Shown here: positions 1 through 64,000 of the stretch, in pieces
How the letters are laid out: each line of letters starts with the position of its first letter
Numbering within the stretch: position 1 is the first letter of the stretch
Source of the DNA: Eledone cirrhosa
Lineage: Eukaryota
Length of the DNA stretch: 64,000 nt
Reading direction: 5' to 3'
Assembly: GCA_964016885.1 (NCBI GenBank)
Contig: OZ024743.1
Coordinates: forward strand, 307,706,001 to 307,770,000
Notes under the pieces: model-generated
What the model was told of the DNA's origin: nothing
Database searches by the model: none
What the model saw: the letters and a program-made list of their open reading frames with translations, nothing else
Made by a program: the position numbers and the translations under genes

Positions 1-3000
1 CTGTAAAGGTTTGAAAGATAGGAGGCGAGTATGCCTTGCTGGATGTGTAAAGTTTGTGTCTGTAAAGGTTTGAAAGATAGGAGGTGAGCATGCCTTGCTG
101 GATGTGTAAAGTTTGTGTCTGTAAAGGTTTGAAAGATAGGAGGTGAGCATGCCTTGATGGATGTGTAAAGTTTGTGTCTGTAAAGGTTTGAAAGATAGGA
201 GGTGAGCATGCCTTGCTGGATGTGTAAAGTTTGTGTCTGTAAAGGTTTGAAAGATAGGAGGTGAGCATGCCTTGATGGATGTGTAAAGTTTGTGTCTGTA
301 AAGGTTTGAAAGATAGGAGGTGAGCATGCCTTGCTGGATGTGTAAAGTTTGTGTCTGTAAAGGTTTGAAAGATAGGAGGTGAGCATGCCTTGCTGGATGC
401 GTAAAGTTTGTGTCTGTAAAGGTTTGAAAGATAGGAGGTGAGCATGCCTTGCTGGATGTGTAAAGTTTGTGTCTGTAAAGGTTTGAAAGATATGAGGTGA
501 GCATGCCCTGCTGGATGTGTAAAGTTTGTGTCTGTAAAGGTTTGAAAGATAGGAGGTGAGCATGCCTTGCTAGATGTGTAAAGTTTGTGTCTGTAAAGGT
601 TTGAAAGATAGGAGGTGAACATGCCTTGCTGGGTGTGTAAACTTTGTGTCTGTAAAGGTTTGAAACATAGGAGGTGAGCATGCCCTGCTGGATGTGTAAA
701 GTTTGTGTCTGTAAAGGTTTGAAAGATAGGAGGTGAACATGCCCTGCTGGATGTGTAAAGTTTGTGTCTGTAAAGGTTTGAAAGATAGGAGGTGAGCATG
801 CCCTGCTGGAAGTGTAAAGTGTGTGTCTGTAAAGGTTTGAAAGATAGGAGGTGAGCATGCCTTGCTGGATGTGTAAAGTTTGTCTGTAAAGGTTTGAAAG
901 ATAGGTGAGCATGCCTTGATGGATATGTAAAGTTTGTGTCTGTAAAGGTTTGAAAGATAGGTGAGCATGCCTTGATGGATGTGTAAAGTTTGTGTCTGTA
1001 AAGGTTTGAAAGATAGGAGGTGAGTATGCCCTGCTGGATGTGTAAAGTTTGTGTCTGTAAAGTTTTGAAAGATAGGTGAGCATGCCTTGATGGATGTGTA
1101 AAGTTTGTGTCTGTAAAGGTTTGAAAGATAGGTGAGCATGCCTTGATGGATGTGTAAAGTTTGTGTCTGTAAAGGTTTGAAAGATAGGAGGTCAGCATGC
1201 CTTGCTGGATGTGTAAAGTTTGTGTCTGTAAAGGTTTGAAAGATAGGAGGTGAGCATGCCCTGCTGGATGTGTAAAGTTTGTGTCTGTAAAGGTTTGAAA
1301 GATAGGTGAGCATGCCTTGATGGATGTGTAAAGTTTGTGTCTGTAAAGGTTTGAAAGATAGGTGAGCATGCCTTGATGGATGTGTAAAGTTTGTGTCTGT
1401 AAAGGTTTGAAAGATAGGAGGTCAGCATGCCTTGCTGGATGTGTAAAGTTTGTGTCTGTAAAGGTTTGAAAGATAGGAGGTCAGCATGCCTTGCTGGATG
1501 TGTAAAGTTTGTGTCTGTAAAGGTTTGAAAGATAGGAGGTGAGCATGCCCTGCTGGATGTGTAAAGTTTGTGTCTGTAAAGGTTTGAAAGATAGGTGAGC
1601 ATGCCTTGCTTCATGTGTAAAGTTTGTCTGTAAAGGTTTGAAAGATAGGTGAGCATGCCTTGATGGATGTGTAAAGTTTGTGTCTGTAAAGGTTTGAAAG
1701 ATAGGTGAGCATGCCTTGATGGATGTGTAAAGTTTGTGTCTGTAAAGGTTTGAAAGATAGGAGGTCAGCATGCCTTGCTGGATGTGTAAAGTTTGTGTCT
1801 GTAAAGGTTTGAAAGATAGGAGGTGAGCATGCCCTGCTGGATGTGTAAAGTTTGTGTCTGTAAAGGTTTGAAAGATAGGTGAGCATGCCTTGCTTCATGT
1901 GTAAAGTTTGTCTGTAAAGGTTTGAAAGATAGGTGAGCATGCCTTGATGGATATGTAAAGTTTGTGTCTGTAAAGGTTTGAAAGATAGGTGAGCATGCCT
2001 TGATGGATGTGTAAAGTTTGTGTCTGTAAAGGTTTGAAAGATAGGAGGTGAGTATGCCCTGCTGGATGTGTAAAGTTTGTGTCTGTAAAGTTTTGAAAGA
2101 TAGGTGAGCATGCCTTGATGGATGTGTAAAGTTTGTGTCTGTAAAGGTTTGAAAGATAGGTGAGCATGCCTTGATGGATGTGTAAAGTTTGTGTCTGTAA
2201 AGGTTTGAAAGATAGGAGGTCAGCATGCCTTGCTGGATGTGTAAAGTTTGTGTCTGTAAAGGTTTGAAAGATAGGAGGTGAGCATGCCCTGCTGGATGTG
2301 TAAAGTTTGTGTCTGTAAAGGTTTGAAAGATAGGTGAGCATGCCTTGATGGATGTGTAAAGTTTGTGTCTGTAAAGGTTTGAAAGATAGGTGAGCATGCC
2401 TTGATGGATGTGTAAAGTTTGTGTCTGTAAAGGTTTGAAAGATAGGAGGTGAGCATGCCTTGCTGGATGTGTAAAGTTTGTGTCTGTAAAGGTTTGAAAG
2501 ATAGGTGAGCAAGCCTTGATGGATGTGTAAAGTCTGTGTCTGTAAAGGTTTGAAAGATAGGAGGTGAGCATGCCTTGCTAGATGTGTAAAGTTTGTGTCT
2601 GTAAAGGTTTGAAAGATAGGAGGTGAGTATGCCCTGCTGGATGTGTAAAGTTTGTGTCTGTAAAGGTTTGAAAGATAGGAGGTGAGCTTGCCTTGCTAGA
2701 TGTGTAAAGTTTGTGTCTGTAAAGGTTTGAAAGATAGGAGGTGAACATGCCTTGCTGGATGTGTAAACGTTGTGTCTGTAAAGGTTTGAAAGATAGGAGG
2801 TGAGCATGCCCTGCTGGATGTGTAAAGTTTGTGTCTGTAAAGGTTTGAAAGATAGGAGGTGAGCATGCCCTGCTGGATGTGTAAAGTGTGTGTCTGTAAA
2901 GGTTTGAAAGATAGGTGAGCATGCCTTGCTTCATGTGTAAAGTTTGTCTGTAAAGGTTTGAAAGATAGGTGAGCATGCCTTGATGGATGTGTAAAGTTTG

Positions 3001-6000
3001 TGTCTGTAAAGGTTTGAAAGATAGGTGAGCATGCCTTGATGGATGTGTAAAGTTTGTGTCTGTAAAGGTTTGAAAGATAGGAGGTGAGTATGCCCTGCTG
3101 GATGTGTAAAGTTTGTGTCTGTAAAGGTTTGAAAGATAGGTGAGCATGCCTTGATGGATGTGTAAAGTTTGTGTCTGTAAAGGTTTGAAAGATAGGTGAG
3201 CATGCCTTGATGGATGTGTAAAGTTTGTGTCTGTAAAGGTTTGAAAGATAGGTGAGCAAGCCTTGATGGATGTGTAAAGTTTGTGTCTGTAAAGGTTTGA
3301 AAGATAGGTGAGCATGCCTTGATGGATGTGTAAAGTTTGTGTCTGTAAAGGTTTGAAAGATAGGAGGTGAGCATGCCCTGCTGGATGTGTAAAGTTTGTG
3401 TCTGTAAAGGTTTGAAAGGTAGGTGAGCATGCCTTGATGGATGTGTAAAGTTTGTGTCTGTAAAGGTTTGAAAGATATGAGGTGAGCATGCCCTGCTGGA
3501 TGTGTAAAGTTTGTGTCTGTAAAGGTTTGAAAGATAGGTGAGCATGCCTTGCTTCATGTGTAAAGTTTGTGTCTGTAAAGGTTTGAAAGATAGGAGGTGA
3601 GCATGCCCTGCTGGATGTGTAAAGTTTGCGTCTGTAAAGGTTTGAAAGATAGGAGGTGAGCATGCCTTGCTAGATGTGTAAAGTTTGTGTCTGTAAAGGT
3701 TTGAAAGATAGGAGGTGAACATGCCTTGCTGGATGTGTAAACTTTGTGTCTGTAAAGGTTTGAAAGATAGGAGGTGAGCATGCCCTGCTGGATGTGTAAA
3801 GTTTGTGTCTGTAAAGGTTTGAAAGATAGGAGGTGAGCATGTCCTGCTGGATGTGTAAAGTTTGTGTCTGTAAAGGTTTGAAAGATAGGAGGTGAGCATG
3901 CCTTGATGGTTGTGTAAAGTTTGTGTCTGTAAAGGTTTGAAAGATAGGAGGTGAACATGCCTTGCTGGATGTGTAAAGTTTGTGTCTGTAAAGTTTTGAA
4001 AGATAGGAGGTGAGCATGCCTTGATGGATGTGTAAAGTTTGTGTCTGTAAAGGTTTGAAAGATAGGAGGCGAGTATGCCTTGCTGGATGTGTAAAGTTTG
4101 TGTCTGTAAAGGTTTGAAAGATAGGAGGTGAGCATGCCTTGCTGGATGTGTAAAGTTTGTGTCTGTAAAGGTTTGAAAGATAGGAGGTGAGCATGCCTTG
4201 ATGGATGTGTAAAGTTTGTGTCTGTAAAGGTTTGAAAGATAGGAGGTGAGCATGCCTTGCTGGATGTGTAAAGTTTGTGTCTGTAAAGGTTTGAAAGATA
4301 GGAGGTGAGCATGCCTTGATGGATGTGTAAAGTTTGTGTCTGTAAAGGTTTGAAAGATAGGAGGTGAGCATGCCTTGCTGGATGTGTAAAGTTTGTGTCT
4401 GTAAAGGTTTGAAAGATAGGAGGTGAGCATGCCTTGCTGGATGCGTAAAGTTTGTGTCTGTAAAGGTTTGAAAGATAGGAGGTGAGCATGCCTTGCTGGA
4501 TGTGTAAAGTTTGTGTCTGTAAAGGTTTGAAAGATATGAGGTGAGCATGCCCTGCTGGATGTGTAAAGTTTGTGTCTGTAAAGGTTTGAAAGATAGGAGG
4601 TGAGCATGCCTTGCTAGATGTGTAAAGTTTGTGTCTGTAAAGGTTTGAAAGATAGGAGGTGAACATGCCTTGCTGGGTGTGTAAACTTTGTGTCTGTAAA
4701 GGTTTGAAAGATAGGAGGTGAGCATGCCCTGCTGGATGTGTAAAGTTTGTGTCTGTAAAGGTTTGAAAGATAGGAGGTGAACATGCCCTGCTGGATGTGT
4801 AAAGTTTGTGTCTGTAAAGGTTTGAAAGATAGGAGGTGAGCATGCCCTGCTGGAAGTGTAAAGTGTGTGTCTGTAAAGGTTTGAAAGATAGGAGGTGAGC
4901 ATGCCTTGCTGGATGTGTAAAGTTTGTCTGTAAAGGTTTGAAAGATAGGTGAGCATGCCTTGATGGATATGTAAAGTTTGTGTCTGTAAAGGTTTGAAAG
5001 ATAGGTGAGCATGCCTTGATGGATGTGTAAAGTTTGTGTCTGTAAAGGTTTGAAAGATAGGAGGTGAGTATGCCCTGCTGGATGTGTAAAGTTTGTGTCT
5101 GTAAAGTTTTGAAAGATAGGTGAGCATGCCTTGATGGATGTGTAAAGTTTGTGTCTGTAAAGGTTTGAAAGATAGGTGAGCATGCCTTGATGGATGTGTA
5201 AAGTTTGTGTCTGTAAAGGTTTGAAAGATAGGAGGTCAGCATGCCTTGCTGGATGTGTAAAGTTTGTGTCTGTAAAGGTTTGAAAGATAGGAGGTGAGCA
5301 TGCCCTGCTGGATGTGTAAAGTTTGTGTCTGTAAAGGTTTGAAAGATAGGTGAGCATGCCTTGATGGATGTGTAAAGTTTGTGTCTGTAAAGGTTTGAAA
5401 GATAGGTGAGCATGCCTTGATGGATGTGTAAAGTTTGTGTCTGTAAAGGTTTGAAAGATAGGAGGTCAGCATGCCTTGCTGGATGTGTAAAGTTTGTGTC
5501 TGTAAAGGTTTGAAAGATAGGAGGTCAGCATGCCTTGCTGGATGTGTAAAGTTTGTGTCTGTAAAGGTTTGAAAGATAGGAGGTGAGCATGCCCTGCTGG
5601 ATGTGTAAAGTTTGTGTCTGTAAAGGTTTGAAAGATAGGTGAGCATGCCTTGCTTCATGTGTAAAGTTTGTCTGTAAAGGTTTGAAAGATAGGTGAGCAT
5701 GCCTTGATGGATGTGTAAAGTTTGTGTCTGTAAAGGTTTGAAAGATAGGTGAGCATGCCTTGATGGATGTGTAAAGTTTGTGTCTGTAAAGGTTTGAAAG
5801 ATAGGAGGTCAGCATGCCTTGCTGGATGTGTAAAGTTTGTGTCTGTAAAGGTTTGAAAGATAGGAGGTGAGCATGCCCTGCTGGATGTGTAAAGTTTGTG
5901 TCTGTAAAGGTTTGAAAGATAGGTGAGCATGCCTTGCTTCATGTGTAAAGTTTGTCTGTAAAGGTTTGAAAGATAGGTGAGCATGCCTTGATGGATATGT

Positions 6001-9000
6001 AAAGTTTGTGTCTGTAAAGGTTTGAAAGATAGGTGAGCATGCCTTGATGGATGTGTAAAGTTTGTGTCTGTAAAGGTTTGAAAGATAGGAGGTGAGTATG
6101 CCCTGCTGGATGTGTAAAGTTTGTGTCTGTAAAGTTTTGAAAGATAGGTGAGCATGCCTTGATGGATGTGTAAAGTTTGTGTCTGTAAAGGTTTGAAAGA
6201 TAGGTGAGCATGCCTTGATGGATGTGTAAAGTTTGTGTCTGTAAAGGTTTGAAAGATAGGAGGTCAGCATGCCTTGCTGGATGTGTAAAGTTTGTGTCTG
6301 TAAAGGTTTGAAAGATAGGAGGTGAGCATGCCCTGCTGGATGTGTAAAGTTTGTGTCTGTAAAGGTTTGAAAGATAGGTGAGCATGCCTTGATGGATGTG
6401 TAAAGTTTGTGTCTGTAAAGGTTTGAAAGATAGGTGAGCATGCCTTGATGGATGTGTAAAGTTTGTGTCTGTAAAGGTTTGAAAGATAGGAGGTGAGCAT
6501 GCCTTGCTGGATGTGTAAAGTTTGTGTCTGTAAAGGTTTGAAAGATAGGTGAGCAAGCCTTGATGGATGTGTAAAGTCTGTGTCTGTAAAGGTTTGAAAG
6601 ATAGGAGGTGAGCATGCCTTGCTAGATGTGTAAAGTTTGTGTCTGTAAAGGTTTGAAAGATAGGAGGTGAGTATGCCCTGCTGGATGTGTAAAGTTTGTG
6701 TCTGTAAAGGTTTGAAAGATAGGAGGTGAGCTTGCCTTGCTAGATGTGTAAAGTTTGTGTCTGTAAAGGTTTGAAAGATAGGAGGTGAACATGCCTTGCT
6801 GGATGTGTAAACGTTGTGTCTGTAAAGGTTTGAAAGATAGGAGGTGAGCATGCCCTGCTGGATGTGTAAAGTTTGTGTCTGTAAAGGTTTGAAAGATAGG
6901 AGGTGAGCATGCCCTGCTGGATGTGTAAAGTGTGTGTCTGTAAAGGTTTGAAAGATAGGTGAGCATGCCTTGCTTCATGTGTAAAGTTTGTCTGTAAAGG
7001 TTTGAAAGATAGGTGAGCATGCCTTGATGGATGTGTAAAGTTTGTGTCTGTAAAGGTTTGAAAGATAGGTGAGCATGCCTTGATGGATGTGTAAAGTTTG
7101 TGTCTGTAAAGGTTTGAAAGATAGGAGGTGAGTATGCCCTGCTGGATGTGTAAAGTTTGTGTCTGTAAAGGTTTGAAAGATAGGTGAGCATGCCTTGATG
7201 GATGTGTAAAGTTTGTGTCTGTAAAGGTTTGAAAGATAGGTGAGCATGCCTTGATGGATGTGTAAAGTTTGTGTCTGTAAAGGTTTGAAAGATAGGTGAG
7301 CAAGCCTTGATGGATGTGTAAAGTTTGTGTCTGTAAAGGTTTGAAAGATAGGTGAGCATGCCTTGATGGATGTGTAAAGTTTGTGTCTGTAAAGGTTTGA
7401 AAGATAGGAGGTGAGCATGCCCTGCTGGATGTGTAAAGTTTGTGTCTGTAAAGGTTTGAAAGGTAGGTGAGCATGCCTTGATGGATGTGTAAAGTTTGTG
7501 TCTGTAAAGGTTTGAAAGATATGAGGTGAGCATGCCCTGCTGGATGTGTAAAGTTTGTGTCTGTAAAGGTTTGAAAGATAGGTGAGCATGCCTTGCTTCA
7601 TGTGTAAAGTTTGTGTCTGTAAAGGTTTGAAAGATAGGAGGTGAGCATGCCCTGCTGGATGTGTAAAGTTTGCGTCTGTAAAGGTTTGAAAGATAGGAGG
7701 TGAGCATGCCTTGCTAGATGTGTAAAGTTTGTGTCTGTAAAGGTTTGAAAGATAGGAGGTGAACATGCCTTGCTGGATGTGTAAACTTTGTGTCTGTAAA
7801 GGTTTGAAAGATAGGAGGTGAGCATGCCCTGCTGGATGTGTAAAGTTTGTGTCTGTAAAGGTTTGAAAGATAGGAGGTGAGCATGCCCTGCTGGATGTGT
7901 AAAGTTTGTGTCTGTAAATGTTTGAAAGATAGGTGAGCATGCCTTGCTTCATGTGTAAAGTTTGTGTCTGTAAAGGTTTGAAAGGTAGGAGGTGAGCATG
8001 CCCTGCTGGATGTGTAAAGTTTGTGTCTCTAAAGGTTTGAAAGATAGGTGAGCATGCCTTGATGGATGTGTAAAGTTTGTGTCTGTAAAGGTTTGAAAGA
8101 TAGGTGAGCATGCCTTGATGGATGTGTAAAGTTTGTGTCTGTAAAGGTTTGAAAGATAGGAGGTGAGTATGCCCTGCTGGATGTGTAAAGTTTGTGTCTG
8201 TAAAGGTTTGAAAGATAGGAGGTGAGCATGCCTTGCTAGATGTGTAAAGTTTGTGTCTGTAAAGGTTTGAAAGATAGGTGAGCATGCCTTGATGGATGTG
8301 TAAAGTTTGTGTCTGTAAAGGTTTGAAAGATAGGTGAGCATGCCTTGATGGATGTGTAAAGTTTGTGTCTGTAAAGGTTTGAAAGATAGGAGGTGAGTAT
8401 GCCCTGCTGGATGTGTAAAGTTTGTGTCTGTAAAGGTTTGAAAGAAAGGAGGTGAGCATGCCTTGCTAGATGTGTAAAGTTTGTGTCTGTAAAGGTTTGA
8501 AAGATAGGAGGTGAACATGCCTTGCTGGATGTGTAAACTTTGTGTCTGTAAAGGTTTGAAAGATAGGAGGTGAGCATGCCCTGCTGGATGTGTAAAGTTT
8601 GTGTCTGTAAAGGTTTGAAAGATAGGAGGTGAACATGCCCTGCTGGATGTGTAAAGTTTGTGTCTGTAAAGGTTTGAAAGATAGGAGGTGAGCATGCCCT
8701 GCTGGATGTGTAAAGTGTGTGTCTGTAAAGGTTTGAAAGATAGGTGAGCATGCCTTGCTTCATGTGTAAAGTTTGTCTGTAAAGGTTTGAAAGATAGGTG
8801 AGCATGCCTTGATGGATGTGTAATGTTTGTGTCTGTAAAGGTTTGAAAGATAGGAGGTGAGCATGCCTTGCTGGATGTGTAAAGTTTGTGTCTGTAAAGG
8901 TTTGAAAGATAGGTGAGCATGCCTTGCTGGATGTGTAAACGTTGTGTCTGTAAAGGCTTGAAAGATAGGAGGTGAGCATGCCTTGCTGGATGTGTAAAGT

Positions 9001-12000
9001 TTGTGTCTGTAAAGGTTTGAAAGATAGGTGAGCATGCCCTGCTGGATGTGTAAAGTGTGTGTCTGTAAAGGTTTGAAAGATAGGTCAGCATGCCCTGCTG
9101 GATGTGTAAAGTTTGTGTCTGTAAAGGTTTGAAAGATAGGTGAGCATGCCTTGATGGATGTGTAAAGTTTGTGTCTGTAAAGGTTTGAAAGATAGGTGAG
9201 CATGCCTTGATGGATGTGTAAAGTTTGTGTCTGTAAAGGTTTGAAAGATAGGAGGTCAGCATGCCTTGCTGGATGTGTAAAGTTTGTGTCTGTAAAGGTT
9301 TGAAAGATAGGTGAGCAAGCCTTGATGGATGTGTAAAGTTTGTGTCTGTAAAGGTTTGAAAGATAGGAGGTGAGCATGCCCTGCTGGATGTGTAAAGTTT
9401 GTGTCTGTAAAGGTTTGAAAGATAGGAGGTGAGCATGTCCTGCTGGATGTGTAAAGTTTGTGTCTGTAAAGGTTTGAAAGATAGGAGGTGAACATGCCTT
9501 GCTGGATGTGTAAAGTTTGTGTCTGTAAAGTTTTGAAAGATAGGAGGTGAGCATGCCTTGATGGATGTGTAAAGTTTGTGTCTGTAAAGGTTTGAAAGAT
9601 AGGAGGCGAGCATGCCTTGCTGGATGTGTAAAGTTTGTGTCTGTAAAGGTTTGAAAGATAGGAGGTGAGCATGCCTTGCTGGATGTGTAAACTTCGTGTC
9701 TGTAAAGGTTTGAAAGATAGGAGGTGAGCATGCCTTGATGGATGTGTAAAGTTTGTGTCTGTAAAGGTTTGAAAGATAGGAGGTGAGCATGCCTTGCTGG
9801 ATGTGTAAAGTTTGTGTCTGTAAAGGTTTGAAAGATAGGAGGTGAGCATGCCTTGATGGATGTGTAAAGTTTGTGTCTGTAAAGGTTTGAAAGATATGAG
9901 GTGAGCATGCCCTGCTGGATGTGTAAAGTTTGTGTCTGTAAAGGTTTGAAAGATAGGTGAGCATGCCTTGCTGGATGTGTAAAGTTTGTGTCTGTAAAGG
10001 TTTGAAAGATAGGAGGTGAGCATGCCCTGCTGGATGTGTAAAGTTTGTGTCTGTAAAGGTTTGAAAGATAGGAGGTGAGCATGCCTTGCTGGATGTGTAA
10101 AGTTTGTGTCTGTAACGGTTTGAAAGATAGGTGAGCATGCCCTGCTGGATGTGTAAAGTTTGTGTCTGTAAAGGTTTGAAAGATAGGAGGTGAGCATGCC
10201 CTGCTGGATGTGTAAAGTTTGTGTCTGTAAAGGTTTGAAAGATAGGAGGTGAGCATGTCCTGCTGGATGTGTAAAGTTTGTGTCTGTAAAGGTTTGAAAG
10301 ATAGGAGGTGAGCATGTCCTGCTGGATGTGTAAAGTTTGTGTCGGTAAAGGTTTGAAAGATAGGTGAGCATGCCTTGCTGGATGTGTAAAGTTTGTGTCT
10401 GTAAAGGTTTGAAAGATAGGAGGTGAGCATGCCTTGATGGATGTGTAATGTTTGTGTCTGTAAAGGTTTGAAAGATAGGAGGTGAGCATGCCTTGCTGGA
10501 TGTGTAAAGTTTGTGTCTGTCAAGGTTTGAAAGATAGGAGGTGAGCATGCCTTGATGGATGTGTAATGTTTGTGTCTGTAAAGGTTTGAAAGATAGGAGG
10601 TGAGCATGCCTTGCTGGATGTGTAAAGTTTGTGTCTGTCAAGGTTTGAAAGATAGGAGGTGAGCATGCCTTGATGGATGTGTAATGTTTGTGTCTGTAAA
10701 GGTTTGAAAGATAGGAGGTGAGCATGCCTTGCTGGATGTGTAAAGTTTGTGTCTGTAAAGGTTTGAAAGATAGGAGGTGAGCATGCCTTGCTGGATGTGT
10801 AAAGTTTGTGTCTGTAAAGGTTTGAAAGATAGGATGTGAGCATGCCTTGCTGGATGTCTAAAGTTTGTGTCTGTAAAGGTTTGAAAGATAGGTGGTGAGC
10901 ATGCCTTGCTGGATGTGTAAAGTTTGTGTCTGTAAAGGTTTGAAAAATATGAGGTGAGCATGCCCTGCTGGATGTGTAAAGTTTGTGTCTGTAAAGGTTT
11001 GAAAGATAGGAGGTGAGCATGCCCTGCTGGATGTGTAAAGTTTGTGTCTGTAAAGGTTTGAAAGATAGGAGTTGAGCATGCCCTGCTGGATGTGTAAAGT
11101 TTGTGTCTGTAAATGTTTGAAAGATAGGTGAGCATGCCTTGCTTCATGTGTAAAGTTTGTGTCTGTAAAGGTTTGAAAGGTAGGAGGTGAGCATGCCCTG
11201 CTGGATGTGTAAAGTTTGTGTCTGTAAAGGTTTGAAAGATAGGAGGTGAGCATGCCTTGCTAGATGTGTAAAGTTTGTGTCTGTAAAGGTTTGAAAGATA
11301 GGAGGTGAGCATGCCTTGCTGGATGTGTAAAGTTTGTGTCTGTAAAGGTTTGAAAGATAGGAGGTGAGCATGCCTTGCTGGATGTGTAAAGTTTGTGTCT
11401 GTAAAGGTTTGAAAGATAGGAGGTGAGCATGCCCTGCTGGATGTGTAAAGTTTGTGTCTGTAAAGGTTTGAAAGATAGGAGGTGAGCATGCCCTGCTGGA
11501 TGTGTAAAGTGTGTGTCTGTAAAGGTTTGAAAGATAGGTGAGCATGCCTTGCTTCATGTGTAAAGTTTGTCTGTAAAGGTTTGAAAGATAGGTGAGCATG
11601 CCTTGATGGATGTGTAATGTTTGTGTCTGTAAAGGTTTGAATGATAGGTGAGCATGCCTTGATGGATATGTAAAGTTTGTGTCTGTAAAGGTTTGAAAGA
11701 TAGGAGGTGAGTATGCCCTGCTGGATGTGTAAAGTTTGTGTCTGTAAAGGTTTGAAAGATAGGTGAGCATGCCTTGATGGATGTGTAAAGTTTGTGTCTG
11801 TAAAGGTTTGAAAGATAGGTGAGCATGCCTTGATGGATGTGTAAAGTTTGTGTCTGTAAAGGTTTGAAAGATAGGTGAGCATGCCTTGATGGATGTGGAA
11901 AGTTTGTGTCTGTAAAGGTTTGAAAGATAGGAGGTGAGCATGCCCTGCTGGATGTGTAAAGTTTGTGTCTGTAAAGGTTTGAAAGATAGGTGAGCATGCC

Positions 12001-15000
12001 TTGATGGATGTGTAAAGTTTGTGTCTGTAAAGGTTTGAAAGATAGGTGAGCATGCCTTGATGGATGTGTAAAGTTTGTGTCTGTAAAGGTTTGAAAGATA
12101 GGAGGTGAGCATGCCTTGCTGGATGTGTAAAGTTTGTGTCTGTAAAGGTTTGAAAGATAGGAGGTGAGCATGCCTTGATGGATGTGTAAAGTTTGTGTCT
12201 GTAAAGGTTTGAAAGATAGGAGATGAGCATGCCTTGCTGGATGTGTGAAGTTTGTGTCTGTAAAGGTTTGAAAGATAGGAGGTGAGCATGCCTGGCTGGA
12301 TGTGTAAAGTTTGTGTCTGTAAAGGTTTGAAAGATAGGAGGTGAGCATGCCTTGCTGGATGTGTAAAGTTTGTGTCTGTAAAGCTTTGAAAGATATGAGG
12401 TGAGCATGCCCTGCTGGATGTGTAAAGTTTGTGTCTGTAAAGGTTTGAAAGATAGGTGAGCATGCCTTGCTGGATGTGTAAAGGTTTGAAAGATAGGAGG
12501 TGAGCATGCCCTGCTGGATGTGTAAAGTTTGTGTCTGTAAAGGTTTGAAAGATAGGAGGTGAGCATGCCTTGCTGGATGTGTAAAGTTTGTGTCTGTAAA
12601 GGTTTGAAAGATATGAGGTGAGCATGCCATGCTGGATGTGTAAAATTTGTGTCTGTAAAGGTTTGAAAGATAGGTGAGCATGCCTTGTTGGATGTGTAAA
12701 GTTTGTGTCTGTAAAGGTTTGAAAGATAGGAGGTGAGCATGCCCTGCTGGATGTGTAAAGTTTGTGTCTGTAAAGGTTTGAAAGATAGGAGGTGAGCATG
12801 CCTTGCTGGATGTGTAAAGTTTGTGTCTGTAAAGGTTTGAAAGATAGGTGAGCATGCCTTGCTGGATGTGTAAAGTTTGTGTCTGTAAAGGTTTGAAAGA
12901 TAGGAGGTGAGCATGCCCTGCTGGATGTGTAAAGTTTGTGTCTGTAAAGGTTTGAAAGATAGGTGAGCATGCCTTGATGGATGTGTAAAGTTTGTGTCTG
13001 TAAAGGTTTGAAAGATAGGTGAGCATGCCTTGATGGATGTGTAAAGTTTGTGTCTGTAAAGGTTTGAAAGATAGGAGGTGAGCATGCCTTGCTGGATGTG
13101 TAAAGTTTGTGTCTGTAAAGGTTTGAAAGATAGGAGGTGAGCATCCCTTGATGGATGTGTAAAGTTTGTGTCTGTAAAGGTTTGAAAGATAGGAGGTGAG
13201 CATGCCTTGCTGGATGTGTGAAGTTTGTGTCTGTAAAGGTTTGAAAGATAGGAGGTGAGCATGCCTTGCTGGATGTGTAAAGTTTGTGTCTGTAAAGGTT
13301 TGAAAGATAGGAGGTGAGCATGCCTTGCTGGATGTGTAAAGTTTGTGTCTGTAAAGGTTTGAAAGATATGAGGTGAGCATGCCCTGCTGGATGTGTAAAG
13401 TTTGTGTCTGTAAAGGTTTGAAAGATAGGTGAGCATGCCTTGCTGGATGTGTAAAGTTTGTGTCTGTAAAGGTTTGAAAGATAGGAGGTGAGCATGCCCT
13501 GCTGGATGTGTAAAGTTTGTGTCTGTAAAGGTTTGAAAGATAGGAGGTGAGCATGCCTTGCTGGATGTGTAAAGTTTGTGTCTGTAAAGGTTTGAAAGAT
13601 ATGAGGTGAGCATGCCATGCTGGATGTGTAAAATTTGTGTCTGTAAAGGTTTGAAAGATAGGTGAGCATGCCTTGCTGGATGTGTAAAGTTTGTGTCTGT
13701 AAAGGTTTGAAAGATAGGAGGTGAGCATGCCCTGCTGGATGTGTAAAGTTTGTGTCTGTAAAGGTTTGAAAGATAGGAGGTGAGCATGCCTTGCTGGATG
13801 TGTAAAGTTTGTGTCTGTAACGGTTTGAAAGATAGGTGAGCATGCCCTGCTGGATGTGTAAAGTTTGTGTCTGTAAAGGTTTGAAAGATAGGTGAGCATG
13901 CTCTGCTGGATGTGTAACGTTTGTGACTGTAAAGGTTTGAAAGATAGGTGAGCATACCTTGCTGGATGTGTAAAGTTTGTGTCTGTAAAGGTTTGAAAGA
14001 TAGGAGGTGAGCATGCCTTGCTGGATGTGTAAAGTTTGTGTCTGTAAAGGTTTGAAAGATAGGTGAGCATGCCTTGCTGGATGTGTAAAGTTTGTGTCTG
14101 TAAAGGTTTGAAAGATGGGAGGTGAGCATGCCCTGCTGGATGTGTAAAGTTTGTGTCTGTAAAGGTTTGAAAGATAGGAGGTGAGCATGCCCTGCTGGAT
14201 GTGTAAAGTTTGTGTCTGTAAAGGTTTGAAAGATAGGAGGTGAGCATGTCCTGCTGGATGTGTAAAGTTTGTGTCTGTAAAGGTTTGAAAGATAGGAGGT
14301 GAGCATGTCCTGCTGGATGTGTAAAGTTTGTGTCGGTAAAGGTTTGAAAGATAGGTGAGCATGCCTTGCTGGATGTGTAAAGTTTGTGTCTGTCAAGGTT
14401 TGAAAGATAGGAGGTGAGCATGCCTTGCTGGATGTGTAATGTTTGTGTCTGTAAAGGTTTGAAAGATAGGAGGTGAGCATGCCTTGCTGGATGTGTAAAG
14501 TTTGTGTCTGTAAAGGTTTGAAAGATAGGAGGTGAGCATGCCTTGCTGGATGTGTAAAGTTTGTGTCTGTAAAGGTTTGAAAGATAGGATGTGAGCATGC
14601 CTTGCTGGATGTGTAAAGTTTGTGTCTGTAAAGGTTTGAAAGATAGGTGGTGAGCATGCCCTGCTGGATGTGTAAAGTTTGTGTCTGTAAAGGTTTGAAA
14701 GATAGGAGGTGAGCATGCCTTGCTGGATGTGTAAAGTTTGTGTATGTAAAGGTTTGAAAGATATGAGGTGAGCATGCCATGCTGGATGTGTAAAATTTGT
14801 GTCTGTAAAGGTTTGAAAGATAGGTGAGCATGCCTTGCTGGATGTGTAAAGGTTTGAAAGATAGGAGGTGAGCATGCCCTGCTGGATGTGTAAAGTTTGT
14901 GTCTGTAAAGGTTTGAAAGATAGGAGGTGAGCATGCCTTGCTGGATGTGTAAAGTTTGTGTCTGTAAAGGTTTGAAAGATATGAGGTGAGCATGCCATGC

Positions 15001-18000
15001 TGGATGTGTAAAATTTGTGTCTGTAAAGGTTTGAAAGATAGGTGAGCATGCCTTGTTGGATGTGTAAAGTTTGTGTCTGTAAAGGTTTGAAAGATAGGAG
15101 GTGAGCATGCCCTGCTGGATGTGTAAAGTTTGTGTCTGTAAAGGTTTGAAAGATAGGAGGTGAGCATGCCTTGCTGGATGTGTAAAGTTTGTGTCTGTAA
15201 AGGTTTGAAAGATAGGTGAGCATGCCTTGCTGGATGTGTAAAGTTTGTGTCTGTAAAGGTTTGAAAGATAGGAGGTGAGCATGCCCTGCTGGATGTGTAA
15301 AGTTTGTGTCTGTAAAGGTTTGAAAGATAGGTGAGCATGCCTTGATGGATGTGTAAAGTTTGTGTCTGTAAAGGTTTGAAAGATAGGTGAGCATGCCTTG
15401 ATGGATGTGTAAAGTTTGTGTCTGTAAAGGTTTGAAAGATAGGAGGTGAGCATGCCTTGCTGGATGTGTAAAGTTTGTGTCTGTAAAGGTTTGAAAGATA
15501 GGAGGTGAGCATCCCTTGATGGATGTGTAAAGTTTGTGTCTGTAAAGGTTTGAAAGATAGGAGGTGAGCATGCCTTGCTGGATGTGTGAAGTTTGTGTCT
15601 GTAAAGGTTTGAAAGATAGGAGGTGAGCATGCCTTGCTGGATGTGTAAAGTTTGTGTCTGTAAAGGTTTGAAAGATAGGAGGTGAGCATGCCTTGCTGGA
15701 TGTGTAAAGTTTGTGTCTGTAAAGGTTTGAAAGATATGAGGTGAGCATGCCCTGCTGGATGTGTAAAGTTTGTGTCTGTAAAGGTTTGAAAGATAGGTGA
15801 GCATGCCTTGCTGGATGTGTAAAGTTTGTGTCTGTAAAGGTTTGAAAGATAGGAGGTGAGCATGCCCTGCTGGATGTGTAAAGTTTGTGTCTGTAAAGGT
15901 TTGAAAGATAGGAGGTGAGCATGCCTTGCTGGATGTGTAAAGTTTGTGTCTGTAAAGGTTTGAAAGATATGAGGTGAGCATGCCATGCTGGATGTGTAAA
16001 ATTTGTGTCTGTAAAGGTTTGAAAGATAGGTGAGCATGCCTTGTTGGATGTGTAAAGTTTGTGTCTGTAAAGGTTTGAAAGATAGGAGGTGAGCATGCCC
16101 TGCTGGATGTGTAAAGTTTGTGTCTGTAAAGGTTTGAAAGATAGGAGGTGAGCATGCCTTGCTGGATGTGTAAAGTTTGTGTCTGTAACGGTTTGAAAGA
16201 TAGGTGAGCATGCCCTGCTGGATGTGTAAAGTTTGTGTCTGTAAAGGTTTGAAAGATAGGTGAGCATGCTCTGCTGGATGTGTAACGTTTGTGACTGTAA
16301 AGGTTTGAAAGATAGGTGAGCATACCTTGCTGGATGTGTAAAGTTTGTGTCTGTAAAGGTTTGAAAGATAGGAGGTGAGCATGCCTTGCTGGATGTGTAA
16401 AGTTTGTGTCTGTAAAGGTTTGAAAGATAGGTGAGCATGCCTTGCTGGATGTGTAAAGTTTGTGTCTGTAAAGGTTTGAAAGATAGGAGGTGAGCATGCC
16501 CTGCTGGATGTGTAAAGTTTGTGTCTGTAAAGGTTTGAAAGATAGGTGAGCATGCCTTGCTGGATGTGTAAAGTTTGTGTCTGTAAAGGTTTGAAAGATG
16601 GGAGGTGAGCATGCCCTGCTGGATGTGTAAAGTTTGTGTCTGTAAAGGTTTGAAAGATAGGAGGTGAGCATGCCCTGCTGGATGTGTAAAGTTTGTGTCT
16701 GTAAAGGTTTGAAAGATAGGAGGTGAGCATGTCCTGCTGGATGTGTAAAGTTTGTGTCTGTAAAGGTTTGAAAGATAGGAGGTGAGCATGTCCTGCTGGA
16801 TGTGTAAAGTTTGTGTCGGTAAAGGTTTGAAAGATAGGTGAGCATGCCTTGCTGGATGTGTAAAGTTTGTGTCTGTCAAGGTTTGAAAGATAGGAGGTGA
16901 GCATGCCTTGCTGGATGTGTAATGTTTGTGTCTGTAAAGGTTTGAAAGATAGGAGGTGAGCATGCCTTGCTGGATGTGTAAAGTTTGTGTCTGTAAAGGT
17001 TTGAAAGATAGGAGGTGAGCATGCCTTGCTGGATGTGTAAAGTTTGTGTCTGTAAAGGTTTGAAAGATAGGATGTGAGCATGCCTTGCTGGATGTGTAAA
17101 GTTTGTGTCTGTAAAGGTTTGAAAGATAGGTGGTGAGCATGCCTTGCTGGATGTGTAAAGTTTGTGTCTGTAAAGGTTTGAAAGGTAGGAGGTGAGCATG
17201 CCTTGCTGGATGTGTAAAGTTTGTGTCTGTAAAGGTTTGAAAGATATGAGGTGAGCATGCCCTGCTGGATGTGTAAAGTTTGTGTCTGTGAAGGTTTGAA
17301 AGATATGAGGTGAGCATGCCCTGCTGGATGTGTAAAGTTTGTGTCTGTAAAGGTTTGAAAGATAGGTGAGCATGCCTTGCTTCATGTGTAAAGTTTGTGT
17401 CTGTAAAGGTTTGAAAGATAGGAGGTGAGCATGCCTTGCTGGATGTGTAAAGTTTGTGTCTGTAAATGTTTGAAAGATAGGAGGTGAGCATGCCCTGCTG
17501 GATTTGTAAAGTTTGTGTCTGTAAAGGTTTGAAAGATAGGAGGTGAGCATGCCCTGCTGGATGTATAAAGTTTGTGTCTGTAAATGTTTGAAAGATAGGT
17601 GAGCATGCCTTGCTTCATGTGTAAAGTTTGTGTCTGTAAAGGTTTGAAAGATAGGAGGTGAGCGTGCCTTGCTGGATGTGTAAAGTTTGTGTCTGTAAAG
17701 GTTTGAAAGACAGGAGGTGAGCATGCCTTGCTGGATGTGTAAAGTTTGTGCCTGTAAAGGTTTGAAAGACAGGAGGTGAGCATGCCTTGCTGGACGTGTA
17801 AAGTTTGTGTCTGTAAAGGTTTGAAAGATAGGAGGTGAGCATGCCTTGCTAGATGTGTAAAGTTTGTGTCTGTAAAGGTTTGAAAGATAGGTGAGCATGC
17901 CTTGATGGATGTGTAAAGTTTGTGTCTGTAAAGGTTTGAAAGATAGGAGGTGAGTATGCCCTGCTGGATGTGTAAAGTTTGTGTCTGTAAAGGTTTGAAA

Positions 18001-21000
18001 GATAGGAGGTGAGCATGCCTTGCTAGATGTGTAAAGTTTGTGTCTGTAAAGGTTTGAAAGATAGGAGGTGAACATGCCTTGCTGGATGTGTAAACTTTGT
18101 GTCTGTAAAGGTTTGAAAGATAGGAGGTGAGCATGCCCTGCTGGATGTGTAAAGTTTGTGTCTGTAAAGGTTTGAAAGATAGGAGGTGAGCATGCCTTGC
18201 TGGATGTGTAAAGTTTGTGTCTGTAAAGGTTTGAAAGATAGGAGGTGAGCATGCCCTGCTGGATGTGTAAAGTTTGTGTCTGTAAAGGTTTGAAAGATAG
18301 GAGGTGAGCATGCCCTGCTGGATGTGTAAAGTGTGTGTCTGTAAAGGTTTGAAAGATAGGTGAGCATGCCTTGCTTCATGTGTAAAGTTTGTCTGTAAAG
18401 GTTTGAAAGATAGGTGAGCATGCCTTGATGGATGTGTAATGTTTGTGTCTGTAAAGGTTTGAATGATAGGTGAGCATGCCTTGATGGATATGTAAAGTTT
18501 GTGTCTGTAAAGGTTTGAAAGATAGGAGGTGAGTATGCCCTGCTGGATGTGTAAAGTTTGTGTCTGTAAAGGTTTGAAAGATAGGTGAGCATGCCTTGAT
18601 GGATGTGTAAAGTTTGTGTCTGTAAAGGTTTGAAAGATAGGAGGTGAGCATGCCTTGCTGGATGTGTAAAGTTTGTGTCTGTAAAGGTTTGAAAGATAGG
18701 AGGTGAGCATCCCTTGATGGATGTGTAAAGTTTGTGTCTGTAAAGGTTTGAAAGATAGGAGGTGAGCATGCCTTGCTGGATGTGTGAAGTTTGTGTCTGT
18801 AAAGGTTTGAAAGATAGGAGGTGAGCATGCCCTGCTGGATGTGTAAAGTTTGTGTCTGTAAAGGTTTGAAAGATAGGTGAGCATGCCTTGCTGGATGTGT
18901 AAAGTTTGTGTCTGTAAAGGTTTGAAAGATAGGAGGTGAGCATGCCCTGCTGGATGTGTAAAGTTTGTGTCTGTAAAGGTTTGAAAGATAGGAGGTGAGC
19001 ATGCCTTGCTGGATGTGTAAAGTTTGTGTCTGTAAAGGTTTGAAAGATATGAGGTGAGCATGCCATGCTGGATGTGTAAAATTTGTGTCTGTAAAGGTTT
19101 GAAAGATAGGTGAGCATGCCTTGCTGGATGTGTAAAGTTTGTGTCTGTAAAGGTTTGAAAGATAGGAGGTGAGCATGCCCTGCTGGATGTGTAAAGTTTG
19201 CGTCTGTAAAGGTTTGAAAGATAGGAGGTGAGCATGCCTTGCTGGATGTGTAAAGTTTGTGTCTGTAACGGTTTGAAAGATAGGTGAGCATGCCCTGCTG
19301 GATGTGTAAAGTTTGTGTCTGTAAAGGTTTGAAAGATAGGTGAGCATGCTCTGCTGGATGTGTAACGTTTGTGACTGTAAAGGTTTGAAAGATAGGTGAG
19401 CATACCTTGCTGGATGTGTAAAGTTTGTGTCTGTAAAGGTTTGAAAGATAGGAGGTGAGCATGCCTTGCTGGATGTGTAAAGTTTGTGTCTGTAAAGGTT
19501 TGAAAGATAGGTGAGCATGCCTTGCTGGATGTGTAAAGTTTGTGTCTGTAAAGGTTTGAAAGATAGGAGGTGAGCATGCCCTGCTGGATGTGTAAAGTTT
19601 GTGTCTGTAAAGGTTTGAAAGATAGGTGAGCATGCCTTGCTGGATGTGTAAAGTTTGTGTCTGTAAAGGTTTGAAAGATGGGAGGTGAGCATGCCCTGCT
19701 GGATGTGTAAAGTTTGTGTCTGTAAAGGTTTGAAAGATAGGAGGTGAGCATGCCCTGCTGGATGTGTAAAGTTTGTGTCTGTAAAGGTTTGAAAGATAGG
19801 AGGTGAGCATGTCCTGCTGGATGTGTAAAGTTTGTGTCTGTAAAGGTTTGAAAGATAGGAGGTGAGCATGTCCTGCTGGATGTGTAAAGTTTGTGTCGGT
19901 AAAGGTTTGAAAGATAGGTGAGCATGCCTTGCTGGATGTGTAAAGTTTGTGTCTGTCAAGGTTTGAAAGATAGGAGGTGAGCATGCCTTGCTGGATGTGT
20001 AATGTTTGTGTCTGTAAAGGTTTGAAAGATAGGAGGTGAGCATGCCTTGCTGGATGTGTAAAGTTTGTGTCTGTAAAGGTTTGAAAGATAGGAGGTGAGC
20101 ATGCCTTGCTGGATGTGTAAAGTTTGTGTCTGTAAAGGTTTGAAAGATAGGATGTGAGCATGCCTTGCTGGATGTGTAAAGTTTGTGTCTGTAAAGGTTT
20201 GAAAGATAGGTGGTGAGCATGCCTTGCTGGATGTGTAAAGTTTGTGTCTGTAAAGGTTTGAAAGGTAGGAGGTGAGCATGCCTTGCTGGATGTGTAAAGT
20301 TTGTGTCTGTAAAGGTTTGAAAGATATGAGGTGAGCATGCCCTGCTGGATGTGTAAAGTTTGTGTCTGTGAAGGTTTGAAAGATATGAGGTGAGCATGCC
20401 CTGCTGGATGTGTAAAGTTTGTGTCTGTAAAGGTTTGAAAGATAGGTGAGCATGCCTTGCTTCATGTGTAAAGTTTGTGTCTGTAAAGGTTTGAAAGATA
20501 GGAGGTGAGCATGCCTTGCTGGATGTGTAAAGTTTGTGTCTGTAAAGGTTTGAAAGATAGGAGGTGAGCATGCCCTGCTGGATGTGTAAAGTTTGTGTCT
20601 GTAAAGGTTTGAAAGATAGGAGGTGAGCATGCCCTGCTGGATGTATAAAGTTTGTGTCTGTAAATGTTTGAAAGATAGGTGAGCATGCCTTGCTTCATGT
20701 GTAAAGTTTGTGTCTGTAAAGGTTTGAAAGATAGGAGGTGAGCGTGCCTTGCTGGATGTGTAAAGTTTGTGTCTGTAAAGGTTTGAAAGACAGGAGGTGA
20801 GCATGCCTTGCTGGATGTGTAAAGTTTGTGTCTGTAAAGGTTTGAAAGATAGGAGGTGAGCATGCCCTGCTGGATGTGTAAAGTTTGTGTCTGTAAAGGT
20901 TTGAAAGACAGGAGGTGAGCATGCCTTGCTGGATGTGTAAAGTTTGTGTCTGTAAAGGTTTGAAAGACAGGAGGTGAGCATGCCTTGCTGGACGTGTAAA

Positions 21001-24000
21001 GTTTGTGTCTGTAAAGGTTTGAAAGATAGGAGGTGAGCATGCCTTGCTAGATGTGTAAAGTTTGTGTCTGTAAAGGTTTGAAAGATAGGTGAGCATGCCT
21101 TGATGGATGTGTAAAGTTTGTGTCTGTAAAGGTTTGAAAGATAGGAGGTGAGTATGCCCTGCTGGATGTGTAAAGTTTGTGTCTGTAAAGGTTTGAAAGA
21201 TAGGAGGTGAGCATGCCTTGCTAGATGTGTAAAGTTTGTGTCTGTAAAGGTTTGAAAGATAGGAGGTGAACATGCCTTGCTGGATGTGTAAACTTTGTGT
21301 CTGTAAAGGTTTGAAAGATAGGAGGTGAGCATGCCCTGCTGGATGTGTAAAGTTTGTGTCTGTAAAGGTTTGAAAGATAGGAGGTGAGCATGCCTTGCTG
21401 GATGTGTAAAGTTTGTGTCTGTAAAGGTTTGAAAGATAGGAGGTGAGCATGCCCTGCTGGATGTGTAAAGTTTGTGTCTGTAAAGGTTTGAAAGATAGGA
21501 GGTGAGCATGCCCTGCTGGATGTGTAAAGTGTGTGTCTGTAAAGGTTTGAAAGATAGGTGAGCATGCCTTGCTTCATGTGTAAAGTTTGTCTGTAAAGGT
21601 TTGAAAGATAGGTGAGCATGCCTTGATGGATGTGTAATGTTTGTGTCTGTAAAGGTTTGAATGATAGGTGAGCATGCCTTGATGGATATGTAAAGTTTGT
21701 GTCTGTAAAGGTTTGAAAGATAGGAGGTGAGTATGCCCTGCTGGATGTGTAAAGTTTGTGTCTGTAAAGGTTTGAAAGATAGGTGAGCATGCCTTGATGG
21801 ATGTGTAATGTTTGTGTCTGTAAAGGTTTGAAAGATAGGTGAGCATGCCTTGATGGATGTGTAAAGTTTGTGTCTGTAAAGGTTTGAAAGATAGGTGAGC
21901 ATGCCTTGATGGATGTGTAAAGTTTGTGTCTGTAAAGGTTTGAAAGATAGGAGGTGAGCATGCCCTGCTGGATGTGTAAAGTTTGTGTCTGTAAAGGTTT
22001 GAAAGATAGGTGAGCATGCCTTGATGGATGTGTAAAGTTTGTGTCTGTAAAGGTTTGAAAGATAGGTGAGCATGCCTTGATGGATGTGTAAAGTTTGTGT
22101 CTGTAAAGGTTTGAAAGATAGGAGGTGAGCATGCCTTGCTGGATGTGTAAAGTTTGTGTCTGTAAAGGTTTGAAAGATAGGAGGTGAGCATGCCTTGATG
22201 GATGTGTAAAGTTTGTGTCTGTAAAGGTTTGAAAGATAGGAGGTGAGCATGCCTTGCTGGATGTGTGAAGTTTGTGTCTGTAAAGGTTTGAAAGATAGGA
22301 GGTGAGCATGCCTTGCTGGATGTGTAAAGTTTGTGTCTGTAAAGGTTTGAAAGATAGGAGGTGAGCATGCCTTGCTGGATGTGTAAAGTTTGTGTCTGTA
22401 AAGGTTTGAAAGATATGAGGTGAGCATGCCCTGCTGGATGTGTAAAGTTTGTGTCTGTAAAGGTTTGAAAGATAGGTGAGCATGCCTTGCTGGATGTGTA
22501 AAGTTTGTGTCTGTAAAGGTTTGAAAGATAGGAGGTGAGCATGCCCTGCTGGATGTGTAAAGTTTGTGTCTGTAAAGGTTTGAAAGATAGGAGGTGAGCA
22601 TGCCTTGCTGGATGTGTAAAGTTTGTGTCTGTAAAGGTTTGAAAGATATGAGGTGAGCATGCCATGCTGGATGTGTAAAATTTGTGTCTGTAAAGGTTTG
22701 AAAGATAGGTGAGCATGCCTTGTTGGATGTGTAAAGTTTGTGTCTGTAAAGGTTTGAAAGATAGGTGAGCATGCCCTGCTGGATGTGTAAAGTTTGTGTC
22801 TGTAAAGGTTTGAAAGATAGGAGGTGAGCATGCCTTGCTGGATGTGTAGAGTTTGTGTCTGTAAAGGTTTGAAAGATAGGTGAGCATGCCTTGCTGGATG
22901 TGTAAAGTTTGTGTCTGTAAAGGTTTGAAAGATAGGAGGTGAGCATGCCCTGCTGGATGTGTAAAGTTTGTGTCTGTAAAGGTTTGAAAGATAGGTGAGC
23001 ATGCCTTGATGGATGTGTAAAGTTTGTGTCTGTAAAGGTTTGAAAGATAGGTGAGCATGCCTTGATGGATGTGTAAAGTTTGTGTCTGTAAAGGTTTGAA
23101 AGATAGGAGGTGAGCATGCCTTGCTGGATGTGTAAAGTTTGTGTCTGTAAAGGTTTGAAAGATAGGAGGTGAGCATCCCTTGATGGATGTGTAAAGTTTG
23201 TGTCTGTAAAGGTTTGAAAGATAGGAGGTGAGCATGCCTTGCTGGATGTGTGAAGTTTGTGTCTGTAAAGGTTTGAAAGATAGGAGGTGAGCATGCCTTG
23301 CTGGATGTGTAAAGTTTGTGTCTGTAAAGGTTTGAAAGATAGGAGGTGAGCATGCCTTGCTGGATGTGTAAAGTTTGTGTCTGTAAAGGTTTGAAAGATA
23401 TGAGGTGAGCATGCCCTGCTGGATGTGTAAAGTTTGTGTCTGTAAAGGTTTGAAAGATAGGTGAGCATGCCTTGCTGGATGTGTAAAGTTTGTGTCTGTA
23501 AAGGTTTGAAAGATAGGAGGTGAGCATGCCTTGCTGGATGTGTAAAGTTTGTGTCTGTAAAGGTTTGAAAGATATGAGGTGAGCATGCCATGCTGGATGT
23601 GTAAAATTTGTGTCTGTAAAGGTTTGAAAGATAGGTGAGCATGCCTTGCTGGATGTGTAAAGTTTGTGTCTGTAAAGGTTTGAAAGATAGGAGGTGAGCA
23701 TGCCTTGCTGGATGTGTAAAGTTTGTGTCTGTAACGGTTTGAAAGATAGGTGAGCATGCCCTGCTGGATGTGTAAAGTTTGTGTCTGTAAAGGTTTGCAA
23801 GATAGGTGAGCATGCTCTGCTGGATGTGTAAAGTTTGTGACTGTAAAGGTTTGAAAGATAGGTGAGCATACCTTGCTGGATGTGTAAAGTTTGTGTCTGT
23901 AAAGGTTTGAAAGATAGGAGGTGAGCATGCCTTGCTGGATGTGTAAAGTTTGTGTCTGTAAAGGTTTGAAAGATAGGTGAGCATGCCTTGCTGGATGTGT

Positions 24001-27000
24001 AAAGTTTGTGTCTGTAAAGGTTTGAAAGATAGGAGGTGAGCATGCCCTGCTGGATGTGTAAAGTTTGTGTCTGTACAGGTTTGAAAGATAGGTGAGCATG
24101 CCTTGCTGGATGTGTAAAGTTTGTGTCTGTAAAGGTTTGAAAGATGGGAGGTGAGCATGCCCTGCTGGATGTGTAAAGTTTGTGTCTGTAAAGGTTTGAA
24201 AGATAGGAGGTGAGCATGCCCTGCTGGATGTGTAAAGTTTGTGTCTGTAAAGGTTTGAAAGATAGGAGGTGAGCATGTCCTGCTGGATGTGTAAAGTTTG
24301 TGTCTGTAAAGGTTTGAAAGATAGGAGGTGAGCATGTCCTGCTGGATGTGTAAAGTTTGTGTCGGTAAAGGTTTGAAAGATAGGTGAGCATGCCTTGCTG
24401 GATGTGTAAAGTTTGTGTCTGTCAAGGTTTGAAAGATAGGAGGTGAGCATGCCTTGCTGGATGTGTAATGTTTGTGTCTGTAAAGGTTTGAAAGATAGGA
24501 GGTGAGCATGCCTTGCTGGATGTGTAAAGTTTGTGTCTGTAAAGGTTTGAAAGATAGGAGGTGAGCATGCCTTGCTGGATGTGTAAAGTTTGTGTCTGTA
24601 AAGGTTTGAAAGATAGGATGTGAGCATGCCTTGCTGGATGTGTAAAGTTTGTGTCTGTAAAGGTTTGAAAGATAGGTGGTGAGCATGCCTTGCTGGATGT
24701 GTAAAGTTTGTGTCTGTAAAGGTTTGAAAGATAGGAGGTGAGCATGCCTTGCTGGATGTGTAAAGTTTGTGTCTGTAAAGGTTTGAAAGATAGGAGGTGA
24801 GCATGCCTTGCTGGATGTGTAAAGTTTGTGTCTGTAAAGGTTTGAAAGATAGGTGAGCATGCCCTGCTGGATGTGTAAAGTTTGTGTCTGTAAAGGTTTG
24901 AAAGATAGGAGGTGAGCATGCCTTGCTGGATGTGTAAAGTTTGTGTCTGTAAAGGTTTGAAAGATAGGTGAGCATGCCTTGCTGGATGTGTAAAGTTTGT
25001 GTCTGTAAAGGTTTGAAAGATAGGAGGTGAGCATGCCCTGCTGGATGTGTAAAGTTTGTGTCTGTAAAGGTTTGAAAGATAGGTGAGCATGCCTTGATGG
25101 ATGTGTAAAGTTTGTGTCTGTAAAGGTTTGAAAGATAGGTGAGCATGCCTTGATGGATGTGTAAAGTTTGTGTCTGTAAAGGTTTGAAAGATAGGAGGTG
25201 AGCATGCCTTGCTGGATGTGTAAAGTTTGTGTCTGTAAAGGTTTGAAAGATAGGAGGTGAGCATCCCTTGATGGATGTGTAAAGTTTGTGTCTGTAAAGG
25301 TTTGAAAGATAGGAGGTGAGCATGCCTTGCTGGATGTGTGAAGTTTGTGTCTGTAAAGGTTTGAAAGATAGGAGGTGAGCATGCCTTGCTGGATGTGTAA
25401 AGTTTGTGTCTGTAAAGGTTTGAAAGATAGGAGGTGAGCATGCCTTGCTGGATGTGTAAAGTTTGTGTCTGTAAAGGTTTGAAAGATATGAGGTGAGCAT
25501 GCCCTGCTGGATGTGTAAAGTTTGTGTCTGTAAAGGTTTGAAAGATAGGTGAGCATGCCTTGCTGGATGTGTAAAGTTTGTGTCTGTAAAGGTTTGAAAG
25601 ATAGGAGGTGAGCATGCCTTGCTGGATGTGTAAAGTTTGTGTCTGTAAAGGTTTGAAAGATATGAGGTGAGCATGCCATGCTGGATGTGTAAAATTTGTG
25701 TCTGTAAAGGTTTGAAAGATAGGTGAGCATGCCTTGCTGGATGTGTAAAGTTTGTGTCTGTAAAGGTTTGAAAGATAGGAGGTGAGCATGCCTTGCTGGA
25801 TGTGTAAAGTTTGTGTCTGTAACGGTTTGAAAGATAGGTGAGCATGCCCTGCTGGATGTGTAAAGTTTGTGTCTGTAAAGGTTTGCAAGATAGGTGAGCA
25901 TGCTCTGCTGGATGTGTAAAGTTTGTGACTGTAAAGGTTTGAAAGATAGGTGAGCATACCTTGCTGGATGTGTAAAGTTTGTGTCTGTAAAGGTTTGAAA
26001 GATAGGAGGTGAGCATGCCTTGCTGGATGTGTAAAGTTTGTGTCTGTAAAGGTTTGAAAGATAGGTGAGCATGCCTTGCTGGATGTGTAAAGTTTGTGTC
26101 TGTAAAGGTTTGAAAGATAGGAGGTGAGCATGCCCTGCTGGATGTGTAAAGTTTGTGTCTGTACAGGTTTGAAAGATAGGTGAGCATGCCTTGCTGGATG
26201 TGTAAAGTTTGTGTCTGTAAAGGTTTGAAAGATGGGAGGTGAGCATGCCCTGCTGGATGTGTAAAGTTTGTGTCTGTAAAGGTTTGAAAGATAGGAGGTG
26301 AGCATGCCCTGCTGGATGTGTAAAGTTTGTGTCTGTAAAGGTTTGAAAGATAGGAGGTGAGCATGTCCTGCTGGATGTGTAAAGTTTGTGTCTGTAAAGG
26401 TTTGAAAGATAGGAGGTGAGCATGTCCTGCTGGATGTGTAAAGTTTGTGTCGGTAAAGGTTTGAAAGATAGGTGAGCATGCCTTGCTGGATGTGTAAAGT
26501 TTGTGTCTGTCAAGGTTTGAAAGATAGGAGGTGAGCATGCCTTGCTGGATGTGTAATGTTTGTGTCTGTAAAGGTTTGAAAGATAGGAGGTGAGCATGCC
26601 TTGCTGGATGTGTAAAGTTTGTGTCTGTAAAGGTTTGAAAGATAGGAGGTGAGCATGCCTTGCTGGATGTGTAAAGTTTGTGTCTGTAAAGGTTTGAAAG
26701 ATAGGATGTGAGCATGCCTTGCTGGATGTGTAAAGTTTGTGTCTGTAAAGGTTTGAAAGATAGGTGGTGAGCATGCCTTGCTGGATGTGTAAAGTTTGTG
26801 TCTGTAAAGGTTTGAAAGGTAGGAGGTGAGAATGCCTTGCTGGATGTGTAAAGTTTGTGTCTGTAAAGGTTTGAAAGATATGAGGTGAGCATGCCCTGCT
26901 GGATGTGTAAAGTTTGTGTCTGTGAAGGTTTGAAAGATATGAGGTGAGCATGCCCTGCTGGATGTGTAAAGTTTGTGTCTGTAAAGGTTTGAAAGATAGG

Positions 27001-30000
27001 TGAGCATGCCTTGCTTCATGTGTAAAGTTTGTGTCTGTAAAGGTTTGAAAGATAGGAGGTGAGCATGCCTTGCTGGATGTGTAAAGTTTGTGTCTGTAAA
27101 GGTTTGAAAGATAGGAGGTGAGCATGCCCTGCTGGATGTGTAAAGTTTGTGTCTGTAAAGGTTTGAAAGATAGGAGGTGAGCATGCCCTGCTGGATGTAT
27201 AAAGTTTGTGTCTGTAAATGTTTGAAAGATAGGTGAGCATGCCTTGCTTCATGTGTAAAGTTTGTGTCTGTAAAGGTTTGAAAGATAGGAGGTGAGCGTG
27301 CCTTGCTGGATGTGTAAAGTTTGTGTCTGTAAAGGTTTGAAAGACAGGAGGTGAGCATGCCTTGCTGGATGTGTAAAGTTTGTGTCTGTAAAGGTTTGAA
27401 AGATAGGAGGTGAGCATGCCCTGCTGGATGTGTAAAGTTTGTGTCTGTAAAGGTTTGAAAGACAGGAGGTGAGCATGCCTTGCTGGATGTGTAAAGTTTG
27501 TGTCTGTAAAGGTTTGAAAGACAGGAGGTGAGCATGCCTTGCTGGACGTGTAAAGTTTGTGTCTGTAAAGGTTTGAAAGATAGGAGGTGAGCATGCCTTG
27601 CTAGATGTGTAAAGTTTGTGTCTGTAAAGGTTTGAAAGATAGGTGAGCATGCCTTGATGGATGTGTAAAGTTTGTGTCTGTAAAGGTTTGAAAGATAGGA
27701 GGTGAGTATGCCCTGCTGGATGTGTAAAGTTTGTGTCTGTAAAGGTTTGAAAGATAGGAGGTGAGCATGCCTTGCTAGATGTGTAAAGTTTGTGTCTGTA
27801 AAGGTTTGAAAGATAGGAGGTGAACAAGCCTTGCTGGATGTGTAAACTTTGTGTCTGTAAAGGTTTGAAAGATAGGAGGTGAGCATGCCCTGCTGGATGT
27901 GTAAAGTTTGTGTCTGTAAAGGTTTGAAAGATAGGAGGTGAACATGCCCTGCTGGATGTGTAAAGTTTGTGTCTGTAAAGGTTTGAAAGATAGGTGAGCA
28001 TGCCTTGCTTCATGTGTAAAGTTTGTCTGTAAAGGTTTGAAAGATAGGTGAGCATGCCTTGCTTCATGTGTAAAGTTTGTCTGTAAAGGTTTGAAAGATA
28101 GGTGAGCATGCCTTGATGGATATGTAAAGTTTGTGTCTGTAAAGGTTTGAAAGATAGGTGAGCATGCCTTGATGGATGTGTAAAGTTTGTGTCTGTAAAG
28201 GTTTGAAAGATAGGAGGTGAACATGCCCTGCTGGATGTGTAAAGTTTGTGTCTGTAAAGGTTTGAAAGATAGGTGAGCATGCCTTGCTTCATGTGTAAAG
28301 TTTGTCTGTAAAGGTTTGAAAGATAGGTGAGCATGCCTTGCTTCATGTGTAAAGTTTGTCTGTAAAGGTTTGAAAGATAGGTGAGCATGCCTTGATGGAT
28401 GTATAAAGTTTGTGTCTGTAAAGTTTTGAAAGATAGGTGAGCATGCCTTGATGGATGTGTAAAGTTTGTGTCTGTAAAGGTTTGAAAGATAGGTGAGCAT
28501 GCCTTGATGGATGTGTAAAGTTTGTGTCTGTAAAGGTTTGAAAGATAGGAGGTCAGCATGCCTTGCTGGATGTGTAAAGTTTGTGTCTGTAAAGGTTTGA
28601 AAGATAGGAGGTGAGCATGCCCTGCTGGATGTGTAAAGTTTGTGTCTGTAAAGGTTTGAAAGATAGGTGAGCATGCCTTGATGGATGTGTAAAGTTTGTG
28701 TCTGTAAAGGTTTGAAAGATAGGAGGTGAGCATGCCTTGCTGGATGTGTAAAGTTTGTGTCTGTAAAGGTTTGAAAGATAGGTGAGCAAGCCTTGATGGA
28801 TGTGTAAAGTCTGTGTCTGTAAAGGTTTGAAAGATAGGAGGTGAGCATGCCTTGCTAGATGTGTAAAGTTTGTGTCTGTAAAGGTTTGAAAGATAGGAGG
28901 TGAGTATGCCCTGCTGGATGTGTAAAGTTTGTGTCTGTAAAGGTTTGAAAGATAGGAGGTGAGCTTGCCTTGCTAGATGTGTAAAGTTTGTGTCTGTAAA
29001 GGTTTGAAAGATAGGAGGTGAACATGCCTTGCTGGATGTGTAAACGTTGTGTCTGTAAAGGTTTGAAAGATAGGAGGTGAGCATGCCCTGCTGGATGTGT
29101 AAAGTTTGTGTCTGTAAAGGTTTGAAAGATAGGAGGTGAGCATGCCCTGCTGGATGTGTAAAGTGTGTGTCTGTAAAGGTTTGAAAGATAGGTGAGCATG
29201 CCTTGCTTCATGTGTAAAGTTTGTCTGTAAAGGTTTGAAAGATAGGTGAGCATGCCTTGATGGATGTGTAAAGTTTGTGTCTGTAAAGGTTTGAAAGATA
29301 GGTGAGCATGCCTTGATGGATGTGTAAAGTTTGTGTCTGTAAAGGTTTGAAAGATAGGTGAGTATGCCCTGCTGGATGTGTAAAGTTTGTGTCTGTAAAG
29401 GTTTGAAAGATAGGTGAGCATGCCTTGATGGATGTGTAAAGTTTGTGTCTGTAAAGGTTTGAAAGATAGGTGAGCATGCCTTGATGGATGTGTAAAGTTT
29501 GTGTCTGTAAAGGTTTGAAAGATAGGTGAGCAAGCCTTGATGGATGTGTAAAGTTTGTGTCTGTAAAGGTTTGAAAGATAGGTGAGCATGCCTTGATGGA
29601 TGTGTAAAGTTTGTGTCTGTAAAGGTTTGAAAGATAGGAGGTGAGCATGCCCTGCTGGATGTGTAAAGTTTGTGTCTGTAAAGGTTTGAAAGGTAGGTGA
29701 GCATGCCTTGATGGATGTGTAAAGTTTGTGTCTGTAAAGGTTTGAAAGATATGAGGTGAGCATGCCCTGCTGGATGTGTAAAGTTTGTGTCTGTAAAGGT
29801 TTGAAAGATAGGTGAGGATGCCTTGCTTCATGTGTAAAGTTTGTGTCTGTAAAGGTTTGAAAGATAGGTGAGCATGCCTTGCTTCATGTGTAAAGTTTGT
29901 CTGTAAAGGTTTGAAAGATAGGTGAGCATGCCTTGCTTCATGTGTAAAGTTTGTCTGTAAAGGTTTGAAAGATAGGTGAGCATGCCTTGATGGATATGTA

Positions 30001-33000
30001 AAGTTTGTGTCTGTAAAGGTTTGAAAGATAGGTGAGCATGCCTTGATGGATGTGTAAAGTTTGTGTCTGTAAAGGTTTGAAAGATAGGAGGTGAACATGC
30101 CCTGCTGGATGTGTAAAGTTTGTGTCTGTAAAGGTTTGAAAGATAGGTGAGCATGCCTTGCTTCATGTGTAAAGTTTGTCTGTAAAGGTTTGAAAGATAG
30201 GTGAGCATGCCTTGCTTCATGTGTAAAGTTTGTCTGTAAAGGTTTGAAAGATAGGTGAGCATGCCTTGATGGATGTATAAAGTTTGTGTCTGTAAAGTTT
30301 TGAAAGATAGGTGAGCATGCCTTGATGGATGTGTAAAGTTTGTGTCTGTAAAGGTTTGAAAGATAGGTGAGCATGCCTTGATGGATGTGTAAAGTTTGTG
30401 TCTGTAAAGGTTTGAAAGATAGGAGGTCAGCATGCCTTGCTGGATGTGTAAAGTTTGTGTCTGTAAAGGTTTGAAAGATAGGAGGTGAGCATGCCCTGCT
30501 GGATGTGTAAAGTTTGTGTCTGTAAAGGTTTGAAAGATAGGTGAGCATGCCTTGATGGATGTGTAAAGTTTGTGTCTGTAAAGGTTTGAAAGATAGGAGG
30601 TGAGCATGCCTTGCTGGATGTGTAAAGTTTGTGTCTGTAAAGGTTTGAAAGATAGGTGAGCAAGCCTTGATGGATGTGTAAAGTCTGTGTCTGTAAAGGT
30701 TTGAAAGATAGGAGGTGAGCATGCCTTGCTAGATGTGTAAAGTTTGTGTCTGTAAAGGTTTGAAAGATAGGAGGTGAGTATGCCCTGCTGGATGTGTAAA
30801 GTTTGTGTCTGTAAAGGTTTGAAAGATAGGAGGTGAGCTTGCCTTGCTAGATGTGTAAAGTTTGTGTCTGTAAAGGTTTGAAAGATAGGAGGTGAACATG
30901 CCTTGCTGGATGTGTAAACGTTGTGTCTCTAAAGGTTTGAAAGATAGGAGGTGAGCATGCCCTGCTGGATGTGTAAAGTGTGTGTCTGTAAAGGTTTGAA
31001 AGATAGGTGAGCATGCCTTGCTTCATGTGTAAAGTTTGTCTGTAAAGGTTTGAAAGATAGGTGAGCATGCCTTGATGGATGTGTAAAGTTTGTGTCTGTA
31101 AAGGTTTGAAAGATAGGTGAGCATGCCTTGATGGATGTGTAAAGTTTGTGTCTGTAAAGGTTTGAAAGATAGGTGAGTATGCCCTGCTGGATGTGTAAAG
31201 TTTGTGTCTGTAAAGGTTTGAAAGATAGGTGAGCATGCCTTGATGGATGTGTAAAGTTTGTGTCTGTAAAGGTTTGAAAGATAGGTGAGCATGCCTTGAT
31301 GGATGTGTAAAGTTTGTGTCTGTAAAGGTTTGAAAGATAGGTGAGCAAGCCTTGATGGATGTGTAAAGTTTGTGTCTGTAAAGGTTTGAAAGATAGGTGA
31401 GCATGCCTTGATGGATGTGTAAAGTTTGTGTCTGTAAAGGTTTGAAAGATAGGAGGTGAGCATGCCCTGCTGGATGTGTAAAGTTTGTGTCTGTAAAGGT
31501 TTGAAAGGTAGGTGAGCATGCCTTGATGGATGTGTAAAGTTTGTGTCTGTAAAGGTTTGAAAGATATGAGGTGAGCATGCCCTGCTGGATGTGTAAAGTT
31601 TGTGTCTGTAAAGGTTTGAAAGATAGGTGAGGATGCCTTGCTTCATGTGTAAAGTTTGTGTCTGTAAAGGTTTGAAAGATAGGAGGTGAGCATGCCCTGC
31701 TGGATGTGTAAAGTTTGTGTCTGTAAAGGTTTGAAAGATAGGAGGTGAGCATGCCTTGCTAGATGTGTAAAGTTTGTGTCTGTAAAGGTTTGAAAGATAG
31801 GAGGTGAACATGCCTTGCTGGATGTGTAAACTTTGTGTCTGTAAAGGTTTGAAAGATAGGAGGTGAGCATGCCATGCTGGATGTGTAAAGTTTGTGTCTG
31901 TAAAGGTTTGAAAGATAGGAGGTGAGCATGCCCTGCTGGATGTGTAAAGTTTGTGTCTGTAAATGTTTGAAAGATAGGTGAGCATGCCTTGCTTCATGTG
32001 TAAAGTTTGTGTCTGTAAAGGTTTGAAAGGTAGGAGGTGAGCATGCCCTGCTGGATGTGTAAAGTTTGTGTCTGTAAAGGTTTGAAAGATAGGTGAGCAT
32101 GCCTTGATGGATGTGTAAAGTTTGTGTCTGTAAAGGTTTGAAAGATAGGTGAGCATGCCTTGATGGATGTGTAAAGTTTGTGTCTGTAAAGGTTTGAAAG
32201 ATAGGAAATGAACATGCCTTGCTGGATGTGTAAACTTTGTGTCTGTAAAGGTTTGAAAGATAGGTGAACATGCCCTGCTGGATGTGTAAGGTTTGTGTCT
32301 GTAAAGGTTTGAAAGATAGGAGGTCAGCATGCCCTGCTGGATGTGTAAAGTGTGTGTCTGTAAAGGTTTGAAAGATAGGAGGTGAGCATGCCTTGCTGGA
32401 TGTGTAAAGTTTGTGTCTGAAAAGGTTTGAAAGATAGGTGAGCATGCCTTGTTGGATGTGTAAACGTTGTGTCTGTAAAGGTTTGAAAGATAGGAGGTGA
32501 GCATGCCTTGCTGTATGTGTAAAGTTTGTGTCTGTAAAGGTTTGAAAGATAGGTGAGCATGCCCTGCTGGATGTGTAAAGTGTGTGTCTGTAAAGGTTTG
32601 AAAGATAGGTCAGCATGCCCTGCTGGATGTGTAAAGTTTGTGTCTGTAAAGGTTTGAAAGATAGGTGAGCATGCCTTGATGGATGTGTAAAGTTTGTGTC
32701 TGTAAAGGTTTGAAAGATAGGTGAGCATGCCTTGATGGATGTGTAAAGTTTGTGTCTGTAAAGGTTTGAAAGATAGGAGGTCAGCATGCCTTGCTGGATG
32801 TGTAAAGTTTGTGTCTGTAAAGGTTTGAAAGATAGGTGAGCAAGCCTTGATGGATGTGTAAAGTTTGTGTCTGTAAAGGTTTGAAAGATAGGAGGTGAGC
32901 ATGCCCTGCTGGATGTGTAAAGTTTGTGTCTGTAAAGGTTTGAAAGATAGGAGGTGAGCATGTCCTGCTGGATGTGTAAAGTTTGTGTCTGTAAAGGTTT

Positions 33001-36000
33001 GAAAGATAGGAGGTGAGCATGCCTTGATGGTTGTGTAAAGTTTGTGTCTGTAAAGGTTTGAAAGATAGGAGGTGAACATGCCTTGCTGGATGTGTAAAGT
33101 TTGTGTCTGTAAAGTTTTGAAAGATAGGAGGTGAGCATGCCTTGATGGATGTGTAAAGTTTGTGTCTGTAAAGGTTTGAAAGATAGGAGGCGAGTATGCC
33201 TTGCTGGATGTGTAAAGTTTGTGTCTGTAAAGGTTTGAAAGATAGGAGGTGAGCATGCCTTGCTGGATGTGTAAAGTTTGTGTCTGTAAAGGTTTGAAAG
33301 ATAGGAGGTGAGCATGCCTTGATGGATGTGTAAAGTTTGTGTCTGTAAAGGTTTGAAAGATAGGAGGTGAGCATGCCTTGCTGGATGTGTAAAGTTTGTG
33401 TCTGTAAAGGTTTGAAAGATAGGAGGTGAGCATGCCTTGATGGATGTGTAAAGTTTGTGTCTGTAAAGGTTTGAAAGATAGGAGGTGAGCATGCCTTGCT
33501 GGATGTGTAAAGTTTGTGTCTGTAAAGGTTTGAAAGATAGGAGGTGAGCATGCCTTGCTGGATGCGTAAAGTTTGTGTCTGTAAAGGTTTGAAAGATAGG
33601 AGGTGAGCATGCCTTGCTGGATGTGTAAAGTTTGTGTCTGTAAAGGTTTGAAAGATATGAGGTGAGCATGCCCTGCTGGATGTGTAAAGTTTGTGTCTGT
33701 AAAGGTTTGAAAGATAGGTGAGCATGCCTTGCTGGATGTGTAAAGTTTGTGTCTGTAAAGGTTTGAAAGATAGGAGGTGAGCATGCCCTGCTGGATGTGT
33801 AAAGTTTGTGTCTGTAAAGGTTTGAAAGATAGGAGGTGAGCATGCCTTGCTGGATGTGTAAAGTTTGTGTCTGTAACGGTTTGAAAGATAGGTGAGCATG
33901 CCCTGCTGGATGTGTAAAGTTTGTGTCTGTAAAGGTTTGAAAGATAGGTGAGCATGCTCTGCTGGATGTGTAAAGTTTGTGTCTGTAAAGGTTTTAAAGA
34001 TAGGTGAGCATACCTTGCTGGATGTGTAAAGTTTGTGTCTGTAAAGGTTTGAAAGATAGGAGGTGAGCATGCCTTGCTGGATGTGTAAAGTTTGTGTCTG
34101 TAAAGGTTTGAAAGATAGGTGAGCATGCCTTGCTGGATGTGTAAAGTTTGTGTCTGTAAAGGTTTGAAAGATAGGAGGTGAGCATGCCCTGCTGGATGTG
34201 TAAAGTTTGTGTCTGTAAATGTTTGAAAGATAGGTGAGCATGCCTTGCTGGATGTGTAAAGTTTGTGTCTGTAAAGGTTTGAAAGATAGGAGGTGAGCAT
34301 GCCCTGCTGGATGTGTAAAGTTTGTGTCTGTAAAGGTTTGAAAGATAGGAGGTGAGCATGCCCTGCTGGATGTGTAAAGTTTGTGTCTGTAAAGGTTTGA
34401 AAGATAGGAGGTGAGCATGTCCTGCTGGATGTGTAAAGTTTGTGTCTGTAAAGGTTTGAAAGATAGGAGGTGAGCATGTCCTGCTGGATGTGTAAAGTTT
34501 GTGTCGGTAAAGGTTTGAAAGATAGGTGAGCATGCCTTGCTGGATGTGTAAAGTTTGTGTCTGTAAAGGTTTGAAAGATAGGAGGTGAGCATGCCTTGCT
34601 GGATGTGTAAAGTTTGTGTCTGTCAAGGTTTGAAAGATAGGAGGTGAGCATGCCTTGATGGATGTGTAATGTTTGTGTCTGTAAAGGTTTGAAAGATAGG
34701 AGGTGAGCATGCCTTGCTGGATGTGTAAAGTTTGTGTCTGTCAAGGTTTGAAAGATAGGAGGTGAGCATGCCTTGATGGATGTGTAATGTTTGTGTCTGT
34801 AAAGGTTTGAAAGATAGGAGGTGAGCATGCCTTGCTGGATGTGTAAAGTTTGTGTCTGTCAAGGTTTGAAAGATAGGAGGTGAGCATGCCTTGATGGATG
34901 TGTAATGTTTGTGTCTGTAAAGGTTTGAAAGATAGGAGGTGAGCATGCCTTGCTGGATGTGTAAAGTTTGTGTCTGTAAAGGTTTGAAAGATAGGAGGTG
35001 AGCATGCCGTGCTGGATGTGTAAAGTTTGTGTCTGTAAAGGTTTGAAAGATAGGATGTGAGCATGCCTTGCTGGATGTCTAAAGTTTGTGTCTGTAAAGA
35101 TTTGAAAGATAGGTGGTGAGCATGCCTTGCTGGATGTGTAAAGTTTGTGTCTGTAAAGGTTTGAAAGATATGAGGTGAGCATGCCCTGCTGGATGTGTAA
35201 AGTTTGTGTCTGTAAAGGTTTGAAAGATAGGAGGTGAGCATGCCCTGCTGGATGTGTAAAGTTTGTGTCTGTAAATGTTTGAAAGATAGGTGAGCATGCC
35301 TTGCTTCATGTGTAAAGTTTGTGTCTGTAAAGGTTTGAAAGGTAGGAGGTGAGCATGCCCTGCTGGATGTGTAAAGTTTGTGTCTGTAAAGGTTTGAAAG
35401 ATAGGAGGTGAGCATGCCTTGCTAGATGTGTAAAGTTTGTGTCTGTAAAGGTTTGAAAGATAGGAGGTGAGCATGCCTTGCTGGATGTGTAAAGTTTGTG
35501 TCTGTAAAGGTTTGAAAGATAGGAGGTGAGCATGCCTTGCTGGATGTGTAAAGTTTGTGTCTGTAAAGGTTTGAAAGATAGGAGGTGAGCATGCCCTGCT
35601 GGATGTGTAAAGTTTGTGTCTGTAAAGGTTTGAAAGATAGGAGGTGAGCATGCCCTGCTGGATGTGTAAAGTGTGTGTCTGTAAAGGTTTGAAAGATAGG
35701 TGAGCATGCCTTGCTTCATGTGTAAAGTTTGTCTGTAAAGGTTTGAAAGATAGGTGAGCATGCCTTGATGGATGTGTAATGTTTGTGTCTGTAAAGGTTT
35801 GAATGATAGGTGAGCATGCCTTGATGGATATGTAAAGTTTGTGTCTGTAAAGGTTTGAAAGATAGGAGGTGAGTATGCCCTGCTGGATGTGTAAAGTTTG
35901 TGTCTGTAAAGGTTTGAAAGATAGGTGAGCATGCCTTGATGGATGTGTAAAGTTTGTGTCTGTAAAGGTTTGAAAGATAGGTGAGCATGCCTTGATGGAT

Positions 36001-39000
36001 GTGTAAAGTTTGTGTCTGTAAAGGTTTGAAAGATAGGAGGTCAGCATGCCTTGCTGGATGTGTAAAGTTTGTGTCTGTAAAGGTTTGAAAGATAGGTGAG
36101 CATGCCTTGATGGATGTGTAAAGTTTGTGTCTGTAAAGGTTTGAAAGATAGGTGAGCATGCCTTGATGGATGTGTAAAGTTTGTGTCTGTAAAGGTTTGA
36201 AAGATAGGAGGTGAGCATGCCCTGCTGGATGTGTAAAGTTTGTGTCTGTAAAGGATTGAAAGATAGGTGAGCATGCCTTGATGGATGTGTAAAGTTTGTG
36301 TCTGTAAAGGTTTGAAAGATAGGTGAGCATGCCTTGATGGATGTGTAAAGTTTGTGTCTGTAAAGGTTTGAAAGATAGGAGGTGAGCATGCCTTGCTGGA
36401 TGTGTAAAGTTTGTGTCTGTAAAGGTTTGAAAGATAGGAGGTGAGCATGCCTTGATGGATGTGTAAAGTTTGTGTCTGTAAAGGTTTGAAAGATAGGAGG
36501 TGAGCATGCCTTGCTGGATGTGTGAAGTTTGTGTCTGTAAAGGTTTGAAAGATAGGAGGTGAGCATGCCTTGCTGGATGTGTAAAGTTTGTGTCTGTAAA
36601 GGTTTGAAAGATAGGAGGTGAGCATGCCTTGCTGGATGTGTAAAGTTTGTGTCTGTAAAGGTTTGAAAGATATGAGGTGAGCATGCCCTGCTGGATGTGT
36701 AAAGTTTGTGTCTGTAAAGGTTTGAAAGATAGGTGAGCATGCCTTGCTGGATGTGTAAAGTTTGTGTCTGTAAAGGTTTGAAAGATAGGAGGTGAGCATG
36801 CCCTGCTGGATGTGTAAAGTTTGTGTCTGTAAAGGTTTGAAAGATAGGAGGTGAGCATGCCTTGCTGGATGTGTAAAGTTTGTGTCTGTAAAGGTTTGAA
36901 AGATAGGTGAGCATGCCTTGTTGGATGTGTAAAGTTTGTGTCTGTAAAGGTTTGAAAGATAGGAGGTGAGCATGCCTTGCTGGATGTGTAAAGTTTGTGT
37001 CTGTAAAGGTTTGAAAGATAGGTGAGCATGCCTTGCTGGATGTGTAAAGTTTGTGTCTGTAAAGGTTTGAAAGATAGGAGGTGAGCATGCCCTGCTGGAT
37101 GTGTAAAGTTTGTGTCTGTAAAGGTTTGAAAGATAGGTGAGCATGCCTTGATGGATGTGTAAAGTTTGTGTCTGTAAAGGTTTGAAAGATAGGTGAGCAT
37201 GCCTTGATGGATGTGTAAAGTTTGTGTCTGTAAAGGTTTGAAAGATAGGAGGTGAGCATGCCTTGCTGGATGTGTAAAGTTTGTGTCTGTAAAGGTTTGA
37301 AAGATAGGAGGTGAGCATCCCTTGATGGATGTGTAAAGTTTGTGTCTGTAAAGGTTTGAAAGGTAGGAGGTGAGCATGCCTTGCTGGATGTGTGAAGTTT
37401 GTGTCTGTAAAGGTTTGAAAGATAGGAGGTGAGCATGCCTTGCTGGATGTGTAAAGTTTGTGTCTGTAAAGGTTTGAAAGATATGAGGTGAGCATGCCTT
37501 GCTGGATGTGTAAAGTTTGTGTCTGTAAAGGTTTGAAAGATATGAGGTGAGCATGCCCTGCTGGATGTGTAAAGTTTGTGTCTGTAAAGGTTTGAAAGAT
37601 AGGTGAGCATGCCTTGCTGGATGTGTAAAGTTTGTGTCTGTAAAGGTTTGAAAGATAGGAGGTGAGCATGCCCTGCTGGATGTGTAAAGTTTGTGTCTGT
37701 AAAGGTTTGAAAGATAGGAGGTGAGCATGCCTTGCTGGATGTGTAAAGTTTGTGTCTGTAAAGGTTTGAAAGATATGAGGTGAGCATGCCATGCTGGATG
37801 TGTAAAATTTGTGTCTGTAAAGGTTTGAAAGATAGGTGAGCATGCCTTGCTGGATGTGTAAAGTTTGTGTCTGTAAAGGTTTGAAAGATAGGAGGTGAGC
37901 ATGCCCTGCTGGATGTGTAAAGTTTGTGTCTGTAAAGGTTTGAAAGATAGGAGGTGAGCATGCCTTGCTGGATGTGTAAAGTTTGTGTCTGTAACGGTTT
38001 GAAAGATAGGTGAGCATGCCCTGCTGGATGTGTAAAGTTTGTGTCTGTAAAGGTTTGAAAGATAGGTGAGCATGCTCTGCTGGATGTGTAAAGTTTGTGA
38101 CTGTAAAGGTTTGAAAGATAGGTGAGCATACCTTGCTGGATGTGTAAAGTTTGTGTCTGTAAAGGTTTGAAAGATAGGAGGTGAGCATGCCTTGCTGGAT
38201 GTGTAAAGTTTGTGTCTGTAAAGGTTTGAAAGATAGGTGAGCATGCCTTGCTGGATGTGTAAAGTTTGTGTCTGTAAAGGTTTGAAAGATAGGAGGTGAG
38301 CATGCCCTGCTGGATGTGTAAAGTTTGTGTCTGTAAAGGTTTGAAAGATAGGTGAGCATGCCTTGCTGGATGTGTAAAGTTTGTGTCTGTAAAGGTTTGA
38401 AAGATGGGAGGTGAGCATGCCCTGCTGGATGTGTAAAGTTTGTGTCTGTAAAGGTTTGAAAGATAGGAGGTGAGCATGCCTTGCTGGATGTGTAATGTTT
38501 GTGTCTGTAAAGGTTTGAAAGATAGGAGGTGAGCATGCCTTGCTGGATGTGTAAAGTTTGTGTCTGTAAAGGTTTGAAAGATAGGATGTGAGCATGCCTT
38601 GCTGGATGTGTAAAGTTTGTGTCTGTAAAGGTTTGAAAGATAGGTGGTGACCATGCCTTGCTGGATGTGTAAAGTTTGTGTCTGTAAAGGTTTGAAAGGT
38701 AGGAGGTGAGCATGCCTTGCTGGATGTGTAAAGTTTGTGTCTGTAAAGGTTTGAAAGATATGAGGTGAGCATTCCCTGCTGGATGTGTAAAGTTTGTGTC
38801 TGTGAAGGTTTGAAAGATATGAGGTGAGCATGCCCTGCTGGATGTGTAAAGTTTGTGTCTGTAAAGGTTTGAAAGATAGGTGAGCATGCCTTGCTTCATG
38901 TGTAAAGTTTGTGTCTGTAAAGGTTTGAAAGATAGGAGGTGAGCATGCCCTGCTGGATGTGTAAAGTTTGTGTCTGTAAAGGTTTGAAAGATAGGAGGTG

Positions 39001-40787
39001 AGCATGCCTTGCTAGATGTGTAAAGTTTGTGTCTGTAAAGGTTTGAAAGATAGGAGGTGAGCATGCCTTGCTGGATGTGTAAAGTTTGTGTCTGTAAAGG
39101 TTTGAAAGATAGGAGGTGAGCATGCCCTGCTGGATGTGTAAAGTTTGTGTCTGTAAAGGTTTGAAAGATAGGAGGTGAGCATGCCCTGCTGGATGTATAA
39201 AGTTTGTGTCTGTAAATGTTTGAAAGATAGGTGAGCATGCCTTGCTTCATGTGTAAAGTTTGTGTCTGTAAAGGTTTGAAAGATAGGAGGTGAGCATGCC
39301 TTGCTGGATGTGTAAAGTTTGTGTCTGTAAAGGTTTGAAAGACAGGAGGTGAGCATGCCTTGCTGGATGTGTAAAGTTTGTGTCTGTAAAGGTTTGAAAG
39401 ATAGGAGGTGAGCATGCCCTGCTGGATGTGTAAAGTTTGTGTCTGTAAAGGTTTGAAAGACAGGAGGTGAGCATGCCTTGCTGGATGTGTAAAGTTTGTG
39501 TCTGTAAAGGTTTGAAAGACAGGAGGTGAGCATGCCTTGCTGGACGTGTAAAGTTTGTGTCTGTAAAGGTTTGAAAGATAGGAGGTGAGCATGCTCTGCT
39601 GGATGTGTAAAGTGTGTGTCTGTAAAGGTTTGAAAGATAGGAGGTGAGCATGTCCTGTTGGATGTGTAAAGTTTGTGTCTGTAAATGTTTGAAAGATAGG
39701 AGGTGAGCATGTCCTGCTGGATGTGTAAAGTTTGTGTCGGTAAAGGTTTGAAAGATAGGTGAGCATGCCTTGCTGGATGTGTAAAGTTTGTGTCTGTAAA
39801 GGTTTGAAAGATAGGAGGTGAGCATGCCCTGCTGGATGTGTAAAGTTTGTGTCGGTAAAGGTTTGAAAGATAGGTGAGCATGCCTTCCTGGATGTGTAAA
39901 GTTTGTGTCTGTAAAGGTTTGAAAGATAGGAGGTGAGCATGCCCTGCTGGATGTGTAAAGTTTGTGTCTGTAAAGGTTTGAAAGATAGGAGGTGAGCATG
40001 TCCTGCTGGATGTGTAAAGTTTGTGTCGGTAAAGGTTTGAAAGATAGGTGAGCATGCCTTGCTGGATGTGTAAAGTTTGTGTCTGTAAAGGTTTGAAAGA
40101 TAGGAGGTGAGCATGCCCTGCTGGATGTGTAAAGTTTGTGTCTGTAAAGGTTTGAAAGATAGGAGGTGAGCATGTCCTGCTGGATGTGTAAAGTTTGTGT
40201 CTGTAAAGGTTTGAAAGATAGGAGGTGAGCATGTCCTGCTGGATGTGTAAAGTTTGTGTCGGTAAAGGTTTGAAAGATAGGAGGTGAGCATGCCCTGCTG
40301 GATGTGTAAAGTTTGTGTCTGTAAAGGTTTGAAAGATAGGAGGTGAGCATGCCCTGCTGGATGTGTAAAGTTTGTGTCTGTAAAGGTTTGAAAGATAGGA
40401 GGTGAGCATGCCCTGCTGGATGTGTAAAGTTTGTGTCTGTAAAGGTTTGAAAGATAGGAGGTGAGCATGTCCTGCTGGATGTGTAAAGTTTGTGTCTGTA
40501 AAGGTTTGAAAGATAGGAGGTGAGCATGCCCTGCTGGATGTGTAAAGTTTGTGTCTGTAAAGGTTTGAAAGATAGGAGGTGAGCATGTCCTGCTGGATGT
40601 GTAAAGTTTGTGTCGGTAAAGGTTTGAAAGATAGGTGAGCATGCCTTGCTGGATGTGTAAAGTTTGTGTCTGTAAAGGTTTGAAAGATAGGAGGTGAGCA
40701 TGCCTTGCTGGATGTGTAAAGTTTGTGTCTGTAAAGGTTTGAAAGATAGGAGGTGAGCATGCCCTGCTGGATGTGTAAAGTTTGTGT
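1..40787. repeat. Giant tandem satellite/minisatellite array, 59-bp unit (56-bp variant), about 700 copies, open at the left edge
   Basis: Consensus ctgtaaaggtttgaaagatag(gag)gtgagcatgcc(t/c)tg(c/a)tggatgtgtaaagtttgtgt repeats head-to-tail without interruption. Last unit is 40729-40787. Length variants: 59, 56 (3-nt indel), 54/57 (tg deletion), and rare units lacking 15 nt (near 12480, 14848). Most units carry an SphI site (GCATGC). Confidence 0.99.
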
Positions 40788-41110
40788 GCTTAAACAACAC
40801 AGTGCAAATAAGTTGATAAAAAACTGAGTTTAAGGAATCCAATGTGTTTGAAAGGGAATACTGTTCTGGTATAGACATGTGTTGTGTATGGATGATGATA
40901 GTTGGATAAAGAAATGACAAGATATCTTAGTGGTCAGAATCTGCAGAAAAAGTAACCAAAGGAAGACATGGGCAGAAGTGATGAAAGCTGATCTTAAGAT
41001 GTTAGACTTTACAAAAGAGATGATGTAATTACCATACCAAATGGTGATATTCTGTGTCTGAGATGACCTGTCTAACTCATGTAATCATAGAAAAATGATG
41101 TTAAAGATGA
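40729..41110 (+). mobile_element. Degenerate RTE-clade LINE 3' fragment, contiguous with the last satellite unit
   Basis: Decayed translation ...FWYRHVLCMDDDSWIKK...QRKTWAEVMKADLKML... is collinear with the RTE copy at 46830-47360 (MDDDHW...RKTWTKVVKADLKLL). Confidence 0.8.
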
Positions 41111-41225
41111 GACAGTGATCTGCTTCCAGATGTAGAATTCAGATTTATTTTTATATTTACCTCTTTAGTAAACATATAGGTGTGTGGCCTAGGTGAAAGT
41201 GTATGGCTTAGGGTAGTAACAATAC

Positions 41226-41530
41226 ATCATCATCAGTGTTTAACATCCACTTTCCCTGCTAGCAATAATTAGTACTGAAGTGGAGCTACTGACCTCTCAA
41301 ACAGGCCAGGGAGGTCTGCATCTCGCTTATGTACTGTCATATGATCTATCAAGTGCACAGGAGAAGTTGTCATGTCTCTTGACACAAACTGAAGGGTCCC
41401 CCCCACCCTTTGTTTGGTAAGCTTTCTATGGTTGGACGCCCTTCCTATCACCAATCACTTTACAGCATGAACTGGGTGTTTATCATGTAGATCACCAACA
41501 CTAGGGAGGCTGTCATGTCCTTGACACTGA
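41226..41530 (-). mobile_element. Non-autonomous SINE-like repeat with RTE-type 3' tail
   Basis: Begins with (cat)n...ttaacatccactttccctgctagc, the reverse complement of an RTE-like 3' end. Body (agtactgaag...gaagttgtcatg...gaagggtcc) recurs at 42225-42500 and inverted at about 54915-55110. Confidence 0.6.
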
Positions 41531-41710
41531 GAGCCCACATATGTGTTGGTATCCTGTAAGTCTGGCTTTATAAACATTATGATAATTCGTAAATGAAGTT
41601 ATTATGTTTGATATTCAGACAAAATGCATTGTCAAGGCATGTGGCCTAGTAGTTAGTGTGTCAAACTCATGAACATAAGGTCATCTGTTTGAATCCTTGA
41701 GAAAGTTGAG

Positions 41711-41893
41711 GGGCAGTGGATTGGCAGTATCAGTAGAGGGTCGGACGCCATGCTTTGCAGCATAGTTACGGCCCGAGTTCAAATCCCACAGAGGTTAACT
41801 TTGCCTTTCATCCTTACGGGGGTCGATAAAATAAAGTACCAGTAATGCACTAGGATAATTGCTGGCCTTGTGCCAAAAGTAGAAACAATTATT
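41711..41893 (+). mobile_element. tRNA-derived SINE
   Basis: A/B-box-like head (tggcagtatcagtaga...gagttcaaatccc) and core ggttaactttgcctttcatcc...gggtcgataaaataaagtaccag. Closely similar copies at 54033-54222 (+) and 58508-58698 (-). Confidence 0.75.
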
Positions 41894-42090
41894 GAGCAAG
41901 AAACTTCCAATTGTGTTACTTTTCATAATAAGACTCAGGCCCCTATCATTAAAACACCCAAGGAACCTCCTATGATATACAACCTTGTAGGAGGTTAGCT
42001 AAATCTGTATAGGTGTGAGCTATAAATTATATTTCATTTTCTCATCAATTTGTATGGACATCTATTAATTGTGAATGTTTTTTTTTTCAG

Positions 42091-42187
42091 TTGGATGTTG
42101 ATCTTCATGTTGGATCTTTGGATATTTTAATGGCTCCCCGTCAAGTCCATGTCCTCTTAGAGATTCTCTCTTGTTTCACATCATCAG
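42091..42187 (+). CDS. ATG2: ATG2 internal exon (LDVDLHVGSLDILMAPRQVHVLLEILSCFTSS)
   Basis: Acceptor ttttttcag, donor g|gtatgt, phase 0 to 1. Peptide resembles the ATG2 segment LDVDGQIDSIHLLLSPRQVHLLLDML as I recall it from human ATG2B. Confidence 0.88.
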
Positions 42188-42419
42188 GTATGTATCAGGT
42201 TGAATTGGTCTTCATAGATTGTGTCAGTACTGAAGCATGTCTACTGACCTCTCAGACAGGCCAGGAGCCTTAATTCTCACTTATGTAGTTCCACACTTTA
42301 TTGAGTGCATTTTATTGTGACACAAACACAAGGGAAGTTGTCATGTTTTAACATAACTAAAGGGGCCTCCCAATCTCTTGTTTGACAAACTTTCGATGGC
42401 TGGATGCCGTTCCTATTAA

Positions 42420-42700
42420 CAACCACTTTACAGTGTGTATTGGTTGCATTTATTGTGTAGATTACCACACTAGGAAGGTTTTCATGCCATTGACACAACT
42501 ATAGGGTCCTCTCAACCCTTTTGGCATGGTTTCTACAGCAGGGTAACCCTCTCTATCACCAACCACCTTATAGTGTGCATTGGTTGCATTTATTGTGTAG
42601 ATTACCACACTAGGAAGGTTTTCATGCCATTGATACAACTACAGGGTCCTCTCAACCCTTTTGGGATAGTTTCTATCACCCTCTCTATCACCCTCTCTAT
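42420..42700. repeat. Two-copy 140-bp tandem duplication within a SINE-like repeat
   Basis: attaccacactaggaaggttttcatgccattga occurs at 42461 and 42601. Confidence 0.85.
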
Positions 42701-43311
42701 CACCAACCTCTTTTTATAGTATACTGAGTACATTTTCCAGGCACCAACACTAGAGAGGTTGTCAGCTATTGTTCCAACTGAAGAACTCTTTCTGCTCTGC
42801 AGGGGTAGGAGGAAGGAAAAAGGAAATAAGCATGAAGTTATGTATGGTACGGTGTAATTTGACAGGGTGATAAGTTGTGGGGTAGGGGTGCCCTTTGATA
42901 GTGGTGGTAAGAATACCTAAGTGGTGATAGTGGTGGAGGCGTGGTCACTAGCATAGGGGTGCTGGGCAGTGTAGCGATAGAGAAAATGTTGTTTGTTTCC
43001 CTATATTACTGTAAAATCAGTGTTTGTTTTATGACTGGCTGCGATAACAAAATATGTCCTGCCACCCTTTTCTTCAGAAAATATATTTTATATTCTGCTC
43101 ACATGTATTGTGTGCTCATTCAATTAACATTTCCATACTTAATAGAAATTATAATGAACTCAGTGCTTCCTCTCCCACATGACCCAGCCATCTCATTCCA
43201 TTTCTCTTCACAACATTCATCACTGACTCTATTCCCATCATCCTCTGCAATTCATTATTTTCAATATTTTAACTTCAATGTCAATTGTACCTTGATGTTT
43301 CTACCCTATAG

Positions 43312-43491
43312 CTTCCTCAGAATATAGTCCCAGTCGTCTAGCTGCTACTATAAATAAACCAATGAAACAAACAGATTATTTACGTGTTGAACATCAGCTC
43401 CAGAACCATTTACTTTCTAATCGACTGATGCCTCATCTGATCAATATGCCAGATCCTCCTGAAGAAGTACTCATAGGCTCCCATGGACCAG
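43312..43491 (+). CDS. ATG2: ATG2 internal exon (ASSEYSPSRLAATINKPMKQTDYLRVEHQLQ...GSHGP)
   Basis: Acceptor ctatag (alternative in-frame cag ending 43320), donor cag|gtaaat, phase 1 to 1. NKPMKQTDYLRVEHQL resembles ATG2 NRPMQQEDEYRIQMEL. Confidence 0.85.
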
Positions 43492-43664
43492 GTAAATCTA
43501 TTTCCTTTGCAATTTCAGTTAGGAAAAGGTACATAGCTTGGAGGTTTGAGAATTGGATTCACAATTATGAAGTTACGAATTTGATTCCTCAACCAGGCGA
43601 TGTGTTATATTCTTGAGCAAGACGCTTTATTTCACATTGCACTTTCTGCCAGGAATTGCAACTG

Positions 43665-43862
43665 ATAGTTAGTACTAGCAATGGAAAGACCAATGGAGAC
43701 ATTGTTACCTTGGTACTGACAGATAGTATCAAAAATAGAAAGACTAATGGAAACATTATTTCTTTGGTCTGACGAATGACAAGTTCCTTTTTTCTGCCAG
43801 TAGTTGTAAATGGTAGATAGTATCAGCAATGGAAAGACAAATGGAAACACTGTTTCCTTGGT
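43665..43862. repeat. Three diverged copies of a ~50-bp motif
   Basis: tagta..agcaatggaaagac.aatggaaacat...ttggt near 43670, 43725 and 43820. Confidence 0.65.
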
Positions 43863-44055
43863 CCTGTTTGATAAGTTTCAACCTACTTGGTAAGCTAATG
43901 ACATTTGGGATCTTGTCAATCGATAAAAAGAAAAAAATAATTCTTTAATAATACATTTTTTGTTGTAAGTACTCAGACAACACACACACACACACACACA
44001 CGCACTTGTGTGTGTGTGCATATATATATATATTTATATATACACATATATACTG

Positions 44056-44925
44056 GCTGTTATTCAATGGGCGGAAAAGAACAATATGCTGCTGAACGAG
44101 GATAAATTTGAGTTAATCCACTTTGGCAAAAAAGGATACCCTGCAAATCCCATACTCAGTTCCTTCAGGTGAAACTCTCGTGGCATCCAACAACATCTGA
44201 GACTTGGGAGTAATTGTGGACAACAACATAAACTGTGCCACTCATATAAACAGCAAAGTTGACATGGCCTGCAGAATGTGTTCCTGGATTCTCAGAACCT
44301 TCCAGTCGAGAGATATCCACACTATCATCCTTCTCTTCTTCACTTTTGACCGACCCCACCTTGAATACTGTTGTCCACTGTGGTCTCCCCACATAAAACA
44401 TATCATAAAAGTATCATAAAACAAAGATAGATGGCATGACAGGCCTTGACTATTGGGGTCAACTAGAAATACTCCAACTTTATACTCTCCAACATCGCTG
44501 CGAGTGCTACATCATCTGCATGATGTGGAAGATATTCCATCAGCATTGCCCAAATGATGTTGGCATCACCTTTAAGGTACACCCAAGGCTTGGGCCTCAT
44601 GCTATCTGCCCACAACAAAAATCACACTCACATCTCATAACAATATGGCACAATCATCTCACCTGAATTGGCCCCGCTCTCTTTAACATTACACCAAAAC
44701 ACATTCAAACAGAAACAGACCCCATAAAGTTCAAGAAGTCTTTGGACAAATTCCTTCAAGAAATCCTGGATAAACCTCCTACACCCGGATATGCCTCTGT
44801 AAATAAAAACTCTCTACTCGAGTGGGCCATGGTGTCCAAATCCTGATGTGAAAGACTTCGCCAGGTGGTGCTATTAAGTTAGACATGGCCTGGGCTAATA
44901 CTGGCTGAAACTTATCAAAGTATAA
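44056..44925 (+). mobile_element. CR1/L2-clade LINE, 5'-truncated decayed RT C-terminus
   Basis: WAEKNNMLLNEDKFELIHFG, DLGVIVDNN and RPHLEYCCPLWSPH motifs, with frameshifts. Confidence 0.85.
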
Positions 44926-44949
44926 GTTATATATATGTATGTAAATCCC

Positions 44950-45141
44950 AGTAGAAGAAAGACACAGTCGCGGAAGACCACGAAAAAGATGGGCGGAGGT
45001 GGTGAGAGCAGACCTCAGATCGCTGAAGCTCACGGAGGAGATGACAAAGGACCATGATGAATGGAAAGATGCCATGCTTAATAGGACCCGTCCCACCCTT
45101 GCAGGCAGGGAAAAGCGGACGTAAAATGATGATGATGATGA
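44950..45141 (+). mobile_element. RTE-clade LINE 3' end
   Basis: RGRPRKRWAEVVRADLRSLKLTEEMTKDHDEWKDA... followed by a (gat)n tail. Confidence 0.8.
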
Positions 45142-45462
45142 TATGTATGTATATATATATATAGATATATGTATGTGTCATCATCATCATCATCATCACC
45201 GTTTTACCCATTATTCCACACTAGCATGGGTTAGACGGGTTGTCTTGTGGGCAATGTCAGGTCAGGTGACCATGTCTTGCTCAGACAGAACTAATTTTGG
45301 CTTGATTTCTACAGCTGAATGCCCTTCCTAACACCAACCTCATTTACAGTGAGTATTGGGGGCTTTTTTTACCGTGGCGCCTACCCGACTACAACAGGAC
45401 AACCTGTCTAACTCATGGTAGCATGGAAGAATGGACATAAAACGCTGATGATGTTTATATAA

Positions 45463-45463
<1 letters not shown>

Positions 45464-45514
<51 letters not shown>
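45464..45514. repeat. (TA)n microsatellite
   Basis: About 25 TA units seen directly. Confidence 0.95.
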
Positions 45515-45519
<5 letters not shown>

Positions 45520-45586
45520 CATTAAAAATTAATCTAAGTTTTTCATTCTCCTGCTGCTAATCTAATTTACATTTGTTGTTTTTCAG

Positions 45587-45709
45587 ATGATTTTGTTTCT
45601 GGGGATGAGATGTATTATTCTTTGAAATCCAGTAATAAGAATGTCACACTCGGCTCTGACCTGGAATCTTCAGTTAGCAGCAACACCAGTGAAAAGTCCA
45701 CATCTACAG
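45587..45709 (+). CDS. ATG2: ATG2 internal exon (DDFVSGDEMYYSLKSSNKNVTLGSDLESSVSSNTSEKSTST)
   Basis: Acceptor gtttttcag, donor cag|gttagt, phase 1 to 1, open frame joining the neighbours. DEMYYSL and DLESSVSS resemble ATG2 EEVFFSM and DLELSLTS. Confidence 0.8.
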
Positions 45710-46200
45710 GTTAGTTATGTCTATGATGTTGCTGTTGCTATTGTTGTTACCCTTGACTCTTCAGTTAGCAGCAACACCTGTGAAAAGTCCACATCTACAG
45801 GTTAGTTATGTCTATGATGTTGCTGTTGCTATTGTTGTTACCCTTGACTCTTCAGTTAGCAGCAACACCTGTGAAAAGTCCACATCTACAGGTTAGTTAT
45901 GTCTATGATGTTGCTGTTGCTATTGTTGTTACCCTTGACTCTTCAGTTAGCAGCAACACCTGTGAAAAGTCCACATCTACAGGTTAGTTATGTCTATGAT
46001 GTTGCTGTTGCTATTGTTGTTACCCTTGACTCTTCAGTTAGCAGCAACACCTGTGAAAAGTTCACATCTACAAGTTAGTTATGTCTATGATGTTGCTATT
46101 GTTATTACCCTTGACTCTGACATGTCTTCAGTTAGCAGCAATACCAGTGAAAAGTCCACATCTACAGCTTAGCAATGTGTCTATGATGTTGTTATTGTTG
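45667..46200 (+). repeat. 91-bp tandem repeat (6 copies) spanning the ATG2 exon 3' end and splice donor
   Basis: tcttcagttagcagc starts at 45667, 45758, 45849, 45940, 46031 and 46125. Confidence 0.95.
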
Positions 46201-46829
46201 GATCGCTATCAGTTCCGATAGCAAGTGCCCTAGTTTTTTTACCAATGGAACGATCTGCTTGTGAAATTAGCATGCATGTGGTTGAACTTTCCACAGACAC
46301 ATGTACTGTTAATGTCTGATAATTTTCAGGGAGATTCAGTATGAATGTGTTTGGCAAGGCTGGCCCTTTGAGTTATATATATAACTAATTTTTTTCAGCC
46401 GAGTGAATAGAAAATTATCCCCAGTTTCCTTGGCGCTAAGTGACTGAGAGTACAAGATTCTCCCTGAACAAGTCGTTGGCCTGTCACAGATTTAACTCCC
46501 CAGCTACTGCCGGTACTCATCTCACTTTAGTGTACTGGAGCAATGTGAAATAAAGTGTTTTGCTCAAAATCGATACCGTTACGATCCTACATTAAGTATC
46601 CTAATCATTAGGCAGGAGTAAAGTAAAATAAACCATCTTACTCAAGGAATCAAACTCCCAACCTTATGATCATGAGTTAAACACTCTAACTACTAAGCCA
46701 CATACCTTCACATATTTTTATATTTTCTTGCTTGTTTAATCACATAGGCATTTTTTAGACAATCCATCACTTATCGTTTAATTTACAATGATCTATATTT
46801 GTGTTTGATAGCTTCTGCTATCTAGGTGA

Positions 46830-47360
46830 CCTAATTAGTAGCAGAGGAGGGTGCTCCAAGAGCATAATAGCTAGAATAAAGATAGGATGGAAAAAGTTTA
46901 GAGACGCTCACTGTTGACAACAAAAGATTTCTCCCTCTGTACAAAAGGATGTCTGTATGATGCCTGTGTGCAAAGTGCGATGCTGCATGGTAGTGAAGCT
47001 GGGACTGTGGAGGACGTGAGTAGACTGGAGAGAAATGAAGCAACCATGCTTTGTTGGATGTGTAATGTAAGTGAGAAAAAGGCAGAGAAGGTAAGTTTAA
47101 GAGGAATCCGAGGTGGTGTGCAAGAGAGAAGATTAGTATGTACATCTGATGAACATGGATGATGATCACTGGGAAGATAGCTTCAGTAGAGGTAGACTAA
47201 GAAAGACCTGGACAAAGGTAGTGAAAGCTGATCTCAAATTGCTGCAACTCACAGAGGAGTTGACAAAGGAATGTAATGAGTGGAAAGATGCTGTGCTGAA
47301 AAGGACCCATCCAACCCATGCAAGCATGGAAAAATGGACGTAAAAACACCAATGATGATG
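46830..47360 (+). mobile_element. RTE-clade LINE, decayed ORF 3' part
   Basis: KGCLYDACVQSAMLHGSE...RLERNEATMLCWMCNVS...GRLRKTWTKVVKADL...HPTHASMEKWT, followed by a gatgatg tail. Confidence 0.85.
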
Positions 47361-47849
47361 GTAATGATATTTGTTAGCGAATTGGCAAATCGAACATTGG
47401 ATTATAATGTTTTGTGTTATTTGTTCCAGTTCTCAGTGTTCTGAGTTCAAATCCTGCTGAACTCAACCTTAGGGCTAAATAAATAAAATATCAGTCACAG
47501 AGTAATGGATTGGCTGAATTATTAGACTGTTGGACATGCATCTCTTTCAACCCGTTGCATTCTGAGTTTGAAATTGTCACTGATGCTAAGTTGTATCTGC
47601 TTTTGATTTCCCCTAGGACAACGTTGTTGATATGGAGATGGGAGATTTGCATGTATAGGTCACTGCTAGTTTTACACACAATTGCCTTTATCCTGCATGT
47701 GCCTTAAAGAGGAACTTTCCAGTTATTAACTCCTGGTCTGTGATGACCGAAGGAGGTCTTTAAGATCTCTCTTGACTAAACATGATTGTTTTACAGAGGA
47801 ATCACTCAGATACAAAATCTAGTTTATTAAGGGCAGTTATTTCATTGAC

Positions 47850-48370
47850 TCTCAAAGGATTTAGATTAAACTTGACTATACCTCAAAACTAGAAAGAAGA
47901 TTAGATGTAGCCTACACTCGCATGCTAAGAGTGGCTTTGGGTGTCATTTGGAGAGATTGTTTGACCAATGAGCGACTGTATGGGAATTTTCGTCCAGTAT
48001 CAGACATCAGAGTTTAGAGTCAGATTCACAGGGCATTGCTCAAGAGCTAAAGACAAAATTGTTAGTTCTTTTGTAGGGGCCAACACAATGAAGAGCTATC
48101 AGAAGATGACAAACCAAGACCTATATTAAGTAGATTTGTGATGACATAAACTGCAATCCCTCTGTCATGCCAAATATGATGAACAATAGAATTACATGGT
48201 GAAAGCGAGTCAAGGGAATCTGTGCAAGCAGTGGGACATAGCAGATTTGAGATGACATAAACTGCAATGTCTCTGACCTGCCGAATATGATGAACAATAG
48301 AATTGGATGGCAACAGAGAGTCAAGGGAATCTATACAAGCAGTGCGACCTATTGTCTTATTGATTGATTA
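47850..48370 (+). mobile_element. RTE-like LINE 3' fragment (second family) with a 111-bp tandem duplication of its end
   Basis: LERRLDVAYTRMLRVALGVIWRDCLTNERLYG motif. atgacataaactgcaat occurs at 48141 and 48252. Ends in a (ttga)n tail. Confidence 0.7.
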
Positions 48371-48929
48371 GAGTGATTTAATTTTATTATTTAACCTTTT
48401 CTTTACCATATTCCTAATTGATGACATTTCCAACAATTTTCAGTTAATGCTAAAAATCAGGAATTTGGAAAGATTTGATAAAATAACCAACTTTCTTCTT
48501 AAGATTGTTTTTGGAAGATAATTTAACAAAGTTCCTTACATAAAATTATGATAGGTTTTTAGATAAATTTAAAACACTTTAAAATAAACAGGGTTGGTTT
48601 CAGATGGTTTAGTATAAAAAGAGTTGAATCATCTTGTTACTAAGCATAACTTATAAAATTCACTCACATGTATAATGTATATATTATTTATGTTTGAATT
48701 ACATATGGTATTATTTTAACATAATATATGTAAGTGTAATAATATTATGCAGGAAAGTTCAAATAATATAATTCATTATTTCAAGATAATTTCAATACAA
48801 TATATAATTTATTTGACTTAGAGTTTTATAATTTCATCATCACCACGACCATCACCACCAACACAGTTTTTCTCTTGGCTCATCCATATTTCATTGTTTC
48901 TAAATTATCAAATCTATTTTATATTACAG

Positions 48930-48983
48930 TTTCTAATACAAGCACTGGAAGACCTCGTTCAGGCTACAATCAGAATATGAAAG
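48930..48983 (+). CDS. ATG2: ATG2 small internal exon (VSNTSTGRPRSGYNQNMK)
   Basis: Acceptor tattacag, donor aag|gtaatt, 54 nt, phase 1 to 1, open frame. It is skippable in frame, so support comes from splice signals rather than homology. Confidence 0.65.
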
Positions 48984-49018
48984 GTAATTTAGATATGTGT
49001 AAAACAGTTACTTCTTTA

Positions 49019-50080
49019 AGAGAGTATTGAAGTTTGCTTGAAGTATTGTGGAATAATAGGTAAATATCTTTAAGTCGTTTGGAAGCCTTGACAATGCAAA
49101 TGGGTAAATCTCCGGGTAACAAGATCCGGTGGTGGAGAGAGAGATGTAAGTGGGTGTACGTTGAGATGCGTAGTGTGTATAAGGCGTGTAGAAGAATGAA
49201 GGAAAGAGTATAAAGGATAAAATAAAAATAAGAACACGATAGATTTAATTGTCCCTATATATTTCGGATTCACATCCATCAACTGGGGATTTTTTCCGGG
49301 GTGGGGGAAGGGGGAAGGGGAAAGAAACGTTGGCACGTTACGTATCAAGGAAGCGCTTTTTATCAAACGCCTTGCACCGCAAATAAACAATCGATCCGAG
49401 AGAAGCGAAATGAGGTGGCTGGTTTAAGTTAACAAACGATGCAGCAACACACGCACACGCACACACACACACACACACAAACGAGACAACTACACACGCA
49501 CACACACAGTAGCATTCCACCATACGAACATACTACACTGCCAATACAGAGGAACAAGGCAACAACACACACACACACACACACACACTCAAGCGAGACA
49601 ACACACGCACACACACACACACACACAGTAACATTTAACAAACAGGCAGAGAATGGACTGACAGCTAGCACCACCCACTCCCACATTCGGCCGCTGACCT
49701 CTGCCCGACCGACCCCATTTCACGCGCACGTGCGCTCTGCTGAATACCTCAGATATTCAAAACAACAAACAGCGGAGGACGCGTTTCGCACCTTTCCGAC
49801 AGACAACCTTTCCCCCACCCCGGAAAAAAACCCCAGTTGATGGATGTGAATCCGAAATATATAGGGACAATTAAATCTCTCCCAAGGTAACTCTCTCTCA
49901 TGTTGTTATTTTTATTTTATCCTTTATACTCTTTCCTTCATTCTTCTACACGTCTTATACACACCACGCATCTCAACGTACACCCACTTACATCTCTCTC
50001 TCCACCACCGGATCTTGTTACCCGGAGATTTACCCATTTGCATTGTCGAGGCTTCCAAACGACTTAAAGATATTTACCTA
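49019..50080 (+). mobile_element. Penelope-like retroelement, 5'-truncated, with inverted pseudo-LTR arm
   Basis: 49320-49427 reads ERNVGTLRIKEALFIKRLAPQINNRSE...stop, typical of a PLE GIY-YIG endonuclease C-terminus. About 250-bp inverted arms (49057-49309 vs 49810-50080). Flanking direct repeat gttacttcttta at 49007-49018 and 50081-50092. Confidence 0.8.
49831..49866 (+). ncRNA. Minimal hammerhead-ribozyme-like motif with non-canonical core (inverted copy at 49253-49288)
   Basis: ccc-CAGTTGA-t-ggat[gtga]atcc-GAAA-tatata-ggg has the stem I, stem II and palindromic stem III layout of PLE minimal hammerheads, but the core is CAGUUGA rather than CUGANGA. Confidence 0.4.
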
Positions 50081-50129
50081 GTTACTTCTTTATTTTATCA
50101 TCATCATCATATAATAATGAAAATATTGT

Positions 50130-50330
50130 GTACAGTGCTCAGGTGCACTACAACTCATCAAAAGTGTATGTATAGTACATAGGGTAATGTACAAACGTCA
50201 GGAAAATGAACAGAGCATGAGTCATGATATACACATGTGTACATGTGTATGGAAGGGGGACATCAGGTGTAGTTTTGGCGAATTCGGGAAGCATGAGGGT
50301 TTTAAAGTATGCAGTGTCTCGGCAGCTAGA
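50130..50330 (-). mobile_element. CR1-like LINE 3' end fragment
   Basis: catgatatacac...ggaagcatg...ttttaaagtatgcagtgtc resembles the 3' end of the element at 56560-57225. Confidence 0.6.
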
Positions 50331-50569
50331 TCATTTAACATTTTGCATGAGTTAGATAGGCTGTGACGTTATGAGTCTAGACATGTCAGTTGACCATATT
50401 TTTCTCATAAATCTGTTTTATGTCTCCTGCCCCTGAAGAACAACACATTATTAACTGTAGTTATAAAATTTGAATATATGATCTTGTGCAATATTAACAG
50501 GTGAAGAAAAATTATTTCATAAATAACCCTCCCAAAACCAACTCTGGTTCTATGAAACAAAATCACTCA

Positions 50570-50820
50570 TAGTTATGGTGTTGAACTTGTGATTATAATG
50601 TTGTGGGTTCGATTCCTGGACTGGGTTGTGTGTTGTGTTTTGAGCAAACCACTTCATTTCATATTGCTCCAGTATACTCAGCTGAAAATGTGTACCAGCA
50701 GTAGCTGGTGGTTTAACCCTGTGAAGGACTGGCATCTTGTACAGAAGAGAGTTTTGTACTCTCAGTTACTTAACACTGAGGAAACTGGGAAAAGCACCAG
50801 CCTAATGAGCCTCCGGTCTT
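50570..50820 (+). mobile_element. tRNA-derived SINE (second family)
   Basis: B-box-like gggttcgattcc followed by tgtgttttgagcaaaccacttcatttcatattgctccagt. Related copies near 43530-43650, 58200-58340 and inverted near 46500-46570 and 63630-63750. Confidence 0.6.
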
Positions 50821-51136
50821 AAAACAAACTTTAGACTTTTTATTTAAATTAAAATCTCTTGATATGATTTTACTTAAGAAATTTAAGTTAAGTTGCTATC
50901 TTAATAATGAAATAATAATTTTAGTAAATCCCTCAAAATTCTTCATTAATTAATTGAGGTAGAGTATGTTTTATTAGAACACCTTTATTCCCATGTCTTC
51001 CTTGGTTTTCCTCTTAACTAATAACTTTTCCTTCATGTAAATGTCTTCATGCTTTTGGGGTTGTTTTTTTTTGTTTTTAACATGTGCCATCATCATCATC
51101 TGAAGTTTTATCTATGTCTTTCTTCTTTTGTGTTAG

Positions 51137-51395
51137 ATCCAACACAGAAGCTTCTGGATGATCCTTCTGTCGAACTGTCCAAATTCCGCATCAAGCTGAG
51201 TTCTCTAACCATGACCATCCTACATGAAAACCCTGCTGTTAGCCCTGGTGCCACCAATGAACCAGTCAATAAATTTACAAGTCTTTCAACTAACTTCTTT
51301 GGCAAAATTCGGACGGTTCTTGGAGACACATTCCATAATAATATGAAAGAAATCCGCAGTAAAATCTCTATTGCTTGTCCATATGATCACCTGGG
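51137..51395 (+). CDS. ATG2: ATG2 internal exon (DPTQKLLDDPSVELSKFRIKLSSLTMTILHENP...ACPYDHLG)
   Basis: Acceptor tgtgttag, donor gg|gtaagt, phase 1 to 2. Resembles ATG2 FRLAVGTFSISVLHIDP...ACSHDHLR. Confidence 0.9.
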
Positions 51396-52000
51396 GTAAG
51401 TTACTACTACTATTTTTCATATAAGTTACTAGTACATAATCCTCTGTTACTATTATTGGTATATAAGTTACTAATACTGATATATAAGTTACTAGTACTG
51501 ATATATAAGGTACTAGTACTGATATATAAGTTTCTAGTACATAGCCCTCTGTTACTAGTACTAATATATAAGTTTCTAGTACATAGCCCTTTATTACTAG
51601 TACTGATATATAAGTTACTAGTACATAACACTTTGTTACCCTCTGTTACTATTACTGTTTATCATATAAGTTACTAGTACTGATATATAAGTTACTAGTA
51701 CATAACCCACTGTTGCTAGTACTGTTTATCATCTAAGTTACTAGTACATAACTCTATTACTAGTACTGTTTATCATATAAGTTACTAGTACTGATATATA
51801 AGTTATTAGTACATAACCCACTCTTGCTAGTACTGTTTATCATCTAAGTTACTAGTACATAACTCTATTACTAGTACTGTTTATCATATAAGTTACTAGT
51901 ACTGATATATAAGTTACTAGTACATAACCCACTCTTGCTAGTACTGTTTATCATCTAAGTTACTAGTACATAACTCTCTATTACTAGTACATAACCCATT
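51396..52000. repeat. AT-rich minisatellite (taagttactagtac core) with a 111-bp higher-order period
   Basis: atcatataagttactagtactgatatataag at 51661, 51772 and 51883. Starts at the exon donor gtaagttactac. Confidence 0.9.
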
Positions 52001-52204
52001 CTTTTATCTTTTGAACTTAATTATCTGTATCGTCATCATCATCACCCTTTTACATCTATTTTCCATGCTTGCATGGGTTAGATGGGTTGTTACATTCTTA
52101 GACTAGACAAGCCAGATAACTGTCTCATTCATATGGGCCAGCCTAGCATGGTTTCTATGGCTGGATGCCCTTCTTAATGCCAACCACTTCACTGTGTGTA
52201 CTGG

Positions 52205-52580
52205 GTGCATTATCACCTGACAAGGTGGATTAAGTACATTTTATAGTGCCACCACCACCTTCCACGGTGGACTACTTACATTTTAGTGTGGCACCACCTG
52301 ACAAGGTGGACTGAGTACATTTCATTGTGCCACTACCACCACCATCATCTGACAAGGTAGACTGAGTACATTTTATTGGCACCACCATCACCTGACAAGG
52401 CAGACTGAGTACATTTTATTGTGGCACCACCACCACCACCTGACAGGTTGGACTGAGTACATTTTATTGTGGCACCACCACCACCTGACAAGTTGGACTG
52501 AGTACATTTTATTGTGGCACTACCACCACCTGACAAGGTGGATTGAGTACATTTTATGGTGCTGCCACCACCACCACTAC
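52205..52580. repeat. ~45-50-bp minisatellite inside a SINE-like element
   Basis: About 8 copies of cacctgacaaggtggactgagtacattttattgtggcaccaccac. Confidence 0.85.
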
Positions 52581-52989
52581 TTTGTATTTTATCGACCGCC
52601 AAAAGAATGAAAGACAAAGTTGACCTAAGCAGGATTTGAAGATAGACTACAGAGAAAGTTGGAACAAGTACTGATTTATTTAATCTGACAAAAAAAAAAA
52701 AAAAAAATCCACAAAGTCCACCAAGTAGGGTGATCTCTGGTATTACAATAATGAAGCACCCAGTTGATCTTACCTGTTTGGCAGTTGTGTTGGTGACATG
52801 AAAAAAAGCACCTTGTCTGCCCTGTAAAGTGGTCGTGCTGGTGACACAACGAAAAAGCACCCAGTCCATCTTATTAGATGGTCATTTTGGTGCCATGATA
52901 AAAACCACCCAGTCCACATTGTAACATGATTGGCATTAGGAAGGGCATCCAGCTGTAAAAAGCAAGCCGAAACACAAATCTGTTTGAGC

Positions 52990-53365
52990 AAGACCTGGTC
53001 ATCTGACCTGACATGTCTCGTAATGTGACAATCTGTCACAACTGGTCCGGCTGGATTTCCAAGCATGACCAGCCAAGCACATAGATGTTATCCAACCATC
53101 TTGCTTGGGATCTACCTCTGAGTCTTTTGCCGAGTGGTTTTGCCCGTGAAATCTGTCCAGTGATTCTTTCCTGTGACATTGTAACCATATACCCATAGTA
53201 TCGGAGCTGTGATCTCTCAAGTCTGAGAAGTAGTGAATCTACCTGGAGTGACTCTCTGATCTCTGAGTTACACACTTAATTGAGTAACGTTACTCCAAAG
53301 ACCCTTTGGAGGAATCCCATTTTGGCCGCTTGTATTTGCGATCATATTCTTTTGGTCATGACCAT
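52990..53365 (-). mobile_element. RTE-clade LINE fragment
   Basis: NSEIRESLQVDSLLLRLERSQLRYYGYMVTMSQERITGQI...GKRLRGRSQARWLDNI. Confidence 0.8.
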
Positions 53366-53606
53366 AGGCAAGGGTTGGTACAAAAACTGACTCATCCAGG
53401 CCTTAGGTAGAGGAGTCTGTTCGAAAAATATATTGCAGTCTCCATTTCATGCAGTAAAAACTGACGATGGACCTGCGACCTGTCCTGGGAGGCATGAGAT
53501 GGACGCACAAAGGTTGCGTATCCGAGACCCCAAAGAGAGTCTGGAAGGGGAGCAAAGCATAAATGATTATTGATAAAAATGATCTTAATTTTTTTTCTAT
53601 TTTTAG

Positions 53607-53793
53607 CTTGATATGTCGTTCTATTGTCCTTGACTCCAGTCAAAAGTCATCAAGTAGTCATCACAGTATGGCTGTTGACTGTTCTATTGTGTTGATGGAT
53701 GTTGTAGAATGTTTATTTGACAGAGGAAATAGCACATCTTCTTTACATGGCTTCACTTTACCTATTGATCACAAACTACCAGAATATTGTGAG
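53607..53793 (+). CDS. ATG2: ATG2 internal exon (LICRSIVLDSSQK...DCSIVLMDVVECLF...LPEYCE)
   Basis: Acceptor ctatttttag, donor gag|gtaaga, phase 2 to 0. Resembles ATG2 DMSIGQMEFLECLF...PPHYTE. Confidence 0.9.
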
Positions 53794-53813
53794 GTAAGAT
53801 TTATTATTATTAT

Positions 53814-54222
53814 GGCGGTAGATTAGCAGTATCATTAGAGCGTCAGACACTATGCTTTGCAGCATAGAGTTATGGCCCTTTACGTTCGAACTTCAAATCC
53901 TGCCGAGGTTAGCTTTGTCTTTCATCCTTAGTGTTGATAAAATAAAGTACCTGTAACGCACTGGGGTTGATATAATCGACTCTCCCCTCCTCCAAAATTG
54001 TTGGCTTTGTGCCTAAATCAGAAACCATTATTCGGTGGATTGGCAGTATCAGTAGAGGGTCGGACGCTATGCTTTGACGCATAGAGTTACGGCCCTTGCC
54101 ATTCTGAATTCAAATCCCGCCGAGGTTAACTTTGCCTTTCATCCTTACGGGGTCGATAAAATAAAGTACCAGTAATACACTGGGTAATTGCTTGCCTTGT
54201 GCCAAAAGTAGAAACAATTATT
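53814..54222 (+). mobile_element. Two head-to-tail tRNA-derived SINE copies (53814-54032 and 54033-54222)
   Basis: Both share the head, B-box and ataaaataaagtacc core of the SINE at 41711. Confidence 0.75.
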
Positions 54223-55212
54223 ATAATTACTTACCAATATTTATTCAGTATTTCCAAAATATTTCACATTTAATTAGAGAAAGTTTACCTGAAATGTTAT
54301 CTTTACTAGACAGTTTACATAATTGATATAGAAATCTGGCTTAAGAGACATAAAGAGTAAGAACGGGGGTGGGGTTACTGAATTGTTAGGGTCATTGGAA
54401 ACGGGCTTTCTTTCTCCTAGTAAAGGGCAGATTGTAAGATACTTATGCATGAATTGCAATATTGCAAGACATACTTTCAGGTCCCCAAAAATTGGGGGTG
54501 GAATAAGCAGGGAAGTTGGAATAAGTGGATGGGGGGATCAGTAATTTTTCTATTTTTCTAAAACTTGAAAGAAATGAGGTGAAGTGTGTAAAAAATGAGG
54601 AGAGGTGTGTAAAGAAATGAAGTGAAGTGTGTAATGCCATGTACAGTGTGTAATGTCGTGCAAGGTGTGTAATGTCGTGTGAGGTGTGTAATGTCGTGTG
54701 AGGTGTGTGAGGTGTGTAATGTCAACATGTATAAATAGCAAACACAATAGTGCTGTTAGTAAAACTGGGCATCTGGCGTTTATGTTGTGTCAAAGAGAAA
54801 AGACTCCCCCACTATCACTCCTTAGCTATTCTCTCCATCACTAGACCTGGTAGCACTGGTGAGTGTCACACCCACCACTTCAGAGTTTTCATCTTCATTA
54901 AAAAAAAAGGGTTGGAAGGACCCTTCAGTTGTGTCAAAGGCATGACAACTTCTCCTGTGCACTTGGTAGAATGTGAGACCATATATAAGCAAGGCGACAG
55001 ATCCATAGGTTGCCTGGGAGATCAGTAGCCACCACTTCAGTACTGACTTGGTCTATGTAGACCCATCCAACCCTTGCTAGTAGAAAAAGTGGATGTTAAA
55101 ACGATGATGATGTGATGTGATGCATATAAAAGCTATCATTGAAAGAAATAAAGATAGTGTCAATTGTTGCCTTGTTTCTGATATTTCTATATTTTTTAGA
55201 TTAATATAACAG

Positions 55213-55246
55213 TTGCAGTTTGATAATGTGTCTTCCTCATTTGGTG
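55213..55246 (+). CDS. ATG2: Possible next ATG2 micro-exon (LQFDNVSSSFG)
   Basis: Acceptor aacag after a T-rich tract, phase 0 fits, donor g|gttggt. EYCE-LQFD would parallel ATG2 YTELLTF, but the support is weak. Confidence 0.3.
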
Positions 55247-55370
55247 GTTGGTTTGTGGAATATAGGGATGGGGATTTGGTTTAATGGGAGTTATAAGTGC
55301 TGGTCAACGATTGGTTTACAGTGTTTTGTTTATGGGTTAAGGCAATCAATGATCTTATTTGTATACACAG

Positions 55371-55580
55371 GGTGGTGGACTTGCAGAATTGGTAGAGCAT
55401 CTAAAATGCTATTGTGATATTTCTTCTGGCTCTTTACATTTGAATCCTGCTGAGTTCAACTTTGATTTTTATCTTCCAGGGTCAATATAATAAAGTACCA
55501 GTTAAGTGCTGGGGTTGATTTAATCAACTTTGGCCTTCCACCAAATTTGCTGGCCCTGTGCCTAAATTTGAGGTCAATAT
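55371..55580 (+). mobile_element. Diverged tRNA-derived SINE
   Basis: gaatcctgctgagttcaactttg...gggtcaatataataaagtaccagt...gctggccctgtgcctaaa. Confidence 0.6.
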
Positions 55581-56559
55581 CATCTCTTAATGGCCATTCC
55601 AATGTAGTTACCTCCCTTGCACACATATGTTTCTTGTTGTTATGGCTCACATCTTCATTTTATCTTTGATTTTTCTATACTGGCATGGACTTGACAGGTC
55701 ATCATGGTTGACTAAACAGGTCAGAGAACCACGTTTAGCTCATGTGTTCCATTCTTAGCATGGTCTCTGCAGCTGGGTGCTCTCTTTAACACCAACCGCT
55801 CTACAAAATGTTTTAGGAGTGGGTGCATTTTATCTTGGCACCAGCACTACTGCTTTACAGAGTCTACAGGGTGCATTTTAACATAGCACCAGCACTGCCA
55901 CTGTACAGTGTATTGGGTGCACTTTATCATGGCACTAGCACTACGACTTTACAGAGTGCTGTATGTCTCATGAGACCAAGCATCTGCAACTGGAAAGATT
56001 TTTCAATGTGCATGCCTTGGCAAAAGTTTTTGTATGCAAGTCTTCCCTCTTCCTGCTACTGATGTTTTCTAAGGAAAAGGCAAAGTCTGACACATCTTGG
56101 TGTCAGTGACATCATAAGAGATCTCAGAATATAAAGAGCCTAAAGAGATACTGCAGGACATCATGTTTGATACATTAACAATTCCTCCAATCCACTATCC
56201 TCGACTGGGTATTTATCTACCCTGAAAGGATAAAGGGAATTACAGTGAAATTTGAAATTAGAGTTATTTGTATTCAAACATTTTAAACTAAACATCAACT
56301 CAGTAGATCATATGCAATTCCAATCATTAAAAGTCCTGATCAATCACTCTCTATCTTTAACTGACATGCAGTATTACACTTATTGCTCATGCTTGATGTG
56401 TATTAACCCTTTTGATACACAAAACACCTGAAACCACCTGCAATTCTACAATACAAAGCTAGTTGTTTTAAATCCATATATTTATTTCAAAACCTTTATC
56501 TAAGAACTTTTGTTAAGTTATGCTATAAACACCAGCTAATAAAAAGAAATATAATAAGT

Positions 56560-57225
56560 GAACAGTGTATGAGTCATGATACACACACACACACTCATGC
56601 GTGCATGTGTATGGAGGAGGAATATCAGGTGGAATGTTGGCAAATTTTAGGAAGCATGGAAGTTTTGAAGGATGCAGTGTCCTGACTGCTAACAACCAAT
56701 ACAGGTAGTTTGTTCCATGCTTCAGCAACTCTGAGCATGAAAAAATGTTTCCAGAAGTTATGGGAGCTATACTGTTTTCTGATTGTGTAAGCATGTCCAT
56801 GGGTGTTAGACATATGGAATACAAAAAAGTGCTCAGAGTTGTTGTTGGAAAGCTGGTTAATAATCTTGTGAGTGTCTACCAAGTCAGTTGCCAGACGTCA
56901 GAGCTCTAATGTATCCATGTCCAGGGAAGCAAGGCATTCAGAGTATGGTAGATGACTGATGGAGGTTATTTGTTTGGTTGCATGTTTCTGAACAGTTTCC
57001 AGATCAATATTCTGAGCAAGATAGGGGTTCCAGACTGGTGTTGCAAATTATAAGTGTGGACGCGCCATAGCTTTATACTGCTTTAGATAGATAGCTACAG
57101 TGTAGCTGACAAAGGTTTTAATGAGTGATGTTAAGGCACCCGCGGCCTTCTTGACAATTTTAGAAATGTACTTGTCTAACGCAAATTGCTGTTGACAGTA
57201 ATGCCCAGGTCATGTTCACAAGTTA
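56560..57225 (-). mobile_element. CR1-clade LINE, decayed RT C-terminus
   Basis: Minus strand reads EHDLGITV...MARPHL*FATPVWNPYL...RLATDLVDTHKII...FFMLRVAEAWNKLP. Confidence 0.85.
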
Positions 57226-57982
57226 GTTATATTACTAAATCCCTCCTAATTTTTCAAAGTTATTTGAAAAACATGGGCAATGTCTTTCATTAAAAAATAT
57301 GGCAATGAAAGGGTTATTTTTTAAACTTTCCATCATAATTTTATGCAAGTACCTTTGTTATATTATGTGTCAAACACTAGCTTAATAATAAGGAATTTAG
57401 TTATATAAATAAAATTCTTGATTATTTTCTAAATTGTTTAAAAATCATTAAGGACAGTGTCATTCATGAGAATTATGGTTAAAAAGTGTTAAACAAAGGA
57501 ATAGTAAAAAACAAATACAAATCAATATTTTTCAACATATTTCTCCTTTTTATTTTTTCTTTCAAACAAATATTTTGTAAACAGTTTTATTTGCTTTGTC
57601 ATTCTTTATTATTTTTTCATAATTTCTCTTTTTCTCTTTTTTCATAAAAATAATTCCTTTACTTTTGTATATATAATATTTATTTAATCTTTTACACCCT
57701 ATAATGATCTAGCAGAAAATATCTAAAAACTGGTTTGTTAATTCAAATATTTAAAAATTTGCAGTATTAGTTTTTAATGTGATGCAGTAATGTGATTTGT
57801 ACTTTTCAAGAATATCTTAATGTAGTTTGTTAAGAGTTTATAAATAAAAACAATTCATAGCTCTGATTAAATATTTTTGTATGAAACAATGTATTTATAT
57901 GAAGGGTAAAATCTAGGATATAATAAAATTGATATTGGTCTTTGTTGGCAAGTTTTAGCCCCTAGAGTTCTTAGAAACATTA

Positions 57983-58130
57983 AATAAGGCACAGACATGG
58001 CTGTGTGATTAAGGAGTTTCCTTCAGAAATATTCAGTAAGACACAGACATGACTGTGTGATTAAGGAGTTTCCCTCAGAAATATTCAATAAGGTACAGAC
58101 ATGGCTGTGTGATTAAGGAGTATACTTCAT
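57983..58130. repeat. Three copies of a ~52-bp unit
   Basis: cacagacatggctgtgtgattaaggagtttcc.tcagaaatattca.taag repeated three times. Confidence 0.85.
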
Positions 58131-58507
58131 AGTCAAGTGGTTTCTGGTTTGGTTTCACAATGTGACACATTGAGCAAGTGTCTTCTATTAGATGAAAACT
58201 GTGGTTTAATGGTTAGAGCATTGAACTCACAATCGTAAGGTTTGAGTTTGAATCCCAGACCAGGTGATGCATTGTGTTCTTGAGCAAGACACTGTATTTC
58301 AAGTTGTTCCAGTTCATTCAACTGTTGAAATGAGTTGTGATGTCACTGGTGCCAAGCTGTATCAGCCATTGCCTTTCTCTTGGACTACACAGGTGGCATG
58401 GAGAGAGGATACTTGTATCCATAGGCGACTGCTGGTCTTCCACAAACACACCTTGCCTGAAAATGTTCTGTCCAACCCATGCTGGCATAGAAATGGCAAT
58501 GTATAAA

Positions 58508-58698
58508 TGATAATTGTTTCTACTTTAGGCACAAGGCCAGCAATTATCCAGTACATTACTGGTACTTTATTTTATCGACCCCGTAAGGATGAAAGGCAAA
58601 GTTAACCTCGGCGGGATTTGAACTCAGACTGTAAAGGGACGTAACTATGCTAGAAAGCATGGCGTCCAACCCTCTACCGATACTGCCAATTCACCGCC
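58508..58698 (-). mobile_element. tRNA-derived SINE, inverted relative to the copies at 41711 and 54033
   Basis: Reverse complement of the same SINE (ggtactttattttatcgacccc...gcaaagttaacctcggcgggatttgaactc). Confidence 0.8.
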
Positions 58699-59194
58699 CT
58701 TGTATAAATGATAATAATCTGTGTTTGTCTGTTTACATTTACTGTCTGTTTTTGCAGGCACCATGACAAGTTTCTCCATTTTACCTATCATCAGCCCCTC
58801 TCCCCCCAGTCTCTCATTTCCTATTTCTCTACTTCCCTTCGCATTCATTTTTATTACTTTTCAAACCCAGTCACTTTCATCCTTCAACACATGACCTAGC
58901 CATCTCACTCCATTTTTCTTCACAGCATTCGGAGGCGGCAACTATAAGGGTTGGTGTCAGGAAGGGCATCTGACTGTAAAACTTAGCTTTTTCCCTCAAA
59001 AAGGACCCCATGATGTGTATGATTGCATATGAAGCAATGCATCATTTTATAAAATTCTGTATATTATAACATTTAATGATGAAATATATTTCAAAATTAA
59101 ATTTTCTTTTGTAATAGTAAAATTTGTAGACTTTGATATATTTGCAGATTACTGAAACTAATAGGAAATAATTCCAAAATGTTTGTACAGAATT

Positions 59195-61363
59195 TTAAAT
59201 GATTGTTGGCTCACTGTCAGCCAAATATCGGTGTACGTTAACATAGTGAGGTTGTTGTTTTTTATCAGTATTATTATTATAAAATACTGGTGATTGGGGC
59301 AATGGTTTGTTATCATAGGTCATTATTTGCCTGTTATACGGAAGATTATTTACACATAAATCTTCTAAATGTTCTTTCTTCTCATCATAGTTTTGTGCAT
59401 TTGGAATATTAGCATATTGAGGAAGAGTCTTTGTTTGGATTTCTTCATAGGTATGATCAGGTTTGAAACTGGGATTATCCCAATATAGGTAGCTTATAGG
59501 ACGAAGTTGGTCATGGGCTACTACAGGAACAGTTGGAGTATTAGTTTTGTCATTTGGCTTATTTTTTTCATCATATCTACTTGCTGGTGTGAAATGATCT
59601 TGTGGCTTTTCTGGACTCTTAGGTTCCTCATAAGTATTTTGTTTGTTCTGTTTGTGTTGTCTGTATAGTAGAAAGAGTAAAATAACAAGGACTAAAACTG
59701 AAACAGACACTCCAACTCCAATTACTATTTCTTTTGTATGTTTGTTGTTAGTGATTAGACTGCTAGGCTGTTCTTTTGGGCGTAGAGTTCCACAGGCATC
59801 AATCAAATTACTTTTGGCAGTCACATTAACAATAATACAAACATGTAAAATTGAGTGAGGGTTTAGATAATAGTATGTGTAAAATTGTGTTGATTTATGT
59901 ATTGGTATTAATGTTTTATTACTTTCTTGGTTAGGAAATATTTCCAGAATTTCTAAAATGAAATCTTTTACCCAAAACAGATCTGATATTTTCCATGATA
60001 TTTTAACAACTCTTGGCAGCACTCTCTCAAGCTTAATTGAAATATTTGGTCTTTCAAATGATTTTAGAGATATATGAACTGAACTTGTTTCTAGTTTAGT
60101 TCGGGATGATAATGTATCCTCATCATATAATACATTATCTCTTACACCAAAGTCCTCACAATCTGTTTTACTTTTTTTTAATTCACAATTTAAATCTGTA
60201 GAATAAATTATTTCTTTACCATTCATACCATGGCACCACCAGTTTTTAAAATAGAAATAGTTGTCATTGGATTTGTTAATAGATTCTTGCATCAAAATTT
60301 GAAGCCAGTGAAGAGAACAGTTACATATCAGTTTGTTGTTAGTGAGATCTATATGGAAAGCTCTAGTTTTTGGCCAGTTGAAATTATTAAATACACATTC
60401 ATCTATAACTTGAAGCTGGTTGTTAATGAGTTCAATATATTCTAAACAGTTTTGTAGACCTTCAAATGCACCTTCTTCTAAAGTTTGTATTCTGTTGTCA
60501 TTTAGTTTTATAACTTCCAGTTTTAAGTTATGTTCAAATGCAAATACAGGAATTTTTTCTAGATTACATTTAGAAAGATCCAGGAATTCCAAATGTGGTA
60601 ATGTTCTAATTGCTGCCCAAAGATCTGTATCATTAAAATTATTGCCTTTTAATGATAACCTTTTCAGTGTTCCACTGGTATTTCTTAGCCATTTTATTTC
60701 CATAGTTTCTGTTAGTTTTTGATTATCTAGATATAAAATTTCCAAAAGGGGTATATTTAGAAATATATCTCCAGATAGACTTTTAATTCTATTGTCAATC
60801 AAACTGAGGCTTCTAAGTTTCGGAAGATTTTTAAAATGCTTTAAATTATCTTCAGTGAAATATCGAATCCTATTATTTCTTAAAGAAAGTTTTGTCAATT
60901 TAGTTAGGTTGATAGAAGTAAAATTGTTTAAATCTTCATTGATATAGAAATTTTCAATTTCAAGAGTTTCTAGGTTGTGCAAGTTTTGTATAGCTGTAAA
61001 ATCAGTAATTGCAGTTCGATTTGTTGTTGAGAGCTCTAAGGTTTTCAAGACATCTTCTTGTCCAAAAAATGCATTTTTGTCAATAGTTGTCAATGGACTA
61101 CCAATTATTGACAAATGCTCAATTTGAATATTATTGAAAACATTCTCCTCTAGAATATGTAGATTTGTTCTCAGAAAATATAACTTATATGTACCATTGA
61201 GCTGTTCAAAGTTTAAGTGTTTGTTTTGTAAATTAATATCCCTGCAGAAAATTTGGTGGTTTTCATTTTTGCAATTTTGTTTGACATAAAATATGTCCTT
61301 GAGAGCTAAAGCCGTTACCTGGAATTGTAATATCCAAATTAGACAAAATTGGCTGGACATCAT
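59195..61363 (-). CDS. Leucine-rich-repeat, FN3-like, single-pass transmembrane receptor (722 aa), single coding exon
   Basis: Uninterrupted ORF. Signal-peptide-like MMSSQFCLIWILQFQVTALA, about ten LxxLxLxxN repeats, LRRCT (NKLICNCSLHWL...C...C), FN3-like segment (VKISW...LNPHSILHVCI), TM IVIGVGVSVSVLVLVILLFLLY, Tyr-rich tail. Acceptor ttttttttacag lies 10 nt upstream of the ATG. Confidence 0.92.
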   Translation of the reverse strand: MMSSQFCLIWILQFQVTALALKDIFYVKQNCKNENHQIFCRDINLQNKHLNFEQLNGTYKLYFLRTNLHILEENVFNNIQIEHLSIIGSPLTTIDKNAFFGQEDVLKTLELSTTNRTAITDFTAIQNLHNLETLEIENFYINEDLNNFTSINLTKLTKLSLRNNRIRYFTEDNLKHFKNLPKLRSLSLIDNRIKSLSGDIFLNIPLLEILYLDNQKLTETMEIKWLRNTSGTLKRLSLKGNNFNDTDLWAAIRTLPHLEFLDLSKCNLEKIPVFAFEHNLKLEVIKLNDNRIQTLEEGAFEGLQNCLEYIELINNQLQVIDECVFNNFNWPKTRAFHIDLTNNKLICNCSLHWLQILMQESINKSNDNYFYFKNWWCHGMNGKEIIYSTDLNCELKKSKTDCEDFGVRDNVLYDEDTLSSRTKLETSSVHISLKSFERPNISIKLERVLPRVVKISWKISDLFWVKDFILEILEIFPNQESNKTLIPIHKSTQFYTYYYLNPHSILHVCIIVNVTAKSNLIDACGTLRPKEQPSSLITNNKHTKEIVIGVGVSVSVLVLVILLFLLYRQHKQNKQNTYEEPKSPEKPQDHFTPASRYDEKNKPNDKTNTPTVPVVAHDQLRPISYLYWDNPSFKPDHTYEEIQTKTLPQYANIPNAQNYDEKKEHLEDLCVNNLPYNRQIMTYDNKPLPQSPVFYNNNTDKKQQPHYVNVHRYLADSEPTII

Positions 61364-63751
61364 GTTGTGTGAGCTGTAAAAAAAAGTATGAATATTCAAA
61401 GAAATAATATGGTGAATATATTTATAGAGGTGGAATATTTACTTATTCAAAATTAGCTAACATGTTATCAAACTTAGAATATACAGGGTGAGCATAAAGT
61501 CTTTCTCAGATTATATCTGATATACTATTTAAGATTTCACCTTTTCATTGTTTTACTTTATAAATTTCAAGTTTAAGGTTTTTCTGAACAGGTTTTATCT
61601 TTTCTCTTCTATAGGAAGTATTTGTAATTTTCAGTAACAAAATGGCATCTTGTTTATGTTTTGCTTAATGAATGTTTATAATCAGGGAAAGACTTTATAT
61701 TGGTTATAATGTATTGGTTATAATGTATAGATTTATATGTATTATAATGTAATTAACTGACTAATTAGTTAAATTGCTAAAAGAAATCATTATTGTACTG
61801 GCTATATGAAATGCATTTATTATTTTGTATTTTTCTGCATTGATGCATTTGGATAAAACATGTAAAAGAGTAGAGATATTTCCATACAGAATAACAAGGG
61901 TATAATATCTTATTCCTGATCAATATGTTGTTTAAATAATGTACTAGTAATGAATAATTCAGGAATTAGGTAAACAAGGAATCTAAGATACTCAATGTAT
62001 TGGAAGTATTTGTTAGAAATCCTGATAGAATATTTTGATGAGAGTAACATAAGTAGTGTTGTTTCTAATCATTGTTTCCACTTACAGCAGAGTATAAAAC
62101 ATGAACATATTTCAATTAGTATTTGAGAATGTTCATGATCTCTTTTTTGGAACAAATTACTTCCTATGAGAGGTCAGTCTGCTGAAGAAAGATATTTACT
62201 ATCTGCTGAGGAAAGATGTATATATACTATCTGCTGGTCATAACTCCTTGACCACTTTTCTAGAGCCAGGAGGCTGGATTTCAACTGAGAATGCATAGAG
62301 CTGGAACATCTACCAGAAAGCATCCGATCTGACTCTTTAGCAATTTCGTCAATCCACAGCCACTGGACCAATCCTTTATTCAACTCCAAAAGGATGAAAG
62401 AAAAAGTTGACCTCAGCAGAATTGGAACTTCGAGTGCAGAAGGTTGGAAGAAATACAGAGGCATTTAATCTGATGCTCTACCCACTCTGCAAATTTCTTG
62501 TGTTATATATGTGTGATAGCTAGTCTTAACATTTAGAATAGAGAAACAATAAATTCTCATCTTTGGGAAGTCAATTGGTATTAAATTTTGGACAAATGAT
62601 ACTATGCTTTCTAGCCTCTTAATCAGTTATAAAATCCTCCCCACTTTGTGAATCTTCTAGAAATGAAAAAAAGCTAAAGAAATAAACCACCCACAAAAGA
62701 CTTCCTAAGGTTCTTTTAGGCACTATTTATTTTTCTTTGGCAATCTGTTATCAATCTATTGCCTATTCTTAACAGTTATTTTCTTACTCCCAAACATATC
62801 TATATGAGCAAGATGTAGTGACCTTACCTGTCTAGCTTCATAGTATCACAACTCATCTAACCCATGCAAGCATGGAAAACAGACATTAAAGGGTAATAAT
62901 AATGAAATACAACAAAACTCCTACTGTAATTTTGACTTCATTACCCATAAGCTGAATGTATATATATATTGTTTGATACTTTATCCATTTCCCAGCAGAG
63001 CTGTTCTGCTAGAGAATGGGGCGCAGGTGGCGGATAGTAATACAGCCACCAGATATGGTTAAGTTGCAATATAAGTGGGCTCCTGCCAGATAAATATGTA
63101 ACCCAGACCAACAGTGATAAATTACTAGGGGAGATGGAGCAATGGGTGACACTGTTAGCTCTCAAGAAAACTCGCACAACCTAGTGATGCAGCTATGATT
63201 AGGTGAATAAAATGTTGTGGCTCTGGTACTGTAGATTTGGATGGAGATAGAAATTCCACTATTCAGGTGTGATGCAAGTATGATGAGAATGAAAAAAAAA
63301 AATAAAAGCAATTGTTTAATTTCGTTGAAATAAATATATATGTATTTTTTCATTAACAAGACTGTAGATTATTTGATTAACCAATGTTTCTTTACTTGAA
63401 TAATATATATATATATATATATATATATCATTTCATTTCATTTCATTTTTATGTCCACTTTTCCCTGCTTGCAAGAGTGGGACGGGAACTGATACTGGCT
63501 TGATTTCTACAGCTGGATGCCCTTCCTAACACCAACCTCATTTACAGTGAGTGCTGGGTGCTTTTTTTGCCGTGGCACCTCCACGACCACTTTGCAGTGG
63601 AATGATAGGGACCTCAGTCTCTATCATGTCATTTCTACAGCTGAGTAAACAGGAACAATGTGAAATAAAGTTTCTTGCTCAAGGAAACAACACATCACCT
63701 GGTCCGAGAATTGAACTCACAACCTTTCGATTGCAACCACTAAGCCATATG

Positions 63752-63864
<113 letters not shown>

Positions 63865-63892
63865 TGTTATACTTTGGGAGGGTCATGTTGCA

Positions 63893-64000
63893 AATAAGAA
63901 ACACACGCACCAGTTGCTTTCACTTCAATTTATTATAATAAATTTATAAATTTATTATAATAAATTGAAGTGAAAGCAACTGGTGCGTGTGTTTCTTATT
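63893..64000. repeat. Perfect spacer-less palindrome, at least 108 bp, truncated by the window end
   Basis: 63893-63946 is the exact reverse complement of 63947-64000. Confidence 0.95.

What the first reader, a model, noticed from the sequence alone, without database searches (positions are those of the whole stretch)
1..42090. The array probably lies inside an intron of ATG2
Seen: the first ATG2 exon (42091) starts at a splice acceptor with no start codon. No upstream exon is visible in 1-42090. Established: the PRQVH segment lies roughly 300 residues into ATG2, after the chorein_N domain. Inference: the 5' exons are beyond the array, so Pol II must cross more than 40 kb of satellite in a conserved autophagy gene. 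This resembles the satellite-filled giant introns of Drosophila Y fertility genes.
Basis: inference. Interest (0 to 1): 0.7.

Follow-up and report, generated by a model that had tools for sequence, protein, structure and literature searches.

The report
Octopod ATG2 intron swollen by minisatellite
An intact autophagy gene (ATG2) of an octopus-group animal has a 174,000-base intron that is 99% one 59-base repeat, likely grown recently in place from a scrap of a dead jumping gene and likely tolerated rather than useful, since such arrays are common in this genome.

Summary
Confirmed and extended. The 59-bp array runs 131 kb beyond the window: 171,702 bp, about 2,957 units, no gaps. It fills 98.9% of intron 6 (173,631 bp) of a 42-exon, 2,099-codon, stop-free ATG2; both flanking exons are single-copy. 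A spliced 6,868-nt contig from the same species holds both sides, with a gap exactly the 97 nt of exon 7. The unit occurs only here and reads as the start of a decayed LINE ORF2 fragment that continues into the right flank. A relative has the seed at single-copy-like depth, so growth is likely recent. Nearly every unit carries a donor-like motif, but a strand rule did not replicate. The Y-loop analogy holds for architecture only: 6 of 39 evenly spaced 4-kb samples lie wholly in arrays, and this scan noted the same before in VPS15, unc79, LHPP, APLF and others. Closest kind: intronic sequence stuttering, far larger than its 2-3 kb published example. Open: expression of the long allele.

The parts
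1..40787 (+). 3' quarter of the 59-bp minisatellite array (whole array G000:C4:307575086-307746787, 171,702 bp, about 2,957 units, 234 distinct monomers) inside ATG2 intron 6 (C4:307574460-307748090, 173,631 bp)
40729..41023 (+). Last unit plus right flank: decayed fragment of LINE ORF2 (C-terminal part) in the gene's sense direction; the monomer is the fragment's first ~59 bp
   Evidence: 8 of 15 blastn hits to dispersed copies include the unit; local score 120 against a LINE ORF2 frame; maximum 59 in 2,000 shuffles; that frame: RVT_1 and PHD
40788..42090 (+). Non-array 3' part of intron 6 (1,303 bp), ending in a strong acceptor (T-run and AG at 42089-42090; score 13.0 against a median of 8.0 for the gene's acceptors)
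42091..42187 (+). ATG2 coding exon 7 (97 nt, entered in phase 0), single copy in the genome
   Evidence: length equals the gap in the spliced contig
43312..43491 (+). ATG2 exon 8
   Evidence: piece of the spliced contig, 0 other letters
45587..45709 (+). ATG2 exon 9
   Evidence: length fits the contig's coordinates
45660..46191 (+). 91-bp repeat, 5.8 copies, that duplicates the end of exon 9 with its donor ('mirage' or exon stuttering)
48930..48983 (+). ATG2 exon 10
   Evidence: length fits the contig's coordinates
51137..51395 (+). ATG2 exon 11
   Evidence: piece of the spliced contig, 0 other letters
53607..53793 (+). ATG2 exon 12; 30 further exons follow beyond the window to the stop at C4:307880854

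Best explanation
The array fills intron 6 of the single intact ATG2 gene and likely grew there recently, as a tolerated passenger, from the first ~59 bp of a decayed LINE fragment. Shown: intron position, intact frame, a spliced transcript in this species, private unit, LINE homology, growth in blocks (83% of units lie in exact duplicated blocks of 10 or more units; near-identical blocks up to 9 kb). Inferred: a first duplication between two imperfect ~12-bp direct repeats inside the seed, then unequal exchange or gene conversion in kb-size blocks after the split from relative B. Inferred: Pol II transcribes the whole array and exon definition removes the intron in one step, because the sense strand offers about 2,900 donor-like motifs but no acceptor-like site and no AATAAA/ATTAAA, so no cryptic exon or early end can be defined; the cost would be a longer transcription time.
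For: Gene model: 42 exons, 41 of 41 introns GT-AG, 0 internal stops, 30-34% identity end to end with 4 of 7 full-length ATG2 proteins (the other 3 align in two pieces) and 42% with a partial gastropod one. Spliced contig in run X4: exon 6 = record 1005-1202, exon 8 begins at record 1300, gap 97 = exon 7; 0 other letters in the 5 pieces shown. Homologs have the same 15-residue spacing across the junction. Private unit: 446 of 446 and 739 of 739 genome-wide exact hits of two patterns lie in the array. Array real in raw data: run X1 has a 315-nt contig across the left edge with 0 differences and depth 5,909 in the bin holding one unit against 5-11 on unique flanks. Relative B (X5): depth 48.7 in that bin against 15-20 on unique flanks, and one 1,073-nt contig running through the unit position. 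LINE origin. Block duplication (longest run in shuffled order 5 units). Commonness: 6 of 39 samples wholly in an array, 34% tandem cover; 3 of 11 large gaps inside myosin and ABC genes held arrays; 22 of 41 ATG2 introns hold a tandem repeat.
Against: The exon 7 piece itself was not among the rows shown; the junction rests on length arithmetic across two calls. X4 is another sample (S2) of unrecorded kind and may carry or express a shorter allele; contigs cannot show passage through the array. Contig depth is no copy number, so 171.7 kb rests on the assembly; near-identical blocks of 7-9 kb could be mis-counted. The 547 nt that precede the unit in the X5 contig were not shown to match the left flank (no such row, table cut). 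Neutrality is inferred from commonness, not from population data. The splice-site scores come from a matrix of only 41 sites.
Confidence: 0.8

Rival explanations
1. Functional intron gigantism as in Drosophila Y-loop genes: the array delays or gates ATG2 expression, and its donor-like motifs load U1 snRNP to keep transcription going.
For: 2,917 donor-like sites on the sense strand, 23 on the antisense; both common forms score above the real intron-6 donor (7.4 and 6.2 against 5.8) and pair with U1 better than 26-28 of 41 true donors. The first 6 intronic arrays examined had donors on the sense strand in 3 and on the antisense in 0.
Against: A second set of 6 arrays had donors on sense in 0 and on antisense in 2, acceptors on sense in 1 and antisense in 1; 12.5% of random 50-mers from ordinary introns would give a donor in every unit. 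The motif is part of the LINE-derived seed. The array is young and not amplified in relative B. Arrays are common genome-wide.
Confidence: 0.08
2. The long allele is a silent or poorly expressed burden; ATG2 mRNA comes from a second haplotype or from individuals with a short intron.
For: X4 is a different sample from X1-X3; X1 shows a flank variant at about half depth (L020:7161) and the left-edge contig has depth 4.7 against 6-9 on neighbouring contigs.
Against: No frameshift or stop in 42 exons; 0 differences between assembly and transcript in the 5 exon pieces shown; arrays sit in gaps of several other conserved genes, which is hard to reconcile with general silencing.
Confidence: 0.07
3. 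The array exists, but its length is an assembly artefact (over-expanded or mis-joined repeat).
For: Near-identical internal blocks of 6.6-9.0 kb; the sequencing technology is not known here.
Against: No N; 234 monomer types whose frequencies change along the array, longest exact repeat 5.5 kb; both flanks belong to one intron of one gene and the LINE fragment continues across the right edge; several-hundred-fold depth excess in X1.
Confidence: 0.05

Closest known systems
Intronic 'sequence stuttering' of chicken dot-chromosome genes (PMC12954441; read: abstract, section 7 part 1, section 8 part 1, section 9; supplements not seen)
   Same: Locally born units of tens of bases confined to single introns, coding frame intact, many introns of one gene affected (22 of 41), exon edges copied in some introns (exons 3 and 9), not amplified in a relative.
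   Different: Scale: 172 kb against 1.6-2.9 kb for their example intron; an AT-rich 379-Mb octopod chromosome rather than GC-rich dot chromosomes said to lack interspersed repeats; the seed here is a LINE relic; length polymorphism untested.
Drosophila Y-loop genes kl-3 and kl-5 (PMC6508621, abstract and 12 passages; PMC11207136, abstract)
   Same: One intron almost wholly tandem DNA in an intact conserved gene; transcription through the repeat would be needed.
   Different: Theirs: megabases of simple satellite (AATAT, AAGAC), over 99% of the locus, Y-linked, spermatocyte programme, needs Blanks and Heph. Here: 0.17 Mb, 59-bp private unit, 52% of the coding span, a general autophagy gene (role recalled), no evidence of a dedicated programme.
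Amphioxus 'mirage' minisatellites (PMC3087553, 8 passages)
   Same: Matches the small repeats at exons 3 and 9, which duplicate the exon end with its donor; reported not to disturb splicing.
   Different: The giant array starts 626 bp from the donor and does not derive from an exon boundary; thousands of units against 3-6 in their globin example.
Transposon-derived satellite DNA (PMC7004042, PMC9659126; search listing only)
   Same: Monomer traceable to a retroelement.
   Different: Here the seed is a coding (ORF2) piece of one decayed copy that had no repeat of its own, and the array has not spread to other loci.

Membership tests
ATG2 (autophagy-related protein 2) | N-terminal chorein/VPS13_N region and ATG2 C-terminal region in one ~2,000-residue frame | tested here: met
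   Exon 1 hits human ATG2A; exon 2 hits VPS13_N weakly, E 2e-4; PF13329 hits only this locus, 4 matches; the 2,099-aa model aligns end to end with ATG2 proteins
Intronic sequence stuttering (Hron et al.) | Locally expanded repeats of tens to hundreds of bases confined to introns, frame intact | tested here: met
Intronic sequence stuttering (Hron et al.) | Occasional copying of exon edges | tested here: met
   16 proximal hits for exon 3 and 5 for exon 9; single short hits for 5 other exons
Intronic sequence stuttering (Hron et al.) | Extensive length variation within the species | not testable with these tools
Intronic sequence stuttering (Hron et al.) | Tied to GC-rich, small dot-like chromosomes | tested here: not met
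   379-Mb contig; GC mostly 0.3-0.4 around the gene
Drosophila Y-loop intron gigantism | Intron almost wholly tandem DNA in an intact gene | tested here: met
   98.9% of intron 6
Drosophila Y-loop intron gigantism | Megabases of simple satellite making up over 99% of the locus | tested here: not met
   171.7 kb, 59-bp unit, gene span 336 kb
Drosophila Y-loop intron gigantism | Satellite RNA transcribed; germline-timed expression; dedicated RNA-binding proteins | not testable with these tools
   No raw RNA reads available
Recursive (ratchet-point) splicing | AG|GT preceded by a pyrimidine tract inside the intron | tested here: not met
   The 56-bp variant has AG|GT, but 0 acceptor-like sites reach the 10th percentile of true acceptors; best score 1.9; longest pyrimidine run 9. 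The defining feature is recalled.
Transposon-derived satellite | Monomer homologous to a transposable element | tested here: met
   34 of 53 nt and 8 of 18 codons identical to a LINE ORF2 frame, collinear into the flank; score 120 against shuffle maximum 59

The most novel reading that the evidence does not exclude
This octopod runs intron gigantism as a somatic, genome-wide condition: housekeeping genes such as ATG2 carry 100-kb private minisatellites whose length varies between animals and sets gene timing or output, with thousands of decoy donors loading U1 and a dedicated processivity machinery making read-through possible.
Probability: 0.1. Interest if true: 0.75.

Novelty: new variant of a known kind. 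Interest (0 to 1): 0.42.

Why it matters
It is a clean, single-locus case of a 59-bp transposon scrap doubling the length of a conserved gene, with the seed still visible and a relative lacking the expansion. If the long allele is expressed, somatic cells splice accurately past about 2,900 donor look-alikes that score above the real donor, which makes exon definition, the cost of long introns and satellite birth testable by comparing long and short alleles. Within this genome the case is one of many, so the genome-wide process is more interesting than ATG2 itself. Six literature searches showed no paper on such arrays in cephalopod introns or in ATG2; the library lacks most subscription papers.

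Tried and rejected
Truncated duplicate or mis-join: rejected. Dispersed or centromere-type satellite: rejected, all hits at one locus. Fixed higher-order repeat: not seen; no lag stands out except near full length. Recursive splicing in the array: no acceptor-like site. Strand rule (donors on sense, acceptors avoided): suggested by the first 6 arrays, not replicated in 6 more; over 12 arrays donors were on sense in 3 and antisense in 2, acceptors on sense in 1 and antisense in 4, poly(A) hexamers in 0 (chance 8.9% each); gene strand for these was taken from Pfam hits and the gaps were not proven to be single introns. No RNA holder listed; this is no evidence either way. Homolog search with exon 11 found nothing; its PDB search gave one chance hit. 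PF12624 found VPS13-like loci but not ATG2. PF07304 found nothing. Probes near two zf-CCHH hits (0 of 16) and in a VPS13 gap (0 of 3) hit no array. PMC13282606 (Octopus vulgaris repeats) has no occurrence of 'satellite' or 'intron'. Look-ups returned nothing. Runs X6 and X7 gave only short pieces.

Full report
Observation. Window 1-40787 is one tandem array of period 59 with a GC skew of about +0.57. Window 42091 follows a T-run and AG and begins a 97-nt exon with PRQVH and no start codon. The window is G000:C4:307706001-307770000 in a 3.0-Gb genome. The animal is an octopod by inference: a nested gene in the window has its best hits in Octopus bimaculoides (48%) and Argonauta hians (42%).

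Extent of the array. In 200 kb fetched upstream the array continues without N to C4:307575086; it measures 171,702 bp and splits into 2,957 units of 234 types, mostly 59 bp (2,010) and 56 bp (844). Two exact patterns give 446 and 739 hits in the whole genome, all on one strand, and the same numbers are found inside the array. The unit is therefore private to this locus at exact-match level.

The gene. Five exons lie within 8 kb upstream of the array's left edge and the start exon 22.5 kb further; it matches human ATG2A (E 1.7e-8). PF13329 matches only this locus (4 matches, strict first look). Using homologs and hand-set boundaries, the model has 42 coding exons, 6,300 nt, 2,099 residues, no internal stop and GT-AG at 41 of 41 introns; it aligns end to end at 30-34% identity with 4 of 7 full-length homologs, in two pieces with the other 3, and at 42% with a partial gastropod protein. 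Intron 6 is 173,631 bp, phase 0, after codon 332; the next largest is 28,031 bp and the median 1,955 bp. The array fills 98.9% of it, with 626 and 1,303 bp of flank. Exons 6 and 7 each match once in the genome. Exon 6 ends in G-P-K and exon 7 has 15 residues before PRQ, the same spacing as in the homologs printed.

Splicing across the array. Run X4 (same species label, another sample, kind not on record) holds a 6,868-nt contig made of exons only. Exon 5 and exon 6 are record 805-1004 and 1005-1202; window 43310-43488, 51135-51394 and 53606-53793 are record 1298-1476, 1655-1914 and 1915-2102, all 5 pieces with 0 other letters. Exon 8 thus begins at record 1300 and the gap is 97 nt, the length of exon 7; every position fits the model with a 206-nt leader. 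This shows correct splicing in the species; it does not show which allele was transcribed.

Is the array real and recent? In DNA-like run X1, possibly the assembly's own source and so not independent, a 315-nt contig crosses the left edge without a difference, and the bin that holds one unit has depth 5,909 against 5-11 for unique flanks; X5 (organism B) has 48.7, X7 17.5 and X4 14 in that bin. Depth is not a copy number, but the contrast is large. X5 has one 1,073-nt contig that aligns from window 40729 to 41260 with 45 other letters and carries 547 more letters upstream; these were not shown to match the left flank (table cut). Flanks of B differ by roughly 9%, whereas units differ from their commonest form by 1.75 events on average, 83% of units lie in exact duplicated blocks of 10 or more units, and blocks up to 9 kb are 99% identical. 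The longest exact repeat is 5.5 kb. I infer growth by block duplication after the split from B.

Origin of the unit. The last unit and 240 bp of right flank read in one frame as a decayed piece of LINE ORF2: local score 120 against a LINE frame in intron 38, maximum 59 in 2,000 shuffles, and 34 of 53 nt identical over the unit; that frame carries RVT_1 and PHD matches; 8 of 15 blastn hits to dispersed copies include the unit. The label RTE-type is recalled. The left flank shows no continuation of the frame, so the seed is likely the 5' end of a truncated copy. The unit holds two imperfect ~12-bp direct repeats (seen), a plausible handle for the first slippage (inference).

How it is tolerated. 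With matrices built from the gene's own 41 sites, the sense strand has 2,917 donor-like sites at or above the lower quartile of true donors, 0 acceptor-like sites above the 10th percentile and 0 AATAAA or ATTAAA; the antisense strand has 23 donor-like and 2,846 acceptor-like sites; the true acceptor is strong (13.0) and the true donor modest (5.8). Orphan donors without acceptors cannot define exons (established exon-definition logic, recalled), so the array is predicted to be inert. I tested whether this pattern is a rule. The first 6 arrays with a gene strand (ATG2, four in unc79, one in a HAD-IIA gene) looked biased; 6 more from myosin and ABC genes did not, and chance rates for random 50-mers are 12.5% for donors, 22.8% for acceptors and 8.9% for poly(A) hexamers. 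An unchecked note reports sense-strand acceptors in a galectin array. No strand rule is supported.

How ordinary is it? Of 40 evenly chosen 4-kb samples, 39 existed; 6 lie wholly in one tandem array and tandem repeats cover 34% of the sampled bases. Three of 11 large gaps within myosin and ABC genes held arrays (8 of 20 probes). In unc79 and the HAD-IIA gene, chosen because of earlier notes, 16 of 17 probes were array. In ATG2 itself 22 of 41 introns carry a tandem repeat of period 10 or more, and those at exons 3 and 9 copy the exon end with its donor. Earlier unchecked notes describe the same build in VPS15, SRA1, LHPP, unc79, APLF, an ABCB gene and a PKD1-like gene.

Comparison. It works like intronic sequence stuttering in chicken (PMC12954441) and, for the small exon-edge repeats, like amphioxus mirages (PMC3087553), but it is far larger than their examples, sits on a large AT-rich chromosome and has a LINE-derived seed; length polymorphism, a defining feature, is untested, and that paper's supplements were not seen. 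It shares only the architecture with the Drosophila Y-loop genes (PMC6508621; PMC11207136). Searches showed no report of this in cephalopods or ATG2.

Verdict. Best explanation: recent, local, tolerated runaway growth of a LINE-derived minisatellite in a transcribed intron (0.8). A regulatory role (0.08), a silent long allele (0.07) and a wrong length (0.05) remain open. Interest 0.42: a well-supported and striking instance, but one of many in this genome.

Noticed in passing
window 59195-61438 (- strand) and L031:7741-9999 (- strand, 5' open): Two intact single-frame genes for leucine-rich-repeat membrane proteins lie antisense inside ATG2 intron 12; best hits are named 'toll-like receptor 4' in Octopus bimaculoides and Argonauta, but Pfam shows LRRs and no TIR domain.
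   Followed up: partly
window 45660-46191; L020:2673-3249; C4:307831440-307831476: Exon-edge duplications: donors of exons 9 and 3 repeated about 6 and 19 times, and the acceptor of exon 28 duplicated once.
   Followed up: partly
window 51396-52003: A 21-bp AT-rich repeat with higher-order units of 44, 67 and 111 bp begins just after the donor of exon 11 and resembles the donor's own sequence.
   Followed up: no
C4:307805780-307809345 (intron 16): A 24-bp repeat ends 6 bp before the acceptor of exon 17; its motif also occurs just after exon 16, with a decayed retroelement-like insert between them.
   Followed up: no
window 49030-50080: Long inverted arms (about 49060-49300 and 49810-50070) around a CA-rich core, like a non-autonomous DNA transposon (seen).
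   Followed up: no
G000:C3:886075-1200575 (L130-L135): A myosin gene near a contig end has a 314-kb gap between motor-domain hits that holds at least four different arrays (42, 28, 29, 40 bp); the 40-bp unit has acceptor-like sites on the sense strand.
   Followed up: partly
G000:C2:414.33-414.83 Mb (L090-L104): unc79 gaps hold four different arrays (39, 55, 43, 14 bp); the 55-bp one spans at least 240 kb.
   Followed up: partly
window 1-40787: The array is almost free of CpG (0.86 per kb against 12.8 in the other introns), so CpG methylation would have little to act on; four assembled pieces exceed 378 Mb.
   Followed up: no
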